This document shows, piece by piece, positions 1-64,000 of a stretch of 64,000 nucleotides of DNA. The stretch comes from an uncultured Gammaproteobacteria bacterium (GTDB taxonomy: Bacteria; Patescibacteriota; Microgenomatia; Levybacterales; UBA12049): assembly GCA_964408485.1 (NCBI GenBank), contig CAYOZJ010000005.1, positions 13,203 through 77,202 of the forward strand. Reading direction: 5' to 3'. Both the position numbers and the translations under genes were made by a program. The notes below the pieces were generated by a model, which was given only the letters and a program-made list of their open reading frames with translations, made no database searches and was not told the DNA's origin. Numbering within the stretch: position 1 is the first letter of the stretch; each line of letters begins with the position of its first letter.

Positions 1-36
1 CTTGACAAAGCTCTTACAAAACAAAATAATACACAT

Positions 37-828
37 ATGACCTCTATCTATCCTGAATTAAAAATTGATCGCATTAAATCCCCTAACCGCTTTTACGCCG
101 TACCAATAGTCGGCTTTTTAGTAAAACTCATTATGGTAATTCCCGTTGGTATTGAGCTGTGGGTATTAACTATCGCTCAATTTTTTGTGTATGTATTTAA
201 TAGCTTTTATATATCCTTTAAAGGGACATATTGGAAAAGTGCATATCGACTTAATTTGGGCATTATGAGACTGGAAACAAATCTTAATTTTTTCCTTTGG
301 GGACTAACCGATACCTATCCAGGATTTGATTTTAAAACAACAAACTACACTTTAGATATTGCCTATAATAAAAAGCCCAACAGACTTTTTGCAACACCAA
401 TTTTAGGACTTATTATTCGTTTTGTTATGCTTCTTCCGTATTCCATTTATTCTCAGGTTGTATCAACAGCATCATTTATCGCAATTCTTGTTTCCTGGAC
501 AGACGTACTTTTTAAGAAAAAATATCCTGCAACAACTTTCGAGATTGCTAGGGATTCTATTCGCGTTGATCAAGCAGCAAAAATGTATTACCTTGGCATG
601 TCAGACAGTTACCCTTCTTGGTGGATTTCTATGAATCATCAAGGACTCAAAATTCTTCTTCTTATTGCAGCAGCGCTTATTACTCTTTTCCAACTGAATA
701 ACCAAGTACAATCCTACATGCGACTTCCTGAACAAATACAAAAACAAATGGAGCAGCCCAAAACTCATTCAGACTATCAAAGCAAAATAACTTCCCCAGC
801 AGACAACAATTATAACTACTCGTACTAG
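37..828 (+). CDS. Membrane protein with two tandem DUF4389-like domains
   Basis: Two repeats each carrying the YPxL...NR...P(I/V)xGxxxxxIxxxP core and a TDxYPxF / SDSYPSW tail; hydrophobic segments. TTGACA at 2-7 with an A/T-rich -10-like hexamer about 17 nt downstream. Confidence 0.65.
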   Translation: MTSIYPELKIDRIKSPNRFYAVPIVGFLVKLIMVIPVGIELWVLTIAQFFVYVFNSFYISFKGTYWKSAYRLNLGIMRLETNLNFFLWGLTDTYPGFDFKTTNYTLDIAYNKKPNRLFATPILGLIIRFVMLLPYSIYSQVVSTASFIAILVSWTDVLFKKKYPATTFEIARDSIRVDQAAKMYYLGMSDSYPSWWISMNHQGLKILLLIAAALITLFQLNNQVQSYMRLPEQIQKQMEQPKTHSDYQSKITSPADNNYNYSY

Positions 829-858
829 TGGGTTTTAGGAAAATTTACTCTTGTTGGA

Positions 859-1098
859 TCAACTTTTTTTCATTCCTTCACCTCTTGGTCTTCCACGAGG
901 TTTTTCTACTTTATTTATCATATGATAACCCCTTTCACGATCTGGCGTAGGTAATTCAGGCATATCAAGCTGTTCGATATGAGATCTTGCTGCAGCTTTT
1001 GCTGCTTGCTGCTCTGCATTTCGAGCTCTCATTTCCTCTTCACGTTTTAAATAATTATTAACAGTTATCGCGTAAGGACTTTCGTGCTTATCAGTCAT
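859..1098 (-). CDS. Hypothetical small basic protein (79 aa)
   Basis: Intact ORF between flanking genes; Arg/Lys-rich C-terminus; no recognisable family. Confidence 0.3.
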   Translation of the reverse strand: MTDKHESPYAITVNNYLKREEEMRARNAEQQAAKAAARSHIEQLDMPELPTPDRERGYHMINKVEKPRGRPRGEGMKKS

Positions 1099-1137
1099 AA
1101 AGCAACTTTATTATAATAAACTTTCTCCAAAATACAA

Positions 1138-2802
1138 TTGACTTCTTTAATCTCTCCTGAGAGACTATCTTATATGCAATTTCTTAAGCAGATCTCCTGG
1201 AGAGCATATCTAGTCATCTTTTTATTTATTCTCGCCTACTTACTATTAGGAATAATCAAACACAATCACTACTTATCTGGTTACGATTTAGCAGTATCGG
1301 ATCAAGTTATGTGGAAATATAGCGTTTTCCATAATCCTCTTACTACAATTCATGCATATCCTTTTACCTATATGTTTGAGGATCACATTGAATTTATTTA
1401 TGTATTCCTGTCTCCTATTTTTTGGTTGTGGAATACTGTTATTGCGCTTATTAGCATTCAAGCAATATTTTTCTGTCTATCAGGAATTCCCATGTATTTG
1501 CTAGCACGAAAAAAGGGATTACATGAAATTCTTTCACTGACTCTTTTATTTTCTTATTTATTTTTCTTTGGTACACAAAATGCTCTTTGGAATGATGTAC
1601 ACAGCAATGTCTTTGGCGTAAGTTTTCTTGCATGGATGATTTATTTTCTTGAATCAGGAAATACTCTTTGGCTTTGGATTAGTTTTTTCTTTTGTATTAC
1701 AGCAAAAGAAGACATGGCATTTTTAACTGGCGCGGTTGGAGCTGTGTGGCTTCTCAAAAGCGTAAAGCGTAAAGCATTAAGCGTAAAAAACTTAAAGCCT
1801 GTCATCTCGAGCATGCCGCTTCGGGGAAGCAAATACTCTTGGGGTAATGCGAGAGATCTCGTTGAAAGATTTCTCACTTTCGTTCGAAATGACAATATAA
1901 AAACCTCACTCCTTCTTATCTTCTTTTCCCTTTTCTATCTTCTTTTAGTATTTGTTGTATACTTTCCACACTTTACCCCAGGATATAGATTTTCCGGCAA
2001 TGAGAGTCTCCTTGCAAACACACTCCATTGGAATTACTTAGTTGATACAGTGTCAAAGCGACAAATCATTGTCTACTCATTGGGTTGGTTTGGATTTTTA
2101 CCTATTCTAAGTCCATTGTATTTACTCCCCTGGTTTGCAGATATTTTTCATTTCTTTGTCTTAGGACATGCAGTAGATTCTGCAGCAGAAATTTTTCTCC
2201 ATTACCGAGTAAGCATGGCGCCACTTCTTCTTTGGCCAACAATAGAAGGAATACAATTCCTCCTGCAAAGAGCAAACAGACTACCGACTACCGCTGCAGT
2301 CCGTAGTCCGAAAGCCCTAGGCACTACTCTTCAGCTTTTTCTTGCTCTCTACCTTCTTGTTTGCGCTTTTGCTTTACAATACACGCTTCACCTTCCCATA
2401 AGCTATTTGACCAAATCCTGGTTTTGGCATACACCTGCCTCTGTTATAACGATAAACAATACGCTCAAGTATTTACCAAAAAATGCATCTGTTGTTAGTC
2501 AAAATAATATTACGCCACACATTGCCCATAGAGACACTATTTTTACGCTTTGGCCAACTACCAATGGATTTAAAACGCTTGCGGATTCTCCTTGTGGTAA
2601 GTTGACTTGTCCATGGTTTCACTGGGTTGGTAATCCACAGTACATGATTGTTGACTCGTCAAGCGATTTTGATATTCGTCACTTTCTCCAAAATAGACCT
2701 GACTTTTTGGACGCCCTGAATACATTTGAAAAACTTAAAAAAATATCTGTAGTCCACCGTGAAGGCACCACTACTTTGTATAAAGTTCTTCAAAATCCAT
2801 AA
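1138..2802 (+). CDS. Polytopic membrane protein, DUF2079-like
   Basis: N-terminal GYDLAVSDQVMW motif and many TM segments resemble the DUF2079 family. Start uncertain: TTG at 1138 or ATG at 1174. Carries in-frame repeat insertions C1 (1758-1790), A4 (1815-1837) and B3 (1869-1894). Confidence 0.5.
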   Translation: MTSLISPERLSYMQFLKQISWRAYLVIFLFILAYLLLGIIKHNHYLSGYDLAVSDQVMWKYSVFHNPLTTIHAYPFTYMFEDHIEFIYVFLSPIFWLWNTVIALISIQAIFFCLSGIPMYLLARKKGLHEILSLTLLFSYLFFFGTQNALWNDVHSNVFGVSFLAWMIYFLESGNTLWLWISFFFCITAKEDMAFLTGAVGAVWLLKSVKRKALSVKNLKPVISSMPLRGSKYSWGNARDLVERFLTFVRNDNIKTSLLLIFFSLFYLLLVFVVYFPHFTPGYRFSGNESLLANTLHWNYLVDTVSKRQIIVYSLGWFGFLPILSPLYLLPWFADIFHFFVLGHAVDSAAEIFLHYRVSMAPLLLWPTIEGIQFLLQRANRLPTTAAVRSPKALGTTLQLFLALYLLVCAFALQYTLHLPISYLTKSWFWHTPASVITINNTLKYLPKNASVVSQNNITPHIAHRDTIFTLWPTTNGFKTLADSPCGKLTCPWFHWVGNPQYMIVDSSSDFDIRHFLQNRPDFLDALNTFEKLKKISVVHREGTTTLYKVLQNP

Positions 2803-2873
2803 TTTAATCTTTGTCAGGATTATGTCAAGCAACTATTGACTATAGGTATATAATATATTTAGAGGATAAATAT

Positions 2874-3143
2874 ATGGCTCAAGAACCAGAACCAACACTA
2901 TTAGAAGATGTAACAACAGCAATAGGACATGTTTGGAATGGAGCTAATCATGCATCACGTTTTCATCGTCATGTAAGCGATGGACCCAGAATACCAGGTA
3001 AATTGGGCAAAGTAATTCATGCAGCAGAAGGAGCAGGAGTACTTGCTGCATTTGCCATTACTGCGCTTGAACTTAAAGGACATGTGGATGCAGCTCGTAC
3101 TAGAAGGTCAGGACCTAATAAACCTCAGGTTGGTGGACAATAA
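2874..3143 (+). CDS. Hypothetical small protein (89 aa)
   Basis: ATG preceded by agaggataaatat (SD-like) inside listed ORF 2811-3143; no family recognised. Confidence 0.3.
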   Translation: MAQEPEPTLLEDVTTAIGHVWNGANHASRFHRHVSDGPRIPGKLGKVIHAAEGAGVLAAFAITALELKGHVDAARTRRSGPNKPQVGGQ

Positions 3144-3163
3144 AGTTTCCTTACTTAAGGAAT

Positions 3164-3817
3164 TTACAGTAAAATTGTCGCCAAAAGTCCCATTGCCACC
3201 CCCAGTATACTTCCTCCTATGACATCGCTTGCCCAGTGCTCTCCTAAGTAAATTCTGCTAATAAGCATTATTATATCGTATATAGCTATTCCAGCATAAA
3301 TGATATATTTTTGTGTCCGAGAAAGTTTTTTATTTTTCCCAACCAGTATCCCCAAAAATGCTGTCAAAAAGAGTGCTCGACCAGCATGACCCGAAGGATA
3401 TGAATTAGTTGCTTGTACGTAAAACTCAGGAAAGGTAAAAACATCATGAGTACGGAGTAAAAAATGAGGAGGTGGCAAATGGTGAACAAATGCTTTGCCA
3501 TAAATCTCCAAAAAATGCATGAGACCATAAAAAAATAATGCCCCAACAACTACTAACCACTTCCTGTGTGAATAGCTATATATTCCAGCGATAAGAAGTA
3601 AAACAATAGTGACAATCTCAAACTTCCCAATATCACTAAAAAAAGAAAATAGCCCGTCAAACCGTCTACTTACATGGTGTTGAAGTCGTACTGTTGTATT
3701 AAAATCAAAATGGACAAAAAGATTAAGATGCACCAAATACGAAAAAGCGACAAATAAAAGAAGTGTCCCAAGGCCAAACCATACTAGAATCCATGCTTCA
3801 CGAGAAATTTTCACCAT
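3164..3817 (-). CDS. PAP2-family phosphatase (phosphatidic acid / undecaprenyl-diphosphate phosphatase-like)
   Basis: Has the PSGH and SRxxxxxHxxxD motifs (PSGHAGRAL, SRIYLGEHWASDV) and about 6 TM segments. Confidence 0.75.
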   Translation of the reverse strand: MVKISREAWILVWFGLGTLLLFVAFSYLVHLNLFVHFDFNTTVRLQHHVSRRFDGLFSFFSDIGKFEIVTIVLLLIAGIYSYSHRKWLVVVGALFFYGLMHFLEIYGKAFVHHLPPPHFLLRTHDVFTFPEFYVQATNSYPSGHAGRALFLTAFLGILVGKNKKLSRTQKYIIYAGIAIYDIIMLISRIYLGEHWASDVIGGSILGVAMGLLATILL

Positions 3818-3915
3818 AATTTATTCTAACATAGGATAACGACTGCATGAAGGATTTAAAACACTCCCAAGTGCAGTATTTTTTTTAAAAACTATATGAT
3901 ATAATATCCACAATT

Positions 3916-4173
3916 ATGGTAGTAGAAACGCAAGGAGAATTTTGTTCAATCAAGGTTGTTAATACGGCAGAACGAATGAACAACTTTGATCCCGCTAATA
4001 CAGCAGCAACGCTAGAAGCCGTAGACAGACTGGGAACATCAAGTTTGAGAAGAAGAATGCCGGGCACATCTTCTTCAGCCGACGTTGATGCTTTTTATAG
4101 AAATGGCGGTCATGTACAGGTAAAACAAGCAATTGCACGCAGAAATGAACTAAGAAAACAACATCTCCTCTAA
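3916..4173 (+). CDS. Hypothetical protein (85 aa)
   Basis: ORF only; no motif recognised. Confidence 0.2.
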   Translation: MVVETQGEFCSIKVVNTAERMNNFDPANTAATLEAVDRLGTSSLRRRMPGTSSSADVDAFYRNGGHVQVKQAIARRNELRKQHLL

Positions 4174-4259
4174 ATCATACCTCTTCTTTCCATTTATTAT
4201 AAGTCTCTTTCTTGCCTCTTTTTAAACATTCTATTACACTTATAGGCTTAAATTCGTGC

Positions 4260-4288
4260 TTGACAAAGAGTTTAATGGTTGCTATACT
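4260..4288 (+). promoter_or_regulatory. Sigma70-like promoter TTGACA-N17-TATACT
   Basis: TTGACA 4260-4265, 17-nt spacer, TATACT 4283-4288, 9 nt upstream of ATG at 4298. Confidence 0.5.
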
Positions 4289-4297
4289 TTACGTAAT

Positions 4298-4528
4298 ATG
4301 GCAATTGATGTTCAGCGACCAACAAATCTTCTAAAAGAATTGGCAGAGAAATTTTCTGAACCAGTAGCACGCAGAAATCCTGTACCCTCAGCAAAAGCTT
4401 CAACTCACGAAGCTTATTTAGCCACTTTACAACGCCCAAGCAGATCTCGTGATCAACTACGACTCGCTCGACACAATGCAGATCAACAGCATACGCATGT
4501 CTTAGGTTTTCTTCTTCGAAATAAGTAA
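4298..4528 (+). CDS. Hypothetical small protein (76 aa) with near-leaderless start
   Basis: ATG 9 nt after a perfect -10; in frame with listed ORF 4256-4528. Confidence 0.35.
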   Translation: MAIDVQRPTNLLKELAEKFSEPVARRNPVPSAKASTHEAYLATLQRPSRSRDQLRLARHNADQQHTHVLGFLLRNK

Positions 4529-4650
4529 TTCCCTTCCTTTTTGAACCCTTAACTTTTTTATTAACCCTACTCTACCTTCAACTCTTTGAGCAATTTCTTG
4601 AATTCTCTATCCTATTTGACTTCCATTTTTCTTTTCCATCATAATAAAGC

Positions 4651-5988
4651 ATGGCTATACAACCCGGCACTCCAGAAATTACACCACCTAAAGCTAAAAG
4701 CACCAAGGATACTCCTCCATTAACTCCCTTTCATTCTCAATATGTGGAACGTTTAGGACCTAATGGCGAAATAACCAGGTATCGGCTGCGTCAGTCAGGC
4801 GAAGGAAACTCAGGCAACTTGTATGACCTATCTCATCCTGATGTAGATTTTTGGCGAATAAACCAATATAGAACCCTTATGGAAAACACTATTAAGCCAT
4901 ATAAAGTCTTGAGCTCAAAAATGCATGACATAGAACTTTTTTCCAAACCGGAATCAAGACAGCGCCCTATTGTACAAAAGAACTTACAAGACAGCCTAAA
5001 TCAATTACTTGGAGGAGCAACTATCCTTTCATCAGAAATATCTCGCACCATGCGAGAAGCAACTCAAGAAGGAAGTGTAGCGCTAACTATTGGTTCATTT
5101 TTTAAGCATGTTGCCAATGATGGACCAAGGAGTAATTTAGAAATACCTCTTTCTTGGCTTGCAACATCAAGCTTTGAGGGTTATACCATGGTAGATACTC
5201 TCGCTCGATATGTTTATGGAGTAAAAGCAGAACCGGCTGATATAACAACACAAAGAGAATCTCAACAGCAAGACATACCTCAAAGGCTTGAAAAACTGCT
5301 TGATACACAGATTCCTATGGATGTTTTGAAAAGTGCAGCAGAACGCTTGCGAAAAAATCCAGTAGGCATAACGCTCAGCATGCTTTTGCAAGAAGTAAGT
5401 AGATCTTATCCCCCATTCATGGACAATATTGCAGAAAATCTTTCGAGCCAACAACCAATAGAACAACAGTCTGCCCACCTTATGCTGAAAACTTTTCAAG
5501 AATTTATTGCTACCTATCCTGAACCCATGCTCATAAAAGATCCACCGTGGAAAGAATGGTATAACCGCATAAAAAATAATCGCCTATTGGGAAAACCACT
5601 ATTCTCTCGCCAATCCTTTACACCAGAGGAAATGCTTAAAATACTGATAGGAGCTAAAAGCAGAGATAAAAGCATATCTAAAAAAACAGATCAGTTTATG
5701 AGCGCCTTGCATAATGCACCAAGTCAGGTTGGTAAAATGACTATGAATGATGCAATGGAACAAGTGAAAAAAACTTATCCTGATGGAATAATTCCTGGAA
5801 TAGAAGCTGCTGCAAAAACAAATGCAGCATTAAATAATCAGCCCTTCGAAGGAAGACTTCCTCTCTCACCGAATCAGGAAAGATATATAAGAAGAGTACG
5901 AAAAGAAGACAGAGAGAGCATACGATACTATCTGGAGCAGAATAACTACTTGCTTAATTTGTATCAGAAATATGTAGGCTTATTTTAG
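4651..5988 (+). CDS. Hypothetical protein (445 aa)
   Basis: Long intact ORF; no family recognised. Confidence 0.5.
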   Translation: MAIQPGTPEITPPKAKSTKDTPPLTPFHSQYVERLGPNGEITRYRLRQSGEGNSGNLYDLSHPDVDFWRINQYRTLMENTIKPYKVLSSKMHDIELFSKPESRQRPIVQKNLQDSLNQLLGGATILSSEISRTMREATQEGSVALTIGSFFKHVANDGPRSNLEIPLSWLATSSFEGYTMVDTLARYVYGVKAEPADITTQRESQQQDIPQRLEKLLDTQIPMDVLKSAAERLRKNPVGITLSMLLQEVSRSYPPFMDNIAENLSSQQPIEQQSAHLMLKTFQEFIATYPEPMLIKDPPWKEWYNRIKNNRLLGKPLFSRQSFTPEEMLKILIGAKSRDKSISKKTDQFMSALHNAPSQVGKMTMNDAMEQVKKTYPDGIIPGIEAAAKTNAALNNQPFEGRLPLSPNQERYIRRVRKEDRESIRYYLEQNNYLLNLYQKYVGLF

Positions 5989-6867
5989 ATCCAACTCTTT
6001 GAGGAATTTTTTGAATTCTCCATTCAATTCTTCATGCTCTAGTGCCATTTCTACAACTGTTTTCATATATTCCAGCTTATTTCCCGTGTCATAATACCGA
6101 CCATTTTCTATTTCTACTGCGTACACTGGGACTCCTTGCTTTTCTAGCATATTAATTGCATCAATAAGCCAAATTTCTCCACCTTTTCCCGGCTCAACTT
6201 TTCGCAGTGCTTCAAAAATTTCAGGAGGCAAAATATATGCGCCGTGTGTTGCCAAGTTACTTGGAGCCTCATCTGGCTCTGGTTTTTCTATAATTGCTTT
6301 AATTTTAAATACCTTATCCTCCCCTGGTACAGCTTCCAAATCTGCTATTCCATAGCGCTTGAGGTCTTCTTTTTTATCTATTCTCACGCCGGAAATAACA
6401 ATACCGCCGTATTTTTCGTACACTTCAATCATTTGCTGAAGGCGTGGAGGCTTACTGTAAATAAACTCATCTCCCCAGAGGACGGCAAATGGTTCATTTT
6501 CTATTGTTGGCTCAGCTGCTAAGACCGGTGTTCCATTTCCATACGGACCTTTCTGCCTCACATAAATAAAATTGGCCATTTCAGAAATTCGCTCTGTCTC
6601 TTCAAGAAGCTTCTGCTTTTTTCCCATTTCTAAGTTGGCAATAAGCTCAGCATTTGGCTTGTCAAAATGATCCTCAATTGCTCGCTTAAGCGAGCCTGTA
6701 ACAATAATAATATCCTCTATACCTGATGCAACGGCTTCTTCTACAACATACTGAATAACCGGTTTATCAACTATGGGAAGCATTTCTTTTGGCATTGCCT
6801 TTGTCTGAGGGAGAAATCGGGTGCCAAAACCTGCGGCTGGGATAACGGCTTTGCGTATCTTTTTCAT
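5980..6867 (-). CDS. galU: UTP--glucose-1-phosphate uridylyltransferase
   Basis: N-terminal KAVIPAAGFGTRFLPQTKAMPKEMLPIVDKPVIQY is a classic GalU signature; length fits. Confidence 0.9.
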   Translation of the reverse strand: MKKIRKAVIPAAGFGTRFLPQTKAMPKEMLPIVDKPVIQYVVEEAVASGIEDIIIVTGSLKRAIEDHFDKPNAELIANLEMGKKQKLLEETERISEMANFIYVRQKGPYGNGTPVLAAEPTIENEPFAVLWGDEFIYSKPPRLQQMIEVYEKYGGIVISGVRIDKKEDLKRYGIADLEAVPGEDKVFKIKAIIEKPEPDEAPSNLATHGAYILPPEIFEALRKVEPGKGGEIWLIDAINMLEKQGVPVYAVEIENGRYYDTGNKLEYMKTVVEMALEHEELNGEFKKFLKELDLK

Positions 6868-6948
6868 TATGAGTAATTGCTATTGTACCCAAGAATCTCT
6901 TTACTTGTCAATCCAAGTTTGATACAATATCTGCTAGATCAGTACGTT

Positions 6949-7131
6949 ATGACCACACCGGTAACCTTTTTACAGCAAGTCTACGCAGAACTGAAAAAGG
7001 TCACCTGGCCGACAAGGCAAGAGATTGTGAGGCTAACAGCAACAGTTATCTTGATAAGCGTCATTGTGGGAGTATTTATAGGTGGACTTGACTTCATCTT
7101 TACTTCACTCCTTCAACTGGTTGTTAAATAA
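6949..7131 (+). CDS. secE: Preprotein translocase subunit SecE
   Basis: 60-aa protein with a single TM helix and the motif ELKKVTWPTRQE, immediately upstream of nusG. ATG at 6949 is preferred over TTG at 6877. Confidence 0.8.
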   Translation: MTTPVTFLQQVYAELKKVTWPTRQEIVRLTATVILISVIVGVFIGGLDFIFTSLLQLVVK

Positions 7132-7139
7132 TCAAACTT

Positions 7140-8105
7140 ATGACAGACGATACAACAAAATTAGTAGAGGAAGCCATGGAAGAGGCTCAGGACGAACCTA
7201 CTACAGTAACAGAAACAGAAGAAGTTTTCAAAGAGCAAACTCCTGCAGAAAAAGCAGAAGAAGTAGTTGAAGAAGAATCGAAAGATGAAGAAGCAACTGC
7301 ACCGGAGCTTATTGCAGAAGAAGCAGTTGAGCTTGAAAACAAGCCTGAAGAATCATCCGACGCCGAGGCTATGGATGACAAGCCTCAAGTAGAAGAAGTT
7401 TCCAATGAAGAAATAAAGGTTGAAGAAACACCAGTAGAAGAATCCCCTGTCATTTCGAACGAAAGTGAGAAATCTAATACAGACGAGATTGCCGCGTCGC
7501 AAGCTCCTCGCAATGACGATAAGAATGATGAAAAACCTCAAGATGTTTTAGCTGAAGAGAAAAAGGAAATTGTTATTCCAGATAATGCAAAATGGTACAT
7601 TATTCATACCTATGCTGGGCACGAAAATAAAGTGGCAAAAGCTCTTAGACAGCGAGCAGAAACCATGGGTTTTGCAGATAAAATCTTTGATATTATTGTC
7701 CCAACAAGAGAAGTTACTAAAGTTGCAGGCGGTAAAAAGTCTCAAGTCCAAGAAAAAATCTTCCCAGGATATGTTATTGTCCGAATGGTCTTAACTGATG
7801 AGTCATGGATTTTAGTGCGCACTACTCCAGGCGTAACAGCCTTTATTGGTGCAGGCAATAAGCCAACCCCAATCTCAGAAAAAGAAGTAGAAGCAATCCA
7901 GAAATTTATGAAGGTAGAAGAACCTTTATACAAAGCATCTTTTGTTGTTGGTGAGGCTGTAAAGATAGTCGATGGTCCATTTGCTGATTTCTTGGGTACT
8001 ATTGATAGTATTGATGAAACAAAAGGCAAACTTAGAGTGTTAGTCTCTATCTTTGGTCGAGAAACACCAGTTGAGTTAGACCTTTTACAGGTTAGTAAAA
8101 TCTAA
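7140..8105 (+). CDS. nusG: Transcription termination/antitermination factor NusG with a ~140-aa acidic N-terminal extension
   Basis: NGN domain (KWYIIHTYAGHENKV) and KOW domain (FVVGEAVKIVDGPFADFLGTI). The Glu/Asp-rich N-terminal extension contains in-frame repeat element B1 (7449-7517). Confidence 0.9.
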   Translation: MTDDTTKLVEEAMEEAQDEPTTVTETEEVFKEQTPAEKAEEVVEEESKDEEATAPELIAEEAVELENKPEESSDAEAMDDKPQVEEVSNEEIKVEETPVEESPVISNESEKSNTDEIAASQAPRNDDKNDEKPQDVLAEEKKEIVIPDNAKWYIIHTYAGHENKVAKALRQRAETMGFADKIFDIIVPTREVTKVAGGKKSQVQEKIFPGYVIVRMVLTDESWILVRTTPGVTAFIGAGNKPTPISEKEVEAIQKFMKVEEPLYKASFVVGEAVKIVDGPFADFLGTIDSIDETKGKLRVLVSIFGRETPVELDLLQVSKI

Positions 8106-8106
8106 T

Positions 8107-8331
8107 ATGGCAGGAGAACTTACATTAAAGCAAAGGTTTGTAGGAAAATCCTCTGGAAGACCATCAGGTGGAGTCGTCTATGATACAGAAAAACGAGCTT
8201 TCACGGATGGAAGAGATGCTGAACCTGCCACGCGAGCTGAAAAACTTGCTGTCGCAGGAACCGGAGGAAGAAGGCCAAAAAGTGGTTCAGTATGGGTATT
8301 TAATCAAAGCGGAGAAGCAATAAAGCTATAA
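8107..8331 (+). CDS. Hypothetical small basic Gly-rich protein (74 aa) in nusG-rplK insertion
   Basis: ATG 1 nt after the nusG stop; GC-richer than its surroundings; no family recognised. Confidence 0.3.
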   Translation: MAGELTLKQRFVGKSSGRPSGGVVYDTEKRAFTDGRDAEPATRAEKLAVAGTGGRRPKSGSVWVFNQSGEAIKL

Positions 8332-8335
8332 ACTT

Positions 8336-8560
8336 ATGTCAGACAGAAAAACTATATCAAATAAAGCAGCCAAAAGAAGAAGGGGTGGAACAAACCAGGA
8401 GTTTGCTGGGGTAGTTGCACCAAAAAGTGAATCAACCCAATTAACAGAATTACACTTGCATCAAGAACGAACCGGGACAGTACCACCGTCTACTCCTAAG
8501 CGTAAGGTTTTTGATCCGTTTGGTCGGTGGAGTAAAGCAGATGGGAGAAATATAGAATAA
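8336..8560 (+). CDS. Hypothetical small basic protein (74 aa) in nusG-rplK insertion
   Basis: Tightly packed between the preceding ORF and rplK (stop 1 nt before the rplK ATG). Confidence 0.3.
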   Translation: MSDRKTISNKAAKRRRGGTNQEFAGVVAPKSESTQLTELHLHQERTGTVPPSTPKRKVFDPFGRWSKADGRNIE

Positions 8561-8561
8561 T

Positions 8562-8981
8562 ATGGCTAAAAAAATAAAGACATTAATTAAATTAAATATT
8601 CCAGCCGGAAGTGCAACACCAGCACCACCAGTTGGTACAGCTTTAGGCCCACACGGACTTCCTATTATGGAATTCGTGAAAGCATTTAACGACAGAACGC
8701 AAGATCAAAAAGGCAATATCTTACCAGTTGTTATTACTGTCTTTGAAGACCGAACATTTAGTTTTATTACCAAGCGCCCACCTATTGCTGAAATGATTAA
8801 AAAAGCACTAGGAAGAGCAGGATCTGGTAAGCCAGGAAAAGAATCAGCAGGCACACTTTCTATGACACAAGCTCGAAAGATTGCAGAAGATAAATTGGAA
8901 GATTTGAATACAGACAACGTAGATCAGGCAGTAAAAATCGTTGCAGGAGTAGCACGAAGTATGGGAGTAGAAGTCAAGTAA
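8562..8981 (+). CDS. rplK: 50S ribosomal protein L11
   Basis: MAKKIKTLIKLNIPAGSATPAPPVGTALGPHG is the canonical L11 N-terminus. Confidence 0.95.
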   Translation: MAKKIKTLIKLNIPAGSATPAPPVGTALGPHGLPIMEFVKAFNDRTQDQKGNILPVVITVFEDRTFSFITKRPPIAEMIKKALGRAGSGKPGKESAGTLSMTQARKIAEDKLEDLNTDNVDQAVKIVAGVARSMGVEVK

Positions 8982-9097
8982 AACTTGAAGATACGAATTC
9001 ATGCAAATGGTTACTCCAAATGAATCCAAATAAAGGAATATTTGGATCAATTCGGACTAATAATTCGGATACATTAGGTATTTCCTGAAAGGAATTT

Positions 9098-10033
9098 ATG
9101 GGAAAAGTTAAAACAATAGATCCAGAAAAACAAGAGCAATTAGCAAAAGAAAAAGCGGCAAAAGAAGCTGAAAGACTGGCACAAGTTGAGGCTGCACGTT
9201 CGGCTGCTTCTGTGAGAGCAAAGGATAAGGTTGGAAAAGAATTAAGAAGCAAGAATCAAGAATCAAGCTCAGAAGAGAAAAAAGAAACAAGTGTCATTCT
9301 GGGGAACGAAGTGACTCCAGAATCTAACGTAGATGCTGGACAAGCCAGCATGACAGATCAAAAAGAACCCAAAAAAAGTAAAAAGGTCTCTAAATATGCT
9401 GCTAAAAAAGGCGCAAAAGGACGAGAAAGGTCTGAAAATTACAAAAAAGCACTTGCTCAAGTAGACAAATCAAAGCAGTATTCTATAAAAGAAGCGTTAG
9501 CACTCTTAGATAAAACTCATTTGGCAAAATTCGATGAAACAGTAGAGTTACACATAAATACAGCATCAGCTGGCCTTTCTGGACAAGTAACTCTCCCTCA
9601 TGGTACAGGTAAAAACGTTAGAGTTGCTATTCTTGCACCAAGTAAAGACGCAAAAGCAGCAGATGACCTTTTGAAAGAAATTGAATCAGGAAAAATTAAT
9701 TTTGATATTTTAGTGGCAACACCTGATGCAATGCCTAAGCTAGCGCGAGTTGCTAAAGTACTCGGACCTCGAGGACTTATGCCAAATCCAAAGAATGGTA
9801 CTGTTAGTCCAAATCCAGAAGCTGTTGCCAAGCAATATGAAGGTGGACAAATGCATTACAAAACAGAAGCAAAGACTCCTATCATGCATTTAGCAGTTGG
9901 TAAGCTTTCTTTTGGACCAGAAAAACTTGAACAAAATATTACTGCAATGTTAAAAGCAGTAAAAATGGAAAATATTAAAAAAGTTGTTGTTAAATCAACA
10001 ATGTCTCCAGCAGTCAGACTTCTTGTCAAATAA
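9098..10033 (+). CDS. rplA: 50S ribosomal protein L1 with a Lys/Glu-rich N-terminal extension of ~84 aa
   Basis: C-terminal 228 aa align with L1 (SKKVSKYAAKKGAKG...VATPDAMPKLARVAKVLGPRGLMPNP). ATG at 9350 is an alternative start. The extension contains a caagaat-type short repeat. Confidence 0.9.
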   Translation: MGKVKTIDPEKQEQLAKEKAAKEAERLAQVEAARSAASVRAKDKVGKELRSKNQESSSEEKKETSVILGNEVTPESNVDAGQASMTDQKEPKKSKKVSKYAAKKGAKGRERSENYKKALAQVDKSKQYSIKEALALLDKTHLAKFDETVELHINTASAGLSGQVTLPHGTGKNVRVAILAPSKDAKAADDLLKEIESGKINFDILVATPDAMPKLARVAKVLGPRGLMPNPKNGTVSPNPEAVAKQYEGGQMHYKTEAKTPIMHLAVGKLSFGPEKLEQNITAMLKAVKMENIKKVVVKSTMSPAVRLLVK

Positions 10034-10355
10034 CCTTTCTTTCGGTATTATTCTTTGCAATGACCGAACCCATTCCGTTTGATCCACGCCGAAAACCAAA
10101 AACATGTGGTCTTGACGTAGAACATGTTGGCCCAACAGAAAGAATTAGTGCCAATCAAGCAAAAACTAATGCTAGGTGTAGAAATTGCAAAATAGGAAAA
10201 ATTGGATTTGATCCTAATGCTGTTTACTCACGAGTTATGCCCGGCGTAATATATCCACAGTACGAACTGAATAGACGTGGAAGAGAAAGTATATACGAAA
10301 GACAGAGAATCTGTGAAGAAGATCAAAGACTCCAGAGATTTGAAGAATGATCTTC

Positions 10356-10384
10356 TTGACAAAACTATAAGTCTAAGGTATACT
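10356..10384 (+). promoter_or_regulatory. Sigma70-like promoter TTGACA-N17-TATACT
   Basis: TTGACA 10356-10361, 17-nt spacer, TATACT 10379-10384, 6 nt upstream of ATG at 10391. Confidence 0.5.
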
Positions 10385-10390
10385 CCACCC

Positions 10391-10615
10391 ATGCCTTTAA
10401 TACGCAGACAAAGAAGTTTAGATCTCAGATTTGGTATATTGCCAGGATCAGATGGTAAAGAACAATCAGCTGGTTCGTTTAGAATGAAGTTAGTCCCAAA
10501 TCCGGAAAATGAAGGCGTATTAAGAATACTAAGAGAATTTGTCAAAAATCCTTCTGATGAGATACCTAAAAATGGAGCACTCTTCCCTTCTACATCAAAA
10601 ATTGAAAACATATAG
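10391..10615 (+). CDS. Hypothetical small protein (74 aa), probably leaderless
   Basis: ATG 6 nt after a perfect -10 and in frame with listed ORF 10277-10615; lies in the ~1-kb rplA-rplJ spacer. Confidence 0.3.
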   Translation: MPLIRRQRSLDLRFGILPGSDGKEQSAGSFRMKLVPNPENEGVLRILREFVKNPSDEIPKNGALFPSTSKIENI

Positions 10616-10659
10616 TCTTATAGCACTCAATTCCCGAAACAATTAGATTAACTCATAGT

Positions 10660-10688
10660 TTGAACTGGCTCATCATTTAATGTAAAAT
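10660..10688 (+). promoter_or_regulatory. Sigma70-like promoter TTGAAC-N17-TAAAAT
   Basis: TTGAAC 10660-10665, 17-nt spacer, TAAAAT 10683-10688; ATG at 10698. Confidence 0.45.
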
Positions 10689-10697
10689 ATACATCTA

Positions 10698-10937
10698 ATG
10701 GCAACGTGTGATGTGGAGCAAACAGAGAGTTTTGGTAGTCAAGCAGGTGAAGTCGTACGAAAGTATACTTGTCCAAGATCAGACTGCTGCATGGACTTTA
10801 ATGTTAGACCAAAAACAACACGTAACGTCTACCCTATTAGCACCGAGGGACTAAATAAAGCTAGGAAAGAGAGGCTGACAGAAAAAGATGGCATTTCAAA
10901 AGAGTGTCAAAGAAGACAACAGGCACGATTAAATTAA
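10698..10937 (+). CDS. Hypothetical small Cys-containing protein (79 aa)
   Basis: ORF with its own promoter inside the rplA-rplJ spacer; 6 Cys, possibly metal-binding. Confidence 0.3.
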   Translation: MATCDVEQTESFGSQAGEVVRKYTCPRSDCCMDFNVRPKTTRNVYPISTEGLNKARKERLTEKDGISKECQRRQQARLN

Positions 10938-11074
10938 AACCTTGCAACTTTCTATTTTTTACTCTATAATACATATATCCAAAGACCGGAAGCGATCATT
11001 AAGTCTTCCAGAGGAGAATTAGTCAGGTACAATACTGCACCTGACATAGCAATAAAAAGAACAGATTGCTAGCA

Positions 11075-11098
11075 AACACTCCTCGAGAGTGTTTTTTT
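11075..11098 (+). terminator. Hairpin plus T-run directly upstream of rplJ (attenuator/terminator-like)
   Basis: Arms aacactc / gagtgtt with loop ctcga, then ttttt, ending 7 nt before the rplJ ATG. Confidence 0.4.
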
Positions 11099-11104
11099 AA
11101 ATCT

Positions 11105-11644
11105 ATGAACGACACAACAACAGTTTCAAAAAATAAAGAAGCAAAGATAGCAATTGTGGCTGAGGTAAAGGAAAAAGTAGACCGAGCTAAAGCTATGGTC
11201 TTTACTGACTACACAGGACTTACCCACAAACAGCTTGAAGACTTAAAAAAAGAACTTCGTAAAGCAGATGCTGAATACATGGTCGCAAAAAATACCTTAG
11301 TAAAATTAGCTTTGGGTGATAAAGTTGCAGATCAGGAAGATAAATTCCAAAATCCTACAGGCACAATGTTTTTATATGGCGATATCGTTGCTCCTCTTAA
11401 AGCTTTAGCCAAAATGGTCAAGGAAGTAGAAAAACCTTCAATTAAATTCGGTTTACTCGATGGCAAAGTCATGACAGACAAAGAAGTGCTTAAGCTCTCT
11501 ACCCTTCCATCCCGAGAAGTCTTACTCGCACAACTTGCAGGCATGCTTAAGTCACCAATCAGCAACTTACACCGAGCACTCAATTGGAATCTCCAAAAGT
11601 TAGTTTTAACACTTAGCGCAGTACAGAAGACAAAGAGTGTATAA
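11105..11644 (+). CDS. rplJ: 50S ribosomal protein L10
   Basis: KAMVFTDYTGLTHKQLEDLKKELRKADAEYMVAKNTL is typical of L10; ATG at 11105. Confidence 0.9.
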   Translation: MNDTTTVSKNKEAKIAIVAEVKEKVDRAKAMVFTDYTGLTHKQLEDLKKELRKADAEYMVAKNTLVKLALGDKVADQEDKFQNPTGTMFLYGDIVAPLKALAKMVKEVEKPSIKFGLLDGKVMTDKEVLKLSTLPSREVLLAQLAGMLKSPISNLHRALNWNLQKLVLTLSAVQKTKSV

Positions 11645-11745
11645 AGTAGCAAGTATTACGTATTAGGTATAAATAAAGAACTTATTTTTATACTTACTAC
11701 ATACTACTTAATACATAATACAAAGGTAAAGGGGGTGAATTTATA

Positions 11746-12135
11746 ATGGCAAAATTAACACAAGAAGAATTATTAAAAGCAGTCGAAGAAATGTCCGTTT
11801 TGGAGCTTTCTGAATTTGTAAAAGCACTTGAAGAAAAGTTTGGAGTATCAGCAGCAGCTATGGCAGTTGCAGCACCAGCCGGTGCAGCAGCAGGAGCCCC
11901 AGCAGAAGCAGCAGAAGAACAAACAGTCTTTAATGTTGTCTTAGCAAATGCAGGAGCAAATAAAATCGGCGTTATTAAAGCGATCCGAGAATTAGTCCCA
12001 ACATTGGGATTAACAGAAGCAAAAGCATTAGCAGATTCAGCTCCAAAGGAAGTTTTGACTGCAGTTAATAAGGAAACAGCAAATACAGCAAAAGAAAAAC
12101 TTACAGCAGCCGGCGCAACCGTCGAGCTGAAATAA
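11746..12135 (+). CDS. rplL: 50S ribosomal protein L7/L12
   Basis: [34 protein letters not shown], an Ala-rich hinge, and a C-terminal domain ending TVELK. Confidence 0.95.
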
Positions 12136-12174
12136 GTTTTTTTCCGAAAGGAAGCTTGTTTGCAAAAACAAGGA

Positions 12175-12213
12175 CCAGGTACAAGGAATTTCTTTGTACC
12201 TGGTTTTTTATTT
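12175..12213 (+). terminator. Rho-independent terminator after rplL
   Basis: Stem ccaggtacaa / tgtacctgg followed by ttttttatttc. Confidence 0.7.
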
Positions 12214-12242
12214 CTAAAACTCCTCTGTGCTAGAATAGCTTT

Positions 12243-13634
12243 ATGCCACAAAACTCAGAAGGTCCACAACAAAATCAGCCTCCCCAAAATCCAGAAAGCC
12301 AACCAAATACACAACCGCAAAGACCCCAAATAGAATCTCAATCCCCTACTCCGGAAAGGCAATCTCCCTTGCAAGGACTCTTATCCAGACGGGAATTTGC
12401 ATTAAAAGCAGCTGCAACAATAACTGTACTTGCTGGAGGACCAATGCTTACGGAATTTGTTCGCGCGCAGGGAGCTTTAGACAGTGAGAAAAAAGCCTAT
12501 GAAGACGGGAAAAAACCTCCTGAGGTTTTTCTTGCAGAAAATAAAGAGCTTTTAAGCAATATTTCTCTGGGCACAACTTTTATTCCTGAAGATTTCCGCG
12601 AAAATAAAGCCCTTGGCATAAAAGGATTACAGTGGTTACGAAATGATTTAGGAATGACGAATCTTCGCATTGCCATTCGCCAAGATACTGTCCCTGATAT
12701 CACAAATCCAGAGCCTAACTTATCTTATTACAAAGATTTCTTTGCAGAAATGAAACGTTTAGGTTTTAATCTCACTCTTTGTATTGGAGCCAAGACCCCT
12801 GTCTATCCTGAATCACATATTGATGCCAAAACAAAAAATGCAGATGAGGAACTAAAACAAGATAAAAAAGTTATTACTGTAGATCCAAGCTCAAAGGCAG
12901 GAATATTACTGCTCGATGAAACAAAACGTCTTGCAGCTGCTTTTGCTCATCAATTCCCTGACATGATGGGTCTTGTTGACACAATTCAACCAAGCAATGA
13001 ACCATTTGTTGTGGATGGCAAACCACAATTAGATATTTCGCCCTCATATTTACGCGAAGAGATTAGTGCACTTGCAGAAGTTTTTCCGGGCAAATCGATC
13101 TTACTCAATCACTTTGGCGTACCTGATTTACATCATCTAGGTGCGGGTACGCAGCTAACTCGTGCAACTAATTTTGCTGTAGAACTGCGAAAAGCAGGAT
13201 TACCTGTTACGCTTGCCTATGACTATTACCAACGTAATGATTTCAAAACCGAGACGGAGGGCATTGTTCCAGATAGCATTGCTATAACAGAAGCTGTTGC
13301 ACTGCGAGGTAATGAGGTATTTACATGGTCTGGGAATGTTTGTGAAACAAATGGTATTACACGAACAGCAGGAGAAGTTGCATGGGAGCATTGGGGAGAT
13401 CAATATCAACCCGAAGTAGATGTACATCAATTTCAAGGACAATTACTACGCGTAGCACGTACAGTTATTAATCCAAGCAAACCTTCGCGTCTTATGCTAT
13501 TTGGGAGTACATCACAGATACAAGACCGTTTTGTTGTAAATGATGATAAAACTATTTCCGAGAGACTCCTCCTCCCTTCTCAGGAAGCAATGTACCAACA
13601 AATAGCAGCAATTAATAATCTCCAGGCTTCATGA
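12243..13634 (+). CDS. Secreted protein with Tat-like signal (SRREFALKAAATITVLAGG); possible clan GH-A TIM-barrel glycoside hydrolase
   Basis: Pro/Gln-rich N-terminus, then the twin-arginine motif SRREF and a hydrophobic stretch; a NEP motif (IQPSNEPF) resembles the catalytic acid/base of GH5-like enzymes. The family call is tentative. Confidence 0.45.
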   Translation: MPQNSEGPQQNQPPQNPESQPNTQPQRPQIESQSPTPERQSPLQGLLSRREFALKAAATITVLAGGPMLTEFVRAQGALDSEKKAYEDGKKPPEVFLAENKELLSNISLGTTFIPEDFRENKALGIKGLQWLRNDLGMTNLRIAIRQDTVPDITNPEPNLSYYKDFFAEMKRLGFNLTLCIGAKTPVYPESHIDAKTKNADEELKQDKKVITVDPSSKAGILLLDETKRLAAAFAHQFPDMMGLVDTIQPSNEPFVVDGKPQLDISPSYLREEISALAEVFPGKSILLNHFGVPDLHHLGAGTQLTRATNFAVELRKAGLPVTLAYDYYQRNDFKTETEGIVPDSIAITEAVALRGNEVFTWSGNVCETNGITRTAGEVAWEHWGDQYQPEVDVHQFQGQLLRVARTVINPSKPSRLMLFGSTSQIQDRFVVNDDKTISERLLLPSQEAMYQQIAAINNLQAS

Positions 13635-13853
13635 AGAGGAAATTTACTCCAGGCCTTCACTAAAATTTTCTATTTTTGTGGATAAAATGTGTAATGCGCT
13701 AACTACAGGCTTCCTGTATAGAGTAGCCTTCTTAATTATTGTAATAATAACTATTTTTGGAAATAGCGGTACTAATCTTTTATTTTAAAAAAGCGAAATG
13801 CAGAATACGTTATCTTTTCATTTCCTGGATTGAATTCAATGTTATCAAAACTC

Positions 13854-14462
13854 CTATGCAGGTCTAACACGCGGATTTTTGGGCGTCACATCATATCCAT
13901 GATCCTCTGGACGCTGCTTTACATTAACAAGATGACCATAATGTTTGGGAATAGTGTGACTATACATATGAACCGAGCTATGTGTATCACCATCTGTGTC
14001 ATCTGTTAATTGTCCGCTTGAACTCCATCTGCTATAAAAAGGGGATAAGTGTGCAATTGCTCCTGCAACAGCACCAGGGTACACTCGATGCTCATCTTTA
14101 TGCTGATTATGCATACCAATTTTATCCTGCCTTACTCTGTCCTGATTACTGTAGGTGGAGCGTACTCTTACAACAGTTGTTCCATTAGGATAACGCGCCC
14201 ATCCACCTTCGGAAAATCCAAATCGCTCTCCTTCTTCATCTAAAAATGACATTTCTCTATTTTCAACTGTTCCCCCTCCGCCTTTTATGGCAACTTCGCC
14301 TCTTCCATCAGAACTTTTTGCTCGTATATGAATTTGTTGAACTTGCGAGGATTCATCGTTATTTGTCCACTGGTATGATTCAATTTCTTTTCCGTATGCT
14401 TCTTGTAAACGTTGTTCTTCTGCATTAGGTGATATTTCTGGTGAACCATTATTATTTATCAT
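13854..14462 (-). CDS. Hypothetical protein (202 aa)
   Basis: Intact ORF, Gly/His-rich, divergent from the HTH gene; no family recognised. Confidence 0.4.
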   Translation of the reverse strand: MINNNGSPEISPNAEEQRLQEAYGKEIESYQWTNNDESSQVQQIHIRAKSSDGRGEVAIKGGGGTVENREMSFLDEEGERFGFSEGGWARYPNGTTVVRVRSTYSNQDRVRQDKIGMHNQHKDEHRVYPGAVAGAIAHLSPFYSRWSSSGQLTDDTDGDTHSSVHMYSHTIPKHYGHLVNVKQRPEDHGYDVTPKNPRVRPA

Positions 14463-14597
14463 CGTACTGATAATAAAATCATTTTAAAAAATATGCAATG
14501 AGATTATCTTTTTTATTGAGAAAATAATTTTATTTTTTCATTTTCCTTATTGACACTTTTGTTACAGTTTGTTATTTTGTAAGTACATTAACACTAC

Positions 14598-14626
14598 ATT
14601 GATCCCGATACAATCGGGATTGATTA
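14598..14626. promoter_or_regulatory. Palindromic motif (F family) upstream of the HTH gene: TTGATCCCGATACAATCGGGATTGAT
   Basis: Inverted repeat atcccgat / atcgggat 23 nt before the ATG at 14649; related copies at 33031-33060 and 63109-63135. Confidence 0.5.
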
Positions 14627-14648
14627 ACAAACAATTAGTTGTGAGCCT

Positions 14649-14858
14649 ATGATTAATCAAACACTATCAATTCAAAACTTACCAGATCTTTTAACAGTAA
14701 AAGAAGTTGCACAAATTCTTCGCGTCTCTCCATTAACAATAAAACGTTGGGGTAAAAGAGGAAAATTACCAGCAATCAGAATTAATTCAAGGGGCGATAG
14801 ACGATATAAAAAAGAAGCAGTACTTTGGCTTCTAGGTATACAACAAAAAGTTGCATAG
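14649..14858 (+). CDS. Excisionase-family helix-turn-helix DNA-binding protein
   Basis: LTVKEVAQILRVSPLTIKRWGKRGKLPAIRI matches the excisionase/MerR-like HTH_17 pattern. Confidence 0.75.
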   Translation: MINQTLSIQNLPDLLTVKEVAQILRVSPLTIKRWGKRGKLPAIRINSRGDRRYKKEAVLWLLGIQQKVA

Positions 14859-14916
14859 CCTCTAAATTCCAAGATACAAGTTTTCCAAGAGACAAATAAA
14901 TTTCAATTACCAATAC

Positions 14917-15264
14917 TCAAATAGATTTGTTGATGATTGCAGATAGAATATTTTTGAGCTCAACGGATTCTCTAAGAAGTTTCTCAATCTCCATCTTATG
15001 CGTCTTGTTTGATTCAAATAGTAAATCTAACCAATAAATTGTTTCCTTAGCTTCTTTTCGAGAAATTTTGATTCTCATAACAAAATCCTTCTTCCCTAGT
15101 GCATCGTTTGCCTCGCGATAATTAGCACCAATTGATGTTCCGCTTCGCACGACTTGGTCGATGAGAGAATTGTTAATTGAGTTTTTTTGAAGTTTTGAAC
15201 AGAATTGTAATAAGTCTTTGGAAAAAGCGAGAGTTCTTTCTTCTAAATCAAATAGCTTTGCCAT
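14917..15264 (-). CDS. Four-helix-bundle protein (23S rRNA intervening-sequence protein family)
   Basis: VRSGTSIGANYREANDALGKKDFVMRIKISRKEAKETIYWLDL is the hallmark of this family. Confidence 0.8.
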   Translation of the reverse strand: MAKLFDLEERTLAFSKDLLQFCSKLQKNSINNSLIDQVVRSGTSIGANYREANDALGKKDFVMRIKISRKEAKETIYWLDLLFESNKTHKMEIEKLLRESVELKNILSAIINKSI

Positions 15265-15323
15265 TTATTGTATATTTTGGTTATTATTTGTATCTTGCTT
15301 CTTGGTTTTTGGAATTTGCGTAA

Positions 15324-16196
15324 CTACACCCCACGCCGATATTCAGCCATGTATTCTCTGTGAATTAATTCCTCATCTGGATTTTCAAAATGATTCTTAA
15401 TAAATCGTATTGTTTCCTTTGGATCCTGCGTATTAACCCATACACCAGTACCAACTTCAAATGCACCAAGTAACTTACTTCTTGGAATAAGTCGTATATA
15501 CCAATCTCGTCCAGGATAAATATAATAATTAAATGGAAATGCACTGCCATGCCGAATAGACATAATTTGGATAAGTCTACTCATAACAAATGCTAAATCA
15601 ATAATCTCTTCTTCATAAATATCACCAAACAATTGCTTTTTTCTTTTTGGCTGTATCCACACTTCATCCGGCCATTGCGTTGTGATTGGGCAAAAAAGAG
15701 TAAAAAGATTTGTTTCTTGTATTTCCCCATCTGGCTTAAGAGGAGAACGAATATCTAGCGTTACTTGTTTGGGAATAACAACAACTTGTGTATGCGCATG
15801 AGGCAAACTTTCTCCAGCTAATTCTCCTCTATTATGAAACATGTACACCTGCCCTTTTTTCTTATATTTATTGTATCTTTCTTTATAAACGGTAAATAAT
15901 TGCTCGACATGATGCTGAGGAAGCTCATCTATGTTTTTATGATGATCCGGAGAATGAACAATAATTTCATGAACTGGTGCAAAAGGAAATTTATTTTGCA
16001 GGACTCGAATCTGCCAATTACTGTCCCCTGGATTACCACCTACTCGTGCTAATTCTTTCTCATGACCTTCTGTCCCAATACAAAATGGACAATGCGGTAC
16101 TACTTGCTTACTAACATTCGGTCGTTTAGAACGCTTAGGGTCAAGAATCACCCATTTATTCCAAGACAAATCTTTAAGAAATTGAAAATCAGACAT
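15324..16196 (-). CDS. Galactose-1-phosphate uridylyltransferase-like HIT-family protein
   Basis: N-terminal zinc motif VPHCPFCIGTEGHE plus an HxHxQ-type active site (LPHAHTQVVV). Confidence 0.7.
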   Translation of the reverse strand: MSDFQFLKDLSWNKWVILDPKRSKRPNVSKQVVPHCPFCIGTEGHEKELARVGGNPGDSNWQIRVLQNKFPFAPVHEIIVHSPDHHKNIDELPQHHVEQLFTVYKERYNKYKKKGQVYMFHNRGELAGESLPHAHTQVVVIPKQVTLDIRSPLKPDGEIQETNLFTLFCPITTQWPDEVWIQPKRKKQLFGDIYEEEIIDLAFVMSRLIQIMSIRHGSAFPFNYYIYPGRDWYIRLIPRSKLLGAFEVGTGVWVNTQDPKETIRFIKNHFENPDEELIHREYMAEYRRGV

Positions 16197-16303
16197 AGGC
16201 AGTATACTAACAATATGATAAAAAATGACAAAAATAAACTATATCTAAAAGTATAGTAATATACTTTAACTATTCAGAAGAAAACAAAAATGAAGCAGAA
16301 TTA

Positions 16304-16573
16304 TTATTTAACTCTTCGCATTCCATGTCCATTACCATCAGTTGTATGTATAAATGTTCTTGAACCTCCTCTATGGAGAGTTATTGTAACTTCCTCCTCA
16401 GGACTTAATTCTCTTGTCGTTGCTCCACTTCCTGAAAGATTCAATGCATCGGTAACACTCTGAGCATACCCATCACCATGATTTATATCAAATGCTACTG
16501 GCTTTCCATCAGAACCAATAGCAACTCTATGAAAAGCTCTTGCAAGAGATAATCCTCTATGTAATTCACTCAT
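16304..16573 (-). CDS. Hypothetical protein (89 aa)
   Basis: ORF only. Confidence 0.3.
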   Translation of the reverse strand: MSELHRGLSLARAFHRVAIGSDGKPVAFDINHGDGYAQSVTDALNLSGSGATTRELSPEEEVTITLHRGGSRTFIHTTDGNGHGMRRVK

Positions 16574-16617
16574 CCGATGAATTTAGCATAAAAAGCTCTT
16601 TCTTACAATAACTGTTT

Positions 16618-17484
16618 TTAGTAAGCTTTATGGGAAGACAATTTTTGTTTGACGACTAAAAGAGTGAATTTAATCAGTGCGAACTGTCTTTTTAGCCTCC
16701 ACGGTTGAATAATAAGTCTAAACAACCACTCAAAACCTAAATCCCGAACTAATTTCGGTGCTCGAGGCACTTTCCCACTAATATAGTCAAACGCTCCCCC
16801 AACTCCAACCATTACTTTTACTGGAATTTTGCCCACATAACTTGCCATCCACCTCTCCTGCTTAGGCACACCTAAGGCTACAAACAGCACATCTATGTTC
16901 GGAATTAAGAATTTAGAATTAAGAATCAAGGGTTTTTTGTTTTGATCTTCATTCCTTGCTTCTTGCTTCTTGCTTCTTGCTTCTTCCGAGATTGCAACAG
17001 AACTCTCCTCAGGCCAATGATCATCTGCAAAAACAATCTTCAAATTCGGGTAACGTCTCCGCAAGCACTCAGCAGTCATTTCTGCTACATTGGGTCCTGC
17101 ACCAAGAAACCCTATCGTTATAGGCCAATCGTTAGCTCTTTCGCAGAGCTTTTCAACCAATTCTACACCAGTAAAACGCTCCCCTAGTCTTTTACCCATG
17201 ACTAATGCTCCCACACCCATCCCTACTCCATCGTTCAAGGCTATTTTGGCTTGATTAAGGATAGTCTTGAAGTCAGAATTTTTATGAGCGAGTGCTATCA
17301 TTTCTGGATTAGGGGTCACAATGTAGTACGGTTTTGTATTTTTCTTCAAAGAATTAGTAATATACTCCAGGATATTTTCTTTTGATGCATTTGTTATACC
17401 AACTCCTAAGATTTCTGTTTTCACCAAATCACTACTACTGCTATAAGCCTCCTGAGTTTTTTTATTAATTATTCTATTTGGCAT
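16618..17484 (-). CDS. WecB/TagA/CpsF-family glycosyltransferase
   Basis: ILGVGITNASKENILEYI...TPNPEMIALA...ALGVPKQERWM match the family. Contains a low-complexity insertion with a heptanucleotide repeat at 16955-16982. Confidence 0.85.
   Translation of the reverse strand: MPNRIINKKTQEAYSSSSDLVKTEILGVGITNASKENILEYITNSLKKNTKPYYIVTPNPEMIALAHKNSDFKTILNQAKIALNDGVGMGVGALVMGKRLGERFTGVELVEKLCERANDWPITIGFLGAGPNVAEMTAECLRRRYPNLKIVFADDHWPEESSVAISEEARSKKQEARNEDQNKKPLILNSKFLIPNIDVLFVALGVPKQERWMASYVGKIPVKVMVGVGGAFDYISGKVPRAPKLVRDLGFEWLFRLIIQPWRLKRQFALIKFTLLVVKQKLSSHKAY
16955..16982. repeat. Tandem heptanucleotide repeat (cttgctt) x4 inside the TagA-like CDS
   Basis: Direct reading; unit length is not a multiple of 3. 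Confidence 0.8.
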
Positions 17485-17767
17485 ACTTTGTATATATTTT
17501 ATGTTCGCGATAATTGATTTTAAAATTCGTCTTTTACCCTATATTTTTTAATTTATTACGCAATTATTACTTTTTATATTATAAGACTATAATGATATTG
17601 AAAAATGTGAAATACTACACATTAGTCTGAAGCTAGAATATTTACGATAAATCTTATGGGGTAATAATGACATAATTTATTTTATAGAACTATTAAATTC
17701 TTATATTGTTAAATTGTTACGATGTTTGTTTAGCAATTTAGTAATTTAGGAATATAACAATTGGGTT

Positions 17768-18784
17768 CTATTTTTTAGATATGGATCTCTTATAGAGCTC
17801 AATATTCTCTAGTGCAACGCCTGTCCCACGCACAACACACAAAAGAGCATCTTCTGCTACGTGACACGGGACGCCGGTGAGATGTGTCATAAATTTATCC
17901 AGATTATGAAGCAAACTCGTACCTCCACTCATAACAATTCCTTTATCTATAATGTCAGATGCCAACTCAGGAGGTGTATCCTCAAGTACCAGCTTCACTC
18001 CATTCACTATGTCAGTGATAGGCTCGAGGATTGCCTCATTAACTTGAAGCTCAGTCATTTCTATGGTCCGGGGAAGTCCAGTTATGCTATCACGGCCACG
18101 AATTTCCATTTTCTTTGGGTCTTTTTTTTCTGCTTCTGTCGGATATGCATTCCCAATGGTTATTTTTATTTCCTCAGATGTACGCTCTCCTATAAGGAGA
18201 TTAAATTTCTTTCGCGTATAGGTTGCAATTGCCTCATCTATTTTATTTCCCCCAACCCTAACACTATTATGAACAACCACTCCACCTAAAGAAATAACTG
18301 CAGCCTCTGTACTACCTCCTCCAATATCTACAACCATATGTCCTGCAGCTTGTGCAATAGGAATTTTTGCACCAATTGCAGCAGCGAGTGGCTCTTCTAT
18401 TAGATATGCTGCCTTTGCACCGGCTGCCATTGTTGCATCCAAAACAGCCCGTCTTTCTACCTGCGTAACGCCAGATGGAATACAAATCATAACCTCGGGC
18501 TTAAAAAAGCGGGACTTGCCACAGGCTTTGTCGATAAAATAAGAAAGCATTGCCTCGGTTATGGTGTAATCGGCAATCACACCATCTCGCATGGGGCGTT
18601 GAGCAACAATATTTCCAGGTGTTCTGCCAAGCATCTCCTTTGCTTCTTTACCAACAGCAACAACACGATTATCCTCAGCAGTTACCGCAACAACCGTTGG
18701 CTCATTTAAGACAATTCCCTCTCCTGCTAAATAGACAAGTGTATTAGCAGTACCAAGATCTATTCCTACTCTTTTGCTAAACAT
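17768..18784 (-). CDS. mreB: Rod shape-determining protein MreB
   Basis: VGIDLGTANTLVY and a full actin-fold sequence. Confidence 0.95.
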   Translation of the reverse strand: MFSKRVGIDLGTANTLVYLAGEGIVLNEPTVVAVTAEDNRVVAVGKEAKEMLGRTPGNIVAQRPMRDGVIADYTITEAMLSYFIDKACGKSRFFKPEVMICIPSGVTQVERRAVLDATMAAGAKAAYLIEEPLAAAIGAKIPIAQAAGHMVVDIGGGSTEAAVISLGGVVVHNSVRVGGNKIDEAIATYTRKKFNLLIGERTSEEIKITIGNAYPTEAEKKDPKKMEIRGRDSITGLPRTIEMTELQVNEAILEPITDIVNGVKLVLEDTPPELASDIIDKGIVMSGGTSLLHNLDKFMTHLTGVPCHVAEDALLCVVRGTGVALENIELYKRSISKK

Positions 18785-18790
18785 ATATAA

Positions 18791-18906
18791 AAATTTCTAA
18801 TTACTAATTTCTAATTGACCTAATCAAATCTCAAATCCGAATTTTCCAATTGTGCCATTTGTGCTTTTTTAGAAATTAGATTAATTAGGTGAATTAGGTT
18901 AATTGA
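18791..18906. repeat. Intergenic AT-rich repeat element, D family copy 1
   Basis: ttctaattgacctaa...gtgcttttttagaaattagattaattaggtgaattaggttaatt; related copies at 46472-46590 and 33125-33207. Confidence 0.7.
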
Positions 18907-19023
18907 TAATATCAAAAGCTATTGTTTCTATATCACTTTTGTTTACTAGCTTTGATATTACTTGAGTATATACAGCTTACATTTTTCTTGCAAGCTATTC
19001 TTTTAGTAGGTATAATAAGCCAT

Positions 19024-20223
19024 ATGCGTCGGCAAATCCTTATATCTTTCTTCATACTTCTCTTCCTAGGAATTGGCACCCTCATTGCTGTTTTCTATGG
19101 CAGGGGCTATAGAATTGACTTATCTGGCAGTAAAGGAATACTGAAAGGTTCAGGGCTTCTTGTAGCAACAAGTACTCCAGACGGCGCGCAGGTTTTGGTG
19201 AATGAGCATTTAACAACCGCAACCAACAATACAATAAATCTTGCACCAGGAACGTATAAAGTCCGTATCTTTAAAGATGGTTATTTCCCTTGGGAAAAAA
19301 CAATTACTGTCCAAGAAGAAGTGGTAAGCAAAGCAGAAGCGCTCCTTTTCCCAACAACACCAAAATTAGAGAGTATTACGGCAACAGGCGCGTTAAATCC
19401 CGCAATTGATCCATCTATGACCAAAATTGCCTATGCTGTCGCCAGTCAGTCTGCTACAAAAAATGGTGTCTATGTATTAGATATGGCTAATAGATCGCTT
19501 CTCAACCTTCAAAATAATGCAACCCAAATTTCTGATGGGACTGTTGTTGATTTTACGCAGGCAAATTTATCTTGGTCACCTGACGGAAAGCAAATTCTTG
19601 CAAGCATAACTCCAACAGGAACAACGAGGCCTACTATATATCTTTTGGATACATCTAAAATGAATACGACACCTCAAGATGTCACAGAAACTATTGCTAC
19701 TGTTAATACTAACTGGGAAAAGATCGCAACAGAAAAAGAAACAGCACAACTCAATACGCTCAAACCTACACTTAAGCTATTTGCAATGCAAAACATGGCA
19801 AATCTCCAGTGGTCGCCAGATGAAACAAAGTTTTTCTATACTGCATCAGAATCTGGCTTACTACAACAAATAATAACACCAAAGATTATTGGCGCTGACT
19901 CTGTCCAGGAAGACAGGAATCTGGTAAAAGGAAATGCCTACCTGTATGACACGAAGGAAGACAAAAACTTCCTTATTGTTAAGGCAGAAGATGTAGTTGG
20001 TCAAAAAATTATGTGGTTTCCTGATAGTAAGCATCTTATTGTTGTCCACAACAAGCGAGTTGATATTCGTGAATATGACGGAGCAAACAATACAACAATC
20101 TATGCAGGACCATTTATTGATAGTGACGGCTTCCCATGGCCAACAGGAGATAATATTGTAGTGTTAACCAATCTAGGCAATTCTGATATTCAACCAAATC
20201 TCTACACCATATCGCTTAAGTAA
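19024..20223 (+). CDS. Membrane-anchored PEGA-domain protein with TolB-like WD40 beta-propeller repeats
   Basis: N-terminal TM helix, a PEGA-like segment (STPDGAQVLVNEHL...GTYKVRIFKDGYFPWEK) and SWSPDGKQIL / QWSPDETKFFY propeller repeats. ATG at 19024 is preferred over TTG at 18922. Confidence 0.6.
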   Translation: MRRQILISFFILLFLGIGTLIAVFYGRGYRIDLSGSKGILKGSGLLVATSTPDGAQVLVNEHLTTATNNTINLAPGTYKVRIFKDGYFPWEKTITVQEEVVSKAEALLFPTTPKLESITATGALNPAIDPSMTKIAYAVASQSATKNGVYVLDMANRSLLNLQNNATQISDGTVVDFTQANLSWSPDGKQILASITPTGTTRPTIYLLDTSKMNTTPQDVTETIATVNTNWEKIATEKETAQLNTLKPTLKLFAMQNMANLQWSPDETKFFYTASESGLLQQIITPKIIGADSVQEDRNLVKGNAYLYDTKEDKNFLIVKAEDVVGQKIMWFPDSKHLIVVHNKRVDIREYDGANNTTIYAGPFIDSDGFPWPTGDNIVVLTNLGNSDIQPNLYTISLK

Positions 20224-20237
20224 CTTAGTGAATCTTG

Positions 20238-20309
20238 CGTCCCCGGGCAGAATTGAACTGCCATTGGGCCCTTAGGACGGGTCTGTTCTATCCGTTAAAC
20301 TACAGGGAC
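20238..20309 (-). tRNA. tRNA-Arg (anticodon CCU)
   Basis: Manual fold: acceptor GTCCCTG/CGGGGAC, D arm GTTT/GAAC, anticodon loop GTCCTAA (U33, A37), T arm GGCAG-TTCAATT-CTGCC, 72 nt. One A-C mismatch in the anticodon stem. Confidence 0.7.
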
Positions 20310-20323
20310 ACGTGTGCGCTGAG

Positions 20324-20395
20324 TCGGGGTGCTGGGAATTGAACCCAGTGTCTCTTAGTCCCGAACCAAGCGTGATACCGATTCACTACACCCCG
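20324..20395 (-). tRNA. tRNA-Pro (anticodon CGG)
   Basis: Manual fold: acceptor CGGGGTG/CACCCCG, D arm GTGA/TCAC, anticodon stem CTTGG/CTAAG, loop TTCGGGA (U33, G37), T arm CTGGG-TTCAATT-CCCAG, 72 nt. Confidence 0.8.
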
Positions 20396-20461
20396 AGTCT
20401 TTGTATTTTACTTCTATTGTGACTAAAATGAAATGAGTTACTTAAGTCACTTAAGATACTT

Positions 20462-21019
20462 ATGAGTTTTCCTAAATACAAATATCTTCTTACCTATCGG
20501 TATAGCGAGATCATTGTTGACTTAAATGTACAGTTTTGTGAGAAATTCCTGGCTGGATTTGATTATAGACGTACTCGAGAACAAATGATTCAAGCCGGAA
20601 GATCGGGCAAGCAAAATATTATTGAAGGCGTGAGCGATGCTCGCACATCAACACATGTCGAATTGAAACTACTGGGAGTTGCTAATGGGTCTTTGGAAGA
20701 ATTACTGGCAGATTATGAGGACTTTTTGAGACAAAGAAAACTAGAAATATGGGCGAAGGATGACCAAAGAATTCTTGTTTTTCGAAGAAAAGCATTTGAT
20801 CTAAGTAACCTAAGAAACTTAAGTACCTTAGGTGAGCTTATAGAAAAGCCAATTTTGCCAGAAAATCCAGAGCAAGCTACCAATTTTCTTCTGACTCTTC
20901 TTCACCAAGCAACCTATCTTCTATCAAGACAAATCAAAGCTGCTGAGGAAAAATTTATTAAAAACGGTGGCTATACTGAAAACCTTTTGAAGAAAAGACT
21001 GAATGCAAGAAAAAAGTAA
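20462..21019 (+). CDS. Four-helix-bundle-like protein (PF05635-like motif)
   Basis: NIIEGVSDARTSTHVELKLLGVANGSLEEL resembles the IaEG...A.GSlaEL core of the four-helix-bundle family. Confidence 0.45.
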   Translation: MSFPKYKYLLTYRYSEIIVDLNVQFCEKFLAGFDYRRTREQMIQAGRSGKQNIIEGVSDARTSTHVELKLLGVANGSLEELLADYEDFLRQRKLEIWAKDDQRILVFRRKAFDLSNLRNLSTLGELIEKPILPENPEQATNFLLTLLHQATYLLSRQIKAAEEKFIKNGGYTENLLKKRLNARKK

Positions 21020-21041
21020 ATTCCCAGCACTCCGACACAGA

Positions 21042-22229
21042 TTATGCAGTTTGTTGTTTCTCGCGAAGCATCCTAATTGCCATATCCAAAACCATTCCTG
21101 CTGCATGATAATTAAGAAGTCTTGCTTTATGCAGGGTAAATATTTCTTCTGGCGTTGCCATATAAATTTTTCCATCTTGCGTTAATTTCTCAATAACATC
21201 ATCTGGTAGAGGTGGAAATTCTATTGCCAAATTTTTCGAATTAAGTCGATTTGCATCTGCATAAGGCAATGGCTCAGGTCTTACCTCATCTGCTGTTGCT
21301 TCCGGAGTAATAAGAAGACTTGGTTCGATAAGTAAATCGGTAAATTGCTTTCCTTCTGGTACAGTTGCTGCCAAGACATTACTCAGTGGATCATCTGTTA
21401 TCCCTCCTGCTGCAATTGTATTAAGCTTACTGACTGATGTTTGAACTGGTGTTCTGACAAGGGCATGCATATCAGAGTGTGCTCCTGGCTCTTGCTCTAA
21501 GGCAATAGCAATACGTCCTTGACTATCACGGAGGAGTGCAACAAAACCACTTACGGCAATCTCTTTAATACCATTAGGAGTCCAAATACTAACAAGTTCG
21601 GGCTTCTGATCAATAATTGGCTGCCACCATTCCAATACAACCTTGTCTTGACCATTTTCATCTTTTGCATGGCTTCCATCTACATTAAGTTGATATTTCG
21701 TAACGAGTAACCCTTTTACATCAAATGCACTGCCCTTCTCGCCACTAGATTGAATCTCGCCAACTATCTTTTCTCCGTTTTGATTATAAGAAACATATAA
21801 CGCGTGAGGAATATTTCTACCTCCCTTTCCACTATCTTCAACATACCTAATAAGTCCAGGGTCTATTTGATTGTCTACTTGTATTTTTGCATCTTCTGGT
21901 AATGTATCCGTGCTAATGGGACTTACTGAAAATGCTCGCTCCCATCCCCTTTGGGGTACATCGGTTTCCTGAATAACCATTTCAGGAAGTGCTTTCATAC
22001 GCTCCCCAAGCCATCCATTAAGCTCTGGTGTTCCTTCTTTTTGCAAAACATCGCGCATATATGGCTGGACAAATTCTTCACTAAATCTTTTAAGCGCCTC
22101 GGTTTTCCTTTGCATCTCAACGGATATAACTGGTTCTGACTTCATTGACATAACCGGTGCGGGCATAATATCGCCTCTTTGTTGTAATGGCTTTATTCCA
22201 AATTGTTGAGGTCCTTTTCCTTCTACCAT
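21042..22229 (-). CDS. Hypothetical protein (395 aa)
   Basis: Long intact ORF; no family recognised. Confidence 0.5.
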   Translation of the reverse strand: MVEGKGPQQFGIKPLQQRGDIMPAPVMSMKSEPVISVEMQRKTEALKRFSEEFVQPYMRDVLQKEGTPELNGWLGERMKALPEMVIQETDVPQRGWERAFSVSPISTDTLPEDAKIQVDNQIDPGLIRYVEDSGKGGRNIPHALYVSYNQNGEKIVGEIQSSGEKGSAFDVKGLLVTKYQLNVDGSHAKDENGQDKVVLEWWQPIIDQKPELVSIWTPNGIKEIAVSGFVALLRDSQGRIAIALEQEPGAHSDMHALVRTPVQTSVSKLNTIAAGGITDDPLSNVLAATVPEGKQFTDLLIEPSLLITPEATADEVRPEPLPYADANRLNSKNLAIEFPPLPDDVIEKLTQDGKIYMATPEEIFTLHKARLLNYHAAGMVLDMAIRMLREKQQTA

Positions 22230-22276
22230 AGATTAATTATATCATTTTCAGCTTGAAAATTGAGTAAAAACCTGCG

Positions 22277-23119
22277 ATGATAGAACAACCTCACCCCAAC
22301 CCTCTCCTAAAAGGAGAGGGAGATCAAAGTGAAGAATTTATTTATATGGAGCCAAAGCTTACTAAAGACGAGAAAAAAGCGCTTCGCCAAGAGGAATGGA
22401 GAGAAAAAGCAGATAAGGAAAGAAAAAACAGGGTTTACAAAATAATTGCAATTTGGTCTTTGGGTGGCATGCTTCTTATTCTGGCTCTTTGGGCATTAGT
22501 TGCTTTTTCTACTGGAACAACAACATCCTCGTCGGGACCAACACTCACCGCGCCCAAAGTAACTTCGAGTGATTTTCAATCCAATCCTAACCCTTCGACA
22601 AGCTCAGGGAAGATTGTCACCCTTATTGAATATGCAGATTTTCAATGTCCAGCGTGTAAATCATACTATCCAATTGTTAAGCAAATTCAGACAATGTATG
22701 GGACGAGATTAAATTTTGTGTATAGATTTTTCCCACTTAAAAGTGTCCATCAAAATGCTGTTAATAGCGCAAAAGCAGCATATGCAGCAGGCTTGCAAAA
22801 GGATGCATCGAATGGTGCGTCCCAAGGAAAATTCTGGGAAATGCATGATAGATTATTTGAAACGCAGGATAGTTGGGCAACCGTTACTAATCCTGAGTCA
22901 ATCTTTCTTGGCTATGCAAAAGATTTAGGACTTAATAATGATGAATTTAAGAAAGATTATGAGGCACAAGCAACAGCTGATTTTATTGACCAATCGTATA
23001 GCAATGATACTGCAATGGGATTAAATAGCACACCAACATTTTTTGTTAATAACAAGCAAATTGATAATCCACAAAGCTTAGATGACTTTAAAAAGTTGAT
23101 TGATGAAGCAATAAAATAG
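22277..23119 (+). CDS. DsbA-family thiol:disulfide oxidoreductase (membrane-anchored thioredoxin fold)
   Basis: N-terminal TM helix and a CPAC active site (EYADFQCPACKSY). ATG at 22343 is an alternative start. The palindrome ccctctcctaaaaggagaggg (22300-22320) lies in the 5' region and a 22-bp direct repeat is at 22591 and 23121. Confidence 0.75.
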   Translation: MIEQPHPNPLLKGEGDQSEEFIYMEPKLTKDEKKALRQEEWREKADKERKNRVYKIIAIWSLGGMLLILALWALVAFSTGTTTSSSGPTLTAPKVTSSDFQSNPNPSTSSGKIVTLIEYADFQCPACKSYYPIVKQIQTMYGTRLNFVYRFFPLKSVHQNAVNSAKAAYAAGLQKDASNGASQGKFWEMHDRLFETQDSWATVTNPESIFLGYAKDLGLNNDEFKKDYEAQATADFIDQSYSNDTAMGLNSTPTFFVNNKQIDNPQSLDDFKKLIDEAIK

Positions 23120-23120
23120 A

Positions 23121-23175
23121 CCCTTCGACAAGCTCAGGGATAATTTTTTCCTGAGCGAACGAAGTGAGTCGAAGG
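23121..23175. repeat. Palindromic repeat element (A family) immediately after the dsbA-like stop; possible terminator
   Basis: cccttcgacaagctcaggga...tcctgagcgaacgaagtgagtcgaagg followed by atttttat. Confidence 0.6.
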
Positions 23176-23183
23176 ATTTTTAT

Positions 23184-23711
23184 ATGGATGACTATTCGTT
23201 GAAAAAGTTTTTTACCTCTCCTTTTCCGATAAAAGTACTCCCCTACTTATTACTTATCTTTGCTGCTTTAGGGTTTTTGGATGCAGGATATCTTACTATT
23301 CAACACTACCAACATGCTATTCCTCCATGCACTGTTGGAGGCTGTGAGACAGTCTTAACAAGCAGTTTTGCCACAGTTGCAGGTATTCCCCTCGCACTTT
23401 TGGGAGTTGGGTTTTATCTAGCCATATTGGTTCTAACAGGAATTTTTATAAGCTTTCGTCATTCTGGGGACGAACAACGTGAGGACTCCAGAATCTCAAA
23501 CAACCCAGATTCTGGACGCACTACGTTTGCCAGAATGACAGTTACTATTCTCTTTACTCTCTGTTCTCTCGGCCTCTTGGTTGGCCTGGGACTTATTGCT
23601 CTTCAAGCATTTATTCTCCATGCATGGTGTTATTATTGTCTATTTTCCGAGCTGATTGATTTTCTACTGTTTGACACAGCATGGTGGCTGTGGAATAATA
23701 ATCGCGCATGA
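23184..23711 (+). CDS. Vitamin K epoxide reductase (VKOR) family protein
   Basis: GYLTIQHY...CTVGGCETVLTSSFATVAGIPLALLG and a C-terminal CYYC. Carries an in-frame palindrome ccagaatctcaaacaacccagattctgg at 23488-23515. Confidence 0.8.
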   Translation: MDDYSLKKFFTSPFPIKVLPYLLLIFAALGFLDAGYLTIQHYQHAIPPCTVGGCETVLTSSFATVAGIPLALLGVGFYLAILVLTGIFISFRHSGDEQREDSRISNNPDSGRTTFARMTVTILFTLCSLGLLVGLGLIALQAFILHAWCYYCLFSELIDFLLFDTAWWLWNNNRA

Positions 23712-23929
23712 CAGGTGAAGCCACCCCAAGAGAACCAGGAGCTATTGACGCACAACAAAGAGCAACTCGCCATTTAAGACGTTTAGAAATAGGGAATAAG
23801 CACAATGCAGGAATAGGTATAGAGGGAATGAAGCAGAGAGTCGAGCGTACAAGAAAACAAGGAGAAATAGTTAGAATTTACCAAGACTTACACAGTTCTC
23901 CTGAGGATCCAAATCCACCTGCAGCCTAA
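23708..23929 (+). CDS. Hypothetical protein (73 aa)
   Basis: ORF only; starts 4 nt before the VKOR stop (overlap 23708-23711). Confidence 0.2.
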   Translation: MTGEATPREPGAIDAQQRATRHLRRLEIGNKHNAGIGIEGMKQRVERTRKQGEIVRIYQDLHSSPEDPNPPAA

Positions 23930-23931
23930 AA

Positions 23932-24396
23932 TTATTTTAATTCTTCTTCTGAGTACACCTGAGACATGTCCATTTTTGCCCAAGGGAAAATTTCATCATC
24001 CTTAAAAAGAAGTCCTTTTTCTTTTTGCGCATGCTCTGCAGATTCAGATGCATGAATTAAGTTATATTGCTGACTCATACCAAAGTCTCCCCGAATTGTC
24101 CCAGGCTGTGCATCTCGCGCTTTGGTAACACCAATCATTGTGCGTACTGTAGTAGCAGCATCTTTTCCTTCCCACACCATAGCAACAACTGGGTATGACT
24201 GCATATAGTCACGAAGAGACGGAAAAAATGGCTTATCTTTGTGATGCACATACCACTCTTCAAGAAGATCTGAGCTAAGGTTAACCATCTTTAAAGCGGT
24301 TAAGTGAAGACCTTTTCTTTCAAATCTGTGTATGACCTCGCCAATGAGTGCTCTTTGTACTCCGTCTGGCTTAACGAGTACTACTGTTTGTTCCAT
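23932..24396 (-). CDS. ndk: Nucleoside diphosphate kinase
   Basis: MEQTVVLVKPDGVQRALIGEVIHRFE...NLIHASES; start taken at the internal ATG (24396) of listed ORF 23932-24492. Confidence 0.9.
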   Translation of the reverse strand: MEQTVVLVKPDGVQRALIGEVIHRFERKGLHLTALKMVNLSSDLLEEWYVHHKDKPFFPSLRDYMQSYPVVAMVWEGKDAATTVRTMIGVTKARDAQPGTIRGDFGMSQQYNLIHASESAEHAQKEKGLLFKDDEIFPWAKMDMSQVYSEEELK

Positions 24397-24409
24397 ACAA
24401 TCTATTTTT

Positions 24410-24922
24410 TCATGTTTGGTCTTTATTTGCAAGCGGCTTAAACCCTCTTCCTCCTTTTTGCGCCTGCCTTCTGGCATTTTGTCGACGTACATCTTGTAAG
24501 TCTTCCTGCATACCTGCTTTTACTGCTGCGTCTACGTGGTTTTGATAAACAACAGGACTTTTCCAACTTTCCTCGGTGCCTTTCCTCTGTCGTATAGAAG
24601 CAGAAGGAACACTGGGATATCTTTTTGTCACCTCAGGCAAATGAGCACGTAAACTACTCTCTGATACACCCAATGCACTTGCAATTTGACTATTTGTTTT
24701 AAAAGAATGCAATTGATCTGCAATAAGCGGGTAAGATCTCTCCCAATCTATGGCTATAGATGCCTGAGGAACGTCAGGGTGTATCATTCTCACTTCCGGC
24801 ACGTGACGCTTCACATTGCTTTTGGAAATTCCTAACTCATCTGCAATTTGTTGCCTTGTTTTATTAGAACGTAACCCCTGAGCTATGATTTGATATCTCT
24901 TATTTCGCTCTGAAAGTCTCAT
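24410..24922 (-). CDS. Small DNA-binding protein with two tandem HTH repeats (paralog 5 of the array)
   Basis: QIADELGISKSNVKRHVPEV and QIASALGVSESSLRAHLPEV repeats. Confidence 0.5.
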   Translation of the reverse strand: MRLSERNKRYQIIAQGLRSNKTRQQIADELGISKSNVKRHVPEVRMIHPDVPQASIAIDWERSYPLIADQLHSFKTNSQIASALGVSESSLRAHLPEVTKRYPSVPSASIRQRKGTEESWKSPVVYQNHVDAAVKAGMQEDLQDVRRQNARRQAQKGGRGFKPLANKDQT

Positions 24923-24930
24923 TTAATGAT

Positions 24931-25326
24931 TTATCTTTGCCTCTCTTGCCTTTGTTGTCTATTTTCCACTTCTCGTCTTGTTGCGGCGGCTCTTTTTGTT
25001 TGCAACCCTTTCTGTGCTGCTGCAACACGTTGCTCATAGGTTTGAGACTGCCTTATTTTATCTCCAAACTTCTTTTGCTCCTCTTCGCTCATATTTTTCC
25101 ACCATTCCCTGGTTTGCTTACCAACATGAGCTCTCTGTTCCTCTGTCCATATGCCCTTTGGTGCATTTGGAAGTCGTTTTTCGCGAATAAGTCTCCTATA
25201 CCGATCCTCTGTTGCGCTGCTTGAACGATTGATTTCCCTAGCGATTTTCGCTACTGGCCACCCCATCCCTTTTAGACGAATCACCTCACTATCTAGAAAT
25301 GCTTCTTCTTCATCTGTTCGTTGCAT
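24931..25326 (-). CDS. Small HTH protein with a basic C-terminal tail (paralog 4)
   Basis: WPVAKIAREINRSSSATEDRYRRL HTH, a W-containing motif (REWWKNMSEEEQKK) and a KR-rich tail. ATG at 25326 avoids overlap with the upstream gene. Confidence 0.5.
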   Translation of the reverse strand: MQRTDEEEAFLDSEVIRLKGMGWPVAKIAREINRSSSATEDRYRRLIREKRLPNAPKGIWTEEQRAHVGKQTREWWKNMSEEEQKKFGDKIRQSQTYEQRVAAAQKGLQTKRAAATRREVENRQQRQERQR

Positions 25327-25327
25327 A

Positions 25328-25831
25328 TTATTTCCTTCTTGGCCTCCCTTTTGCTTCATGTCCTTTTTTAGCCGCTGCAGCTCTATTTTCCCGAGTTCGA
25401 CGAGTCTGAGCAGCTCTTATCGCATCCTTTGCTGCTCCTCTTTCCTTATCGGTCATAACATCCCATCTTTTTGCTGCCAGATCTGAAGCTTGATCTCTGT
25501 GCTCTTGTGTTCGTGGGTATGATTTACCTTCAGGGGCAGAAAGAGTACCTTGCTCTCTCAGTTTTCTAACTCTATATTTCACATTATGAATAGGCATTCC
25601 TCCAAGATCGTCGCCAATTTCCTTAAGCGTCCTTCCTGCCACAACTCCCTCCCGGATAATCCTTTCTTCTTCAGGACTAATATCTAGAGGCTTCATTAAG
25701 CCTTGTGTACGACTTTGGTATTGTTGAGGAGATAAATTTCTCCAAGAATCATTGGCTCTTTTTCTATTTCGATTTGAAACAGCAGTTGGCTCTTGAGCAC
25801 TACTCAAACTTTCATTTTTTTTATTTGCCAT
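25328..25831 (-). CDS. Small HTH protein with a basic C-terminal tail (paralog 3)
   Basis: RTLKEIGDDLGGMPIHNVKYRVRKL HTH; KRWDVMTDKERGAAKD motif. Confidence 0.5.
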   Translation of the reverse strand: MANKKNESLSSAQEPTAVSNRNRKRANDSWRNLSPQQYQSRTQGLMKPLDISPEEERIIREGVVAGRTLKEIGDDLGGMPIHNVKYRVRKLREQGTLSAPEGKSYPRTQEHRDQASDLAAKRWDVMTDKERGAAKDAIRAAQTRRTRENRAAAAKKGHEAKGRPRRK

Positions 25832-25874
25832 AAGAGACTTAGAAAGATTCTATCAGTTTTTTATCAAAAATATA

Positions 25875-26237
25875 TTACATTTCAGGAGGTTTTCTTTTTC
25901 CTTTCCTCGATATTCTCCCACCTATTCCACCACTCCGTCTTCTATTTGTATGGTATGCTTCATCACCTTTTGCAGCTCGCCTTTTCATCCCGCCAACTGC
26001 TGCATCTCGAAATTCAGAAGACTCTGGTGCCCAAAATCTACTCATGGCATTACTTACTCGCTCGCTTTTATTAGGAAGTAAATCAGGTTCTGTATTTCGA
26101 ATTGAGGCAATACGCCGTATAACTGTGGAGACACTTACATGTAATTCTGAGGCAATTTCTGGATCTGTCTTACCCTCAACGAGAATAAGTCGCTTAATCT
26201 TTTCATCAATATCAGCATCAAGTTTTTTGCCACCCAT
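25875..26237 (-). CDS. Small HTH protein with a basic C-terminal tail (paralog 2)
   Basis: DPEIASELHVSVSTVIRRI HTH; SRFWAPESSEF motif. Confidence 0.5.
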   Translation of the reverse strand: MGGKKLDADIDEKIKRLILVEGKTDPEIASELHVSVSTVIRRIASIRNTEPDLLPNKSERVSNAMSRFWAPESSEFRDAAVGGMKRRAAKGDEAYHTNRRRSGGIGGRISRKGKRKPPEM

Positions 26238-26251
26238 ACTGAACCTGTAAT

Positions 26252-26662
26252 TTAGTTAGTAACCTGACCTTGTCTTCGTTTTTGTTGTTTTACTTCTCTT
26301 GCTTTTGCAATATTGGCTCTTAGTTTTGCAGCTTCATCCTCTCTTTCCATTCTCCTCTTCCCTCCAGCTATTCTGTTATCACGCACAGACTCTAATTTTG
26401 ATGCTTCCTGAAGTCCTCTTTGCCAATTCTCCCGCACATCGGGATCTGACCAAGCTCTACTAAGAGAACGCGATCGACGCTTTTCCCACGGAAGTATACC
26501 TTCTACACCACCTTGCTTCATACGCTCTATTCTATACGCAACAGTGTCTGGGTGACGCCTAACTTCTCTACCAATATCTTCAGTACTAAAACCCTGATCA
26601 AGAAGTTCAAGAATTCTCTGATTTATTGGATCATTCGGATCCTCGGCTCTTACTTGAGGCAT
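26252..26662 (-). CDS. Small HTH protein with a basic C-terminal tail (paralog 1)
   Basis: FSTEDIGREVRRHPDTVAYRIERM HTH; SRAWSDPDVRENW motif; starts 2 nt after the M16 peptidase stop. Confidence 0.5.
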   Translation of the reverse strand: MPQVRAEDPNDPINQRILELLDQGFSTEDIGREVRRHPDTVAYRIERMKQGGVEGILPWEKRRSRSLSRAWSDPDVRENWQRGLQEASKLESVRDNRIAGGKRRMEREDEAAKLRANIAKAREVKQQKRRQGQVTN

Positions 26663-26664
26663 AG

Positions 26665-27936
26665 TTATGCTAATTTAAGAAGTGATTCAAATTGTGCTGT
26701 ATCTTTAAAATCTCCAATAATTGCTAAATTAAGTGTCTCTTCAACTAAGTATTTTTTGGCAACTCGCTCTAAATCAGCAATAGTCACTGCATCAATTTTC
26801 TGCATATTCTCTTCTGGATTTTCCAACCTCTTCTCAAGTAACTCTTGATGAGCATAATAGTCTGCAACAGATCGTGAATCTTCTAAATCAAGGACAAAGT
26901 GACCTTTAATATATTCTTTTGCTTTAATAAGCTCTTCTTCCTTAATATTTCCAGGCTGTTTTATTTTTTCAAGCTCTTCTAAAATAACTTTTATTGCACT
27001 TTCTACTCTATTTTTATCTACTCCCGCTGCGGTAACAAACGTCCCACAGTCTGTATAATTATCAGAGCTTGTTCTTACATAATAGGCTAATCCTCGCTTC
27101 TCTCTAACCTCGTTAAAAAGGCGTGAACTCATTCCTCCACCTAAAATTGCTGCTAATACTTCTAGTGCGTCTTCATCTGGATGGTCAAGCCCAACAGTCC
27201 TAACCCCAAGAGCCAAATGGACTTGTTCTGTTTTTTTATTTTTAATAAAAACAGCTGGTGTTTTTTGTGCGTCTACTACCTTACTCGCTTTTATAGTGCT
27301 AAATTTACTCATTGGGCCAAAGTATTTACTTACCAATTCTTCGGCAGTTGTATCGATACCACCTGCAACAACAACAGTCATATTATCCGGACTATACAGG
27401 CTCTGCATATATGTGACAAAATCCTCCCGCGTGATTGAGCGAATAACTTCTTTTGTCCCTGCTGTGTCCCATCCCATTGGGGTATCACCATACAAAAGTC
27501 TTTCGTAGATGTCTCCTAAATTTCGCATTGGCGTATCTTCATACATATTAATTTCCTCAATAATTACTCCTTTTTCTTTTTCTATCTCTGGCTTTGGAAG
27601 CAAAGAATCAGTAAGCATATCAGACAAAAGATCGAGACATGTCTCCACATGAGTGGATTGTGCTTTTATGTAATACCCAGTCGTCTCTTTACTCGTAAAT
27701 GCGTTAAATTCTCCACCAATTCCATCGATTAATCCTGCAATATCCATTGCAGATGGACGCTTTGTTGTGCCCTTGAAAGCCATGTGCTCGAGGAAATGGG
27801 AAATACCACTATTTTTTACTGTTTCGTATCTACTTCCTGCACCAACCATCACGAGGACTGTTGCGGACTCAAAGGAAGGCATTGGGATAATGAGTACCCG
27901 AAGACCATTTGGTAAAACTGTTTTTCTGTAATCCAT
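26665..27936 (-). CDS. M16-family (pitrilysin/insulinase-like) zinc peptidase
   Basis: HxxEH zinc-binding motif (SHFLEHMAFKGT) and a two-domain length of 423 aa. Confidence 0.85.
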   Translation of the reverse strand: MDYRKTVLPNGLRVLIIPMPSFESATVLVMVGAGSRYETVKNSGISHFLEHMAFKGTTKRPSAMDIAGLIDGIGGEFNAFTSKETTGYYIKAQSTHVETCLDLLSDMLTDSLLPKPEIEKEKGVIIEEINMYEDTPMRNLGDIYERLLYGDTPMGWDTAGTKEVIRSITREDFVTYMQSLYSPDNMTVVVAGGIDTTAEELVSKYFGPMSKFSTIKASKVVDAQKTPAVFIKNKKTEQVHLALGVRTVGLDHPDEDALEVLAAILGGGMSSRLFNEVREKRGLAYYVRTSSDNYTDCGTFVTAAGVDKNRVESAIKVILEELEKIKQPGNIKEEELIKAKEYIKGHFVLDLEDSRSVADYYAHQELLEKRLENPEENMQKIDAVTIADLERVAKKYLVEETLNLAIIGDFKDTAQFESLLKLA

Positions 27937-28680
27937 ACGTTCTAGACGATTGAAAATAGAATATGGAAGATAGGTTTAGAAGATGGAAAAATTGAGGATG
28001 GATTAGGACTTTCTATATTCTATTCTCAACCTTCTACCCCTATTTTCTACTATCAACCTTCTATTTCTTTCCATCTCAAAGTATATCACTGGAAAATTGG
28101 GTGGACAAGAGGGAAAAAAGGAAAAATTATTTCTTTTCCAGCTTATCCAGCTCTTCTCTTATAACGCTGGCTTCCAATTCAAGCCTTCGTGCAGCTGCAG
28201 GGTCATCAACCAATGAAGCACGCTCTCTTTTTGTGAGCCCATGCAAATTGCATAGATTCTAAGATAGATTGTGGAGAAATTCCCTTGCCTTGAGATCTTC
28301 TTCTAAAAGAGCTAAGACCTTCTCTATATCTTTCTCGAGGATCTTTATCTCGTTGTGGTCCAGAATTGGTAGATGTTCTCATGTCTGTATTATACTACAG
28401 GATTTCAAGTAGATCAATTGTATTTTGACTTATAGTAGGTATTACTGATAAAATCAGCTTGTATGAAAAAATGTCCTGCATTTATTGACGCTCTCCCTGG
28501 AGTGGGTGACGTTGCATGCGGTGAGAAACGTCAAGAAGGAATTTACAATATGAGAAGACGCTGTCCAATTAAAAATCAAACTACCGAAAATTGTGAAATA
28601 GAAGGCCCTCTTGCTCCTTGGTTTGTGCGCAAATGGGAACATACCAGAGATGCTACAAAAAGAAGATAAAAACTTAATGT

Positions 28681-30510
28681 CTACATTTTCTCAGGAGCTT
28701 GGATACCAAGCAAATTAAGGCCTTGTTTTAAGACAATTCCCACTCCTTGAGTCAGCGCAAGTCTAAATTCTTTTTCTTTTTCTGAATCTGCATTCAGAAT
28801 TCTGTATTTTTGATAGAAATTGTTAAACATCTGAGATAACTCAAACACATATTCACAAATCATATTTGGTGCATAATTCTCTGCTGCAGATTCTACAGTT
28901 GGACCAAATTGAACAAGTTTTTGTAGTAAGATTTTCTCCTCACTCTGGGGTGTATAATCTGAGGATAATCTATTTTTTGCCTGAGCTGTGCCGCTTCGGG
29001 GAAGCAAATACTGAGTCGAGTGTCGAAGGCCCTTCGACTCACTCTGTTCGCTCAGGGAAGAAGAATTACTTTGGGCTTTACTTAAAACACTTTGGGTCCT
29101 GGCATATGTATACTGAATGTACGGTCCAGAATGCCCATCAAGAGATACTGATTTTTCAATATCAAAAACAGCATTCTGTGCTGTCCCACCTTTGAGAACC
29201 GAATATTTCACTGCACCGATGGTTACTTTTTCCAAAGCTTCATCTCTCTCTTCTCCAACAACTTTCCCTTCTTTAAAAAGACTGTCTGCAGCTGCCTTCA
29301 CCTGGTCAATAAGCCAATCAACAGTGAGTATATCTCCCGTACGTGAGCTCATTTTTTTACCAACCAACTGAACCATTCCCATAGACAGATGATATTGCTT
29401 ATCTTTAAACTTCTCTGGATCAAGTAATTCTAGGGCCTTGAAAACTACTTGAAAATACCCAGCCTGTTCATTGGCAACCACATGAATTTTTTTATCGAAG
29501 TGACTGGCTTCCCATTCATCATATGCATTTTGCATTTCTTTTCCTTCATACGTTGGATTTCCAGCTTGAGTTATGAATACACGCGTGTGAAGACCATACC
29601 TCTCGCCTGGGAAAATAACTGATCCATCTGGATCTTTAACAAATATTTTCCCAACATTTTTCTCAACAAGTTGCTTTCCCTTCTCATACATTTGGCTTTC
29701 TAAGAAAAGCTTGTCGTATTTTGTATAAAACCTACTATAAAACTCATCATAATAATCCATGCTCCACTTGTGCGTTTGCACATACATATCCCAGTGGTAT
29801 CCAGGTACTTTTCGATATAAATCATTATTAATTTTGTCAATTTTTTCCCTTTCCTGCTCATAATCAAGGTTCCCTCGAACATATCCTTCTCCTAAAAAGT
29901 GCGACTTGTCTTTTGCACTCCATTCCTCAACTTCATCAAGTTTTAAATCCTTTTCCTGCATGATTTTTTCTATACCATAGATTGCTTTCGCAACATGTGG
30001 TCCAATATCACCTTGGTAATTCGCACGGAAAACCTTAGCTCCTTGAGATTCTAAAAGCCTAGAAAGAGACTCACCTGTAATAAGCGTACGCATATGGCCA
30101 ATATGCATTTCTTTATGTGTATTTGGATGAGCAAATTCAACAAGATATTGAATATTTTCCATTTTCTTTGTTGTGGCAACTTTTTCCGGAGCATTAAGCA
30201 CATGCTCGAGATCCTTTTTTAATGTCTCTGCTGATAAGTAAAAATTAATAAACCCTGGGGTAGCTGCTTCTACTTTTTCTAGTTCTCCTGAGCCTGCCGA
30301 ATGGATTCCCGAGTAATTACCGAACTCCTTAACTATTTCTTGAGCAGTATCCAGTGGACTTTTACCTAAAATCTTGGATAATTGAAAAGCAACATTACTT
30401 GTGTAATCACCTTTACTGATATCTTTTGGTATAGATATTATAGTATTTACCTGCTTATCTGTTAATTTCTTAACAACTTCTTGTAATTTTTTTTGTAATT
30501 TATCTTTCAT
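28681..30510 (-). CDS. argS: Arginine--tRNA ligase
   Basis: HIGH motif (MHIGHMRT) and a C-terminal DALR domain ending LNLLGIQAPEKM. Contains the in-frame A-family repeat insertion 28975-29060. Confidence 0.9.
   Translation of the reverse strand: MKDKLQKKLQEVVKKLTDKQVNTIISIPKDISKGDYTSNVAFQLSKILGKSPLDTAQEIVKEFGNYSGIHSAGSGELEKVEAATPGFINFYLSAETLKKDLEHVLNAPEKVATTKKMENIQYLVEFAHPNTHKEMHIGHMRTLITGESLSRLLESQGAKVFRANYQGDIGPHVAKAIYGIEKIMQEKDLKLDEVEEWSAKDKSHFLGEGYVRGNLDYEQEREKIDKINNDLYRKVPGYHWDMYVQTHKWSMDYYDEFYSRFYTKYDKLFLESQMYEKGKQLVEKNVGKIFVKDPDGSVIFPGERYGLHTRVFITQAGNPTYEGKEMQNAYDEWEASHFDKKIHVVANEQAGYFQVVFKALELLDPEKFKDKQYHLSMGMVQLVGKKMSSRTGDILTVDWLIDQVKAAADSLFKEGKVVGEERDEALEKVTIGAVKYSVLKGGTAQNAVFDIEKSVSLDGHSGPYIQYTYARTQSVLSKAQSNSSSLSEQSESKGLRHSTQYLLPRSGTAQAKNRLSSDYTPQSEEKILLQKLVQFGPTVESAAENYAPNMICEYVFELSQMFNNFYQKYRILNADSEKEKEFRLALTQGVGIVLKQGLNLLGIQAPEKM
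28975..29060. repeat. A-family palindromic repeat element inserted in frame in argS
   Basis: cctgagctgtgccgcttcggggaagcaaatactgagtcgagtgtcgaaggcccttcgactcactctgttcgctcagggaag; a near-identical copy is in leuS at 43121-43201. Confidence 0.85.
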
Positions 30511-30516
30511 AGTTTT

Positions 30517-30575
30517 GTCATTCCTACGAAGGCAGGAATCTAGTTTCTGGATCCCGGATCAAGTCCGGGATGACA
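30517..30575. repeat. B-family-like hairpin element between argS and the MBL gene (overlaps the last 5 codons of the MBL gene)
   Basis: gtcattcctacgaaggcaggaatc ... gatcccggatcaagtccgggatgac. Confidence 0.5.
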
Positions 30576-31149
30576 TCTTTTTATTCTCAAACATTTTTCC
30601 ATGACCCGGAATAATCCAATCTGCTAGCTCCAAAATTTCTTTACGTGAAGTAACTAACTCATCCATCTTTTCTGCAAAATCATCCGATTTTTCTACATTT
30701 ACCACCTGCTCTTCTCCTTCTGACCACCAAAAACAATCTCCTGCAGCAACAACTGTGCCATTTTCTGTTGGAACAACAAGAGAAGCATGCGCATATTCGT
30801 GCCCAGGGGTTGCAATAACAGTAATATCTGTGTCGGGAAGCATTTTTACGCCTGCAACAGCAACAGACTGCATGTAGACAGCCTCTTCATCTATTACTTT
30901 TGCATTAGGAAATAATCCCACATTCATTGCATGATCCAAATGATGATGGGTAATAAAGACCATATCGATATCTTCAATGCTTAAACTTCTCTTTTTAAGC
31001 TCTGCAAATAATAAATCCCTATTTGCTCCAGGATCTACAAGAATCTTCTTGCCACTACCAGTCACAATAAGAGTACAGGAGCTGCTTGCATCCCAACCAG
31101 CCTCAGTTATCTTTGCATATCCTTCAATTAAAACGTCAACTTTATTCAT
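30559..31149 (-). CDS. MBL-fold metallo-hydrolase
   Basis: HxHxDH motif (ITHHHLDH) and further His/Asp ligands. Confidence 0.8.
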   Translation of the reverse strand: MNKVDVLIEGYAKITEAGWDASSSCTLIVTGSGKKILVDPGANRDLLFAELKKRSLSIEDIDMVFITHHHLDHAMNVGLFPNAKVIDEEAVYMQSVAVAGVKMLPDTDITVIATPGHEYAHASLVVPTENGTVVAAGDCFWWSEGEEQVVNVEKSDDFAEKMDELVTSRKEILELADWIIPGHGKMFENKKMSSRT

Positions 31150-31294
31150 ACTACAGCTATTATACTCACAACAGATTCTGTTTTAAACCATAAAAAAATC
31201 CGCTCCTTCAGGCCTCCTTACTGAGGCCCTGAAGCAACGGACTTTCGGAAGTACTACTTTACTACAGGTTAGCGTGCCTGTCAAGGGGGTAAAA

Positions 31295-31687
31295 TTAGGC
31301 AAAATTACCCTGATCAGATGCATCTGGTGCATTGGTACCATGATGGGTAAATCGCAAATCCTCACTGTTAATGCCTACAACAGTACTTCCACCAGGACCA
31401 AAGCGTGAAATTCTTGCGGGACCGATAACATTTTTACGCGTAATAGTCATTCCCACTGTTGGCCCGTCATCTTTAGCTATAACGCTCCCATCATTATTAC
31501 TACTTACGGTAGTTGAGCCATTGTCTGGTATTACTCTTGTTCCATCCGCTAATGTTTATGTGCCAATACTGTCAACAACTCCCAATCCTTTTCCTACTGG
31601 CACAGGACTAGCATAAATAACACGTGTACCGTTAATTCCTCTATCAACAGCTGGCAAAAGTGCTTCACCGATTAATCTTCCAATCAT
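31295..31687 (-). pseudogene. Interrupted ORF of ~130 codons with a single in-frame TAA (31556-31558)
   Basis: Translation runs MIGRLIGEALLPAVDRGINGTRVIYASPVPVGKGLGVVDSIGT, then a stop, then TLADGTRVIPDNGSTTVSS...GNFA, all in one frame. Confidence 0.4.
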
Positions 31688-31771
31688 TAATCTATTATAT
31701 CATCACTACAGGATAATTCAAGTCTATTTTGCCTTGATTATTACTATAAACGGAGTATAATAATCGGATCT

Positions 31772-32038
31772 ATGGGAATTGAAGTTGAAGAAGCAGGAAA
31801 CAGCACTCTTCCTCAAGGAGGAAAATTTGAGAAATTAACTGATAGTAGAAGATATGCTATCTTGGATTCTTCTGGTCACCCTACTGAAGCTACAGTTCGA
31901 ACATTTCCTCGAGGTGTGGGTCAAGGAGGTTCTGCACACGTTAAAAGAGAAATTTTAGGTGAAACAGAAAGAGTAGAAATCAAAGCTGGTGAGAGAAGAC
32001 CTTTGGGTATAGGCGGTATTGTTTTAAAGGGTTATTAA
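31772..32038 (+). CDS. Hypothetical protein (88 aa)
   Basis: ORF only. Confidence 0.25.
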   Translation: MGIEVEEAGNSTLPQGGKFEKLTDSRRYAILDSSGHPTEATVRTFPRGVGQGGSAHVKREILGETERVEIKAGERRPLGIGGIVLKGY

Positions 32039-32149
32039 TCCTTTCCTCTTGACACCATTCCCCCATTGGTTCAGTATAAAACTAGAGGAGTTACCCTCAC
32101 CTTAATCCTCTCTCTGTCAACAGGGCGAGGAAAATCAAGGAAGGAAAGC

Positions 32150-32587
32150 ATGAAGATACTTTTAATTGATGACGAGGAAGCAATCTTGGATGTTTTTAAG
32201 CAAGCCTTAGAAACCTCCAATTTTGAAGTTATTACCGCACTTACTGGCTCTGAGGGAATGGACAAAACCAAAAATGAGCATCCGGATGTTATTTTTCTTG
32301 ACCAAGTTTTGCCTGACATGAATGGTAATCAAGTACTGCAACAACTAAAGGCAGATCCTGATACAAAGGCCATACCCATTGCAATTCTTTCCAACTTTAA
32401 CCAAGACACACTTGTCCAAAATGCGATGAAAATGGGTGCGTCAGACTATATATTAAAGTATCAAATATCACCAAATGATTTGGCTACAAAGGCTAACGCA
32501 CTTTTACAGGAAGTACACAAAGCAGAGCCTTCTCCACAAACCATTCACCCGGTTAAAATAGTACCAAAAATAGAAATTAAGAATTAA
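32150..32587 (+). CDS. Response-regulator receiver (CheY-like) single-domain protein
   Basis: MKILLIDDEEAIL...FLDQVLPDMNG...AIPIAILSN plus an SD-like aaggaaag upstream; ATG at 32150 within listed ORF 32066-32587. Confidence 0.8.
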   Translation: MKILLIDDEEAILDVFKQALETSNFEVITALTGSEGMDKTKNEHPDVIFLDQVLPDMNGNQVLQQLKADPDTKAIPIAILSNFNQDTLVQNAMKMGASDYILKYQISPNDLATKANALLQEVHKAEPSPQTIHPVKIVPKIEIKN

Positions 32588-32598
32588 AATTTTATACT

Positions 32599-33027
32599 AT
32601 GAATCCAAATCAGGACTACAAACAACTATTAACAGAAGTTATTAAAAAACAAATTGTTATTTTAGGTCCAGATATTACGCTTTCCAAAGCTCGCAATGTG
32701 AAAGGACTTGTGGTTGCAAATGATGGAACTGTTACTGCATATACGGGCGAGCCTCAAGCAGTAACTCAAGCATTGATTGATCAATTTGTCCAACTTTCTG
32801 GCCTTATCGTAAAGCAGACAATGGAACCACTTCTCTCGATGCCACAACCAACACTTCAAAACCCTTCTGTCATTGCGAGTGAAACGAAGCAATCTAATAC
32901 TAATAACGAGATTGCCGCGTCGCAAGCTCCTCGCAATGACGTGAGTACACCAGCTCAACCTATTACATCTGTGGCTACTCCCCCTACAACCACCCCTACT
33001 CCTGCTAAAAATCCATTGGCAGCATAA
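32599..33027 (+). CDS. Hypothetical protein with a Pro/Thr-rich C-terminus
   Basis: ORF translationally coupled to the receiver gene; contains in-frame repeat element B2 (32869-32940). Confidence 0.4.
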   Translation: MNPNQDYKQLLTEVIKKQIVILGPDITLSKARNVKGLVVANDGTVTAYTGEPQAVTQALIDQFVQLSGLIVKQTMEPLLSMPQPTLQNPSVIASETKQSNTNNEIAASQAPRNDVSTPAQPITSVATPPTTTPTPAKNPLAA

Positions 33028-33030
33028 CTG

Positions 33031-33060
33031 TATTGACCCCGATTGAATCGGGGTTGACAA
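33031..33060. promoter_or_regulatory. Palindromic motif (F family): TATTGACCCCGATTGAATCGGGGTTGACAA
   Basis: Perfect 9-bp arms accccgatt / aatcggggt, 4 nt after the stop of the preceding gene. Confidence 0.5.
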
Positions 33061-33124
33061 TTGATCAATGATGGTTGACTATTAAATAGATCCTGGAATT
33101 GGAAGGATGCGCCAGAAAGGAAAG

Positions 33125-33207
33125 TAACCTAATTATCTAATTGACCTAATTAACCTAAAGATAAAGTACCTTATTTTTAGAAATTAGAAATTAGAAATTA
33201 GAAATTT
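33125..33207. repeat. D-family AT-rich intergenic repeat (copy 3) with (agaaatt)x4 at 33178-33205
   Basis: taacctaattatctaattgacctaattaacctaa ... tttttagaaattagaaattagaaattagaaatt. Confidence 0.65.
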
Positions 33208-33213
33208 TAGGCT

Positions 33214-33573
33214 ATGCTTAATATTGACCCACAACGATTATTAACCGTCATAATAGAGGCTGGAAGCTTTATGTCTGCATTTGCCGCAATCGCTGCTGGC
33301 ATTGTCATGGCCAGTGTCACCAAGAAATTTGGTACAGGTATTTTAGCAAGTGGGTTTAAAACAAATTCGTGGGGAGTATTTTTTATTGCATTTGGCATTA
33401 TTATTGACGCGCTCAATTCGTACCTGACTGTTAACAACTATACTGCAGTACTTCCACCATATGTTTCGATATGTATTCTTTTGGCAAAAGAAGCGTGCTT
33501 TGTTGTTGGTACATACATTATTGTTATTGGAAGCAAGAAAACAGGTGATAAATTAGAATCCCTCATGAAATAA
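33214..33573 (+). CDS. Small membrane protein (119 aa, ~3 TM)
   Basis: Hydrophobic ORF between the receiver and sigma-factor genes. Confidence 0.45.
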   Translation: MLNIDPQRLLTVIIEAGSFMSAFAAIAAGIVMASVTKKFGTGILASGFKTNSWGVFFIAFGIIIDALNSYLTVNNYTAVLPPYVSICILLAKEACFVVGTYIIVIGSKKTGDKLESLMK

Positions 33574-33586
33574 TTCCCCATTGCCA

Positions 33587-33616
33587 TTGCTTTTATCTTC
33601 TCTACAGCCTTATAAT
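33587..33616 (+). promoter_or_regulatory. Sigma70-like promoter TTGCTT-N17/18-TATAAT upstream of the sigma factor gene
   Basis: TTGCTT 33587-33592, TATAAT 33611-33616, ATG at 33627. Confidence 0.45.
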
Positions 33617-33626
33617 ACGTCAACTT

Positions 33627-34154
33627 ATGGCTACTGACGAAGCAAGGCAGTACGAACAAATCAATGAAAACTGGGATAGCTTAATGCGTACTGCATTAGG
33701 AAAAGGATTAAGCCCTCAAGATGCTCAGGACGCTGTTCAAAATGCATATCTAACTGTTCTCTCCAAACCCAAATATAGATCAACGGCGCATGTAGGCACA
33801 TTGGTTGCTGTTACCAGATCCAGAGCAGTAGATCTTCAGAGAAGAAATGCTCCAGGAAAAAGACGAGCACAACCAATAGATAGCTTACCAATACATGCGC
33901 AGGAAATATTACTCAGAGATCATCAAACAGAAAGCCCCGAAGCTGTAGCTCTGAGACGAGAAGAGTATGCAGCAATTAGTGATGGATTAAGTAAAACCAA
34001 ACCAAATAACAGAAGAGCGTTTCTTCTTCATGTCAGGGAAGGTATGCCATATAGCGAAATTGCAGATACAACTGAAACAAGCACCAGTAACGTAAAGACA
34101 CAAATTCATAGAGCTCGAGGAAGTATTAAAAAATCTGTTAGCCAACTCGGGTAG
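33627..34154 (+). CDS. ECF-type sigma-70 family RNA polymerase sigma factor
   Basis: Region 2 (AQDAVQNAYLTVLSKPKYRS...TRSRAVDLQRR) and region 4 HTH (MPYSEIADTTETSTSNVKTQIHRARGSI). Confidence 0.8.
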   Translation: MATDEARQYEQINENWDSLMRTALGKGLSPQDAQDAVQNAYLTVLSKPKYRSTAHVGTLVAVTRSRAVDLQRRNAPGKRRAQPIDSLPIHAQEILLRDHQTESPEAVALRREEYAAISDGLSKTKPNNRRAFLLHVREGMPYSEIADTTETSTSNVKTQIHRARGSIKKSVSQLG

Positions 34155-34195
34155 TTCCCCTTTACTTTTTTCTTTCCCCTTTCCATACTAATTGT

Positions 34196-35992
34196 ATGGA
34201 CATATTTCCCCTTTTAACTCTTGGAGGCATGGTTGGATTTGCTATTTTAGCAATATATTTTGCACTGACAAGTAAGAATCTTAAAAAGACCATTAACCAA
34301 CATGATATTGTACAAAAAAGACGCTTGTACGAAATTGCGGTGCTCAAGACAATTCAAGATAGAATTGGCTACTCGCTTGATGTAGAACGTGTTATTGATA
34401 CGCTTACTGGAAGTCTTAAAAATCTCTTTCCCTACTCTACTGTATCCTCTCTTATTTTACATGCTGAAGAAGTTATTATTAAGACAACACTTGAGGAAAA
34501 GGTTGGGACACAATTTTTAGAGCAAGTCAAAAAAAGCATGCTTGCCTCAATGAGCAGTCTTGCTACAACTCCCCTTCCCCAACATGTTGAAGAGATACGC
34601 ACAGGGCTTGTCATAGATGATACGAATCCTAAGCAATTAGCTTCGTTTTTTCATATCCCTCTTATCGTGAATGGTCAAATTGTTGGGCTTATTAGTATTT
34701 GCTCTACCAAACCAGGATTATACAAGGAAGAAGATATGACAATTATGTACCAACTCACTGCAACAGCATCCAATGCGCTTTCCCGTCTGCGTGCTCTCAT
34801 AAGCAATGAGCAAGAAAAGCTAACAGCCATGATAACAAGCCTTGCCGATGGCATTGTGATGATAGATAACACCTATAAATTAACCTTTATTAACCAATCT
34901 GCAAGAAATCTAATTGGCATTCCCCACTTAAGTAATCCCACTATCTTTGATGTCGTGAATATGTTGTCTAAAGAAAAGGATTTTGGCGCAAAAATTAAAG
35001 AAGCGCTTTCGCAAAATAAGATTATTGAAGAAAAAGAACTCCATTTAGGAGATGAAACAGTCGCTCAAGTTATTGTAACCCCCGTTTTGGGGGCTGTAGA
35101 AGACACAGAGACTTTAGATAGAAAGGTTATGGGAGTGACAGTGCTTATTCATGACATAACGCTTGAAAAAGGCCTACAGCAAATGAAGGAAGATTTTACC
35201 AATGCAGTTGTTCATGAATTGAGAAGTCCTTTAACAGCCATTAAAGCAGCAAGCGAGATGATGGTGAGTAATGCCGAGCTTCCTGCATCAGATAAAAAAC
35301 TCGCAACGATTATTGAGCAACAATCTAAACGACTTCTGAATGATATTAATTCCCTTTTGGATGCTGCCAAATTGGAGGCAGGTCATTTTACTGTCTGGCA
35401 AGCACCATTTGACATGAGTAAAGTTGCAACAGAAACAATTTCTCTTTTCCAGCCGGAAGCTATAAAAAAACAAATTACTATTACCTACCAGGTTGAGGAT
35501 GCATTACCACTCGCATTCATAGATAGCAGCCGCATGGCACAGGTACTGAATAATTTATTATCAAATAGCCTTAAATTCACTCCTGCTGGCGGAAAAATTA
35601 CTATTAAAATAGTTGGACAATATAATAATCAGCTTCCCACAACACCAACCAATCCCGGAATACTCGTGTCAGTAAGCGATACTGGTATTGGTATACCACA
35701 GGACAAGCAAAAACAGCTTTTTACAAAATTTGCATCGCTCCAAAAACCACAAATGAGCATGCGCGCAGATCATGGACAGCAACCTGAAATAACCGAAGGC
35801 ACAGGACTTGGACTTTTCATTGCTAAAGGAATTGTAGAGGCACATGGAGGAAATATTTATGTTAATTCTACTCCCGAACATGGGACAACCATTTTCTTTA
35901 CCCTGCCTGTTGCACATGAAGAAGCAAAAACACTACTTAACCCTAAGCTACAAAGTGTCTTGGAACAATATACGCCAAAGGTACTGAATTAA
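34196..35992 (+). CDS. Sensor histidine kinase (TM, GAF/PAS-like, HisKA, HATPase_c)
   Basis: H-box FTNAVVHELRSPLTAI, N-box LLSNSLKFTPAGG, G-boxes DTGIGIP and GTGLGLFIAKGIVEAHGG. Confidence 0.9.
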   Translation: MDIFPLLTLGGMVGFAILAIYFALTSKNLKKTINQHDIVQKRRLYEIAVLKTIQDRIGYSLDVERVIDTLTGSLKNLFPYSTVSSLILHAEEVIIKTTLEEKVGTQFLEQVKKSMLASMSSLATTPLPQHVEEIRTGLVIDDTNPKQLASFFHIPLIVNGQIVGLISICSTKPGLYKEEDMTIMYQLTATASNALSRLRALISNEQEKLTAMITSLADGIVMIDNTYKLTFINQSARNLIGIPHLSNPTIFDVVNMLSKEKDFGAKIKEALSQNKIIEEKELHLGDETVAQVIVTPVLGAVEDTETLDRKVMGVTVLIHDITLEKGLQQMKEDFTNAVVHELRSPLTAIKAASEMMVSNAELPASDKKLATIIEQQSKRLLNDINSLLDAAKLEAGHFTVWQAPFDMSKVATETISLFQPEAIKKQITITYQVEDALPLAFIDSSRMAQVLNNLLSNSLKFTPAGGKITIKIVGQYNNQLPTTPTNPGILVSVSDTGIGIPQDKQKQLFTKFASLQKPQMSMRADHGQQPEITEGTGLGLFIAKGIVEAHGGNIYVNSTPEHGTTIFFTLPVAHEEAKTLLNPKLQSVLEQYTPKVLN

Positions 35993-36288
35993 GAGTTACT
36001 TAAGGGTCCATCAAAATGATTACGAAATGCTTCCTGGGACATAATATGATCTAAACCATCCGCAAGAGCAAAACGAACATGACCTGTTCCCTTTTCTACT
36101 GGTCGGTTATTAATATCCCTCTCTTCTATAGCTTGAACTACCGCACGTTCACCTTCACGAATACCATAACCAATACCATCAGTTACAGGTCTAGGCAAAC
36201 CATTCCTTCTATACAACTGTCCTGCTTGTATTTGAGGCTTTCTTCCTAACATGAATCCTATATTACTCTCTCTCTGAGAAATTTTCAA
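35989..36288 (-). CDS. Hypothetical protein (99 aa)
   Basis: ORF only. Confidence 0.3.
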   Translation of the reverse strand: MKISQRESNIGFMLGRKPQIQAGQLYRRNGLPRPVTDGIGYGIREGERAVVQAIEERDINNRPVEKGTGHVRFALADGLDHIMSQEAFRNHFDGPLSNS

Positions 36289-36386
36289 GAGGTAACTTGA
36301 GGCTAAAAAGGGATAGCATAAAGACTTTAGTAGAATCGCCAGGATAAAAGAAAAATAAGAATTATCCAGTAAAAGAGGTAAAGGTA

Positions 36387-36644
36387 TTAATCCTCGCTAT
36401 AACCATCACGGAATCCCTCAACTGCTCCTACAGTAATCCCGAATCCCTCAACAACGGCACCACCAGGACCTATTAAAATACCCGCTACTAGAGCTGGGCC
36501 AACAGATATTACTGCTCCAACACCTGCACCTTTAAAACCTTCTTCTACTCCATCTAGAACTCTCTCATATTTTGTTCTTCTACCCTGACGAATTCTTGAT
36601 GGCTTTTTTATTACTTCAGTTGATCTTGGTATATCTGCACTCAT
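36387..36644 (-). CDS. Hypothetical Gly-rich small membrane protein
   Basis: GVGAVISVGPALVAGILIGPGGAVVEG hydrophobic Gly-rich segment. Confidence 0.3.
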   Translation of the reverse strand: MSADIPRSTEVIKKPSRIRQGRRTKYERVLDGVEEGFKGAGVGAVISVGPALVAGILIGPGGAVVEGFGITVGAVEGFRDGYSED

Positions 36645-36691
36645 AAAGCTAATATAAATTTTGAAATTATTTGAGGTTTTATCGAATCTAG

Positions 36692-36946
36692 TTATCTAAC
36701 ACGTATGTCGCGTCCGCCTGTAATTTTTCTTATTGAGTGTTCTGTTTGAGCTACTAAATCAGGACGACCTCTTCTTCTTTCTATTGCTGCAAGCCATTGA
36801 TTATCACCTATTATAGCTAACTCAGATCCTGACAAACCCGAACCAGGATTACGTTCTTCAAGGATTCGATGATATCGTGCAAGAGATTCGCTAGTTCCTG
36901 CAAGCTTTTTTCTTAACGAAGCTGCTTCCTCAGTATCTACTCCCAT
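36692..36946 (-). CDS. Hypothetical protein (84 aa)
   Basis: ORF; start moved to the internal ATG so it does not overlap 36978-37202. Confidence 0.25.
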   Translation of the reverse strand: MGVDTEEAASLRKKLAGTSESLARYHRILEERNPGSGLSGSELAIIGDNQWLAAIERRRGRPDLVAQTEHSIRKITGGRDIRVR

Positions 36947-36977
36947 TACGAGATAATAGTACACCATTAGATAAAAA

Positions 36978-37202
36978 TCAACGTCTATTATTTCCTGGAG
37001 AATCAGGCGGTTCCTGATCTCGTCTTGTTTCTTGGTTATATATTGCCCGAGCACCTAAACCTGATATCAACATACTTCCAACAACTACTGCAGCACCAAC
37101 GAGAGGCTTATCTTTAGGAAACCCTCCGCAAATTTCTGCAGCTGTCGTAAGGACTCCTCCTGTCACCGCCCCTGCTAAAGAAAATACTGTTCGTTCTGCC
37201 AT
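36978..37202 (-). CDS. Hypothetical Gly-rich small membrane protein
   Basis: LAGAVTGGVLTTAAEICGG...GAAVVVGSMLISGLGA. Confidence 0.3.
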   Translation of the reverse strand: MAERTVFSLAGAVTGGVLTTAAEICGGFPKDKPLVGAAVVVGSMLISGLGARAIYNQETRRDQEPPDSPGNNRR

Positions 37203-37238
37203 TAAACAATTCTATCAAAAAATATCCTATATAACAAT

Positions 37239-38516
37239 CTATTTTCTTCTGAAGAATATAACTAAGGACACAAGAAGTAAGTAATACCCAAGTGTAAAAA
37301 ATATCGGGAGACTGTTGATTTGCACAAGGACTGCATGACCTGCAAAAAATGCGGTAATAGATTGTAAGTACCAAAGAAGTGGAATACACATCCATACAAT
37401 AAGTCTGCCAAGAGGCTCAAGAATTAATCCTATGACTATTCCCACTCCTCCAATAATCATAATAAGCGGAATTGTCCAAAGTACAAGCACATTAGCAAGA
37501 ATAGAAAGCAAAGAATATTGTCCAAAGGTCGCGAGGATAATGGGCAGAGTTGCAGCTTGCGCTGCAAGTGTTGTTGAGAGGTCATCTCCAAGAATTGAAT
37601 GATTAAATAGGCTCGATTTTAGCACTAATATACCCGCAGTTGCTAAAATAGATAATTGAAACCCCACATCAAATAACAGCAACGGACTCCACAAAAGCAT
37701 GGTTGCACCAACAAGAAATAATATATACAACGCGCTATATTGCCTACCAAAAAGCGAGGCTGAAAAAGCAATACTTCCCATAAGTGCAGCACGTACAATA
37801 GATCCTTCAAAGCCAGAAATTGTGACGTACAGAAAAATTCCTCCAATACTTACCACAATCGCCCACTGCCTTTTTAAGAAAGCGCCAAGCAAGCTAATAA
37901 GAAATCCTGCAACAAGTGTTACATTCATTCCAGACGCTGCAACGATGTGTGAAAGTCCAGTGATACGAAATGATCTAGTTATTTGATCTGTTAGTAAACT
38001 TTTGATACCGAAAATAATACCAACGAGTAGGCCAGAGTATGGTTGTGAAAAATTATTTTCACAAAAATCAATTATTTTCTGGCGAAGAGGAGTGAAAAGT
38101 GGTAAAAAACCACTATTTTTAGCCTTAATTTGAGGGTTTTGGATTGTCAGGACAGTCCTTTCATTCTTTAGCAGACTATCAAATAGAGTGCTTGCCACGT
38201 ATAAATGCCCCTCGGGAGTGCGAGGCTGTAAGCCTCCAGACCGAGGTAAATTTTGTATGTGGCCATTTACCTCTAGTGTCTGTCCATACGAAAAGGATTC
38301 ATCACTATTTGTTTTTACTAAAACTTTTGTACTATGCCAAAAGTCTCCAACAGATAGAAAAAACTGTTGACTATTCCCTACCACTTTTGGGTCCTCTAAA
38401 AGAGTAGTAGTAAAAGAAACTTCCTTGTCTGTTGGAAAAGAAAACGGAGTCAAATAAAAAAGCCCAAGACGAAGAAATAAAAAAAGCGTAGTAAAAACAA
38501 TGAAAAATCTATACAT
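37239..38516 (-). CDS. comEC: ComEC/Rec2-family DNA internalization channel protein (no C-terminal MBL domain)
   Basis: N-terminal DUF4131-like OB region followed by the competence-domain motif GLSHIVAASGMNVTL and multiple TM helices. Confidence 0.8.
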   Translation of the reverse strand: MYRFFIVFTTLFLFLRLGLFYLTPFSFPTDKEVSFTTTLLEDPKVVGNSQQFFLSVGDFWHSTKVLVKTNSDESFSYGQTLEVNGHIQNLPRSGGLQPRTPEGHLYVASTLFDSLLKNERTVLTIQNPQIKAKNSGFLPLFTPLRQKIIDFCENNFSQPYSGLLVGIIFGIKSLLTDQITRSFRITGLSHIVAASGMNVTLVAGFLISLLGAFLKRQWAIVVSIGGIFLYVTISGFEGSIVRAALMGSIAFSASLFGRQYSALYILFLVGATMLLWSPLLLFDVGFQLSILATAGILVLKSSLFNHSILGDDLSTTLAAQAATLPIILATFGQYSLLSILANVLVLWTIPLIMIIGGVGIVIGLILEPLGRLIVWMCIPLLWYLQSITAFFAGHAVLVQINSLPIFFTLGYYLLLVSLVIFFRRK

Positions 38517-38583
38517 AATAATTGCTAAATTGTTAAATTCTTAAGAAGCTTATAGCAATAAAACAATTTAATAATTTAAGAAT

Positions 38584-39231
38584 TTAGTATACCGTTATCT
38601 TGTCTTTTATTTTTGCAAAGACGCTATTTGTCACAACCTTTTTTGCTGTTAAATCTTCAATAGCTCCATACGGGCGTCCTGAAATAATTTTTTGCGCAGT
38701 TACCGGACCAATACCCGGAAGACTATCTAATTGCGATTCTGAAGCTGAATTAATGTTTATCAAACCTGTCTGGGCACCCAAAACACTGGATTCCCCTGCA
38801 TTATTCATGCTGCTTACTGCATTTTGCTGGACTTCCCCAACTTTCGGCACATAGATTTTCACTCCATCTGCCAACTTTGCTGCTAAATTAAGTGATTTTG
38901 TTACAACTGCTCTATCTGCATCGCTAGAAAGTCCTCCTGCGGCAATAAGCCCGTCCTGAACCCTGGCATCTCGAGGCAACTTATACACCCCAGGCTTTAC
39001 TACTGCTCCTTCCACATCTACTTGCATTGTCAAAAGAGGGGTAGAGCTTATGGCAGAAGAGCTTGTCTTAGTAGATATTTCCTGTGAAGTAGCCTGCTTT
39101 TCAGAATGTAGCAACTGTATCAAACCAATGCTAAAAAATATCAAACCACCAAGAAAGAGTACTATTGGAAGATAATATGACTTAGGAATATTCCTAAGAA
39201 AATCAAACAGTTTTTCAGACAACTGCTCCAT
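38584..39231 (-). CDS. comEA: ComEA competence protein (TM anchor, SLBB domain, tandem helix-hairpin-helix)
   Basis: ININSASESQLDSLPGIGPVTAQKIISGRPYGAIEDL HhH motif; immediately upstream of comEC on the same strand. Confidence 0.85.
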   Translation of the reverse strand: MEQLSEKLFDFLRNIPKSYYLPIVLFLGGLIFFSIGLIQLLHSEKQATSQEISTKTSSSAISSTPLLTMQVDVEGAVVKPGVYKLPRDARVQDGLIAAGGLSSDADRAVVTKSLNLAAKLADGVKIYVPKVGEVQQNAVSSMNNAGESSVLGAQTGLININSASESQLDSLPGIGPVTAQKIISGRPYGAIEDLTAKKVVTNSVFAKIKDKITVY

Positions 39232-39237
39232 GGAAAT

Positions 39238-39267
39238 AGCGTAAAGGGTAAAGCGTTAAGGGTCAAG
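39238..39267. repeat. C-family repeat copy (agcgtaaagggtaaagcgttaagggtcaag)
   Basis: Related copies at 1758-1790 and, in reverse orientation, 48986-49012. Confidence 0.6.
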
Positions 39268-39345
39268 AGAGAAAAACGAAAAATGTCAAATAGGATATGA
39301 GAATGTATAAAAGTTAAGAATTTTTATAGACATCGAGGTTTAGAT

Positions 39346-39591
39346 TTAAGAGTTAGGACTCCTCCCTTGTTTTGCGGAGACTCTTCTCTGTTTTCTCTCA
39401 ACTTTTATACCCGTAGATAATCTCAATTCTTGTAATGTGTTCCATATAGAATCAAGTGCAGCATCAAATAGAATATCGTCTGGGATAGTAGGATCATTCA
39501 AAATGCGCCTACTACGGGCAAGTTGTCTTCTAATCGTTCTTAAATCTTTTACTGCTTCTTTTTCCCAAGGAGATGGTTCTGATGATGACAT
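39346..39591 (-). CDS. Small hypothetical protein (81 aa), type-B member of a tandem pair
   Basis: Shares the pattern DLRTIRRQLARSRRILNDPTIPDDILFDAALDSIWN with the ORF at 40087-40308. Confidence 0.4.
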   Translation of the reverse strand: MSSSEPSPWEKEAVKDLRTIRRQLARSRRILNDPTIPDDILFDAALDSIWNTLQELRLSTGIKVERKQRRVSAKQGRSPNS

Positions 39592-39620
39592 ATAGGCATC
39601 CTACTGTTTTAAAAAATAAA

Positions 39621-39660
39621 TTTCAACAAACAAAATTAACTATTTTCCCAGGCACGTAGG
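39621..39660. repeat. leuS-3'-end-like repeat copy E3
   Basis: tttcaacaaacaaaattaactattttcccaggcacgtagg, nearly identical to 40640-40669 inside leuS. Confidence 0.8.
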
Positions 39661-39666
39661 ATACCT

Positions 39667-39939
39667 CTAAGAATTTTGATAAAAACTCCTTCCACTTGGC
39701 AATATTATCTTCTTCTTACCTGTCTGAAGATCTGTTTCAACAACTGTTATTCCATTTGTTCCATATAAACGCGTAGTACGCTTCTGGTCTGTTGTTATCG
39801 CATGGAAAATAACATCCCCGTGACTATTAGATTCCACCTCGTGCATAACTTTTTTGCCATTTATAGAAATTGCTCTTCTCTTGCGGCGATCATCAACTAG
39901 TTTCCAGAGCTCTAAGGGCTTTCTTGGTAATTCTGACAT
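39667..39939 (-). CDS. Small hypothetical protein (90 aa), type-A member of a tandem pair
   Basis: ORF; weak similarity to the ORF at 40383-40601 (GD.IF..I...QKRTT vs GDRWIFYSDGTHSV). Confidence 0.4.
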   Translation of the reverse strand: MSELPRKPLELWKLVDDRRKRRAISINGKKVMHEVESNSHGDVIFHAITTDQKRTTRLYGTNGITVVETDLQTGKKKIILPSGRSFYQNS

Positions 39940-40003
39940 CTTGTCATTAAAGCATTTTTACCTGAGGAGGTCAAAGGTAAATGAAGCTAAAAAGTCTTAG
40001 ATG

Positions 40004-40033
40004 ACAAAATTCAAAATCTTTCCAGGCACGTAG
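40004..40033. repeat. leuS-3'-end-like repeat copy E2
   Basis: acaaaattcaaaatctttccaggcacgtag. Confidence 0.75.
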
Positions 40034-40086
40034 ATGAATCTAGAAAAAACCTTTCATTCCCTTCCTATGCTTTTCCACTTCTTTTC

Positions 40087-40308
40087 TTAGGAGGGATTGA
40101 ACGTCTTCCTTGTAGCTCTATACCTTATACCTATACGTATACTGTTTTCCCATATTGGATGAGAAAGAAGTCTTATCGCAGCACCAAGCTGCTCATCTAC
40201 ATTAGCTTTAGGGTTGTTTAATGTATCCCTATCCTCAGCAATTTCGCTTCGTACATCTGCTAGTTGTTCTTCTAGGGTTTTCTTAGAATGGGTTTGTTCT
40301 GTTGTCAT
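40087..40308 (-). CDS. Small hypothetical protein (73 aa), type-B member of a tandem pair
   Basis: LADVRSEIAEDRDTLNNPKANVDEQLGAAIRLLSHPIWEN parallels the ORF at 39346-39591. Confidence 0.4.
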   Translation of the reverse strand: MTTEQTHSKKTLEEQLADVRSEIAEDRDTLNNPKANVDEQLGAAIRLLSHPIWENSIRIGIRYRATRKTFNPS

Positions 40309-40340
40309 GCTTGCAATACTAATGTTTTAAGGAATAATTT

Positions 40341-40367
40341 TCAATACACAAAATTGAGAATTTCTCT
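40341..40367. repeat. Degenerate leuS-3'-end-like repeat copy E4
   Basis: tcaatacacaaaattgagaatttctct. Confidence 0.4.
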
Positions 40368-40382
40368 ATAAAAATGAAGAAG

Positions 40383-40601
40383 TTACTTATTTTTGAGTAA
40401 ATCTATCGTAATTCTCTTGCGAGGTGTTATTGTTATGTCAGACACAACTCTTCCCGTACTTGTCCTTCTTCTGTGTATAACACTATGTGTTCCATCTGAA
40501 TAGAATATCCACCGATCTCCGTTATCATATTGTCCAGTAGCCACCTGATGTACTTTTTTTGAGGCCTCTTGGTGGCTATTTATATCTTCTTGCGACATCA
40601 T
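40383..40601 (-). CDS. Small hypothetical protein (72 aa), type-A member of a tandem pair
   Basis: ORF directly downstream of leuS. Confidence 0.4.
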   Translation of the reverse strand: MMSQEDINSHQEASKKVHQVATGQYDNGDRWIFYSDGTHSVIHRRRTSTGRVVSDITITPRKRITIDLLKNK

Positions 40602-40629
40602 GCAAGTATAACTTAAGTAAAGGATAAGA

Positions 40630-43317
40630 TCAAAATACTACAAAATTAACTATTTTCCCAGGCACGTAGATAACTTTTCTTACTGTCTTTCCTTCTAAAT
40701 GAGCTTTTACTTTCCCTGATGCCTGTGCTGCTTGTTCTATATCAGATTGCTTCGCATCGCTCGCAATGACGAGAGTGTCGCGGAGTTTTCCATTAATTTG
40801 GACCGCGACCGTAACTGTATCAGAAACTATCAAACTATCATCGTGGCTAGGCCACTTCTCCTGATGAATTGACGTAAATGCCTCATCTCCAGCCTCACTA
40901 TCAGTAAGCTTATTCAACTGCCAAAGCTCTTCTGTTATATGCGGAGCAAACGGGGACAAGATAATCAGAAAATTCTTGAATTCTTCCTCCATAATTTGAG
41001 GCTTAGCATCTAAATAATTAAGCCACTTCATCATTGCTGCAACAGCTGTATTATTTTTTATATCTGCAATGTCTTCCCCAACCTTTTTTATGGCTGTATG
41101 CATCTGAAAGAGATCTTCTCTTGTCATTCCATTTATTGCCTGAGCTTGTCGAAGGCCCTCCCCGACCAAACCTTTCGATTCGCTTCGCTCACTCAGGGAA
41201 GAATTAACAACCCTTGGATACAAGTCCCAAACACGCTTGAGGAAGCGAAACATCCCGTACATTGCTGTTGTTGACCATGGCCCTGTTGCCTGGTACGGCA
41301 TCATAAAAGATAAATAGACACGCACAGCATCTGTACCAAACTCTTTAACAACATCATCCGGATTGATCACATTACCCTTGGACTTACTCATCTTATTGCC
41401 ATCTGGACCCAAAACAATGCCATGCTGAACACGCTTAAGGGCAAATTCATCAAAGTCCACCATACCTAGGTCTTTAAAGAATTTTGTGAAAAATCGTGCG
41501 TAAAGAGTGTGTCCCAAGGTATGCTCTCCCCCTCCAAAATAAATATCTAAAGGCATAAGCTTCGCAACCTCTTTAGGATCAAATGGACCTTTTGTGTACT
41601 GAGGATCAACATATCGGTAGTAATACCAAGCACTATCGAAAAATGTGTCTAATGTCTCTGGATCACGCTTTGCCTCACGTCCACATTTTGGACAAGCTAC
41701 TTTTAGCCACTCGCTATTACTTTCCAAAGGCGCTTTTCCTTTTGGCTGATAATCAACATCGTAGGGAAGATTTACTGGTAAATCTTTTAATGGTACCGGA
41801 ACCATTCCATCTATATCGCAATATATCATTGGAACGGGTGTTCCCCAATATCTTTGGCGACTAACAGACCAATCTCGAAGATGATATTGAATTTTTCTCT
41901 TACCAATGCCTTTCTGCTCTATCTGTTGAGTCATCTTTTCTTTTGCATCCTTACTGCTTAAAGCATTGAATTCTCCTGAATTAAATAATTCTGATTTCTC
42001 TTTATATGTTGTTTTTATTTCTGAATAGCTCCAGAATCCTTCTTCTTCTACTTTGGCACCATCTTCTGTTGGTTTAACTACAAATGTAATTGGTAAATTA
42101 AATTTTTCCGCGAATTCATGATCACGCTCATCATGACCAGGAACACCCATAACTGCACCTGTTCCATAGTTCATTAAAACGTAATCCGCAACCCAAACAG
42201 GAACTTCTTCATTAGTAAAGGGATTAATGACATACCCACCTGTAAAAACACCTGTTTTATCTTTTGTTTCAATGAGTCTATCACGCTCTGTCTTTTCTGA
42301 AGCGTCTTTAACATAGGCTTGAACTTCTTTTTTTATCGTGTCGTCCTTAACTTGTTTTAGAATCTCGTCAACTAATGGATTCTCAGGCGCTAAGACAACG
42401 AAGGAAACGCCAAAAATAGTATCCAGGGCTGTGGTAAATACTTCAATTTTGAATTTTGAATTTTGAATTTTGAATTCGAGCTGAACGCCTTCAGATCGTC
42501 CTATCCAATCATTTTGCGCTGTCATGACGGATTTTGGCCAGTCTACCCCATTACCATCTTTATTCCATAAAAGTTGTTCTGCATAGTCTGTAATGCGTAA
42601 AAACCACTGCTCTACTTCCTTTTGCACAACGGTATCGCCACATCTCCAGCATTTCCCATTTTCTACATGCTCATTGGCAAGGACTGTTTGGTCTGTTGGG
42701 CACCAATTGGAAAGCGTCTTGCCTCTATAAGCAATTCCTTTTTCATACATTTTTTCAAAAATCCATTGATTCCAAATATAATATTCAGGCAGACATGTTA
42801 CAGTTACATGATCCCAATCAATCATTGTACCCATGGTCTCGAATTGCATAGTCATGGTCTCTATATTCTTGAGCGTCCAGTCTTGTGGGTGAATATTACG
42901 CTTGATTGCTGCGTTTTCTGCAGGAAGACCGAAAGCATCGTATCCCATGGGGAAGAAAACATTATAACCTTGCATACGCTTAAAACGAGAGAGCACATCT
43001 GGGGCAACGAAGGTAAACCAATGACCAATATGTAAATCTCCTGAAGGATATGGAAGCTCAACAAGCGTATAAAACTTACCCTTCGATTTCCTAGACTCAG
43101 GACTAGGTTCGCCGAACCGTCGCACTTGCTCACTCAGGGAAAATTTTTTGCCTGAGCTGTGCCGCTTCGGGGAAGCAAATACTGAGTCGAGTGTCGAAGG
43201 CTTATCGCTATTACTGTCAAACTTGTATAGCCCTGCCTCACGCCACACGTCTTGCCATTTCTTTTCTATGTCCTTTGGAAAATATTTTTTCCATTCTGAT
43301 TGCGCTTGCTTATTCAT
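40630..43317 (-). CDS. leuS: Leucine--tRNA ligase
   Basis: HIGH (DLHIGHWFTF) and KMSKS (KMSKSKGN) motifs; 895 aa. Contains in-frame repeat insertions A3 (41139-41201) and A2 (43121-43201), a B-like segment (40745-40785), and the heptanucleotide repeat at 42445-42472. Its last ~30 coding nt (40640-40669) are the E-repeat. Confidence 0.95.
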   Translation of the reverse strand: MNKQAQSEWKKYFPKDIEKKWQDVWREAGLYKFDSNSDKPSTLDSVFASPKRHSSGKKFSLSEQVRRFGEPSPESRKSKGKFYTLVELPYPSGDLHIGHWFTFVAPDVLSRFKRMQGYNVFFPMGYDAFGLPAENAAIKRNIHPQDWTLKNIETMTMQFETMGTMIDWDHVTVTCLPEYYIWNQWIFEKMYEKGIAYRGKTLSNWCPTDQTVLANEHVENGKCWRCGDTVVQKEVEQWFLRITDYAEQLLWNKDGNGVDWPKSVMTAQNDWIGRSEGVQLEFKIQNSKFKIEVFTTALDTIFGVSFVVLAPENPLVDEILKQVKDDTIKKEVQAYVKDASEKTERDRLIETKDKTGVFTGGYVINPFTNEEVPVWVADYVLMNYGTGAVMGVPGHDERDHEFAEKFNLPITFVVKPTEDGAKVEEEGFWSYSEIKTTYKEKSELFNSGEFNALSSKDAKEKMTQQIEQKGIGKRKIQYHLRDWSVSRQRYWGTPVPMIYCDIDGMVPVPLKDLPVNLPYDVDYQPKGKAPLESNSEWLKVACPKCGREAKRDPETLDTFFDSAWYYYRYVDPQYTKGPFDPKEVAKLMPLDIYFGGGEHTLGHTLYARFFTKFFKDLGMVDFDEFALKRVQHGIVLGPDGNKMSKSKGNVINPDDVVKEFGTDAVRVYLSFMMPYQATGPWSTTAMYGMFRFLKRVWDLYPRVVNSSLSERSESKGLVGEGLRQAQAINGMTREDLFQMHTAIKKVGEDIADIKNNTAVAAMMKWLNYLDAKPQIMEEEFKNFLIILSPFAPHITEELWQLNKLTDSEAGDEAFTSIHQEKWPSHDDSLIVSDTVTVAVQINGKLRDTLVIASDAKQSDIEQAAQASGKVKAHLEGKTVRKVIYVPGKIVNFVVF
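42445..42472. repeat. Tandem heptanucleotide repeat (aattttg) x4 inside leuS
   Basis: Direct reading; encodes LEFKIQNSKFKIEVF. Confidence 0.8.
43121..43201. repeat. A-family palindromic repeat element inserted in frame in leuS
   Basis: Near-identical to 28975-29060 in argS. Confidence 0.85.
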
Positions 43318-43318
43318 A

Positions 43319-43747
43319 TTATTTCCACAAAGAGAATTTCTTCGTTAGTTCACGAGCCTGTGCATCGGGTGCAAAAAAACAAATACCATAATACTCCAAC
43401 TCAGCCTCAGGCGTCTCGCTTGTTCGTTTCTTTTGATCAGCAAATGTCCCAACGGTCATAGTACTGGTGAAATCGTTAAAAATCACTCCCACCTCTTGCA
43501 AGTTATTTCGTAACGTTCTAATCTGATTAGAATTGTCTGAGGATAAAACAATAAACGGATTATCTGAAATGCTTGGATGAACTCCACCATCTTTATCTGT
43601 GTAATTATCAAAACGCATTGCTTCCTTATCAGGATTAAAGGCAGATAATCCTGCTGCCATATGAGCAACAGCATTCATAACACTTCCTACAGGTATTTTT
43701 TTATTTAAAACAGCTACAAATCTGTATGTTGTTGGTTCTGTATTCAT
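43319..43747 (-). CDS. DUF2000-family protein
   Basis: YRFVAVLNKKIPVGSVMNAVAHMAAGLSA matches the DUF2000 N-terminal pattern; 142 aa. Confidence 0.55.
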   Translation of the reverse strand: MNTEPTTYRFVAVLNKKIPVGSVMNAVAHMAAGLSAFNPDKEAMRFDNYTDKDGGVHPSISDNPFIVLSSDNSNQIRTLRNNLQEVGVIFNDFTSTMTVGTFADQKKRTSETPEAELEYYGICFFAPDAQARELTKKFSLWK

Positions 43748-43767
43748 ATTTTTAGTATATCACCCAT

Positions 43768-43817
43768 GTCATTCTGAGTGAAACGAAGAATATATCCTTC
43801 ACTCCGTTCAGGATGAC
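43768..43817. repeat. B-family-like hairpin element (intergenic)
   Basis: gtcattctgagtgaaacgaag...ccgttcaggatgac. Confidence 0.5.
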
Positions 43818-43953
43818 AAAATAAAAAACTCCCTTTCGGGAGTTCAATTAAAAAATTACTCCCACACAAACTACTCCTCAAGAAGGAGTGCTGTTGTGAG
43901 AAGCCCTTCGACTACGCTCAGGGTAAAAAGTTTTATTGTCATGAAAGAATTAT

Positions 43954-44664
43954 ATGCCTGAAGGAAATGATATGTCAAGCAATTTTCTCCCCCTTGAAGC
44001 AATCCTTCACTTCTTTTACTATTGTTATATGAAGATTACCCTTCACTCTTTTGTACTTCTTCTTTCTTTTGGGATTATTTTTGCCTGGGAGAATAGCCCA
44101 CTCGCGGATTACACAATACAAGTCCTGGCAATCATGGTCATTATTTACCTTATTGCTCAATTTGTTAAACGCAGGCTTAAGATGCAGGAGACAATTTGGG
44201 AAGGAATACCTGATGTTTTTGCTTTAAATACAGCTATTTTTCTTCTTATTTTTGCAACAGGACAAATGACAAGCTGGTTTTTCTTTCTTCTTTACTTCTT
44301 AGGATTTGGTATAACGTTTATTTTTGAGCCTGCTACGGTTTTTATTTTTGCTATAGGAACTGTTGCTGTTTTTATTCCAACAATACTTACAAATGGCGGT
44401 AACTTAGGCACCTATATTCAGTTAGGATCATTTTTATTTATCTCTCCTCTTCCCTATTTTTTTGGCAAAGAATATCGAGACCGCGAAAAGCAGCAAGATG
44501 AAATTGTTGGGCTCGCAGAGAGGTCTGAAGAAGCTGGCACAACCATAGCAAGTGATGTAGAAAAAGTACTCCAGAATGAAAAAAAGAATTTAAAGTCAGA
44601 AGACGTTGAAAAACTAAATGAAATTCTTGAAGAAACAGAAGACTTACGCTCTGAAACCAAGTAA
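43954..44664 (+). CDS. Polytopic membrane protein with an acidic C-terminal tail
   Basis: About 5 TM segments, then an EEAGTTIASDVEKVLQNEKKNLKSEDVEKLNEILEETEDLR tail; ATG near 44026 is an alternative start. Confidence 0.45.
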   Translation: MPEGNDMSSNFLPLEAILHFFYYCYMKITLHSFVLLLSFGIIFAWENSPLADYTIQVLAIMVIIYLIAQFVKRRLKMQETIWEGIPDVFALNTAIFLLIFATGQMTSWFFFLLYFLGFGITFIFEPATVFIFAIGTVAVFIPTILTNGGNLGTYIQLGSFLFISPLPYFFGKEYRDREKQQDEIVGLAERSEEAGTTIASDVEKVLQNEKKNLKSEDVEKLNEILEETEDLRSETK

Positions 44665-44722
44665 TAAACCAATGACTAATGATAAATACTACCAATCAAT
44701 CTCTTAATAAGAGAATAATCCA

Positions 44723-45493
44723 ATGAAGAAAAAACTTCTATTCAGGCATTCAGCATTTTTTGTATTGATTGGATTATTGGTTTATTTGTCTATTGGATTA
44801 TTTAGTAAAAGCGCAAGCGCTTTTACTATGTCTAATGCTTTCTATATTATTATCTTGGGTAACTTAAATTCCATTTCAGGCCAAGTAAGCGGAAGCAATC
44901 GGACACTTACTTTTACCAGTGGCGAATTGGGTGCGGGACTCTATACCGGGACAAATTACATACTCTGCGCAGGATTTTATGGAGGTATTTTTTGTAATAA
45001 ATCTTCTGTTGTGTCTGGACTTTTTACTTTTACGGTTACTCCAACCAATATTGACTTTGGAACCATTGACCCAACAAGCCCAGTAACTCGCACAAATATA
45101 CTCAATGTATTAAGTACTGCATCAGGATACTCTGTAACAACAATAGAAAACCATAACTTGTCTGCAAGCAGCTCGGCAATTCCAGACACAACATGCGACA
45201 GCGGACTCTGTAATTCTACTACAGCCACTGCCTGGACTAGCAACCTTACGTATGGCTTTGGCTATAGATGTGACAATGTGAGCCAGCTTGATTGCTCAGT
45301 ACTCCCAACAAATTATTACAAACCCTTCCCCAATGCAGCGCTGTCTCAGAATCCACAGGTTATTATGCAAAATGCCAATGGATCAGCAAATGAAAAACAA
45401 GTCCAGGTAACATACAAGGTCAATGTAAGCGGCTCACAGCTCCCTGGCGTATATACGAATACCATTACGTATGTAGCTTCTCCTAATTTTTAA
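44723..45493 (+). CDS. Secreted/cell-surface protein (signal peptide)
   Basis: MKKKLLFRHSAFFVLIGLLVYLSIGLFSKSASA signal; Thr/Ser/Asn-rich body. Confidence 0.5.
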   Translation: MKKKLLFRHSAFFVLIGLLVYLSIGLFSKSASAFTMSNAFYIIILGNLNSISGQVSGSNRTLTFTSGELGAGLYTGTNYILCAGFYGGIFCNKSSVVSGLFTFTVTPTNIDFGTIDPTSPVTRTNILNVLSTASGYSVTTIENHNLSASSSAIPDTTCDSGLCNSTTATAWTSNLTYGFGYRCDNVSQLDCSVLPTNYYKPFPNAALSQNPQVIMQNANGSANEKQVQVTYKVNVSGSQLPGVYTNTITYVASPNF

Positions 45494-45499
45494 TGCAAA

Positions 45500-46474
45500 A
45501 TGAATAATGCTATACGAATTATGCTAAGAGGTACTTTTATTTTTATGCTTATTGCGTACTGCTTATTGCGTACTGCTCCTGCAAAGGCCGAGACTTTTAG
45601 TCTCGGAATTTATCCTCCTATTATGCAAATTCAGACTAATGCACCAACACTTATTACTAAGGATTTTACCGTTGTTAATGCCAATGATAACGCAACGAAT
45701 GTATCTATTGCTCTACGACTCTTTACTTCTTCAAATACTAATAATGGCGCAGTACAATACCTGCCTGCCTCAACCAAACCATCACCTGACGGCAATATAT
45801 TCAAAAGAATTCAAATCTTAGACAATGGTAATCCTATTACGTCCCTCAGCCTTGCCCCCAAGCAGAAAAAAGACTTAACCATTCGCATTGCACTACCAAA
45901 AGACGAGCCTGGGGGAGATTATTATTTTTCTATTCTTTTTCAATCTGCAGATGATATTATTGGAGGCACGAACGGTACACATATTACGGCTGGAATCGCA
46001 AGTAATGTCCTTTTGTCTATTGCTCCCAAAGACGCAACGAGTGGATTTTTGGATGAATTTTCAGCACCTGTATTTGCAACGACTGGTCCAATCCCCTTTA
46101 CAGTAAGAGTCACAAATACCAGCAGGCACTTCGTAGCACCAACAGGACAAATTCTTGTGCGTAATATGTTTGGACAACTCATTGGAAAAGTAGATTTGCT
46201 CTCAGTAAATGTTTTGGGCAATTCAACACGATTCATTCCATCCAAGGATAACAAAGAAATGAATGGCCATCCTATTGCCTTATGGAATGAAAAAGTGCTT
46301 TTTGGAGCCTACAGGGCAAATATTATTTTGTCTCTTTCCAACGATGGACCAGTCTTTACACGCGTTATTTATTTCTTTGTTATGCCGTGGCAATACATGG
46401 TGGGAGCATTTCTTTTGGTTGTTATCGTTAGTGTTGTCATTGTTAGAGTAAGAAAACAAATAAAAAATTCATAA
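45500..46474 (+). CDS. Cell-surface protein with N-terminal signal and a C-terminal TM anchor plus basic tail
   Basis: Signal-like N-terminus; C-terminal AFLLVVIVSVVIVRVRKQIKNS. Confidence 0.5.
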   Translation: MNNAIRIMLRGTFIFMLIAYCLLRTAPAKAETFSLGIYPPIMQIQTNAPTLITKDFTVVNANDNATNVSIALRLFTSSNTNNGAVQYLPASTKPSPDGNIFKRIQILDNGNPITSLSLAPKQKKDLTIRIALPKDEPGGDYYFSILFQSADDIIGGTNGTHITAGIASNVLLSIAPKDATSGFLDEFSAPVFATTGPIPFTVRVTNTSRHFVAPTGQILVRNMFGQLIGKVDLLSVNVLGNSTRFIPSKDNKEMNGHPIALWNEKVLFGAYRANIILSLSNDGPVFTRVIYFFVMPWQYMVGAFLLVVIVSVVIVRVRKQIKNS

Positions 46475-46590
46475 TTTCTAAGTATTCTAATTTCTAATTG
46501 ACCTAAACAAACCCCAAGCTCAAATTTCTAATGTCTTGTCATTGGTGCTTTTTTAGAAATTAGGGTAATTAGGTAAATTAGGTTAATTTA
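46472..46590. repeat. D-family AT-rich intergenic repeat (copy 2) between convergent genes
   Basis: ttctaatttctaattgacctaaacaaa...ggtgcttttttagaaattagggtaattaggtaaattaggttaattt. Confidence 0.7.
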
Positions 46591-47478
46591 GTAGCCTACT
46601 CCCTTCATCCAGTGATGATGAAGCTTACGCTTTTTGAAAAGAAAATCAAATGCATGATTTATTTTAATACTCGGAACAGGTATGCCTGGAAGAGCTGTCG
46701 GACGGTACTTCCGTAAAAGAATAATAATAAGGATAATGACTATCAGGACAAGCAGTAACCAAACCCACCACGGAATTTCAAAAAGGTTAAAACCAGGAAG
46801 TTGCCCAAGACCAGAGGGAGTTGGGCCAGCCGTGGGCTTAAAACCGCTTATTCCTTGAATAAGAATCTTCTTAAGTTGTTGCTCAGATGGCTTACCTGCC
46901 AACACTGAGTCTGCGAAAAGCTCGTTATTTCCTGCTTTTTGAATCTTAATATTACACGCGTAATATCCACCTATATCTGCAATTACCGAACATCCCGTAT
47001 TCCCATTAAGATGAACTGTGATTCTCGCCCCAGGCATACCGTACCCAAAAGCTAATGCATCATCGCCAATTTGCACATCTGTGCGCTGCACTCCAAGCGT
47101 TGGTGGCAAAAATATACCTGTTTTGGTAATTACGCCATTGATCGGCGTTACGCTTACGCATGCCTCAGATTGTCCAAGTTTCTTGTAATCAACTGCATCA
47201 AAACATATCGTACTTGTTGCTTTTGGTACTGTCACATTGCTAAAACTAAAGTTACCCTGCGCGTCTGCTGTGGTCGAGGTAATAACAGTATTATTAATTG
47301 TTAAGACAACTGAGGCAAAAGGAGCAATATAGCCACTAACAGAAAGCGAATATCCAGCAACAGTAACTTGAACATTTGTCTGCGCACTTTGTGTAGCTGA
47401 AGCAGCCTCTACCTTGTCATGAAAAGTGACTGTGAAAATAAATAAAAAGAGAAAAAGTGAAAATAGCCTCAACTTCAT
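46588..47478 (-). CDS. Cell-surface protein with signal peptide, Ig-like beta region and a TM helix near the C-terminus
   Basis: MKLRLFSLFLFLFIFTVTF signal; WWVWLLLVLIVIILIIILLRKYR TM helix. Confidence 0.5.
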   Translation of the reverse strand: MKLRLFSLFLFLFIFTVTFHDKVEAASATQSAQTNVQVTVAGYSLSVSGYIAPFASVVLTINNTVITSTTADAQGNFSFSNVTVPKATSTICFDAVDYKKLGQSEACVSVTPINGVITKTGIFLPPTLGVQRTDVQIGDDALAFGYGMPGARITVHLNGNTGCSVIADIGGYYACNIKIQKAGNNELFADSVLAGKPSEQQLKKILIQGISGFKPTAGPTPSGLGQLPGFNLFEIPWWVWLLLVLIVIILIIILLRKYRPTALPGIPVPSIKINHAFDFLFKKRKLHHHWMKGVGY

Positions 47479-48214
47479 AGTCTCTCTTTATTGTAGACAG
47501 TATAAAATCCAATCACAAGGGACTAGATTTGCTCAGTAAGAAAAATATCTTTGATTGCTAAACGCTTACATCTAAAAATAAAAGAGGGTGGCGCGAGTTG
47601 GGAGTCCCCCATTGAGTGCCCGCAGTGAAACGAGGACATTGAATGAGGGTGACGAGCGACAGGACCCTGAGTAAACATAATACTTTTCACAAGATACGTA
47701 CAAACAAAACAAAGAAAATAGAAAATTGGATGGAAAAAATCAAACTTCCTATTAAACCAATCCAAACAACAGACATATCATATCTGTCACTTTATCCTTC
47801 TCTCTGCTAAAAGCCATGCCTCAAACTCGTGCCTAAGAATTATACGAAAATAAATACAACAAGCATAAAAATACGAAATAAAATATAATTTTGGTTTTCA
47901 CCGGTATTTCCTGTGAAATATACTATTACAGGACTCATTATGTTTTTAGATATAATTTGATATAGATTTATATTACATATTTTATCTACTTTGTGACTGA
48001 TGTTTTACTTTTATTCGGTTTTAAAATCCTTTTTCACGTTTAAAAAATATTATTTTCACAGATTCGATTTTTTATTTTTTACTTTACTCCAGGTCATTGA
48101 CAAGCTAATGTATAATTTCTACGCTTAAATAGTAGTAGTACAGCTCTTGATAATTCGTATAATCCGTATAATCTCGAGGCTAAGGAAACAAAAAGCAAGA
48201 TTTCATACTGCCCT

Positions 48215-51200
48215 ATGGAATATTTACAAAAGTTTAGAATTTATTTACTTTCATTAACACCTGCACCGTCAGCAGTAACTGTGAAAAATTACTGCTTAGA
48301 CGTGAAGCACTTTATTTCGTGGTCAGAACAGAAAAATCACGCACCCTTCGATCCATCAAAAGTTACCCAGGATGAAATAGAAAAGTTTCGACAGGATGAG
48401 AATGGACATCTCTCTGCTCGCTCACTCGATAGGCACGTATCAAGCTTACGAAAATTCTTCCACAGCCTTAAATTACAAGGCGTATTATCAACAAGTCCAT
48501 TTGAAAATACAGTATCTACTCAATTACCAACAGATCCCTACAAGCTAAAACAATTCAAAGATTTCCTTTATGTCTATAACGCAAGTAATCTAACTATAAA
48601 AAACTACATCATTGATGTGAAGCAGTTTTTCAAATGGGCAGAGGAAAAAATTCAAGCTCAGACAGACCAGGAGTCTGAAGAAATTACCCCTCTTTCCTAC
48701 CTAAGTAATGACCTTTTAGCCACATACCGAGATGAATTATTCTCAGGAAATGTTTTCTCAGCCTCATCTATCAACCGAAAGCTCTCTTCTCTTCGCAAGT
48801 ATATTGGCTGGGCAAAGTCACAAAATTTCTTGGAAAACGAATTAGACTCCCGTAATAATCCAAACGAAGTAGCAAACATAGCTAGCGCTCACACTTCTAG
48901 CGTGCTAGAAGTGAATCAGAACAAAGCGGAAAGCGAAAAGCGTAAAGAATTAGAAACCAAAAAAGAAGCAAATGGGAAAAACCTTGACGCTTTACCCTTA
49001 ACGCTTAACGCTGGTTACTCTCCTTTTCCTCCTCTTCGTCTTGCTCAAAAGATATCAAAAGGATTCAATTATGGTTTGGACGTTGCTATTATCGCTCCTC
49101 TTGCTAAGCTCGTATTGCAAGGTACAAAAGTGCTCTGGACACTCCAAGGAAAACCTCTTTTTGTTGCAGCAAAGAAATCATTAAGGCTAGCAAGTCCTGT
49201 GAAAAATATATCTAAGTTTGCAGTACAGGCTGGAGAAGTTTCCACAGCTAACTTTTCATGGTATCAAAAAATTTGGCATCACGCACAAAACACACGACCT
49301 AACTGGTACAGAAGATATCATCAACTACCAGTCGCCCATTATTTTAACTGGGCGATACTCATGATTGTTATGACAATCATTGGTGTTGGTTTTTATAATA
49401 GCTTTATTGCAAAGCCACAGAATAGTAAACCACTTTTAGCAGCAGCCCAACCAAACAGAATTCTTTCTTTCCAGGGTAGACTTACTGATAGCAGCAATAA
49501 TCCAATCACCACTTCTTCAAATTTGCGGTTTGCTATTTATACAGACGCAACTTCAACAGGTTCTGCCCAACTATGGCAAGAATTAGACAATGTTACGCCG
49601 GATGCTAACGGCGTATTTTCTGTTTTGCTTGGAAAAAACAGTAGCATTCAACAATCGCTCTTTGCTAATAATGCGAATTTATATTTGGGTATTACTGTCG
49701 AACAGACACCCGAGCTCACTCCTCGCCAACAACTCGCAACAGTTGCCTATGCGACCAACGCAGAAACACTCCAAGGTCTACCACCTATCACCCAGTCTGG
49801 CGCGGGAACAAGCAATGTCGTCCTCGCACTAAATTCTTCTGGTAATTTATCCATTGGTGCAGCATCCACTTTTCAGACCGTTGGTGGCGCATTTACGCTT
49901 GCTGGAGATACGCTTGTCTTAAATACCAATCCCGGTACAAATGGTAACATAACCATAACCCCAGACGGCCTAGGTTTTATAGATTTGCAAAAGCCACTTG
50001 TTAATACAACACAAAACAATAACATTCCATCAGCTTCAGGCTCTGTGGAAATTGATGATACGCTTGCAATTCTTGCAACATCAGATGCTGTCCCTGCCCA
50101 AACAATTAATCAAGACGGTGCAGGTGCACTTTTCACAGCTTCAGCTGGAGGTATTAGTAAATTCACCATTGGCAATTCAGGGACAATAACTGCCAGCAAT
50201 TACAATACAGCAGGTGGCGTTTTTTATGCAGATGGTACTGGTCTTTTTCTCCAAACAACAGCAGGCGCGATTGGCCAATGTCTTACATCTAATGGATCTT
50301 CTGGTCCAAGCTGGACAGCATGTAGTGGTGGATCTGCAAACAACTTTTGGACAATTACAAATGGCGCATTGTATCCAGTGAATACAACACTTGATGTCCT
50401 CTTTGGCGGAACTGCATCAAATGGCGCTAATTTTGCCTTTATTAACAACGCACCAGGATCCGGCACACCAACAGCATCTGTTTCAGGAAATATTACGCTT
50501 AATAGCGCAGGCCTCATTCAGACAACAAATAACCAACAGCTGACTATTGGCGGCGATACGACAGGCAATATCGTCCTCAAGCCATTGAATGGTGCAGGAA
50601 CTGTTACCTTATCTGGCTACGCAACAGGAATAATTCATTCAACGTCTGGAGTTTTATCTTCAAGTGCTGTTGACTTGGCAAGCGGAGATGTAACTGGTGT
50701 GTTGCCTTTAGCAAATGGGGGTACAAATAATAGCTTGGTTGCAGATAATGGTGGCATCGTCTATTCAGACGCAACAAGACTTCAAGTTTTGGCGCATGCG
50801 GGATCTGCAGGACTTTGTCTTACCTCTGGTGGCGCAGGCGCCCCAAGCTGGGCGAGCTGTTCGGGAAGTAATTCCAACTTCTGGAATGTAAATAACGGCG
50901 TCATTTACCCAAGCAATTCAACGCTTGATTTTATTTTGGGTGGAGACGGCGCAACAACATCTGCAAAATTTGCAGTCCTGAATATGACAGGTTCTGGAAC
51001 ACCAGTTGCATCAGTAAGTAGTGGTTTGAATGGAAATGCTACATATATCGCAGCAGATGGAACACTTCAGACAACAAGAAACCATGCGCTAACAATTGGC
51101 GGAAGCACAACTGGAAACATAATCCTTAGCCCGCTTAACAGCTTGGGATATGTCCAACTAAATGGAACAGTCAATTCTAATCTTGTCCCAACAATCACTG

Positions 51201-54200
51201 ACACCTATAACTTGGGCTCACCAAGTAATGAATGGAATAACTTATATGTTAAAAATCTTGTTGTCTCAGGAAGCATCGCAGGATTTTGGCAAAGAAATTC
51301 AGGTGTCCTCTCCCCTACCAATATTACAGACGACTTAGCGATTGGCGGTATAGCAACAAATACTGCAAGATTCCAAGTCTTTGCAAATACAGGCAATGCA
51401 ACAACTGCAGGTAATTTAACTTTCACCGGAAATGGTAGCCAAATTCAGACAACAAGTAACCAAACTCTCACTCTTGGAGGAAATACCACAGGAGGTATCG
51501 TGTTATCTCCAAGTAATGGAACAGGCACAATTGGTCTCAATGCAAGCAACATAACAACAAATCAAACAACTGTAAATCTTCTCAACACCACAGCAACAAC
51601 GGTTAATTTTGCAGGCGCTGCAACAACAGTAAGTATTGGCAATTCAGGAGGATCTACAACAATCAATGGCGGTTTAGTGGTAAATGCAGACACACAGCTT
51701 CTTGGCAATACAACGTTAGGCGACAGCTCATCTGACACAATTGCCTTTATTGGCCAAGTAAATACCAATATTCTCCCTTCCACAACAAATGCTCGTGATC
51801 TTGGCTCCCTTGCTCAACAATGGAATAATATTTATGGAAATCACATTTTTAGCAATGGTGTTGAATTGTCCCAATTCTTCCAGAGAAATTTTGGCGTTAT
51901 ATCCCCATTGAATATCACTGACGACTTAGCTGTCGGTGGAACAGCAACAAATACTGCTAAATTTCAGGTATCTGGCTTAACAGGCAATGCAACAACTACG
52001 GGTACACTTACGTTTGATGGGACGGGTAACCTTATCCAGACAACTAAATTCCAGGATTTAACAATTGGTGGGACAACAACTGGAAATATTACACTCAGTC
52101 CAAAAAATGGAACAGGCACAGTTACCATTGCAGGGCTGTCATCGGGTGTAGTACATAGTACCGGGGGCATCCTCTCTTCAAGTAACGTAAACTTAACCAG
52201 TGAAGTAACCGGTATCCTTCCTATTGCCAATGGAGGCACAAATACTAATACAATAGGTTCGGCAGGAAGCATTGCCTACTCAACCGGTACTGCATATGCA
52301 TTTAATTCAGTGGGATCCACAGGTCAATGTCTTGTATCTAATGGATCTGGAGCCCCTAACTGGACATCATGTACTACTGCAGCAGGCGCAACAAATTACT
52401 GGACACTCGATGGCGGCAATGGAATTTTGTATCCTGTTAATACAACACTTGATGTGTTGTTTGGTGGAACATCGAGTAACTCTGCTAATTTTGCATTTCT
52501 TAATAATGCACCAGGATCTGGTACACCAACTGCATCCATTTCCGGTAACTTAACTCTCAATAGCGCTGGAAACATTCAAACAACAAATAACCAACCACTG
52601 ACCATTGGCGGCAATACAACGGGAAGTGTTACCTTAGCGCCAAGCAATGGAAATGGAACGCTCAATCTTAATGCTACAAATATTAATACAAATCAGACAA
52701 GTGTAAATCTTCTCAACACAACAGCAACAACAATTAATTTTGGAGGTGCAGCAACAAGTATTAATATCGGTAATGCAGGAGGCTCAGCAACATTTAATGG
52801 CGGGCTTGTCGTCAATGCAGATACAACGCTTAACGGCAACACAACCTTAGGAGATAGCTCGAGTGATCGAGTCACTTTTAACGGACTAGTGAATTCAAAT
52901 ATCATTCCATCTGCAAATAATACCTATGACTTAGGCTCAATCACGAATGCATGGAATAATATTTTTGTTAACAACATTATCTCAAGTGGCAACATATCAG
53001 GACTTTGGCAAAGATTTTTGGGAGTCCTATCCCCTGTTAATATTGGCGATGACTTAGCAATCGGTGGGACAGCAACAGGTACAGCCAAATTTCAAGTGTT
53101 TGGTAACACTGGCAATGCAACAACTGCAGGTAATCTCACATTTAATGGCAATGGAGTAATTCAAGCAACAAATAATCAACCTCTTACGATTGGCGGAGAT
53201 ACAACAGGCAGTATAACAGTAGCGCCTAATAATGGTACTGGCACAGTAAATCTTAACGCTACAAATATTAATACCAATCAAACAAGTGTAAACCTACTTA
53301 ATTCTACTACTACAGCAATTAATTTTGGAGGTGCAGCAACTGCGCTTTCAATCGGTGCAGGATCTGGAACAACAACAGTTAATAATGGTCTCACAGTTAC
53401 CGGAACAAGCACCTTAAATGGCAATGTTGTTTTGGGAGCAAATAGTACCAAAACAATTACCGCAAACGGACAGTTTAATTCCTCTCTTATTCCATCAGTA
53501 ACCGATACTTACGATTTAGGATCAATTGCACTTGAGTGGAATAATCTGTATGTTAAAAATATTATTGCAGGGGGCAATGTATCTGGATTTTGGCAGAGAT
53601 TCTTGGGAGTTATTTCTCCAACAAATATCACGGACGACTTAGCAATTGGTGGAACAGCAACAAATACAGCAAGGTTCCAGGTTTTTGGAAATACAGGCAA
53701 TGCAACAACTACAGGTACACTTACTTTTGATGGGACCGGTAGCCTTATCCAGACAACACGAAACCAAGGCCTAACAATTGGAGGAGATACAACAGGAAAT
53801 ATTACGATAAAACCACTCAATGGAACAGGAACAGTCACTATTGCAGGACTTGGGACAGGAGTAGTACATAGCACAAATGGACTTCTTTCTAGTAGTGCAG
53901 TGAATTTAGCAAATGGCTCAGCAGATATAACTGGAACTCTTTCAACAAGTAATGGCGGTACGGGACAAAATTCATACGCTGGCGGCGATCTTCTGTATTA
54001 TGCATCCGGAACATCTTTATCCAAACTCACTATTGGCGGCGCAAATACAATCCTCACATCAACCGGCACAGCTCCACAATGGTCAAGTAGCCTCACACTT
54101 GGAGGCAACTTAAATGTGAATGGTAACACAACGCTTGGAGACACCGCTGGGGATACGATAACCTTTAATGGTCAAGTTAATTCCAATATTATCCCAACAA

Positions 54201-57200
54201 GCAGTAATGCATTTGATTTAGGATCCATAACCAATGCATGGAACAATTTGTACGTTAACAACATTATCTCAAGCGGTAATATCTCAGGATTCTGGCAAAG
54301 AAATTCTGGCGCACTTTCCCCTGCTAATATTACCGACGATCTTTTAGCAGGCGGTACAGCAACAAGTACAGCAAAGTTTGCAGTCTTAAATATGGCAGGA
54401 GGTACACCTGTTGCTTCTATTTCTTCAGGACTTTCTGGAACAGGACTATATCTCTCAGCAGATGGAAGTATCCAAACAGTAAGAAATCAAGGTCTAACAC
54501 TTGGTGGGGCAACAACGGGAAATATCATTCTCTCTCCACTTGGCGGAACAGGAACAGTAACAATAAATGGCCTTGGAACTGGCATTGTCCACAGTACAAC
54601 GGGGGTACTCTCAAGTAGTGCAGTAAATTTAGCAAATACAGATGTCACAGGAATTTTGCCTTTGGCAAATGGAGGAACAAATGCAAACCTTACCGCAGAT
54701 AATGGCGGCATAGTCTACTCAGATGCTTCTAAGTTGCAGATATTGGCTCATGCAGGCACAGTTGGACAATGTTTGGTAAGCGGCGGATCAGGAGCACCAA
54801 GCTGGACAAATTGTAGTAGTGCCTCGCAAAATTGGTGGAATGTAAATAATGGCGCACTCTTTCCTATCAATTCAACGCTTGATCTTCTCTTAGGTGGAGA
54901 CGGCGCAACAACATCTGCAAAATTTGCAGTACTCAATATGACTGGGAGTGGCACACCAACTGCATCAGTAAGTAGTGGTTTGAATGGAAATGCAACATAC
55001 ATTACAGCAGATGGAACACTTCAAACAACACGCAACCAAGGACTGACGATTGGAGGCGCAACAACAGGAAATATTACGCTTTCTCCTCTTAATGGTGGAA
55101 GTGTAAGTACAATCAATCTTAATGCCAGGACACTTGCAACCAACCAAACGACGGTCGATCTGCTTAACACAACGGCAACAAGTATTAACTTTGGAGGAGC
55201 AGCAACCTCTCTTTCTATTGGAAATTCAGGTGGAACAACAACAGTCAATGGTGCCTTAGCCGTAAATGGCAATACCAACTTAAATGGCAATACAACAATT
55301 GGCGACAACGCATCAGATACCATTGCATTTACTGCACATGTTAACTCCAGCATCCTTCCCAGCACTGATACAACCTATGACTTAGGAAGTGGTTCGCTTA
55401 GGTGGAATAATGTCTATGCTGGCAATCTCATTCTTCCTGTTACAGGCGGAATCGATGGCTATTGGACACTTGCCTCAAGTGTTCTATCACCAACAAATAC
55501 GTGGAATGATTTAGTAATAGGCGGAACGTCAACAAGCAGCGCTAAATTCCAAGTATTTTCCAATACAGGTAATGCTACAACGTCTGGTAATTTGACATTC
55601 AATGGCAATGGAACAATTCAGACAACGAATAATCAGCCACTTACTCTTGGTGGCAACAGTACAGGTAATATCATTCTTTCCCCAAATAACGCAGCAGGAT
55701 CGGTAACAGTTAATGGATTTATAAGCAGTAATCTTATTCCATCAAGAAATGATACGTATGACTTAGGCTCTGGGACAAATGAATGGAATAACTTGTATGT
55801 TAAAAACATTATCTCGACCGGTAATTTAGCAGGATTCTGGCAGAGAAATTCTGGCACACTCGCTCCCCTTAATATTAGTGATGATTTGCTCGCCGGTGGA
55901 ACAGCAACAAGTACAGCGCGATTTGCTGTGCTTAATATGTCTGGCCCTGGTACACCAACAGCATCTGTTAGCTCAGGACTTTCTGGCACTGGTATGTATT
56001 TTGATGCCAATGGAACAATCCAAACAGTCAGAAACCAAGGCTTGACTCTTGGTGGGGCGACAACGGGAAATATCACACTTTCACCTCTTAATGGAAGTGG
56101 AATAGTAACAGTGAATGGGACAAGTTTGCTGAGCTCTGGAACATCATTTAACTTGCTTACTGGCGCAACAACAATTTCCATCGGCGCAGGGTCCGGAACA
56201 ACAACAGTTAATAACGGCCTAACTGTTACCGGAACAAGCACATTAAATGGCAATGTCGTATTAGGCGCGAGCAGTAGTCAAACAATCGCAGCAAATGGTC
56301 AATTTACAACAAGTCTTATCCCAAATACTGACGCGTCATTTGATCTTGGATCTAGTCCATCCAATAGATGGAGAAACCTTTTCCTGTCTGGTAATTCAAC
56401 AGTTGGTGGCAATGAAACAGTTACCGGAACAGCAACAGTTGGTAATTTAGTTTTGGCATCAACTGCTAATTATGGCGGGTTCTGGCAGAGATTTAGCGGT
56501 GCACTCTCCCCTGTTTATTCAACAGATGATATTCTTGTAGGGTCAAATGCAACAACATCTGCAAAGTTTGCACTTTTAAACATCGCAAATGGCACACCTG
56601 TTGCTTCTATTTCATCAGGTTTTTCTGGAACAGGCATGTACTTTGATGCAACTGGGACTATTCAAACAGTGAGAAATGCAGTACTTACTCTTGGCGGCAA
56701 TACAACAGGTGGAGTAGTATTTGGCAGTAATGTTGCATCAAATATTCTGCCAAAGTTTACTAATACCTATGATTTGGGATCACTTGCTCTTCAGTGGAAT
56801 AATGGATATTTCAACAATATTTATGCAAATGGTCAGCCCATAACACAACTATTCCAAAGAAATTCTGGCGCACTTTCCCCTCTCAATATTACTGATGACT
56901 TACTCTTGGGTGGCACAGCAACAAGTACTGCTAGATTTGCATTTATTAATAACACTGGGACAGGCGCACCAACTGCTTCTATCTCAAGTAACTTCTCACT
57001 TGTTGTCCCAACAGGCGCAGCACCAGCAGAAACAATTAATGTCTTAAATGGTGGAAGTCTTAATATTCAACACTCAGCAGGTGGAGACACAGGACTCACA
57101 AGTTCACTCTTTATAGACAAAGCAGGACAAGTTGGTGTTGGGACAGCAAGTGTATCTCATCAGCTTGAAATTGCCGGAAGTTCAACGCAATTTAATTCAA

Positions 57201-60200
57201 CAGTCTATCTGAATCCTTCAACATTTGGATCTTCAAAACGAGCTGGTCTTAATCTTGATAATTGGCTCTTAGCACAAGATATTGGAGGAACAGGTGTAAA
57301 AGATTTTGTTATCTATGACACAGCAAGTGGCCAATCAAAATTCTACATAACTGCCAATGCAAATGGTGGAGCAGGCTTTGGTTTGCCTGTACTTGGCGCT
57401 GTCAATAGCCTTGGTAACTCAGAATTTGTCGTAAATCAACCAAATACCGCTGGAGACATACTAAGTGCATCAACATCTGGCACAACAAAATTTGTGATTA
57501 CCAATGATGGGACCGTTGGTATTGCAAATAATGTAACCGATGCAACTATTCTTAATAAATCTGCTCTTGATGTACGAAAAGATTCCTTTGGTAATGCACT
57601 AACACTCTTCAAACAGCTTTCCTCTGATACCAATGCAGATATTATTACTGCATCTAATTCTGCAGGACTTACGGAATACAGACTCACTAATGCAGGCGTT
57701 GAACAGGCAAGACAATTCCAGGATTTGGATAGCACTGCTTACTTCCTTGATCCTGCAGCATCTGGCAATTCTCTTATCATTGCAGGGACAGCTGGTATTG
57801 GAACAACCTCTCCCCTTGCATCCAGTGGCTTAGATATAGAGAAAAATGCATTAGGCAATGCAGCAGAAGTGGTTAATCAATTAGGTAATGGCGATATCTT
57901 TACTGCTTCTGCATCTGGAGTTAAGAAGTTTACTATTCAAAATGATGGAACACTGGTTGCTGGAAAATACACAACAAACAAAGGCATACTATATATTAAT
58001 GATACAGCTGGAACAATTGCCGAGACAGGACAAGGCGCAGCAAATACTGTACTTCATGGAAATGGCACATCTGCTCCATCATTTAGCGCTGTTGACTTGG
58101 CAGCAGATGTTACAGGCATTCTTCCACTCGCAAATGGAGGAACAAATAATAATATTACTGCAGATAATGGTGGTATAGTCTACTCAGATGCAACCAAACT
58201 CCGACTATTAGCTTCTACGGTAACTGCAGGCCAATGCCTTTTGTCCGGATCAAGCAGCGCGCCAACATGGGGAAGTTGCGGAAGTGGAACAGGCGTAAAT
58301 TGGTGGACAATGAGCAACGGCGCACTCTTCCCTCTTAATAACACCCTTGATTTGTTTGTTGGCGGCAGCGCTACAACATCTGCAAAATTTGCAGTGCTCA
58401 ATATGACTGGGAGTGGCACACCAACAGCATCTGTAAGCTCAGGACTTTCTGGCAATGCAACATATATTACCGCAGACGGATCTTTACAGACAGCACGAGC
58501 AGCAACATTGACCTTGGGCGGAACCACCACCGGCAATATTGTATTAAAACCACAAAATGGTGGAGGCTCTATAACGATCGATGGCCCAACACTTGATACA
58601 ACAAATACAACCTTTAATGCATTTACCACTGCTTCAACGCTTGGTATTGGCGCTGCATCCGGGACAACAACAATAAATAATGGCCTTACTGTAGCTGGCA
58701 ATATTAGTGATAATGGTGGAACATTCACAACAAATCAGACAACATTCAACTTGCTCAATACAACAGCAACAACAATTAATTTTGGTGGCGCTGCAACTGT
58801 TGCACTCAATGTTGGTGCAGCAACAACACCAATTAATCTAAAAGGTAACGTTACACTTGGTACTGATGCAACAAACACTATTACATCAAATGGTTTATAT
58901 GCATCTGATCTTATTCCAACAGGCAATGGATCAATCAACTTGGGATCAGCAACACATTACTATGGCACAGTCTATGCAAATAATTTTATTGCGCCAGTAA
59001 GTGGCGGTGTATCCGGCTTCTGGCAATTAACAAATAGTGTTATCTCCCCTGTTAATGCATGGAATGATTTGGCAATCGGTGGCAATGCAACGGGAAGCGC
59101 AACACCATGGCAAGTATTTGCAACAACTGTTGGCGTTAATACTGCAGGCACAGCAACATCTTCTGGAAATCTTTCATTCAGAGGAACAAATACCAATATT
59201 AACTTGCTTAATGGTAGTATCCTAAGTGTCAAAACATCCATTGGTGGAGACGCAGGACTCGGTACAGTCCTTACCATAGCCAACAATGGCAACCTAACTG
59301 CAACAGGAACATTAAATCTTAACAGTGGAATTCTGGCAACAAATCAAACAACAGCAAGTCTCTTTGATGCAACAGCAACAAGTATTAATATTGGCTCCGG
59401 TGCAACATCAGGTATCGGTATTGGCAATGCAAGTGGAATCAATACAATTAGGGGAAATGTTGTCTTGAATAGCACATCAGGAAATACCCTAACGATTAAT
59501 GGCCGTGTAAATACAGATATCATTCCTGATGTAACTAACTCTCATGATTTGGGCTCTAACGACCTTAAATGGAGAAACATTTTCGCAGGAAGCGCAGTAA
59601 CAACAAATAATCTTTATCTTCCTGTTAGTGGCGGCACTGATGGCTACTGGTCCTTAGCCAGTAATGTGCTATCTCCAACAAATAATTGGAATGACTTGGC
59701 AATAGGAGGAACAGCAACAAGTACTGCTAAATTCCAAGTATTTAGTAACACAGGGAATGCAACAACAGCTGGAAATCTTACTTTTAACGGCAACGGAGTA
59801 ATTCAGACAACCAATAATTTACCATTTACTCTCGGTGGAAATTCTACAGGAACAATTACCCTTGCTCCATCTAATGGTGGCGCAGGCAGTATTCTTAACC
59901 TCAACGCAGCAAATATTAATACTAATCAAACAAGTGTTAATTTACTTAACACAACAGCAACAACAATTAATTTAGGTAACGCCGCAACAACATTAAATCT
60001 TGCTAATAATGCCCTCACAACAACAATTGGTATCGGCGGATCTGGTGGAACAACAACAGTCAATAACGCTCTAACGGTAACTGGTGCAACTACACTAAAT
60101 GGTACGATCAACTTAGGCAATGCAACAAGTGATGACATAACAGCAACAGGATTTTTTGCAAGCTCACTCATTCCAAAAGCAGCAGATACCTATAACCTTG

Positions 60201-63200
60201 GCTCTGTGGCCAATGAATGGGACACACTGTATATCAGACAAATAGTTACTCCATCATCTGGAGGCTTGGCTGGCTTCTGGCAATTATCTAACAAGGGTGT
60301 TTTGGCTCCTGCGAATATTGGTAACGATGTCTTAATTGGCGGCGGCATTGCAACACCATCTGCAGCAACAGATACTGGATTCCAGATTTTTGGAAGTGGA
60401 CCAAACCAAGCAACAGCAACAACATCAGGCAATCTGGCTTTCTATGGCTCAGCACCCACAATCAGCACACAAAGAATGGTTCCATTGACTATTGGCAATG
60501 CAACAACCGGCCCGATTCAACTGTCTCCAAAAGGAACAACAGGCCTGTATGTTGCAGGAACAGGTAATGTTGGGATTGGCACAACTACACCTGGATTTAA
60601 TTTAGAAATTGCTGGTATAACAACACAGTATGGAGCAGCACTGCACATTGATCCGTCAACCTTTGGCTCATCGAAACGAGCTCAACTTGAATTAGACAAC
60701 TGGCAAGTCGCTCAAGACCTCAGTGGAAATGGAACAAAAGACTTTTTCCTTTACGACACTGTTAACGCAGCTACTCGCTTTTACATAAACACCATAGGAG
60801 GTACTGGCATTGGTGCAACAAGTAATCTCGGTAATGCAACACTTATCGTTAATCAAAATAACACGTCTGGTCTTGGGGACATTATCACAGCCTCAGCATC
60901 AGGCACAACACAATTCAAGCTCACCAATGCAGGTATTGTTCAAGCAAAGTCATTCCAGGATTTAGATGATACAAGATACTTTATTGATCCTGCATCATCA
61001 GGTACAGCACTTAGCTTAAACGGTACAGCATCTATGGCGGCTGATCTTACCTTCACTGGTGCTAGTACAACGCATAATATTTATACCTTTAATAATGGCA
61101 ATCTTGATTTCCAAATGAGTCCTGGAGGTGCTATCCCAACGACAGGGGTTGTCCACTCTTTATATCTGCAGGCAGCAACTGGGAATGTAGGTATTGCTAC
61201 AACTTCACCATCAGACACATTAGATATTGCAGGAAATGCCACTGCATCTGGAAATCTTTCTTTCAGAGGAAATGCAACAACACATAATTTAAATCTTCTT
61301 AATAATGGTCAGCTTAATATTAATACGTCTGTTGGAGGCATAGCGACACTTAATACCGCCCTTACTATTGCGGCGGGAAATAATACAACTGCTGGTAATA
61401 TAGGTATAAATAATGTAAGTCCATCGCGCCAGCTTGATGCTTCGGGCTCGTGGGGTGGGAATGTAACAAGCACGCAAGATACAACAGCCTCCAATCATAC
61501 TGATACAGTATCATCGAGTTCTCTTGTATACTTTGTTAATTATACGCTCTCCAGCCCTGGAGGATCTTTCACAACCACCTTTAATATTACTGGTCTACCT
61601 CAAGTTGAAGGCTCATTTTTCATGGTCCGGGTAAGAGCAAATACGAATAATACACAGACCGCAACAGCCTCACTCCAAGCAAATGGGCAAAGCTTAGGAA
61701 GTGCCACAGGAAGCAATGGAGCTAGTAACAAAGATGGCCTTTATGCATATATAGGATCGCAGTGGAATCTTATTGCTAGCAATGACAGCAATAATCAGAA
61801 TGTTGACTTGGCTGAACTTTTCCCATATGGTGCAAAACGCCCAATCCCTGGAGAACTTTTAGCGAGTAATGTACAAAATCATCAAGTACAGTTAGACAGA
61901 ACAGGAAAAGAATATGATCAGAAAGCAATGGGAATTGTCACAACAAATCCAAATATTCTCTTTGGCAAAGATTCAAGTGAAGCAGGCATTCAAAATGATA
62001 ATACATTCCCAATTGATGGAAAAATAGGCTTAGCTCTTGCAGGACGTGTACCAACAATTGTCACCAATCTTGATGGACCTATCGACCAGGGAGATTCTAT
62101 TACCACTTCACCACTTGCAGGCGTTGGCATGAAACCCAACAAAGCAACGCAAACTGTTGGAAAAACACTTGATTCGTTTAATCCTTTAGATGGGAGCACG
62201 GTATGTACATCAGTCGCAAGCTACGACAGCATTCCTTGGCCAAATGACAATGGGACAAATGCTGCTCATCCTTGCTTTAGTGTTCCTGTTGCATCATTCG
62301 ATCAAGCAACGCAACAAATCTTAAATAGTGAATATCATCTTAATCAAACAGACTCAGTATATGTTGGTAAAGTTATGGTTTTGGTAGGCAATGGCTTTGT
62401 GGATCCAGACGTATACCTTACAACAACTGGTGACATACACTTTACCGATGCATCAGCATCTGCTAACTTCACCGTACCACACTACTATAGTGTTGCAGAT
62501 GCAGTAGGACTTCCTATTACCAGAATGGGAAGATTTCTAGAACTTGCAGTGGGTAATCTACGAGCAGGTAGTATCCAAACCCAACAACTCTTTACTAATT
62601 CTCTTGCTATCGCAACAAGCAATGTGACTATTGCCGGAGTAAGTCTCCATGATTATATACAAAATATTGTTACAGAAGTGTTGCAAAACAATCAACAAAC
62701 AGTGAATAGTCCAATAGCCTCAGTTGATCAACTTCATGCTGGTGTTATATCACCTCTTGGCACAGACAATAGTATTGCACTAAGCATAAATAACTCTAGG
62801 TTAGAAGTGAAAAATGGCGCATCTGGGTCTGCTGTGGCTACAATAGACAATCAAGGAAATGCGTCATTTAGTGGCACATTAAATTCACAAAATCTTGCAG
62901 TAAATGCAGATGCAACAATCTCTGGAACACTTCATGCAGGAAAAATCGTGGCTGATGATATCGTAGGACTCAGAGCAGCTGTGGGTACATTATCTGCTCA
63001 AAACATAACGAATGTAACCAACATTTACTTCGCTACACCAAGCGCAGCACCTACTGGGGTAAATTTTGCTACAGGACCTAGTGGTAATAGCAGTACGAAT
63101 TCTGGAGTGCTAACCCCGATTCAATCGGGGCTAAATCCATACATCGGTTATACCAATTTAGCCTCATATTCTGGCTTCTTGGCATATGTACCAAATCTTT

Positions 63201-63910
63201 CTGCAGACACTGCAATGTTTAATCAAGGCCTTGTGTCCTTGGGTACAACAAGTCTTGGAGACACAACAGTAACAGGACAACTCTCTATTGGAACAAATCT
63301 GATCCTCGCGGATAGTAGTGTTAATGTCCTTGGGTCATCATTTGAAATCCAGTCACTGAGACAAGGTGGAGTAAATTTTGAAGGAGGACTTATTGCAATC
63401 GATACTGACGGCAATTTAATGGTTAACGGCAATGCAGTATTTAGTAAAAACTTGGCAGCAAATGTTATCTCGCCACTAAGCAATGATCGCAACCTAACTA
63501 TTAAATTGGGAGAGAATTCTCAAGACTCAGCCTTAGCAACCTCAAATCTTGCAGTACAAAATGCATCTGGATCTGGAGTATTTAGTATTGATCAATTGGG
63601 CAATATCTTAGCAAGCGGTGCAGCAACTATCGGTAAACTTAACCTGACTGCTGCACAGCCTGCTTTGGCAGTAAGTAATACCGAACAAATTGCAACTGGA
63701 TCAGCTGGAACAGCTGCTATTAAGGCAAATCATACAGAAATAACAATCGATAACAAACTAGTAACTAATAGATCACTTATCTATATTACTCCTGTTGGTG
63801 CAAGCTCAGTACCATACCTACTGCGACAGGTAACAAATACTTCATTTACTGTGGGGATCCCTACATCACAATTTACCGATACCACATTTAACTGGCTCAT
63901 CGTTAATTAA
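48215..63910 (+). CDS. Giant (5231 aa) membrane-anchored surface protein: two N-terminal integrase core-binding (SAM-like) domains, one TM helix, long Thr/Asn/Gly-rich beta-rich repeat region
   Basis: Single uninterrupted 15.7-kb ORF. Residues ~5-100 and ~110-205 each match the Phage_int_SAM-like pattern (FRIYLLSLTPAPSAVTVKNYCLDVKHFISW...SARSLDRHVSSLRKFFHSL; FKDFLYVYNASNLTIKNYIIDVKQFFKW...SINRKLSSLRKYIGW). TM helix VAHYFNWAILMIVMTIIGVGFY. Many ~250-aa repeats carrying NQPLTIGGNTTGNI, NINTNQTSVNLLNTTATTINFGGAAT and ISGFWQRNSGVLSPTNITDDLAIGGTATNTAKFQVF. Carries in-frame repeat elements C3 (48925-49012) and F3 (63109-63135). Confidence 0.9.
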   Translation: MEYLQKFRIYLLSLTPAPSAVTVKNYCLDVKHFISWSEQKNHAPFDPSKVTQDEIEKFRQDENGHLSARSLDRHVSSLRKFFHSLKLQGVLSTSPFENTVSTQLPTDPYKLKQFKDFLYVYNASNLTIKNYIIDVKQFFKWAEEKIQAQTDQESEEITPLSYLSNDLLATYRDELFSGNVFSASSINRKLSSLRKYIGWAKSQNFLENELDSRNNPNEVANIASAHTSSVLEVNQNKAESEKRKELETKKEANGKNLDALPLTLNAGYSPFPPLRLAQKISKGFNYGLDVAIIAPLAKLVLQGTKVLWTLQGKPLFVAAKKSLRLASPVKNISKFAVQAGEVSTANFSWYQKIWHHAQNTRPNWYRRYHQLPVAHYFNWAILMIVMTIIGVGFYNSFIAKPQNSKPLLAAAQPNRILSFQGRLTDSSNNPITTSSNLRFAIYTDATSTGSAQLWQELDNVTPDANGVFSVLLGKNSSIQQSLFANNANLYLGITVEQTPELTPRQQLATVAYATNAETLQGLPPITQSGAGTSNVVLALNSSGNLSIGAASTFQTVGGAFTLAGDTLVLNTNPGTNGNITITPDGLGFIDLQKPLVNTTQNNNIPSASGSVEIDDTLAILATSDAVPAQTINQDGAGALFTASAGGISKFTIGNSGTITASNYNTAGGVFYADGTGLFLQTTAGAIGQCLTSNGSSGPSWTACSGGSANNFWTITNGALYPVNTTLDVLFGGTASNGANFAFINNAPGSGTPTASVSGNITLNSAGLIQTTNNQQLTIGGDTTGNIVLKPLNGAGTVTLSGYATGIIHSTSGVLSSSAVDLASGDVTGVLPLANGGTNNSLVADNGGIVYSDATRLQVLAHAGSAGLCLTSGGAGAPSWASCSGSNSNFWNVNNGVIYPSNSTLDFILGGDGATTSAKFAVLNMTGSGTPVASVSSGLNGNATYIAADGTLQTTRNHALTIGGSTTGNIILSPLNSLGYVQLNGTVNSNLVPTITDTYNLGSPSNEWNNLYVKNLVVSGSIAGFWQRNSGVLSPTNITDDLAIGGIATNTARFQVFANTGNATTAGNLTFTGNGSQIQTTSNQTLTLGGNTTGGIVLSPSNGTGTIGLNASNITTNQTTVNLLNTTATTVNFAGAATTVSIGNSGGSTTINGGLVVNADTQLLGNTTLGDSSSDTIAFIGQVNTNILPSTTNARDLGSLAQQWNNIYGNHIFSNGVELSQFFQRNFGVISPLNITDDLAVGGTATNTAKFQVSGLTGNATTTGTLTFDGTGNLIQTTKFQDLTIGGTTTGNITLSPKNGTGTVTIAGLSSGVVHSTGGILSSSNVNLTSEVTGILPIANGGTNTNTIGSAGSIAYSTGTAYAFNSVGSTGQCLVSNGSGAPNWTSCTTAAGATNYWTLDGGNGILYPVNTTLDVLFGGTSSNSANFAFLNNAPGSGTPTASISGNLTLNSAGNIQTTNNQPLTIGGNTTGSVTLAPSNGNGTLNLNATNINTNQTSVNLLNTTATTINFGGAATSINIGNAGGSATFNGGLVVNADTTLNGNTTLGDSSSDRVTFNGLVNSNIIPSANNTYDLGSITNAWNNIFVNNIISSGNISGLWQRFLGVLSPVNIGDDLAIGGTATGTAKFQVFGNTGNATTAGNLTFNGNGVIQATNNQPLTIGGDTTGSITVAPNNGTGTVNLNATNINTNQTSVNLLNSTTTAINFGGAATALSIGAGSGTTTVNNGLTVTGTSTLNGNVVLGANSTKTITANGQFNSSLIPSVTDTYDLGSIALEWNNLYVKNIIAGGNVSGFWQRFLGVISPTNITDDLAIGGTATNTARFQVFGNTGNATTTGTLTFDGTGSLIQTTRNQGLTIGGDTTGNITIKPLNGTGTVTIAGLGTGVVHSTNGLLSSSAVNLANGSADITGTLSTSNGGTGQNSYAGGDLLYYASGTSLSKLTIGGANTILTSTGTAPQWSSSLTLGGNLNVNGNTTLGDTAGDTITFNGQVNSNIIPTSSNAFDLGSITNAWNNLYVNNIISSGNISGFWQRNSGALSPANITDDLLAGGTATSTAKFAVLNMAGGTPVASISSGLSGTGLYLSADGSIQTVRNQGLTLGGATTGNIILSPLGGTGTVTINGLGTGIVHSTTGVLSSSAVNLANTDVTGILPLANGGTNANLTADNGGIVYSDASKLQILAHAGTVGQCLVSGGSGAPSWTNCSSASQNWWNVNNGALFPINSTLDLLLGGDGATTSAKFAVLNMTGSGTPTASVSSGLNGNATYITADGTLQTTRNQGLTIGGATTGNITLSPLNGGSVSTINLNARTLATNQTTVDLLNTTATSINFGGAATSLSIGNSGGTTTVNGALAVNGNTNLNGNTTIGDNASDTIAFTAHVNSSILPSTDTTYDLGSGSLRWNNVYAGNLILPVTGGIDGYWTLASSVLSPTNTWNDLVIGGTSTSSAKFQVFSNTGNATTSGNLTFNGNGTIQTTNNQPLTLGGNSTGNIILSPNNAAGSVTVNGFISSNLIPSRNDTYDLGSGTNEWNNLYVKNIISTGNLAGFWQRNSGTLAPLNISDDLLAGGTATSTARFAVLNMSGPGTPTASVSSGLSGTGMYFDANGTIQTVRNQGLTLGGATTGNITLSPLNGSGIVTVNGTSLLSSGTSFNLLTGATTISIGAGSGTTTVNNGLTVTGTSTLNGNVVLGASSSQTIAANGQFTTSLIPNTDASFDLGSSPSNRWRNLFLSGNSTVGGNETVTGTATVGNLVLASTANYGGFWQRFSGALSPVYSTDDILVGSNATTSAKFALLNIANGTPVASISSGFSGTGMYFDATGTIQTVRNAVLTLGGNTTGGVVFGSNVASNILPKFTNTYDLGSLALQWNNGYFNNIYANGQPITQLFQRNSGALSPLNITDDLLLGGTATSTARFAFINNTGTGAPTASISSNFSLVVPTGAAPAETINVLNGGSLNIQHSAGGDTGLTSSLFIDKAGQVGVGTASVSHQLEIAGSSTQFNSTVYLNPSTFGSSKRAGLNLDNWLLAQDIGGTGVKDFVIYDTASGQSKFYITANANGGAGFGLPVLGAVNSLGNSEFVVNQPNTAGDILSASTSGTTKFVITNDGTVGIANNVTDATILNKSALDVRKDSFGNALTLFKQLSSDTNADIITASNSAGLTEYRLTNAGVEQARQFQDLDSTAYFLDPAASGNSLIIAGTAGIGTTSPLASSGLDIEKNALGNAAEVVNQLGNGDIFTASASGVKKFTIQNDGTLVAGKYTTNKGILYINDTAGTIAETGQGAANTVLHGNGTSAPSFSAVDLAADVTGILPLANGGTNNNITADNGGIVYSDATKLRLLASTVTAGQCLLSGSSSAPTWGSCGSGTGVNWWTMSNGALFPLNNTLDLFVGGSATTSAKFAVLNMTGSGTPTASVSSGLSGNATYITADGSLQTARAATLTLGGTTTGNIVLKPQNGGGSITIDGPTLDTTNTTFNAFTTASTLGIGAASGTTTINNGLTVAGNISDNGGTFTTNQTTFNLLNTTATTINFGGAATVALNVGAATTPINLKGNVTLGTDATNTITSNGLYASDLIPTGNGSINLGSATHYYGTVYANNFIAPVSGGVSGFWQLTNSVISPVNAWNDLAIGGNATGSATPWQVFATTVGVNTAGTATSSGNLSFRGTNTNINLLNGSILSVKTSIGGDAGLGTVLTIANNGNLTATGTLNLNSGILATNQTTASLFDATATSINIGSGATSGIGIGNASGINTIRGNVVLNSTSGNTLTINGRVNTDIIPDVTNSHDLGSNDLKWRNIFAGSAVTTNNLYLPVSGGTDGYWSLASNVLSPTNNWNDLAIGGTATSTAKFQVFSNTGNATTAGNLTFNGNGVIQTTNNLPFTLGGNSTGTITLAPSNGGAGSILNLNAANINTNQTSVNLLNTTATTINLGNAATTLNLANNALTTTIGIGGSGGTTTVNNALTVTGATTLNGTINLGNATSDDITATGFFASSLIPKAADTYNLGSVANEWDTLYIRQIVTPSSGGLAGFWQLSNKGVLAPANIGNDVLIGGGIATPSAATDTGFQIFGSGPNQATATTSGNLAFYGSAPTISTQRMVPLTIGNATTGPIQLSPKGTTGLYVAGTGNVGIGTTTPGFNLEIAGITTQYGAALHIDPSTFGSSKRAQLELDNWQVAQDLSGNGTKDFFLYDTVNAATRFYINTIGGTGIGATSNLGNATLIVNQNNTSGLGDIITASASGTTQFKLTNAGIVQAKSFQDLDDTRYFIDPASSGTALSLNGTASMAADLTFTGASTTHNIYTFNNGNLDFQMSPGGAIPTTGVVHSLYLQAATGNVGIATTSPSDTLDIAGNATASGNLSFRGNATTHNLNLLNNGQLNINTSVGGIATLNTALTIAAGNNTTAGNIGINNVSPSRQLDASGSWGGNVTSTQDTTASNHTDTVSSSSLVYFVNYTLSSPGGSFTTTFNITGLPQVEGSFFMVRVRANTNNTQTATASLQANGQSLGSATGSNGASNKDGLYAYIGSQWNLIASNDSNNQNVDLAELFPYGAKRPIPGELLASNVQNHQVQLDRTGKEYDQKAMGIVTTNPNILFGKDSSEAGIQNDNTFPIDGKIGLALAGRVPTIVTNLDGPIDQGDSITTSPLAGVGMKPNKATQTVGKTLDSFNPLDGSTVCTSVASYDSIPWPNDNGTNAAHPCFSVPVASFDQATQQILNSEYHLNQTDSVYVGKVMVLVGNGFVDPDVYLTTTGDIHFTDASASANFTVPHYYSVADAVGLPITRMGRFLELAVGNLRAGSIQTQQLFTNSLAIATSNVTIAGVSLHDYIQNIVTEVLQNNQQTVNSPIASVDQLHAGVISPLGTDNSIALSINNSRLEVKNGASGSAVATIDNQGNASFSGTLNSQNLAVNADATISGTLHAGKIVADDIVGLRAAVGTLSAQNITNVTNIYFATPSAAPTGVNFATGPSGNSSTNSGVLTPIQSGLNPYIGYTNLASYSGFLAYVPNLSADTAMFNQGLVSLGTTSLGDTTVTGQLSIGTNLILADSSVNVLGSSFEIQSLRQGGVNFEGGLIAIDTDGNLMVNGNAVFSKNLAANVISPLSNDRNLTIKLGENSQDSALATSNLAVQNASGSGVFSIDQLGNILASGAATIGKLNLTAAQPALAVSNTEQIATGSAGTAAIKANHTEITIDNKLVTNRSLIYITPVGASSVPYLLRQVTNTSFTVGIPTSQFTDTTFNWLIVN

Positions 63911-63945
63911 CGATTGTTAGTCATATTGGTATCTTGCTAGAATAG

Positions 63946-64000
63946 AGTGAAACATATGAAAAAATACCTTCCGCTTCTGGGTATTGTCACTTTCTTTATT
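63946..64000 (+). CDS. Start of a downstream gene (partial; signal-peptide-like MKKYLPLLGIVTFFI)
   Basis: ATG at 63946; the ORF runs off the window. Confidence 0.3.

What the first reader, a model, noticed from the sequence alone, without database searches (positions are those of the whole stretch)
28975..29060. A-family palindromic repeat elements inserted in frame in essential genes (argS, leuS)
An ~80-bp element bounded by inverted cctgagc/gctcagg ends is found near-identically at argS 28975-29060 and leuS 43121-43201. Its core is gccgcttcggggaagcaaatactgagtcgagtgtcgaaggcccttcgac. A diverged copy is in leuS at 41139-41201, fragments sit inside the DUF2079-like gene (1815-1837) and the DsbA-like gene (22591-22611), and copies lie just after the dsbA-like stop (23121-23175) and at 43914-43933. 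All coding copies keep the reading frame, adding segments such as LSEQSESKGLRHSTQYLLPRSGTAQ. This mirrors Rickettsia palindromic elements, mobile hairpins tolerated as peptide insertions, and would be notable in a small-genome lineage.
Basis: seen in the sequence. Interest (0 to 1): 0.7.

Follow-up and report, generated by a model that had tools for sequence, protein, structure and literature searches.

The report
Hairpin repeats inserted in-frame in genes
A small-genome Patescibacteria (CPR) bacterium carries many copies of short hairpin-forming selfish DNA repeats. Several sit in frame inside essential genes such as the arginyl- and leucyl-tRNA synthetases, where they add apparently passenger peptide loops, much as the palindromic elements of Rickettsia do.

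Summary
The repeat is real but was described slightly wrongly. An exact 59-nt block (28972-29030 = 43143-43201) is shared by argS and leuS. Its 24-nt core recurs at 1814-1837. The basic unit is CCTGAGC-Nx-GTCGAAGG, found as inverted dimers.

Ortholog alignments show the coding copies are lineage-specific insertions.
- ArgRS gains 27 aa, absent from its closest homologs. In an AlphaFold model they fall in a low-confidence coil between two helices.
- LeuRS gains about 38 aa near the N-terminus, absent from all 59 aligned homologs.
- LeuRS also gains 22 aa in a variable loop. One relative shares this in decayed form; another lacks it.

The same 59-mer is read in two different frames in the two enzymes, so the DNA is what is copied, not the peptide.

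The window holds about 22 such units at 13 sites in 48 kb, roughly 10 of them in coding sequence. They include a second class, GTCAT-stem-loop-stem-ATCT. The 26-nt unit occurs unchanged in more than 15 bacterial phyla, often with GTCAT/ATCT flanks. That links it to CGTC-tagged REPs (which include Rickettsia RPE-4 and RPE-6) and to the NTS/SRM hairpins cut by Ssn nucleases.

This is a new member of a known kind. The mobilising enzyme was not found.

The parts
28681..30510 (-). argS (arginine--tRNA ligase, 609 aa), host gene of the insertion
   Evidence: Pfam Arg_tRNA_synt_N, tRNA-synt_1d and DALR_1. DALR_1 spans 145 residues against a 117-position profile. Homologs.
28972..29063 (.). A-family head-to-head dimer in argS. 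Unit 28980-29029 (+) carries the nested 24-nt core; unit 29031-29056 (-). T-rich and GAAGAA flanks. Encodes ArgRS residues about 486-512 (LSEQSESKGLRHSTQYLLPRSGTAQAK).
   Evidence: Absent from the closest orthologs. DNA fold -18.2 kcal/mol, z = -3.2. RNA fold z = -2.5. Low-pLDDT coil in the AF2 model.
40630..43317 (-). leuS (leucine--tRNA ligase, 895 aa), host gene of three element sites
   Evidence: Pfam tRNA-synt_1, tRNA-synt_1_2 and Anticodon_1. Homologs.
43080..43201 (.). Compound A-family element in the leuS N-terminus. It comprises unit 43080-43101 (-), a decayed unit ending in CTCAGGG at about 43113-43139 (-), an AAAATTTTTT spacer, and the 59-mer with unit 43151-43200 (+). Encodes the LeuRS insertion at residues about 39-79 (about 38-39 extra residues).
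   Evidence: Absent from all 59 aligned homologs and from 1h3n, where query 33-77 corresponds to chain 25-30. Folds as one long hairpin: DNA z = -5.5; RNA -49.3 kcal/mol, z = -4.3.
41139..41197 (.). Older, diverged A-family head-to-head dimer in leuS: units 41139-41155 (+) and 41171-41197 (-). Encodes SSLSERSESKGLVGEGLRQAQA (LeuRS residues about 706-727).
   Evidence: Empty site in L121; decayed copy in L122. The fold is no longer significant (z = -0.8 as DNA).
40744..40770 (-). Single GTCAT-type unit GTCATTGCGAGCGATGCGAAGCAATCT in the leuS C-terminal domain (VIASDAKQS). The segment is of native length and is shared with relative L121.
22592..22608 (-). Single short A unit (CCTGAGCTTGTCGAAGG) in the linker of the DsbA-like/thioredoxin gene 22277-23119. 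Encodes PSTSSG.
23122..23175 (.). Intergenic A-family tail-to-tail dimer directly after the DsbA-like stop codon. Unit 23150-23175 is the canonical 26-mer CCTGAGCGAACGAAGTGAGTCGAAGG.
   Evidence: (I6). DNA fold z = -4.6. The 26-mer pattern is found in many phyla.
43905..43922 (-). Single A unit, intergenic, upstream of ORF 43954-44664
1801..1893 (.). GTCAT-type inverted pair inside the DUF2079 membrane-protein gene. The left hairpin (GTCATCTCGAG...CGAGAGATCT) carries the 24-nt core 1814-1837 in its loop. The right unit is 1867-1893 (-).
   Evidence: The core is read as PLRGSKY.
7449..7517 (.). GTCAT-type inverted pair in the N-terminal extension of NusG
9293..9354 (.). GTCAT-type inverted pair in the N-terminal extension of ribosomal protein L1
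   Evidence: DNA fold z = -3.0.
23458..23539 (.). GTCAT-type inverted pair inside the VKOR gene 23184-23711
   Evidence: DNA fold z = -4.9.
30517..30574 (.). GTCAT-type inverted pair between the argS start and the MBL-fold gene. Unit 30549-30574 (-) matches the published SRM pattern and supplies the last five codons and the stop codon of gene 30559-31149.
32869..32940 (.). GTCAT-type inverted pair in ORF 32599-33027. The block 32906-32941 is identical to 7483-7518.
   Evidence: DNA fold z = -4.8.

Best explanation
These are non-autonomous, hairpin-forming selfish DNA repeats of the REP/MITE type. The basic unit is an imperfect hairpin, CCTGAGC-loop-GTCGAAGG. In other bacteria it is flanked by GTCAT on the 5' side and ATCT on the 3' side. 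Units usually occur as inverted dimers.

Copies are made at the DNA level and land throughout a very gene-dense genome. Insertions that break a gene are lost. The survivors are multiples of three, free of stop codons in the frame used, and located in permissive linkers or surface loops. The ribosome then reads them through as passenger peptides.

Shown here:
- The copies are recent and identical at the DNA level.
- The same DNA is read in different frames in different genes.
- The segments are absent from the nearest orthologs.
- They map to variable, low-confidence loops.
- They have hairpin-forming potential.
- The same permissive loops have been hit independently by related elements in other Patescibacteria.

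Inferred, not shown:
- The inserts are actually translated.
- Mobilisation is by a trans-acting enzyme that recognises single-stranded hairpins. The most plausible candidate is an Ssn-type GIY-YIG ssDNA nuclease with host repair or recombination, or a Y1/HUH transposase. No such gene is in this window.
For: - The 59-nt exact repeat lies in two unlinked essential genes. It is translated as LRHSTQYLLPRSGTAQAKN in ArgRS and PSTLDSVFASPKRHSSGKK in LeuRS. The 24-nt core gives a third reading (PLRGSKY) in DUF2079. Conservation is therefore at the DNA level, not the protein level.
- The insertions are lineage-specific.
- AF2 places the ArgRS insertion in a coil of pLDDT 48-54 within a model of mean pLDDT 91.7.
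- Hairpin folds have z = -3.2 to -5.5 for the young copies. The old copy shared with a relative has lost its fold (z = -0.8).
- There are 13 GTCAT-type and 12 A-type unit hits against about 1 expected of each, at 13 sites, about 10 of them in coding sequence.
- The same ArgRS linker and LeuRS loops carry other members of the class in other Patescibacteria. Examples are VIANEVKQS...IAADFSSPRTIA in P0006 (DNA confirmed in L123), VIPAKAGI, PELVEG, FILSEAKDL and SGQARMT.
- A Roizmanbacteria PBP-like ORF carries the canonical unit in frame (SVILSERSESKDP).
- The 26-nt unit occurs in at least 120 stretches from more than 15 phyla. Of 130 units with usable flanks, 41% have GTCAT on the 5' side and 22% have an inverted partner within 120 nt.
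- Literature: CGTC-tagged REPs are hairpins whose stems start with AT. They form mostly head-to-head dimers, occur inside genes, and include R. conorii RPE-4 and RPE-6 (PMC3733652). NTS/SRM hairpins (CGTCATTCCC...GGGAATC) are cut as ssDNA by the small GIY-YIG nuclease SsnA and are enriched in symbionts (PMC11893778).
Against: - The window contains no transposase, RAYT or small GIY-YIG gene. The mobilisation step is therefore unsupported here.
- The published SRM search pattern matches only one unit (30547-30575) and none of the A-family units.
- Loops are mostly 10-20 nt, against 4-5 nt in the described CGTC REPs.
- No target-site duplication is visible at the argS or leuS sites.
- The private 24-nt core and the dimer junction were not found in any public collection. 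Genome-wide copy number and spread among relatives are therefore unknown.
- There is no transcript or peptide evidence that the inserts are translated.
- The unit at 40744-40770 sits in a segment of native length. A simple insertion does not explain it.
Confidence: 0.8

Rival explanations
1. The segments are native, functionally selected parts of ArgRS and LeuRS: lineage-specific insertion modules that add a function, such as a binding surface.
For: CPR aaRS lengths vary widely (555-659 aa for ArgRS, 749-1109 aa for LeuRS). The LeuRS site-2 insertion has persisted long enough to be shared with a 71%-identical relative.
Against: The identical 59-mer is read in two different frames in the two enzymes. 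The closest orthologs lack the segments. The ArgRS segment is predicted to be disordered. The same DNA units also occur in intergenic DNA (23122-23175, 43905-43922) and in unrelated proteins.
Confidence: 0.04
2. Copies spread by templated repair or gene conversion rather than by transposition. Breaks, or stalled forks at hairpins, are repaired using other hairpin copies as template. This patches element sequence into similar or permissive sites. Uptake of foreign DNA by natural transformation could contribute.
For: - The unit at 40744-40770 replaces a segment of native length rather than adding length.
- The 24-nt core is nested in the loops of two different hairpin families.
- Dimers occur in two permuted arrangements.
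- No target-site duplications are seen.
- comEA- and comEC-like competence genes lie next to leuS. The comEA reading rests on the SLBB/HHH_3 and Competence Pfam hits in syntenic L122 and on sequence inspection.
- SsnA modulates transformation in Neisseria (PMC11893778).
Against: There is no direct evidence. De novo 81-114-nt insertions at sites that are empty in relatives call for an insertion-type event. The two models differ only in enzymology and are not mutually exclusive.
Confidence: 0.12
3. The repeats are assembly or binning artefacts: repeat-induced chimeric joins in a metagenome-assembled contig.
For: The source is a MAG-type contig (the ArgRS cluster lists a single NCBI contig of 82,837 bp). 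Short repeats can mis-join reads.
Against: Both genes stay intact and collinear with their orthologs on both sides of every insert. An independent assembly (L122, from a Logan SRA run) carries the homologous decayed insert at LeuRS site 2. Other independent assemblies carry related in-frame elements at the same loops.
Confidence: 0.02
4. The inserts are removed or bypassed before the mature protein is made, through intron-like RNA excision, translational hopping or protein splicing.
For: The leuS N-terminal element forms a very stable 126-nt RNA hairpin (-49.3 kcal/mol).
Against: No Rfam family matches. At 60-120 nt the inserts are too short for group I or II introns or for inteins. Every coding copy is in frame and free of stop codons. 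That is required only if the inserts are translated.
Confidence: 0.02

Closest known systems
Rickettsia palindromic elements (RPE), especially RPE-4 and RPE-6, which Di Nocera et al. 2013 class as CGTC-tagged REPs
   Same: Short hairpin-forming repeats in a reduced genome. They are inserted in frame in housekeeping genes, absent from orthologs, often dimers encoding 20-30 aa, and tolerated in loops (PMC3733652; this window).
   Different: The host is a Patescibacterium, not an alphaproteobacterium. Sequence homology to RPE consensus sequences was not tested. The A-family units here lack the CGTC/GTCAT tag and have much longer loops, one of which carries a nested 24-nt hairpin core.
CGTC-tagged REP superfamily (Di Nocera et al. 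2013, BMC Genomics 14:522)
   Same: The window's GTCAT-type units have the (N)GTC tag, a stem that begins with AT and ends with AT, a short tail, mostly head-to-head dimers, occasional intragenic copies, and no dedicated transposase nearby.
   Different: Described stems are 8-9 bp with loops of 4-5 nt. Here stems are 5-9 bp and loops mostly 10-20 nt. Only 30549-30574 and 9331-9354 fit the described geometry. Patescibacteria are not among the five phyla reported.
NTS/dRS3 and Ssn-related motifs (SRM), targets of the GIY-YIG ssDNA nuclease SsnA (Chenal et al. 2025, Nat Commun 16:2388)
   Same: The architecture matches NTS, CGTCATTCCC-N8-GGGAATCYRG. Unit 30517-30541 reads GTCATTCCTACGAAGGCAGGAATCT, and 30547-30575 matches the published degenerate SRM pattern. 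The class is distributed across phyla and enriched in symbionts.
   Different: Only 1 of about 22 units matches the SRM pattern, and none of the A family do. No ssnA-like gene is in the window. The paper does not report in-frame coding insertions or CPR hosts.
REP / REPIN / BIME with RAYT transposases
   Same: Short imperfect palindromes that occur as inverted doublets in head-to-head and tail-to-tail arrangements with characteristic linkers, in many copies per genome.
   Different: There is no GTAG tag and no RAYT gene is seen. According to the papers read here, classical REPs lie predominantly in intergenic regions (PMC3184786; PMC3733652), though intragenic copies are known. Here about three quarters of the sites are in coding sequence.
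Coxiella burnetii QMITE1/QMITE2 (Wachter et al. 2018)
   Same: Small repeats in a reduced genome that overlap or extend annotated ORFs. The small QMITE2 copies look like REPs.
   Different: QMITEs are 190-400 bp with terminal inverted repeats and direct repeats, and are reported as specific to Coxiella. The units here are 17-50 nt and pan-bacterial.

Membership tests
Rickettsia palindromic elements (RPE) | Repeated palindromic DNA able to fold as a hairpin | tested here: met
   DNA folds z = -3.2 (argS), -5.5 (leuS N-terminus) and -4.6 (23119-23177). RNA folds z = -2.5 and -4.3.
Rickettsia palindromic elements (RPE) | Inserted in frame in protein-coding genes and absent from orthologs | tested here: met
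   ArgRS +27 aa, LeuRS about +38 aa and +22 aa..
Rickettsia palindromic elements (RPE) | The insertion maps to a surface-exposed or permissive part of the fold | tested here: met
   By prediction only. In AF2 model m32c5f71d94db, residues 491-522 are coil, with pLDDT 48-54 over 491-510, between helices 462-490 and 523-533. The site is the variable linker before the DALR domain.
Rickettsia palindromic elements (RPE) | Sequence similarity to an RPE-1 to RPE-8 consensus; Rickettsia host | not tested
   No RPE consensus sequence was available in the tools. The host is Patescibacteria, judged from the source names of ArgRS and LeuRS homologs.
CGTC-tagged REPs (Di Nocera 2013) | Unpaired CGTC tetranucleotide at one end | tested here: inconclusive
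   GTC is present in all 12 real GTCAT-type units, but the preceding base is C only at 23457. A-family units in the window have no tag. Their homologs in other phyla have GTCAT in 54 of 130 cases.
CGTC-tagged REPs (Di Nocera 2013) | Stem of 8-9 bp starting with AT; loop of 4-5 nt; 3-nt tail | tested here: not met
   The AT start is met. Stems are 5-9 bp and loops mostly 10-20 nt. Only 30549-30574 (stem 8, loop 5, tail CCA) and 9331-9354 (stem 7, loop 5) fit.
CGTC-tagged REPs (Di Nocera 2013) | Mostly head-to-head dimers; intragenic copies occur | tested here: met
   Eight inverted pairs have the tagged ends outside: 1801-1893, 7449-7517, 9293-9354, 23458-23539, 30517-30574, 32869-32940, 28980-29056 and 41139-41197. 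Two pairs are tail-to-tail. About 10 of 13 sites are in coding sequence.
SRM/NTS-Ssn system (Chenal 2025) | Match to the degenerate SRM pattern HGTCWYN(0-2)YYVSBRHN(0-5)WNVSBRGN(0-2)RNCYNB | tested here: not met
   One match in 64 kb (30547-30575), against 0.12 expected. No A-family unit and no other GTCAT-type unit matches.
SRM/NTS-Ssn system (Chenal 2025) | A small single-domain GIY-YIG (cd10448) ssnA gene in the genome, typically flanked by the repeats | tested here: inconclusive
   No GIY-YIG-like ORF in the window. Only 64 kb of the genome is available. The single GIY-YIG ORF among the 120 foreign loci (L114) has no flanking hairpins.
SRM/NTS-Ssn system (Chenal 2025) | Strand-specific cleavage of the hairpin as ssDNA by the cognate Ssn | not testable with these tools
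   Requires a biochemical assay.
REP/REPIN-RAYT | GTAG tag and an associated RAYT (Y1 transposase) gene | tested here: not met
   The tags are GTCAT or absent. No transposase hit among the 30 Pfam-scanned ORFs of the window.
MITE | Terminal inverted repeats plus target-site duplications; a related autonomous IS | tested here: inconclusive
   The dimer arms act as terminal inverted repeats. Inspection shows no direct repeats flanking the argS or leuS inserts. No IS is present in the window.

The most novel reading that the evidence does not exclude
These hairpins may be an active, trans-mobilised system in Patescibacteria, with these features:
- It would be linked to an Ssn-type ssDNA nuclease or to DNA taken up by natural transformation.
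- It would repeatedly write new peptide loops into essential proteins at a few hot spots, contributing to the idiosyncratic insertions of CPR proteins.
- Its 26-nt unit, identical across more than 15 phyla with GC content from 33% to 72%, would reflect ongoing inter-phylum spread of a tiny mobile element, or constraint by one conserved enzyme, rather than ancient inheritance.
Probability: 0.15. Interest if true: 0.75.

Novelty: new member of a known kind. Interest (0 to 1): 0.45.

Why it matters
It extends 'selfish DNA inside protein-coding genes', known mainly from Rickettsia, to the Candidate Phyla Radiation, another reduced-genome and probably host-dependent lineage.

It ties that phenomenon to a pan-bacterial class of GTCAT/CGTC-tagged hairpins, for which a cognate ssDNA nuclease (Ssn) has only recently been found.

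Practical consequences:
- Such inserts inflate and diversify CPR proteins. They can mislead alignments, phylogenies and structure predictions, and they generate spurious 'hypothetical' ORFs.
- They offer presence/absence markers for strain-level population genetics of CPR.
- The recurrent hits at the same loops of ArgRS and LeuRS give a natural map of permissive sites in these enzymes.

Tried and rejected
- Rfam, at gathering threshold and at E <= 5, returned only two tRNAs and chance-level hits. No family covers the elements.
- Exact scans for the private 22-nt core in genome contigs and metagenome contigs, and for the tail-to-tail junction in metagenome contigs, gave 0 hits. Copy number outside the window and presence in related bins could therefore not be measured.
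- The window's own ArgRS is not on record in the look-up of encoding contigs.
- I looked for a recurrent neighbouring gene (a candidate autonomous partner) in the 120 foreign loci. No protein cluster was present in more than 8 loci.
- A motif scan for small GIY-YIG ORFs in the window and all loci gave one hit (L114). It had no flanking hairpins. Its homologs are mostly from Omnitrophota, often on very short contigs. This says nothing about CPR.
- BLAST of a canonical dimer against plasmids, and of the argS element against phages, gave no match. Only 3 viral contigs hold the 26-mer.
- Full-text searches for element strings or peptides (PELVEG, VIPAKAGI, GTCATCCTGAG and others), and for RPE together with CPR, found nothing relevant.
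- I considered and rejected intron, intein and bypass readings, an assembly artefact, and native conserved segments (see the rival explanations).
Full report
OBSERVATION

The region 28972-29030 is identical over 59 nt to 43143-43201 (blastn-short; identity checked). The 24-nt core TGCCGCTTCGGGGAAGCAAATACT occurs a third time at 1814-1837.

Reading the sequence shows that the repeating unit is CCTGAGC-Nx-GTCGAAGG, or its reverse complement. The internal part varies:
- TT;
- GAACGAAGTGA and variants of it;
- a 35-nt version that contains the 24-nt core, itself a small GCTTC-GGG-GAAGC hairpin.

Units pair up in two ways:
- Head to head: argS 28980-29056 and leuS 41139-41197.
- Tail to tail, around an A(A/T)AATTTTTT spacer: 23122-23175 and leuS 43113-43200.

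The leuS copy shares 59 nt and sits in a permuted, compound element spanning 43080-43201. A relaxed unit pattern gives 12 hits in the window against 0.92 expected.

THE HOST GENES AND THE ORGANISM

ORF 28681-30510 (-) is ArgRS and ORF 40630-43317 (-) is LeuRS (Pfam). Their best homologs come from Patescibacteria/CPR. Among the named hits are Levybacteria, Daviesbacteria and 'Patescibacteria group'. The window is gene-dense and includes a 5231-aa ORF.

ARE THE CODING COPIES INSERTIONS?

ArgRS. In an alignment of 120 homologs, the closest ones (60-68% identity) read KAES-SNTQ-PQ-LSKDYTPQ. The window reads KAQS-NSSS[LSEQSESKGLRHSTQYLLPRSGTAQAK]NR-LSSDYTPQ, which is 27 extra residues. E. coli ArgRS (4oby) aligns to residues 31-486 and 524-609, leaving about 27 unmatched query residues. 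An AlphaFold2 model built on 70 homologs has mean pLDDT 91.7. Over residues 491-510 the pLDDT is only 48-54, and residues 491-522 are coil between helices 462-490 and 523-533.

LeuRS site 1. Residues about 41-78 (PSTLDSVFASPKRHSSGKKFSLSEQVRRFGEPSPESRKS) are absent from all 59 aligned homologs. T. thermophilus LeuRS has 6 residues where the window has 45.

LeuRS site 2. Residues about 706-727 are absent in the 71%-identical relative L121. They are present, decayed and partly deleted, in the 71%-identical relative L122. This is a true presence/absence polymorphism and an older event.

LeuRS site 3. A third leuS element (40744-40770, GTCATTGCGAGCGATGCGAAGCAATCT, VIASDAKQS) occupies a segment of native length and is shared with L121.

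DNA, NOT PEPTIDE, IS WHAT IS COPIED

The identical 59-mer is read as LRHSTQYLLPRSGTAQAKN in ArgRS and as PSTLDSVFASPKRHSSGKK in LeuRS. The core is read as PLRGSKY in the DUF2079 protein. The same units also lie in intergenic DNA (23122-23175, 43905-43922).

Young copies fold as strong hairpins:
- DNA: z = -3.2, -5.5 and -4.6.
- RNA: the 126-nt leuS element folds at -49.3 kcal/mol, z = -4.3.

The old, shared copy at 41134-41204 no longer folds significantly (z = -0.8).

THE WIDER POPULATION IN THE WINDOW

A second class has the form GTCAT-stem-loop-stem-ATCT, with the stem beginning AT. It usually occurs as inverted pairs with the GTCAT ends outermost. Thirteen hits were found against 1.15 expected. 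The sites are:
- the DUF2079 gene (1801-1893, with the 24-nt core nested in one loop);
- the N-terminal extensions of NusG (7449-7517) and L1 (9293-9354);
- the VKOR gene (23458-23539);
- ORF 32599-33027 (32869-32940);
- leuS (40744-40770);
- the argS/MBL intergenic region (30517-30574), where one unit supplies the last five codons and the stop codon of the MBL-fold gene.

In total there are about 22 units at 13 sites in the first 48 kb, roughly 10 of them in coding sequence. None lies in the 15.7-kb giant ORF.

OUTSIDE THE WINDOW

The private 24-nt core and the dimer junction were not found in the genome or metagenome collections.

I estimate the chance expectation at about 0.004. The hosts span more than 15 phyla: Bacillota, Acidobacteriota, Actinomycetota, Bacteroidota, Planctomycetota, Chloroflexota, Myxococcota, Gemmatimonadota, Eremiobacterota, Omnitrophota, several Patescibacteria classes and others. 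They include cultured isolates.

In those genomes, 54 of 130 units are preceded by GTCAT. Most of these are followed by ATCT or ACCT, and 29 have an inverted partner within 120 nt. The A family is thus a derived member of the GTCAT-hairpin class.

In low-GC non-CPR genomes the units mostly lie outside long ORFs. In a Roizmanbacteria genome, one sits in frame in a penicillin-binding-protein-like ORF (SVILSERSESKDP).

In Patescibacteria ArgRS and LeuRS, the same linker and loops carry other members of the class:
- VIANEVKQS...IAADFSSPRTIA in P0006 (DNA confirmed in L123);
- VIPAKAGI, PELVEG, FAKASA, FILSEAKDL and SGQARMT.

With strict peptide motifs, 7 of 120 ArgRS and 14 of 120 LeuRS homologs carry at least one, against 1 and 0 motif hits in shuffled sequences. 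These loops are either hot spots or the only places where insertions survive.

RELATION TO KNOWN SYSTEMS

Di Nocera et al. 2013 (PMC3733652) defined CGTC-tagged REPs. These have:
- an unpaired CGTC tag;
- a stem of 8-9 bp starting with AT, and a 4-5-nt loop;
- mostly head-to-head dimers;
- occasional intragenic copies;
- no dedicated transposase.

That paper states that R. conorii RPE-4 and RPE-6 belong to this class.

Chenal et al. 2025 (PMC11893778) showed three things. The Neisseria NTS (CGTCATTCCCGCGMAVGCGGGAATCYRG, which contains dRS3) is cut as ssDNA by the 94-aa GIY-YIG nuclease SsnA. Related 'SRM' hairpins occur across phyla and are enriched in symbionts. The ssnA genes are typically flanked by the repeats.

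The window's GTCAT-type units share this architecture. However, only one (30547-30575) matches the published SRM pattern. Loops are mostly longer than in the described families, and no ssnA-like or transposase gene is in the window. Membership in these families is therefore a well-founded resemblance rather than a demonstrated fact. The mobilising enzyme remains unknown.

Neither paper reports CPR hosts. The Ssn paper does not mention coding insertions. Full-text searches found no report of such elements in CPR.

MECHANISM

The best-supported account is this. Selfish hairpin repeats are copied at the DNA level. In a genome with little intergenic space they often land in genes. Only in-frame, stop-free insertions into permissive loops or linkers persist, and these are translated as passenger peptides.

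Steps shown:
- recent DNA-level copying;
- reading in different frames;
- absence from orthologs;
- location in loops;
- hairpin-forming potential;
- recurrence at the same loops in other lineages.

Steps inferred:
- translation of the inserts;
- the copying enzyme, whether an Ssn-type nuclease with repair, an HUH transposase, or gene conversion between hairpins.

Several features leave room for a templated-repair component: the native-length unit at 40744-40770, the core nested in loops of two hairpin families, and the two permuted dimer forms.

VERDICT

The phenomenon is a new member of a known kind: REP/RPE-like hairpins inserted in frame, here in a Patescibacterium. It is of moderate interest.

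Noticed in passing
window 39200-40700: Between the leuS stop codon and the comEA-like gene lie four small ORFs (72-90 aa). They are separated by copies of the last 30 nt of leuS: 40640-40669 is the real end, 39630-39659 is 100% identical, and 40004-40033 is 83% identical. In relative L122 the same interval is only 239 bp. This looks like an array of small cassettes integrated at the 3' end of leuS, each leaving an att-like copy.
   Followed up: partly
window 40744-40770 (leuS) and L121 about 12350-12380: A canonical GTCATTGCGAGCGAAGCGAAGCAATCT unit (VIASDAKQS / VIVSEAKQS) occupies a segment of native length in the LeuRS C-terminal domain. Relative L122 has TVASSATQE there, with unrelated DNA. 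It is a replacement rather than an insertion, and is unexplained.
   Followed up: partly
window 30549-30574 and gene 30559-31149 (-): The last five codons and the stop codon (MSSRT*) of the metallo-beta-lactamase-fold gene are supplied by a GTCAT hairpin unit. This is the only unit that matches the published SRM pattern.
   Followed up: partly
window 48215-63910: A giant 5231-aa ORF with many internal 50-300-nt repeats. Its syntenic homolog in L121 has Phage_int_SAM_1, DUF2341, Laminin_G_3 and Peptidase_S74 hits. It contains none of the hairpin units, although 22 units lie in the other 48 kb.
   Followed up: no
L001-L120 (genome contigs): A 26-nt sequence (CCTGAGCGAGCGAAGCGAGTCGAAGG and close variants) is conserved exactly in genomes from more than 15 phyla with GC content from 33% to 72%, often as tGTCAT-unit-ATCT. 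What keeps it identical across such distances is not explained.
   Followed up: partly
window 24410-26662 (-): Five tandem small genes (120-170 aa). Four have helix-turn-helix hits, and they have similar basic C-terminal tails. They are apparently a paralogous array.
   Followed up: no
window 18790-18904 and 46487-46588: Two intergenic regions share a 25-nt (96%) and a 49-nt (92%) block, next to TTAGAAAT-type short repeats (also at 33171-33220). This is a different repeat family, possibly regulatory.
   Followed up: no
window 14917-15264 and 20462-21019: Two genes match the 23S rRNA-intervening-sequence protein family (the second only weakly, below Pfam's cut-off). No rRNA gene is in the window.
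   Followed up: no
P0241-P0360 (homologs of the L114 GIY-YIG ORF): Small (83-118 aa) GIY-YIG nucleases, mostly from Omnitrophota, sit very often on contigs shorter than 1.5 kb. This is as expected for multi-copy or mobile genes that break assemblies.
   Followed up: no

What the first reader, a model, noticed from the sequence alone, without database searches (positions are those of the whole stretch)
39346..40669. Tandem array of two small-gene pairs, each followed by a copy of the leuS 3'-terminal sequence
Directly downstream of leuS are four small ORFs of 72, 73, 90 and 81 aa in the order A-B-A-B. The two B proteins share a clear motif pattern (L..VR..I...R..LN[DN]P......[ILV]..A....[IL].....W.N) and the two A proteins share weaker similarity, so a two-gene module appears to have been duplicated in tandem. 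A copy of the ~30-bp sequence acaaaattaactattttcccaggcacgtag, which is the last 10 codons of leuS itself (40640-40669), recurs after the stops of the small ORFs at 40004-40033 and 39621-39660, with a degenerate copy at 40341-40367. A repeated gene 3' end is the classic footprint of site-specific integration that reconstitutes its target, or of cassette-like serial insertion. The module could be a toxin-antitoxin or defence-type gene pair, or a novel small mobile cassette that uses the leuS end as its attachment or terminator sequence.
Basis: partly seen in the sequence, partly recalled or inferred. Interest (0 to 1): 0.75.

Follow-up and report, generated by a model that had tools for sequence, protein, structure and literature searches.

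The report
Mini gene cassettes stacked behind leuS
In an uncultured Patescibacteria genome, four tiny genes of unknown function sit between leuS and comEA. Each has its own promoter, and leftover copies of the last codons of leuS separate them, which looks like foreign DNA inserting again and again at the end of an essential gene.

Summary
The repeats are real. The last ~30-40 nt of leuS recur intact after B1 (83% identity) and after A2 (30/30 nt identical). The last ~16-20 nt recur after A1. A possible fifth copy after B2 is not significant. All copies keep the LeuS reading frame and a stop codon.

Most relatives (Microgenomates) have comEA 0-60 nt after leuS, which is the empty site. Two other genomes carry a different unknown gene, or genes, between leuS and a leftover leuS tail. 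In this window a galU-like gene shows the same pattern around a 445-aa gene, and a second organism shares that arrangement.

Differences between each live gene end and its leftover copy fall mainly on third codon positions (17/26, p=0.0008). The copies therefore diverged as working gene ends in separate lineages. This argues against local duplication followed by decay.

Each cassette is a leuS tail, a promoter and a leaderless ORF. In three of the four window cassettes and in L006, the tail's TGA stop lies inside the -35 box.

B1 and B2 are homologous alpha-hairpins. A1 and A2 are not detectably homologous; A2 is predicted as a beta-meander. None has relatives in billions of proteins. No toxin-antitoxin or defence signal and no integrase were found in the window.

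Best reading: Campbell-type accretion of integrase-less mini-cassettes at the leuS 3' end.

The parts
40630..43317 (-). leuS (895 aa), intact. It ends ...KVIYVPGKIVNFVVF*. Its last ~40 nt (40630-40677) are the live copy of the repeated tail.
   Evidence: ORF list. 40-71% identical to the LeuS of 80 genomes. C-terminal motif conserved in relatives.
40605..40633 (-). Promoter-like site of A1: TTGATC-17-TATACT. Its -35 box overlaps the leuS TGA stop. It ends 3 nt before the first ATG of A1 and 6 nt before the adjacent second ATG.
   Evidence: Promoter scan; sequence.
40383..40601 (-). Cassette gene A1 (72 aa), with no relatives found.
   Evidence: No homologue other than itself in 5.8 billion proteins. 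No Pfam, PHROGs, NCBIfam or PADLOC family; the only Pfam traces are far below cut-off, e.g. Tcp10_C at E=0.06.
40341..40367 (-). Partial leftover leuS tail after A1. It reads ..EILNFVY* in the leuS frame. Only the 3' ~16-20 nt of the tail are present.
   Evidence: 48-nt repeat D2 shared with the region upstream of B2, 38/48 matches against a shuffle maximum of 32; sequence.
40316..40344 (-). Promoter-like site of B1: TTGAAA-17-TAGTAT. The -35 box contains the TGA stop of the leftover tail. It ends 7 nt before the ATG.
   Evidence: Promoter scan.
40087..40308 (-). Cassette gene B1 (73 aa), homologous to B2.
   Evidence: BLASTP E=6e-4; shuffle p<0.0005. No other homologue found.
39997..40037 (-). 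Leftover leuS tail after B1. It reads FIYVPGKILNFVI*. The core is 83% identical to the live tail, and 6 of its 8 differences are at the third codon position.
39946..39974 (-). Candidate promoter of A2: TTGACC-17-TTTAAT, ending 6 nt before the ATG.
   Evidence: Read by eye. The scan tool did not flag it because its rule requires A at position 2 of the -10 box.
39667..39939 (-). Cassette gene A2 (90 aa), predicted as an all-beta seven-strand meander.
   Evidence: AlphaFold2 pLDDT 84. Best fold matches are the SET7/9 MORN domain, the OspA single-layer sheet and the SAS-4 TCP domain, all weak at E 0.04-0.5. No homologues.
39623..39666 (-). Leftover leuS tail after A2. It reads SYVPGKIVNFVC*. 30/30 nt (39630-39659) are identical to the live tail.
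39598..39626 (-). Promoter-like site of B2: TTGAAA-17-TAGGAT. The -35 box contains the TGA stop of the leftover tail. It ends 6 nt before the ATG.
   Evidence: Promoter scan.
39346..39591 (-). Cassette gene B2 (81 aa), predicted as a two-helix hairpin with an LN[DN]P turn.
   Evidence: AlphaFold2 pLDDT 89, helices 8-31 and 38-75. Only generic alpha-hairpin fold matches, all E>=1. No homologues in 5.8 billion proteins or 1.84 billion representatives.
39302..39340 (-). Possible very degenerate fifth tail copy after B2 (..SIKILNFY..). Tentative.
   Evidence: PWM score of 8.4 lies within the shuffle range. Only its position supports it.
38584..39231 (-). comEA (SLBB + HHH_3 domains). In most relatives this gene directly follows leuS.
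   Evidence: Pfam. tblastn shows comEA 0-60 nt after the leuS stop in most relatives.
5980..6867 (-). Second case of the same pattern: a galU-like nucleotidyl transferase ending EFKKFLKELDLK*.
   Evidence: Pfam NTP_transferase; tail-duplication scans.
4651..5988 (+). 445-aa gene of unknown function inserted between the galU end and its leftover copy.
   Evidence: One homologue at 76% identity, on ENA contig L163, has the same flanks.
4566..4607 (-). Leftover galU tail reading EFKKLLKELKVE*, with the stop codon at the same position as in the live tail.

Best explanation
The leuS-comEA junction of this Microgenomates (Patescibacteria) genome is an insertion hotspot. It has accreted four very small (0.3-0.4 kb), integrase-less, single-gene cassettes.

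Proposed mechanism (inferred): each incoming unit carried, at its 5' side, a short copy of the LeuS C-terminal coding sequence (about 12-18 codons plus a stop). Directly after that came a sigma-70-type promoter and a leaderless ORF. Integration was Campbell-type. A circular form recombines with the chromosomal leuS tail, through a recombinase acting in trans or through RecA on the ~30-55-nt homology. leuS is then completed by one tail copy, and the other copy is left downstream of the cargo. Repeating the process stacks cassettes separated by leftover tails.

Shown:
- the repeats and the reading frame they preserve;
- empty sites in relatives;
- independent occurrences with different cargo;
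- the separate-lineage origin of the tails;
- the promoter architecture.

Inferred: the circular intermediate, the enzyme, and the order of events.

The cargo consists of lineage-specific small proteins: two homologous alpha-hairpins (B1, B2), one beta-meander protein (A2) and A1. Their function is unknown. Accessory or niche-specific roles are a guess.
For: 1. Three clear tail copies and one partial copy, all in the leuS frame and all ending in a stop codon.
2. comEA starts 0-60 nt after leuS in most of ~80 relatives with usable flanks, which is the empty site.
3. L006 has leuS, a 107-aa gene of unknown function, the leftover KVIYVPGKILNFVV*, then comEA. L028 has leuS, 1.55 kb holding two genes of unknown function, then the leftover YKVIYVPGKILNFVIE*.
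4. The same pattern occurs at a galU-like gene in this window and in a second organism.
5. Differences between live tail and leftover concentrate on codon position 3: 13/19 for leuS (p=0.002) and 17/26 with galU included (p=0.0008). Stop codons are retained. This fits divergence under coding constraint in separate genomes.
6. The tail stop TGA lies inside the -35 hexamer of the next gene's promoter for A1, B1, B2 and the L006 cassette. L083 has a strong promoter 2 nt after the stop. The tail, promoter and ORF therefore travel as one unit.
7. The 48 nt upstream of B1 and B2 are 79% identical, while the coding regions are ~50% identical in DNA and 24% in protein. This is a conserved junction-plus-promoter module with fast-evolving cargo.
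8. An independent assembly confirms the array.
Against: - No tyrosine or serine recombinase lies in the 64-kb window. The only integrase-related hit is a pair of SAM-like N-terminal domains on a giant surface-type protein.
- No free attP-bearing element was found. There were zero matches to the tail pattern, or to A2 and the B profile, in IMG/VR, and none to the region's DNA in the phage or plasmid collections.
- The left boundaries of the leftover tails vary from about -7 to -18 codons. That is looser than a single site-specific system would give.
- Leftover tail quality does not fall steadily with distance from leuS, as simple newest-nearest accretion with neutral decay would predict. The copy after A1 is the shortest and the copy after A2 is perfect.
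- Only 3 of ~105 leuS loci show the duplication.
- Synonymous-site conservation of the tail across species is not significantly raised.
Confidence: 0.55

Rival explanations
1. One or two primary insertions produced leuS-A-tail-B-tail. Unequal crossing-over between the flanking tail repeats then amplified the A-B unit in tandem. After that the proteins diverged strongly, and gene conversion kept some tails identical.
For: B1 and B2 are homologous, and so are their 48-nt upstream segments. The gene order alternates. Direct repeats of 30-40 nt are substrates for unequal recombination. Tandem arrays and RecA-mediated rearrangements at shared attachment sites are documented for SXT/R391 (PMC5812530).
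Against: - A1 and A2 are not detectably homologous.
- The leuS-to-A1 and tail-to-A2 spacers are not clearly related, nor are the segments after B1 and after B2.
- The tail after B1 differs from the live tail mostly at third codon positions, which in-situ decay does not predict.
- This rival still needs the primary insertion mechanism.
Confidence: 0.2
2. The insertions come from natural transformation with DNA of related strains. The leuS coding region acts as a one-sided homologous anchor and the other end joins illegitimately (homology-facilitated illegitimate recombination). The join happens to fall just upstream of the recipient's leuS stop, so the recipient's tail survives as a leftover.
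For: The genome encodes the uptake genes comEA and comEC right next to the site. The leftover left boundaries vary from -7 to -18 codons, as illegitimate joins would. The tails come from different lineages. No integrase was found.
Against: Seven independent junctions all fall within the last ~20-55 nt of the target gene: window leuS x3, the partial copy, L006, L028 and galU. That is not expected from random illegitimate joining unless selection is strong. This mechanism normally deletes recipient DNA rather than duplicating it (my own knowledge, not tested here).
Confidence: 0.15
3. The small genes form toxin-antitoxin or anti-phage defence pairs (A+B), and that function explains why they are kept at this locus.
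For: The genes are small, adjacent, fast-evolving and located in a variable, apparently mobile region. A2's fold matches are MORN-like beta-hairpin repeats, and from memory some immunity or antitoxin proteins use such repeats.
Against: - No match in PADLOC, Pfam, NCBIfam or PHROGs.
- Each gene has its own promoter and the genes are separated by 75-150 nt rather than translationally coupled.
- L006 carries a single unrelated cassette.
- B is a plain helical hairpin.
Confidence: 0.08
4. The array is an assembly artefact: strain variants were joined through the shared 30-nt repeat.
For: The source is a metagenome assembly. Contigs of the closest relatives break at or just after the leuS tail (L082 ends exactly where the repeat starts; L001 and L083 end 579 and 254 nt after leuS), so this locus is hard to assemble.
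Against: An independent Logan contig covers A1 (partial)-B1-A2-B2 at 100% identity across three repeat copies. The units between the repeats are all different. Analogous structures exist in independently assembled L006, L028 and L163.
Confidence: 0.02

Closest known systems
Tandem accretion of integrative elements at the 3' end of a housekeeping gene, including integrase-less att-flanked derivatives (ICESt1-related elements and their cis-mobilizable relatives at fda; SXT/R391 arrays in prfC)
   Same: The target is the end of a conserved protein-coding gene, and the gene stays intact. Direct repeats derived from the target bound each unit. Several units stack at one site, and some units carry no recombinase. 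(Pavlovic 2004 and Hochhut 2001 are listed in PMC5812530. Details of the integrase-less relatives are from my own knowledge.)
   Different: The units here are 0.3-0.4 kb with a single ORF and its promoter, 10-100 times smaller than those elements. No integrase, relaxase or other mobility gene is visible anywhere in the window. The repeat boundaries vary. The host is Patescibacteria.
SCCmec and pseudo-SCC composite islands at the 3' end of rlmH (orfX)
   Same: Serial insertion at the last codons of a conserved gene, with short direct repeats between the stacked elements. Some elements lack their own recombinase. (My own knowledge; SCC-type islands are mentioned in PMC10581047.)
   Different: SCC elements are kilobases long and depend on Ccr serine recombinases. 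Their repeats are ~15 bp rather than 30-55 bp coding tails. No ccr-like gene is present here.
Phage 21 / e14 integration into icd, and tRNA-gene integration in general
   Same: The incoming element carries a substitute 3' end for the target gene. The displaced original end remains as a leftover on the far side. (My own knowledge.)
   Different: Those are whole prophages or islands that carry their own integrase. Here the cargo is one small gene and the event is repeated four times.
Integron gene-cassette arrays
   Same: Arrays of compact, mostly single-ORF units. Most encode proteins of unknown function, and a recurring short sequence separates the units.
   Different: There is no intI nearby. 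The separator is a host gene tail and not an attC hairpin. The cassettes carry their own promoters. See the membership test.

Membership tests
Integrative elements accreted at a gene 3' end (att-flanked, possibly integrase-less) | Each element is bounded by direct repeats derived from the target gene end. | tested here: met
   Tail copies lie after A1 (partial), B1 and A2; none is proven after B2. L006, L028 and galU show the same pattern.
Integrative elements accreted at a gene 3' end (att-flanked, possibly integrase-less) | The target gene remains intact (reconstituted). | tested here: met
   leuS is a full 895-aa ORF with the conserved ..VIYVPGKIVNFV.. C-terminus.
Integrative elements accreted at a gene 3' end (att-flanked, possibly integrase-less) | Related genomes have an unoccupied site. 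| tested here: met
   comEA starts 0-60 nt after the leuS stop in most relatives.
Integrative elements accreted at a gene 3' end (att-flanked, possibly integrase-less) | A cognate site-specific recombinase is present in cis or in trans. | tested here: not met
   None among the ORFs of the 64-kb window that I inspected or scanned. Only catalytic-domain-less Phage_int_SAM domains occur, on a 5231-aa protein. The rest of the genome was not available.
Integrative elements accreted at a gene 3' end (att-flanked, possibly integrase-less) | Excision to a circular form, or site polymorphism within a population. | not testable with these tools
   Only one sample holds these exact proteins. No reads were available.
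Integron cassette array | An adjacent intI integrase with attI. | tested here: not met
   The neighbours are leuS, a DUF2000 protein, comEA and comEC.
Integron cassette array | attC sites: imperfect inverted repeats at every cassette boundary. | tested here: not met
   The inverted-repeat search found no hairpin recurring at the boundaries. The recurring element is a direct repeat of coding sequence.
Integron cassette array | Cassettes are mostly promoterless and expressed from a common promoter. | tested here: not met
   Promoter-like sites end 3-7 nt before three of the four start codons, and a fourth was seen by eye.
Type II toxin-antitoxin or known defence system | Sequence membership in a known toxin, antitoxin or defence protein family. 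| tested here: not met
   Pfam, PHROGs, NCBIfam and PADLOC give nothing above noise.
Type II toxin-antitoxin or known defence system | Growth arrest by one partner that is relieved by the other. | not testable with these tools
   This needs an experiment.
In-situ tandem duplication of a two-gene module | Both genes of unit 1 are homologous to their counterparts in unit 2. | tested here: not met
   B1/B2 are homologous (p<0.0005). A1/A2 are not (p=0.30).
In-situ tandem duplication of a two-gene module | Repeat copies differ by unconstrained decay. | tested here: not met
   Differences are biased to the third codon position: 13/19 and 17/26.

The most novel reading that the evidence does not exclude
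Patescibacteria may have a class of recombinase-free 'tail cassettes'. These would be minimal mobile units made only of a promoter, one ORF, and a 30-55-nt copy of the conserved C-terminal coding sequence of an essential gene (leuS, galU). They would loop in and out of genomes by homologous recombination on that portable homology, perhaps after natural DNA uptake. This would act as an integron-like route for the flow of lineage-specific genes in streamlined genomes, with no dedicated integrase.
Probability: 0.15. Interest if true: 0.75.

Novelty: new variant of a known kind. Interest (0 to 1): 0.5.

Why it matters
Patescibacteria (CPR) genomes are small and hold many lineage-specific genes, and how they gain such genes is poorly understood. 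This locus gives a concrete, repeatable footprint of gene gain: single promoter-bearing genes inserted at the end of an essential gene, each bounded by a leftover copy of the gene tail. The footprint is seen at two genes and in at least four genomes. If the cassettes prove mobile without their own recombinase, that would be a minimal form of mobile DNA and a practical marker for recent gene gain in uncultured bacteria. If a trans-acting integrase is responsible, the locus is an unusually small-scale example of the known accretion of elements at gene 3' ends.

Tried and rejected
- **Terminator or RNA motif.** No Rfam match (E<=1) and no tRNA in the region. No terminator-like hairpin at the repeats.
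- **Homologues of the cargo.** The B profile and the A profile each found only themselves in 5.8 billion proteins. The B profile against 1.84 billion representatives gave only itself plus three very weak hits in large proteins, probably not true relatives. Local tblastn against 80 loci gave nothing. A2 and the B profile had no relatives in IMG/VR, and the region's DNA matched nothing in the phage and plasmid collections.
- **Free attP-like tail in viral contigs.** Zero matches.
- **More cases of leuS-tail duplication.** None in 75 metagenome loci. Inserts without leftovers in other lineages (L117, L025, L023, L005, L116) turned out to hold a conserved ~150-aa gene, which is a different native gene order rather than a cassette.
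- **Fifth tail copy after B2.** Not significant.
- **Conserved 3'-end motif of the cassettes.** The alignment is unconvincing. Only a shared 12-mer, TCTTCATTTTTA, links the A1 cassette and the L006 cassette (E=0.05).
- **Raised synonymous conservation of the tail across species**, which traffic of tails would predict. There is a trend in L006, L083 and L084, but it is not significant.
- **Strain variants through exact-protein look-ups.** Only one sample for B2 and ComEA; no record for LeuS and A1.
- **Fold searches.** Generic alpha-hairpin matches for B2 and weak single-layer beta-sheet or MORN-type matches for A2. No functional assignment.

Full report
**What is in the sequence**

All features are on the minus strand. 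leuS (43317..40630, 895 aa) ends ...KVIYVPGKIVNFVVF*. Four ORFs follow it:
- A1: 40601..40383, 72 aa
- B1: 40308..40087, 73 aa
- A2: 39939..39667, 90 aa
- B2: 39591..39346, 81 aa

After these come comEA (39231..38584) and comEC (38516..37239).

The 30-nt leuS end (40640-40669) recurs at two places:
- 30/30 nt identical at 39630-39659, after A2.
- 83% identical at 40004-40033, after B1.

A weight matrix built from these three copies scores them at 49-52 bits. The best score in 20 shuffled windows was 15, and no other site in the 64 kb stands out.

The 'degenerate copy' after A1 is real but partial. Only the last ~16-20 nt of the tail are present (AAATTCTCAATTTTGT..). They sit inside a 48-nt repeat shared with the region upstream of B2 (38/48 matches; shuffle maximum 32). 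A candidate fifth copy after B2 is not significant.

Read in the leuS frame, the copies give FIYVPGKILNFVI*, SYVPGKIVNFVC* and ..EILNFVY*. Each keeps the frame and ends in a stop codon within three codons of NFV.

An independent Logan contig from run SRR9179560 matches 40519..39238 at 100% and crosses three copies. The array is therefore not a mis-join.

**The small proteins**

B1 and B2 are homologous (BLASTP E=6e-4; p<0.0005 against shuffles). A1 and A2 are not detectably homologous (E=12; p=0.30). The 'duplicated A-B module' is only half supported.

B2 is predicted with confidence (pLDDT 89) as a two-helix hairpin, and only generic hairpins match it. A2 is predicted (pLDDT 84) as a seven-strand beta-meander. 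Its weak fold matches are single-layer sheets: the SET7/9 MORN domain, OspA and the SAS-4 TCP domain.

None of the four matches any Pfam, PHROGs, NCBIfam or PADLOC family. None has a homologue other than itself and its partner:
- The A and B profiles were searched against 5.8 billion proteins.
- The B profile was also read against 1.84 billion representatives.
- The B profile and A2 were searched in viral contigs.

**Architecture of each unit**

Promoter-like sites end 3-7 nt before the start codons:
- A1: TTGATC-17-TATACT
- B1: TTGAAA-17-TAGTAT
- B2: TTGAAA-17-TAGGAT
- A2: TTGACC-17-TTTAAT, seen by eye only

The transcripts would therefore be leaderless. For A1, B1 and B2, the TGA stop of the preceding tail copy lies inside the -35 hexamer.

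The 48 nt upstream of B1 and B2 are 79% identical, whereas the coding regions are ~50% identical in DNA. The natural unit is thus 'tail + promoter + ORF', 305-375 nt long.

**Relatives**

LeuS places the organism in Patescibacteria/Microgenomates. Its best matches are 71% (L001), 66% (L006) and 62% (L002) identical.

In most of ~80 loci with usable downstream sequence, comEA begins 0-60 nt after the leuS stop. That is the empty site.

Some other lineages hold a conserved ~150-aa gene between leuS and comEA. This is a different native gene order and not a cassette.

Two genomes repeat the pattern with unrelated cargo:
- L006: leuS (..KVIYVPGKILNFVVS*), a TTGACA-17-TATTAT promoter whose -35 box contains the leuS stop, a 107-aa gene of unknown function, the leftover KVIYVPGKILNFVV* (39/41 nt identical), then comEA.
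- L028: leuS, 1.55 kb holding two genes of unknown function on the opposite strand, then the leftover YKVIYVPGKILNFVIE*.

Among 277 ORFs of at least 150 aa in the Patescibacteria loci, only leuS ends are duplicated downstream. None of 75 further metagenome loci shows the duplication.

The closest relatives, L001 and L083, also have non-comEA genes of unknown function straight after leuS. L083 has a strong TTGACT-16-TATAAT promoter there. Their contigs end soon after leuS. L082 ends exactly where the repeated tail begins. This fits a locus that is repetitive or polymorphic in the population, but does not prove it.

**A second target in the same window**

A galU-like gene (6867..5980) ends EFKKFLKELDLK*. 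About 1.37 kb downstream, at 4607-4566, lies a leftover reading EFKKLLKELKVE*, with its stop at the same position. A 445-aa gene of unknown function sits on the other strand in between.

Its only homologue (76% identity) is on an ENA contig. That contig shows the same two flanks: the live end KELDLG* and the leftover EFKKFLKELELD*.

**Origin of the copies**

Between each live tail and its leftover, differences concentrate on third codon positions:

| Pair | Differences at codon position 1 / 2 / 3 |
|---|---|
| Window leuS vs after-B1 | 2 / 0 / 6 |
| L006 | 0 / 0 / 3 |
| L028 | 2 / 2 / 4 |
| galU | 3 / 0 / 4 |

The totals are 13/19 at position 3 for leuS (p=0.002) and 17/26 overall (p=0.0008).

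Copies that had decayed after a local duplication would not show this bias. The copies must have diverged while each was a working gene end, in different lineages, and were then brought together. Foreign DNA carrying its own tail has therefore been integrated.

**Mechanism**

The simplest process that leaves direct repeats of the shared segment on both sides of an insert is a single crossover between a circular molecule and the chromosome (Campbell-type). This step is inferred.

I could not decide whether a site-specific recombinase or general homologous recombination does the joining. Three observations bear on it:
- No recombinase is in the window.
- No free element with a tail was found.
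- The left edges of the leftovers vary from about -7 to -18 codons.

The last point fits homology-driven or illegitimate joining better than one strict att core.

The quality of the leftovers is also not ordered by distance from leuS. Gene conversion, unequal crossing-over between tails, or cassettes of different provenance must therefore be invoked. Unequal crossing-over may have contributed to the alternating order, but the lack of A1-A2 homology argues against a simple pair duplication.

**Comparison with known systems**

The behaviour resembles several known cases:
- tandem accretion of integrative elements at the 3' end of housekeeping genes (ICESt1-type elements at fda, SXT/R391 arrays in prfC; PMC5812530);
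- SCC elements at rlmH;
- phage 21 / e14 at icd (the last two from my own knowledge).

It differs in scale (0.3-kb single-gene units), in the absence of any mobility gene, in its repeat boundaries and in its host phylum.

It is not an integron. There is no intI and no attC hairpin, and the cassettes carry promoters. Nothing supports a toxin-antitoxin or defence identity.

**Verdict**

The repeats are real and the integration-type reading is largely right. The duplicated-pair and toxin-antitoxin ideas are not supported. I rate it a new variant of a known kind, with moderate interest (0.5). The more novel reading is recombinase-free 'tail cassettes' as a route of gene flow in Patescibacteria. 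The evidence does not exclude it, and read-level and population data could test it.

Noticed in passing
window 4566-6867: A galU-like gene has its last 12 codons plus stop duplicated 1.37 kb downstream, with a 445-aa gene of unknown function on the opposite strand in between. A 76%-identical homologue on ENA contig L163 has the same flanks.
   Followed up: yes
window 24931-26662 (minus strand): Four tandem paralogous small HTH proteins (142, 167, 120 and 136 aa; 19-29% identical; HTH_23/HTH_38-type) lie directly downstream of a 423-aa gene (26665-27936). No repeated gene tail separates them.
   Followed up: partly
window 48215-63910 (plus strand): A giant 5231-aa repetitive protein begins with two Phage_int_SAM-type (integrase N-terminal) domains. 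No catalytic integrase domain was seen. Antisense ORFs inside it caused false hits in my tail-duplication scans.
   Followed up: partly
window 14917-15264 and 20462-21019: Two proteins match the '23S rRNA intervening sequence protein' family (PF05635): one clearly (E=5e-18) and one weakly. The weak one lies next to the tRNA-Arg and tRNA-Pro genes at 20237-20395.
   Followed up: no
L082 (end of contig), L001 and L083: Contigs of the closest relatives break at the leuS tail. L082 ends exactly at the first base of the repeated segment. L001 ends 579 nt and L083 254 nt after leuS, and both have non-comEA genes there. This suggests a repeat or strain polymorphism at this locus in other populations.
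   Followed up: partly
window 40369-40380 and L006 2466-2477: An identical 12-mer, TCTTCATTTTTA, lies just after the stop codon of the A1 cassette and of the unrelated L006 cassette. In each case it is a few bases before the leftover tail (blastn-short E=0.05). It could be a shared cassette-end signal or chance.
   Followed up: partly
window 39232-40633; L006 2106-2142; L083 793-827: Genes here appear leaderless: the -10 box ends 3-7 nt before the ATG and there is no Shine-Dalgarno sequence. The upstream gene's TGA stop is repeatedly embedded in the -35 hexamer (TTGAnn) of the next promoter.
   Followed up: partly
L117, L025, L023, L005, L116 (between leuS and comEA): Other Microgenomates lineages hold a conserved ~150-aa protein (..WLLSRLDxLWSNYF..NPVFIxFGRxS..) between leuS and comEA. 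This is an alternative native gene order. The family was not identified.
   Followed up: no
L006 2528-2760: About 230 nt of comparatively GC-rich non-coding sequence lie between the leftover leuS tail and comEA. Not examined for an RNA or a decayed gene.
   Followed up: no

What the first reader, a model, noticed from the sequence alone, without database searches (positions are those of the whole stretch)
48215..63910. Giant 5231-aa surface protein with duplicated tyrosine-recombinase core-binding domains on the cytoplasmic side
A single 15.7-kb ORF fills a quarter of the window. Its first ~210 residues form two tandem copies of the N-terminal SAM-like/core-binding domain of phage-type tyrosine recombinases (L..F..YL....s.nT...Y..D...F..W followed by S...R.lSsLR.FF.fL), but no catalytic integrase domain follows. 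Instead there is one TM helix and ~4800 residues of Thr/Asn/Gly-rich repeats with a beta-helix/fibre flavour. A DNA-binding-type domain pair fused to the cytoplasmic side of a giant extracellular fibre is unusual. It could mean transmembrane signalling, an anchoring role, or a domestication of a recombinase arm-binding fold. Giant surface proteins are suspected attachment factors in episymbiotic small-genome bacteria.
Basis: partly seen in the sequence, partly recalled or inferred. Interest (0 to 1): 0.85.

Follow-up and report, generated by a model that had tools for sequence, protein, structure and literature searches.

The report
Giant membrane fibre with recombinase DNA-binding head
A 5231-residue surface fibre protein of a tiny-genome (Levybacteria, CPR) bacterium carries, on its cytoplasmic end, two copies of the DNA-binding domain of Xer-type recombinases with no enzyme domain; the same family is found throughout that phylum, always behind a unique tandem DNA repeat, which suggests the fibre is wired to its own gene.

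Summary
ORF 48215..63910 (+) is an intact 5231-aa gene. Residues 12-89 and 111-203 are two Pfam PF02899 core-binding (CB) domains, both above threshold, and no catalytic domain follows. There is one TM helix (aa 372-399) and a Thr/Gly/Asn/Ser-rich ectodomain.

It is not a one-off or a chimera. It belongs to an undescribed family of at least 369 clusters at 50% identity, nearly all from Levybacteria MAGs. Members share the 2xCB head, juxtamembrane module, TM helix, ectodomain base (aa 1-~650) and a ~700-aa C-terminal tip. The repeat stalk between them varies, so total length runs from 1346 to 6048 aa.

New here: a cis element (window 48149-48183, GATAATTC-GTATAATCC-GTATAATCT-CGAGGCTAA) sits upstream of about 95% of family genes and almost nowhere else. 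A motif-first metagenome scan recovered the gene downstream in 70 of 72 usable loci. The element has no RNA structure, occurs once inverted, and its units resemble Xer half-sites (..T..RTATAA).

Best reading: a surface fibre or adhesin whose cytoplasmic CB pair binds its own promoter region, in the manner of ToxR. The anatomy is shown; the DNA binding is inferred.

The parts
48215..63910 (+). Complete gene for the 5231-aa bitopic fibre protein (stop codon included)
   Evidence: The C-terminus aligns to the last residue of 47 complete homologues. The N-terminus aligns at M1 with 21 homologues.
48215..48499 (+). CB1, first core-binding (Phage_int_SAM_1) domain, aa 1-95
   Evidence: Pfam PF02899, 35.3 bits, aa 12-89. 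AlphaFold2 gives four helices (aa 2-87) with pLDDT >90. Foldseek top hits are recombinase CB domains.
48536..48832 (+). CB2, second core-binding domain, aa 108-206
   Evidence: Pfam PF02899, 40.4 bits, aa 111-203. 33% identical to CB1, E 3e-13. AlphaFold2 gives four helices (aa 111-202), pLDDT 62-94 in blocks of 10, dipping in the loop at aa ~150-165.
48833..48997 (+). Variable, charged, disordered linker, aa 207-261
   Evidence: Poorly aligned and variable in length in A1. pLDDT <50.
48998..49327 (+). Conserved cytoplasmic juxtamembrane module, aa 262-371. Motifs: YSxFPPxRLAQK, an amphipathic helix at aa 272-310, NISKxLYAPLxIST, RYTRPNWYKxYHSY.
   Evidence: Invariant and near-invariant columns. 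Helices. Net positive charge (K+R 22, D+E 9 over aa 221-380).
49328..49411 (+). Single transmembrane helix, aa 372-399 (signal anchor, N-in)
   Evidence: The only Kyte-Doolittle peak above 1.5 in the 5231 aa. AlphaFold2 helix aa 372-399. Positive-inside bias across the family.
49412..50194 (+). Conserved ectodomain base, aa 400-660 (LAAPxAPPRILSFQGRLTD..., TPELTPRQQLATVAYATNAETLQGLPP...)
   Evidence: Covered by 59-77 of 80 homologues. The phmmer search with aa 262-650 finds 369 clusters at E<=1e-30.
50195..61354 (+). Expanded stalk of degenerate repeats, aa 661-4380. About 14-20 copies of a ~190-200-aa supermodule, plus a second module type at aa ~2940-3300 and ~4080-4320. Five of the six Cys pairs lie here, all with 14-residue spacing.
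   Evidence: Tile self-comparison. Motif spacing. DNA repeats at 60-83% identity. Only 3-30 of 80 homologues cover it. Cys positions.
61355..63907 (+). Unique C-terminal region, aa 4381-5231. The family-wide conserved tip is roughly aa 4530-5231 (nt 61802-63907).
   Evidence: 47 complete homologues align to it, from between aa 4393 and 5006 through to the last residue. The last ~500 aa are 51% identical to P0061, where the module follows a Peptidase_S74 domain. The last ~70 aa are modelled as a confident beta-sandwich; the rest has low pLDDT.
48149..48183 (+). Gene-specific cis element: three 9-bp-spaced units (GATAATT 48149-55, GTATAAT 48157-63, GTATAAT 48166-72) plus the conserved flank CTCGAGGCTAA (48173-83). 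Proposed operator for the CB pair.
   Evidence: One exact copy in the window. Present in 70 of 76 loci within 600 nt upstream, and 82 of 86 hits in 1.23 Mb lie there. About 2 bits per position. The motif-first scan recovers the gene in 70 of 72 loci. 123 of 129 genes have two CB domains and at least 2 units. No consensus RNA fold. Found inverted but intact in L035.
48086..48125 (+). Conserved promoter-like block: ACTCCAGG (48086-93), TTGACA (48097-102), a 17-nt spacer, TACGCT (48120-25; TATTCT in most relatives)
   Evidence: Alignments. ACTCTAGG occurs 37 times forward in the upstream regions against 15 in the rest of the loci. The window copy was not called by the simple promoter scan because its -10 matches only 3 of 6. 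The transcription start is unknown.
47432..48059 (.). Cluster of TTTTCAC(A/G) motifs in the 736-nt upstream intergenic region: + strand at 47684, 47895, 48031, 48053; - strand at 47432, 47457
   Evidence: The motif is 19-fold enriched in the 400 nt upstream of family genes (3.8/kb against 0.2/kb). 7 of the 18 copies in the window lie between 47432 and 48281.

Best explanation
The gene encodes the Levybacterial (CPR/Patescibacteria) version of a conserved single-pass, N-in/C-out membrane protein.

Outside the cell there is a conserved base, a stalk of degenerate repeats whose copy number differs between lineages, and a conserved ~700-aa tip. This is probably a long, possibly trimeric, tail-fibre-like or MAT-like surface fibre used for attachment. 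By analogy with Bd2133 (about 0.39 A per residue) it would be about 0.19 um long here.

Inside the cell there are two Xer-type core-binding domains joined by a linker of conserved length, with no catalytic domain, so no recombination is possible.

I propose that the CB pair acts as a membrane-tethered DNA-binding head. It would recognise the two or three 9-bp-spaced, Xer-half-site-like units (AATCCGTATAA) that occur uniquely in the promoter or leader region of its own gene. That would give ToxR-like autoregulation and/or physical tethering of the gene to the site where the giant nascent chain is inserted.

Shown: domain identities, topology indicators, family-wide conservation, synteny, and the mutual exclusivity of gene and cis element.
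Inferred: fibre and trimer nature, adhesin role, DNA binding by the CB pair, and that the repeat element is its target.
For: CB identity: Pfam and NCBIfam; AlphaFold2 pLDDT >90 for CB1; Foldseek top hits are XerA, 3nrw (TMt 0.78, rmsd 2.5), lambda Int CB and XerD.

Selection on the head: 22-sequence alignment at 31-55% identity to the window protein with the same motifs invariant in both copies (T-x-K-N-Y-x-x-D, and a Ser/Arg-rich helix: S-x-x-R-x-x-S-x-L-R-x-F in CB1, N-R-K-L-S-S-x-R-x-Y in CB2), and a conserved inter-domain linker. In 369 clusters the juxtamembrane match nearly always starts at residue ~235-280, so the CB pair is an obligatory part of the protein.

Topology.

Orthology and synteny: HK-ComEC-ComEA-LeuRS-...-WxLIP-like-...-gene in most of the 80 loci.

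Fibre-like ectodomain: weak profile hit to the Bdellovibrio MAT fibres Bd2133 and 8ol4 (PMC10769870). The C-terminal module follows Peptidase_S74 or G2 domains in relatives.

Cis element: present upstream of 70 of 76 and 123 of 129 family genes. 82 of 86 occurrences in 1.23 Mb lie there. The motif-first scan gives 70 of 72. Spacing is a fixed 9 bp, with about 2 bits per position. There is no consensus RNA structure. It is inverted yet intact in L035, which fits a double-stranded DNA site.

The unit AATCCGTATAA shares ..T..RTATAA with the P. abyssi XerA dif arms ATTGGATATAA and TTTAGATATAA (PMC2958812). XerA is the best structural match of the CB domains.
Against: No direct evidence shows that these CB domains bind DNA or this element; both partners are nearly invariant, so no covariation test is possible.

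GTATAAT is also a perfect sigma-70 -10 hexamer in an organism whose genes often carry TATAAT-like boxes just before the ATG. The element could therefore be a promoter or a sigma-dependent pause element.

Distances from the element to the ATG (27-555 nt) and to the upstream TTGACA (46-99 nt) vary, which is awkward for a strict activator geometry.

A 9-bp centre-to-centre spacing is tight for two ~90-aa domains.

Similarity of an AT-rich 11-mer to Xer half-sites can arise by chance.

The inverted case is a single MAG.

The trimeric fibre nature is unsupported by structure: the C-terminal model has pLDDT 46.7, and there is no real similarity to sequenced phages.

A second enriched motif (TTTTCAC) could equally be the CB target.
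Confidence: 0.42

Rival explanations
1. The protein is a surface fibre, but the CB pair does not act on the tandem repeat. It would either bind DNA non-specifically or at another site (a nucleoid or dif-to-membrane tether), or serve as a protein-interaction or assembly module. The conserved GTATAAT repeats would then be a promoter device read by RNA polymerase sigma (tandem -10 boxes, or sigma-dependent promoter-proximal pausing for a 15.7-kb gene) or the site of a separate regulator.
For: GTATAAT is the -10 consensus, and TATAAT-like boxes lie 6-12 nt before many ATGs in this Shine-Dalgarno-less genome. A conserved TTGACA-17-TAYTCT lies 46-99 nt upstream, so the repeats may fall in the initially transcribed region. 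The forward orientation is kept in about 145 of 146 loci. A second enriched motif, TTTTCAC, points to other DNA-binding factors.
Against: A plain -10 element does not explain the invariant G before and C after each hexamer, the fixed 9-bp register, the conserved CTCGAGGCTAA flank, or the restriction to this one gene. No -35 lies at 16-18 nt in the window. The element survives intact in inverted orientation in L035, which a strand-specific -10 or pause element should not. It also leaves unexplained why a DNA-binding domain pair is under strong purifying selection in exactly this gene.
Confidence: 0.33
2. The CB pair and the repeats form a recombination-related device. The catalytically dead CB head would recruit, compete with, or guide a resident Xer-type recombinase at half-site-like repeats, for example for phase variation or for expansion and contraction of the repeat stalk.
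For: The units resemble Xer half-sites. Stalk length varies about five-fold between orthologues. One locus has the element inverted.
Against: The units are direct, overlapping repeats with no inverted partner and no 6-8-bp central region, so they do not form a core site. No recombinase gene lies in the window near the gene. Only the ~27-nt element is inverted in L035, and no flanking inverted repeats were seen. The stalk repeats are old and diverged (60-83% DNA identity), not recently recombined.
Confidence: 0.07
3. It is an artefact: an assembly chimera or a frameshift fusion of an integrase remnant to a fibre gene, or collapsed repeats.
For: Most database relatives are 'partial' and are annotated 'site-specific integrase, partial'. 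Giant repetitive genes often break assemblies.
Against: The same head-to-tip architecture occurs in dozens of independently assembled complete genes of 1346-3710 aa, and in clusters of up to 6048 aa. The head, linker, TM helix and base are collinear and conserved. There are no near-identical DNA repeats. The C-terminus matches homologue C-termini to the last residue.
Confidence: 0.02

Closest known systems
Core-binding (CB, 'SAM-like') domain of Xer-type tyrosine recombinases (XerC/XerD/XerA; Pfam PF02899; PDB 5hxy, 1a0p, the stand-alone domain 3nrw, lambda Int CB 2oxo)
   Same: The same four-helix fold and signature residues, present twice. The best NCBIfam matches are XerC and XerD. The best structural matches are XerA, 3nrw and lambda Int CB.
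   Different: There is no catalytic domain and no RHR-Y active site, so it cannot recombine. Two CB domains sit in tandem in one chain and are tethered to the membrane. The candidate target is a set of direct repeats, not inverted arms around a crossover region.
ToxR/CadC/TcpP-type bitopic membrane-bound transcription regulators
   Same: The same topology: an N-terminal cytoplasmic DNA-binding domain, one TM helix and a C-terminal extracytoplasmic domain. ToxR binds tandem direct repeats upstream of its target promoters (established knowledge). Here tandem direct repeats lie upstream of the gene.
   Different: The DNA-binding fold is CB, not OmpR-type winged helix. The extracytoplasmic part is a 4800-aa repeat fibre rather than a small sensor domain. 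The only site detected is at its own gene. DNA binding is not demonstrated.
Bdellovibrio MAT (mosaic adhesive trimer) fibres and phage tail fibres with S74 or G2 intramolecular chaperone domains (PMC10769870)
   Same: GNVGIGTTxPxxxLxVxG-type repeats (profile hit to Bd2133, E 1.6e-4). A mosaic plan of invariant cell-proximal end, variable stalk and exchangeable tip. Relatives of the tip module follow Peptidase_S74 or G2 domains.
   Different: Similarity is weak and motif-level. No S74 domain is detected in the window protein. There are no significant tblastn matches beyond short motifs in 50,697 phage records. MAT fibres are secreted and bind the surface through an N-terminal domain, whereas this protein is anchored by a TM helix and has a cytoplasmic head.
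Giant genes of Omnitrophota and other phyla (bioRxiv 10.1101/2023.11.21.568195)
   Same: Very long, repeat-rich, presumed surface proteins of ultra-small bacteria, implicated in attachment.
   Different: Those proteins have many TM segments and SecA-DEAD domains. That paper does not mention integrase or recombinase domains or Levybacteria. The protein here has one TM helix and a CB pair.

Membership tests
Tyrosine recombinase / phage integrase family | N-terminal core-binding domain | tested here: met
   PF02899 matches twice above the gathering score. Fold matches.
Tyrosine recombinase / phage integrase family | C-terminal catalytic domain (PF00589) with the R-H-R-(H/W)-Y active site | tested here: not met
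   No PF00589 hit at E<=1 in any segment. XerC/XerD models match only positions ~7-94 of ~295 and score 66 bits against cut-offs of ~330. Not a recombinase.
Pfam PF02899 Phage_int_SAM_1 domain family | Score above the gathering threshold (22.3 bits) | tested here: met
   35.3 and 40.4 bits for the two copies scanned alone.
ToxR-like bitopic membrane-bound transcription regulators | N-in cytoplasmic DNA-binding domain, single TM helix, extracytoplasmic C-terminal domain | tested here: met
   One TM helix. Positive-inside bias in 100 of 124 family members. Cys pairs occur only C-terminal to the TM helix. Topology is predicted, not measured.
ToxR-like bitopic membrane-bound transcription regulators | OmpR/PhoB-type winged-helix DNA-binding domain | tested here: not met
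   Only CB-domain families are matched. It may work like ToxR, but it is not a member.
ToxR-like bitopic membrane-bound transcription regulators | Sequence-specific binding to repeats at target promoters, with a transcriptional effect | not testable with these tools
   Only the candidate site is defined. Needs EMSA, DAP-seq or a reporter assay.
MAT / tail-fibre-like trimeric fibres | Beta-helical fibre repeats homologous to solved MAT or tail-fibre structures | tested here: inconclusive
   Profile A2 against the PDB gives Bd2133 at E 1.6e-4 (23.5 bits) and 8ol4 at E 0.012. The stalk query found nothing in the PDB. The AlphaFold2 model of the tip has pLDDT 46.7.
MAT / tail-fibre-like trimeric fibres | C-terminal S74 or G2 intramolecular chaperone, or an alternative trimeric tip domain | tested here: not met
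   No S74 or G2 hit in the window protein at E<=0.1. These domains are present only in non-family relatives that share the last ~500 aa.
MAT / tail-fibre-like trimeric fibres | Homotrimeric assembly | not testable with these tools
Levybacterial 2xCB-TM-fibre family (defined here) | Two CB domains, juxtamembrane motifs (YSxFPPxRLAQK; RYTRPNWYKxYHSY), TM helix, conserved base, conserved C-terminal tip, and the tandem GTATAAT element upstream | tested here: met
   The window protein has all of these features.

The most novel reading that the evidence does not exclude
The protein is a new kind of transmembrane coupling device. A catalytically dead Xer-derived CB pair, emerging first from the ribosome, binds in cis to tandem half-site-like repeats at its own promoter. 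The gene would then be tethered to the membrane while the giant fibre is threaded out. Promoter occupancy would be set by the state of the fibre outside the cell (assembly, tension or host contact), possibly with release of the head by proteolysis. This would be a recombinase DNA-recognition module domesticated as a membrane-anchored, self-specific regulator in CPR bacteria.
Probability: 0.25. Interest if true: 0.9.

Novelty: new variant of a known kind. Interest (0 to 1): 0.78.

Why it matters
CPR/Patescibacteria are thought to live attached to host cells, yet their attachment organelles, and the way surface events reach the genome, are almost unknown.

This family is conserved and syntenic across Levybacteria, with about one copy per genome. 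It joins a very long surface fibre directly to a DNA-recognition module. It also comes with a precisely defined ~35-bp candidate operator that occurs essentially nowhere else.

That gives a directly testable system: two small domains, one short DNA site. It could test membrane-tethered gene control in organisms that cannot yet be cultured, and it offers an example of a recombinase core-binding domain reused without its enzyme.

Two practical consequences follow. Hundreds of database entries labelled 'site-specific integrase, partial' are the N-terminal ends of fibre proteins. The five-fold variation in stalk length (about 1350-6050 aa) is a natural experiment on fibre length.

Tried and rejected
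- AlphaFold2 of the C-terminal 702 aa with a 19-sequence alignment gave pLDDT 46.7; only the last ~70 aa are confident. I did not fold-search it.
- Pfam, NCBIfam and PHROGs on aa 421-5231 gave nothing, or only a 38-bit hit to a PHROG of unknown function.
- A PDB sequence search with 1510 aa of base and stalk found no hit.
- tblastn of the tip and of two stalk modules against 50,697 phage records found no match, or only ~40-55-aa motif hits. 'Phage tail fibre' remains an analogy.
- Rfam on the whole window (gathering thresholds) and on 47450-48350 (E<=1) found only two tRNAs and nothing upstream of the gene.
- RNAalifold on 72 aligned copies of the cis element gave an open chain at 0.0 kcal/mol, so I rejected a structured RNA leader.
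- The element does not occur in viral contigs.
- Apparent single-CB variants in the motif-first set all turned out to have two CB domains when scanned with a family HMM. The apparently CB-less hits P0054 and P0055 are 5'-truncated fragments. There is therefore no natural variation in CB number to test against repeat number.
- A first whole-protein self-BLAST returned only the diagonal and was replaced by tile searches.
- Literature searches for giant CPR proteins with core-binding domains, for Levybacteria surface proteins, and for Phage_int_SAM plus transmembrane found no description of this family.
- The simple sigma-70 scan did not resolve which promoter is used.
Full report
**Observation**

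The ORF is real. It runs 48215..63910 on the + strand, starts with ATG and encodes 5231 aa.

Scanned separately, aa 1-110 and aa 101-220 each match Pfam PF02899 (Phage_int_SAM_1), at 35.3 and 40.4 bits against a gathering score of 22.3. Together they score 66.3 bits, E 3e-18. PF13495 also matches. The two copies are 33% identical to each other, E 3e-13, so this is a true internal duplication.

NCBIfam XerC and XerD models match only their first ~95 positions, at 66 and 60 bits against cut-offs of ~330. No catalytic-domain family appears anywhere in the protein even at E<=1.

Only one Kyte-Doolittle peak in the whole protein exceeds 1.5, at aa ~373-398. AlphaFold2, run with a 22-sequence alignment, models it as a helix at aa 372-399. 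The same model gives each CB domain as a four-helix bundle: pLDDT >90 for CB1, and 62-94 in blocks of 10 for CB2. Foldseek against the PDB returns recombinase CB domains as the top 27 hits. These include XerA 5hxy, the stand-alone domain 3nrw (TMt 0.78, rmsd 2.5 A), lambda Int CB 2oxo (TMt 0.70) and XerD 1a0p.

The remaining 4820 residues are T 14.2%, G 13.1%, N 11.3% and S 10.0%.

**Topology (inferred)**

- There is no N-terminal hydrophobic segment. The N-terminal 375 residues are folded, helical and homologous to a cytoplasmic DNA-binding domain.
- Residues 221-380 have K+R 22 against D+E 9.
- In 124 family members, the 20 residues on the N-side of the TM helix carry on average 3.70 K+R, against 1.97 on the C-side. 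N>C holds in 100 proteins, they are equal in 19, and N<C in 5.
- Twelve of the 13 cysteines lie C-terminal to the TM helix and form six close pairs: five are 14 residues apart and one is 23 residues apart. This looks like disulphide loops in an extracytoplasmic protein.
- Caveat: a conserved, moderately hydrophobic amphipathic helix at aa 272-310 probably lies on the inner face of the membrane. It is not hydrophobic enough to count as a second TM helix in the window protein.

**Not a chimera, and not a one-off**

- A search with aa 1-420 found 56 proteins, all from Patescibacteria or Microgenomates MAGs. Nearly all are cut by contig ends, and many are named 'site-specific integrase, partial'.
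- A scan of one genome per GTDB species found 133 relatives and returned 80 loci, nearly all Levybacteria. Several of those MAG records are titled 'uncultured Gammaproteobacteria'.
- In these loci the gene is either complete, at 1346-3710 aa, or runs off the locus end after more than 3700 aa.
- A phmmer search of 1.84 billion cluster representatives with aa 262-650 found 369 clusters at E<=1e-30. The match almost always begins at residue ~235-280 of the hit, so the CB pair and linker are always present. Lengths reach 6048 aa.
- Residues 1-~650 of the window protein are covered by 59-80 of the 80 homologues. Forty-seven complete homologues align to the C-terminal part, starting anywhere between aa 4393 and aa 5006 and running to the last residue. 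Residues ~700-4500 are covered by only 3-30.
- The stalk (aa ~660-4380) consists of about 14-20 diverged copies of a ~190-200-aa supermodule, plus a second module type at aa ~2940-3300 and ~4080-4320.
- At the DNA level the repeats are 60-83% identical, and the only tandem array is 57 nt long. There is no sign of assembly collapse.

The 5231-aa length is therefore a lineage-specific stalk expansion of an orthologue whose minimal form is about 1350-1500 aa.

**Synteny**

Gene order is conserved. Histidine kinase, ComEC, ComEA, LeuRS, (DUF2000), a polytopic membrane protein, a secreted ~256-aa protein and a WxLIP_PGBD-like anchored protein precede the gene. Often a Big_6 membrane protein on the opposite strand does as well. 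Window homologues are found in 44-66 of the 80 loci. The gene is a stable, core part of Levybacterial genomes.

**The ectodomain**

No curated family matches it.

A profile of the C-terminal region gives a weak hit to the Bdellovibrio fibres Bd2133 (8ond, E 1.6e-4) and 8ol4 (E 0.012), through GNVGIGTTxPxxxLxVxG-type repeats. These proteins are the 'mosaic adhesive trimer' fibres. They have beta-helical stalks, an invariant cell-proximal domain and exchangeable tips, with or without an S74 chaperone (PMC10769870).

The last ~500 residues of the window protein are 51% identical to the C-terminus of P0061. In P0061, and in P0060, P0066 and P0073, this module follows a Peptidase_S74 domain. P0076, a weaker relative (47% identity over 29% of the query), carries Peptidase_G2.

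The window protein itself has no detectable S74 or G2 domain. The AlphaFold2 monomer model of the tip is poor (pLDDT 46.7). Sequenced phages give only short motif matches.

'Trimeric tail-fibre-like adhesin' is therefore an analogy with modest support. If the Bd2133 rise applies (370 aa for 142-150 A), 4830 residues would span about 0.19 um, compared with about 0.04 um for the short orthologues. This is an extrapolation.

**A gene-specific cis element (new)**

Aligning the 736-nt upstream region with those of relatives revealed blocks that stay conserved while the rest has diverged. In the window they are:

- ACTCCAGG (48086-93)
- TTGACA (48097-102), then 17 nt, then TACGCT (48120-25; TATTCT in most relatives)
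- GATAATTC GTATAATCC GTATAATCT CGAGGCTAA (48149-83)

The evidence that the third block is specific to this gene is as follows.

- The pattern RTATAAY-NN-RTATAAH lies within 600 nt upstream, on the same strand, in 70 of 76 loci. Of 86 occurrences in 1.23 Mb of locus DNA, 82 lie there.
- The 64-kb window holds one exact copy.
- Information content is about 2 bits per position over two units. The 9-bp register is fixed.
- Of 129 family genes with enough upstream DNA, 95 have two units and 28 have three. All of these have two CB domains.
- The reverse test also held. I scanned metagenome contigs for the element alone and obtained 80 loci. Of the 72 with usable downstream DNA, 70 carry the 2xCB gene directly downstream on the same strand.
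- The element is absent from viral contigs.
- It has no consensus RNA structure and no Rfam match.
- In L035 three perfect units occur in inverted orientation (GATTATACA x3), downstream of a forward promoter block. This fits a double-stranded DNA site better than an RNA element or a strand-specific -10 or pause element. It is a single case.
- Each unit with its neighbours reads AATCCGTATAA. The P. abyssi XerA dif arms are ATTGGATATAA and (reverse complement) TTTAGATATAA (PMC2958812). The E. coli dif arms, which I recall as established knowledge, are GGTGCGCATAA and ATTTAACATAA. All share ..T..R(T/C)ATAA at the crossover-proximal end. From memory of Cre and Xer complexes, that is where the CB domain contacts DNA; I did not test this.
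- The units here are direct, overlapping repeats with no inverted partner and no central region. They make a binding site, not a recombination site.

**Mechanism**

What is shown: a DNA-binding-type domain pair under strong purifying selection, with the same motifs invariant in both copies (T-x-K-N-Y-x-x-D and a Ser/Arg-rich helix) and a linker of conserved length. It is obligatorily fused to a membrane fibre. Its gene is mutually and almost exclusively associated with a tandem, fixed-register, Xer-half-site-like DNA element.

What I infer: the CB pair binds that element. The product would then be tethered to its own promoter region. This gives autoregulation with the topology of ToxR or CadC, and/or membrane tethering of a gene whose 15.7-kb message is translated and inserted while it is still being transcribed.

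I put this at about 0.4.

The main rival (about 0.33) is that the repeats are read by RNA polymerase sigma or by another factor, and that the CB pair does something else. GTATAAT is a perfect -10 hexamer. This genome lacks Shine-Dalgarno sequences and often has TATAAT-like boxes 6-12 nt before the ATG. The repeats lie 46-99 nt downstream of a canonical -35 and 27-555 nt from the ATG. A second motif, TTTTCAC(A/G), is 19-fold enriched in the same regions.

A recombination-linked role (about 0.07) and an artefact (about 0.02) are unlikely, for the reasons given in the rival list.

**Comparison and novelty**

The protein is not a tyrosine recombinase, because the catalytic domain was tested for and is absent. 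It may work like a ToxR-type regulator but is not a member of that family, because the DNA-binding fold is different. It resembles MAT and tail fibres only weakly. It differs from the giant Omnitrophota proteins, which have many TM segments and SecA domains; that paper mentions no recombinase domains.

I found no description of the family in the searchable literature. I rate it a new variant of known kinds (bitopic DNA-binding membrane proteins; giant fibre adhesins). If the self-operator model is right, it would be close to a new category.

**Dead ends**

These are listed under 'tried and rejected'.

Noticed in passing
window 47432-48281; 400 nt upstream of the gene in L001-L080: TTTTCAC(A/G) motifs occur in both orientations and are about 19-fold enriched upstream of family genes (3.8/kb forward and 1.5/kb reverse, against 0.2/0.14 per kb elsewhere). 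Seven of the 18 copies in the 64-kb window lie in this 850-nt stretch. This may be a second operator type; GTGAAAA loosely recalls XerH/XerS-type half-sites (from memory).
   Followed up: partly
window 47588-47672 (+); similar inserts at L022:9877-9990 and L015:5024-5108: A GC-rich insert of about 85 nt lies in the AT-rich intergenic region and is absent from the closest relatives L001 and L002. It folds stably on the + strand (-33.4 kcal/mol, z -3.0). It shares GACGAGCGA with a differently placed insert in L022. There is no Rfam match. It may be a small mobile structured element.
   Followed up: partly
window 43954-47478: A conserved neighbour cluster of envelope proteins: a polytopic membrane protein (43954-44664), a secreted 256-aa protein ending ...YTNTITYVASPNF that recalls WxL domains (44723-45493), a WxLIP_PGBD-like TM-anchored protein (45500-46474; 26.8 bits, just under the 27.3 cut-off) and a Big_6 membrane protein (46588-47478, - strand). 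Homologues are found in 30-66 of the 80 loci. This may be a surface complex related to the fibre.
   Followed up: partly
window, start regions of 29 genes: No Shine-Dalgarno sequences are visible. Several genes have a TATAAT-like box 6-12 nt before the ATG (for example 30559-31149, 12243-13634, 15324-16196), which suggests widespread leaderless or SD-independent initiation. The giant gene has CATACTGCCCT before its ATG. In relatives with an MNxLP N-terminal extension, CTGCC is coding sequence.
   Followed up: no
L026, L035 (9471-9829), L037, L046, L047, L051: between the cis element and the fibre gene: A subset of loci carries one or two small ORFs encoding a hydrophobic peptide that ends in ...SF(V/F)(I/L)SQ..., inserted between the tandem-repeat element and the fibre gene. 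L008 and L024 instead have a ~500-nt insert with another small ORF. The element is kept upstream of these inserts.
   Followed up: no
PDB 9i5v chain 14: The best PDB sequence match of the family profile (E 7.9e-8, CB region) is a 401-aa chain deposited under the name 'Ribosome-associated translation inhibitor RaiA'. Its N-terminus looks like a recombinase CB domain. The label or the chain assignment seems odd.
   Followed up: no
L002, L008, L010-L013 and many other loci (record titles): Many MAG records that carry this Levybacteria-type gene and synteny are titled 'uncultured Gammaproteobacteria bacterium' (binchicken/SRP co-assemblies). Others are titled Eisenbacteria, Methylomirabilota or Sulfotelmatobacter. 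These are probably placeholder or wrong taxonomy labels.
   Followed up: no
L036 and L067 (both from MAG CAYWEP01): One MAG carries two paralogous copies of the family, each with its own tandem GTATAAT element upstream.
   Followed up: no
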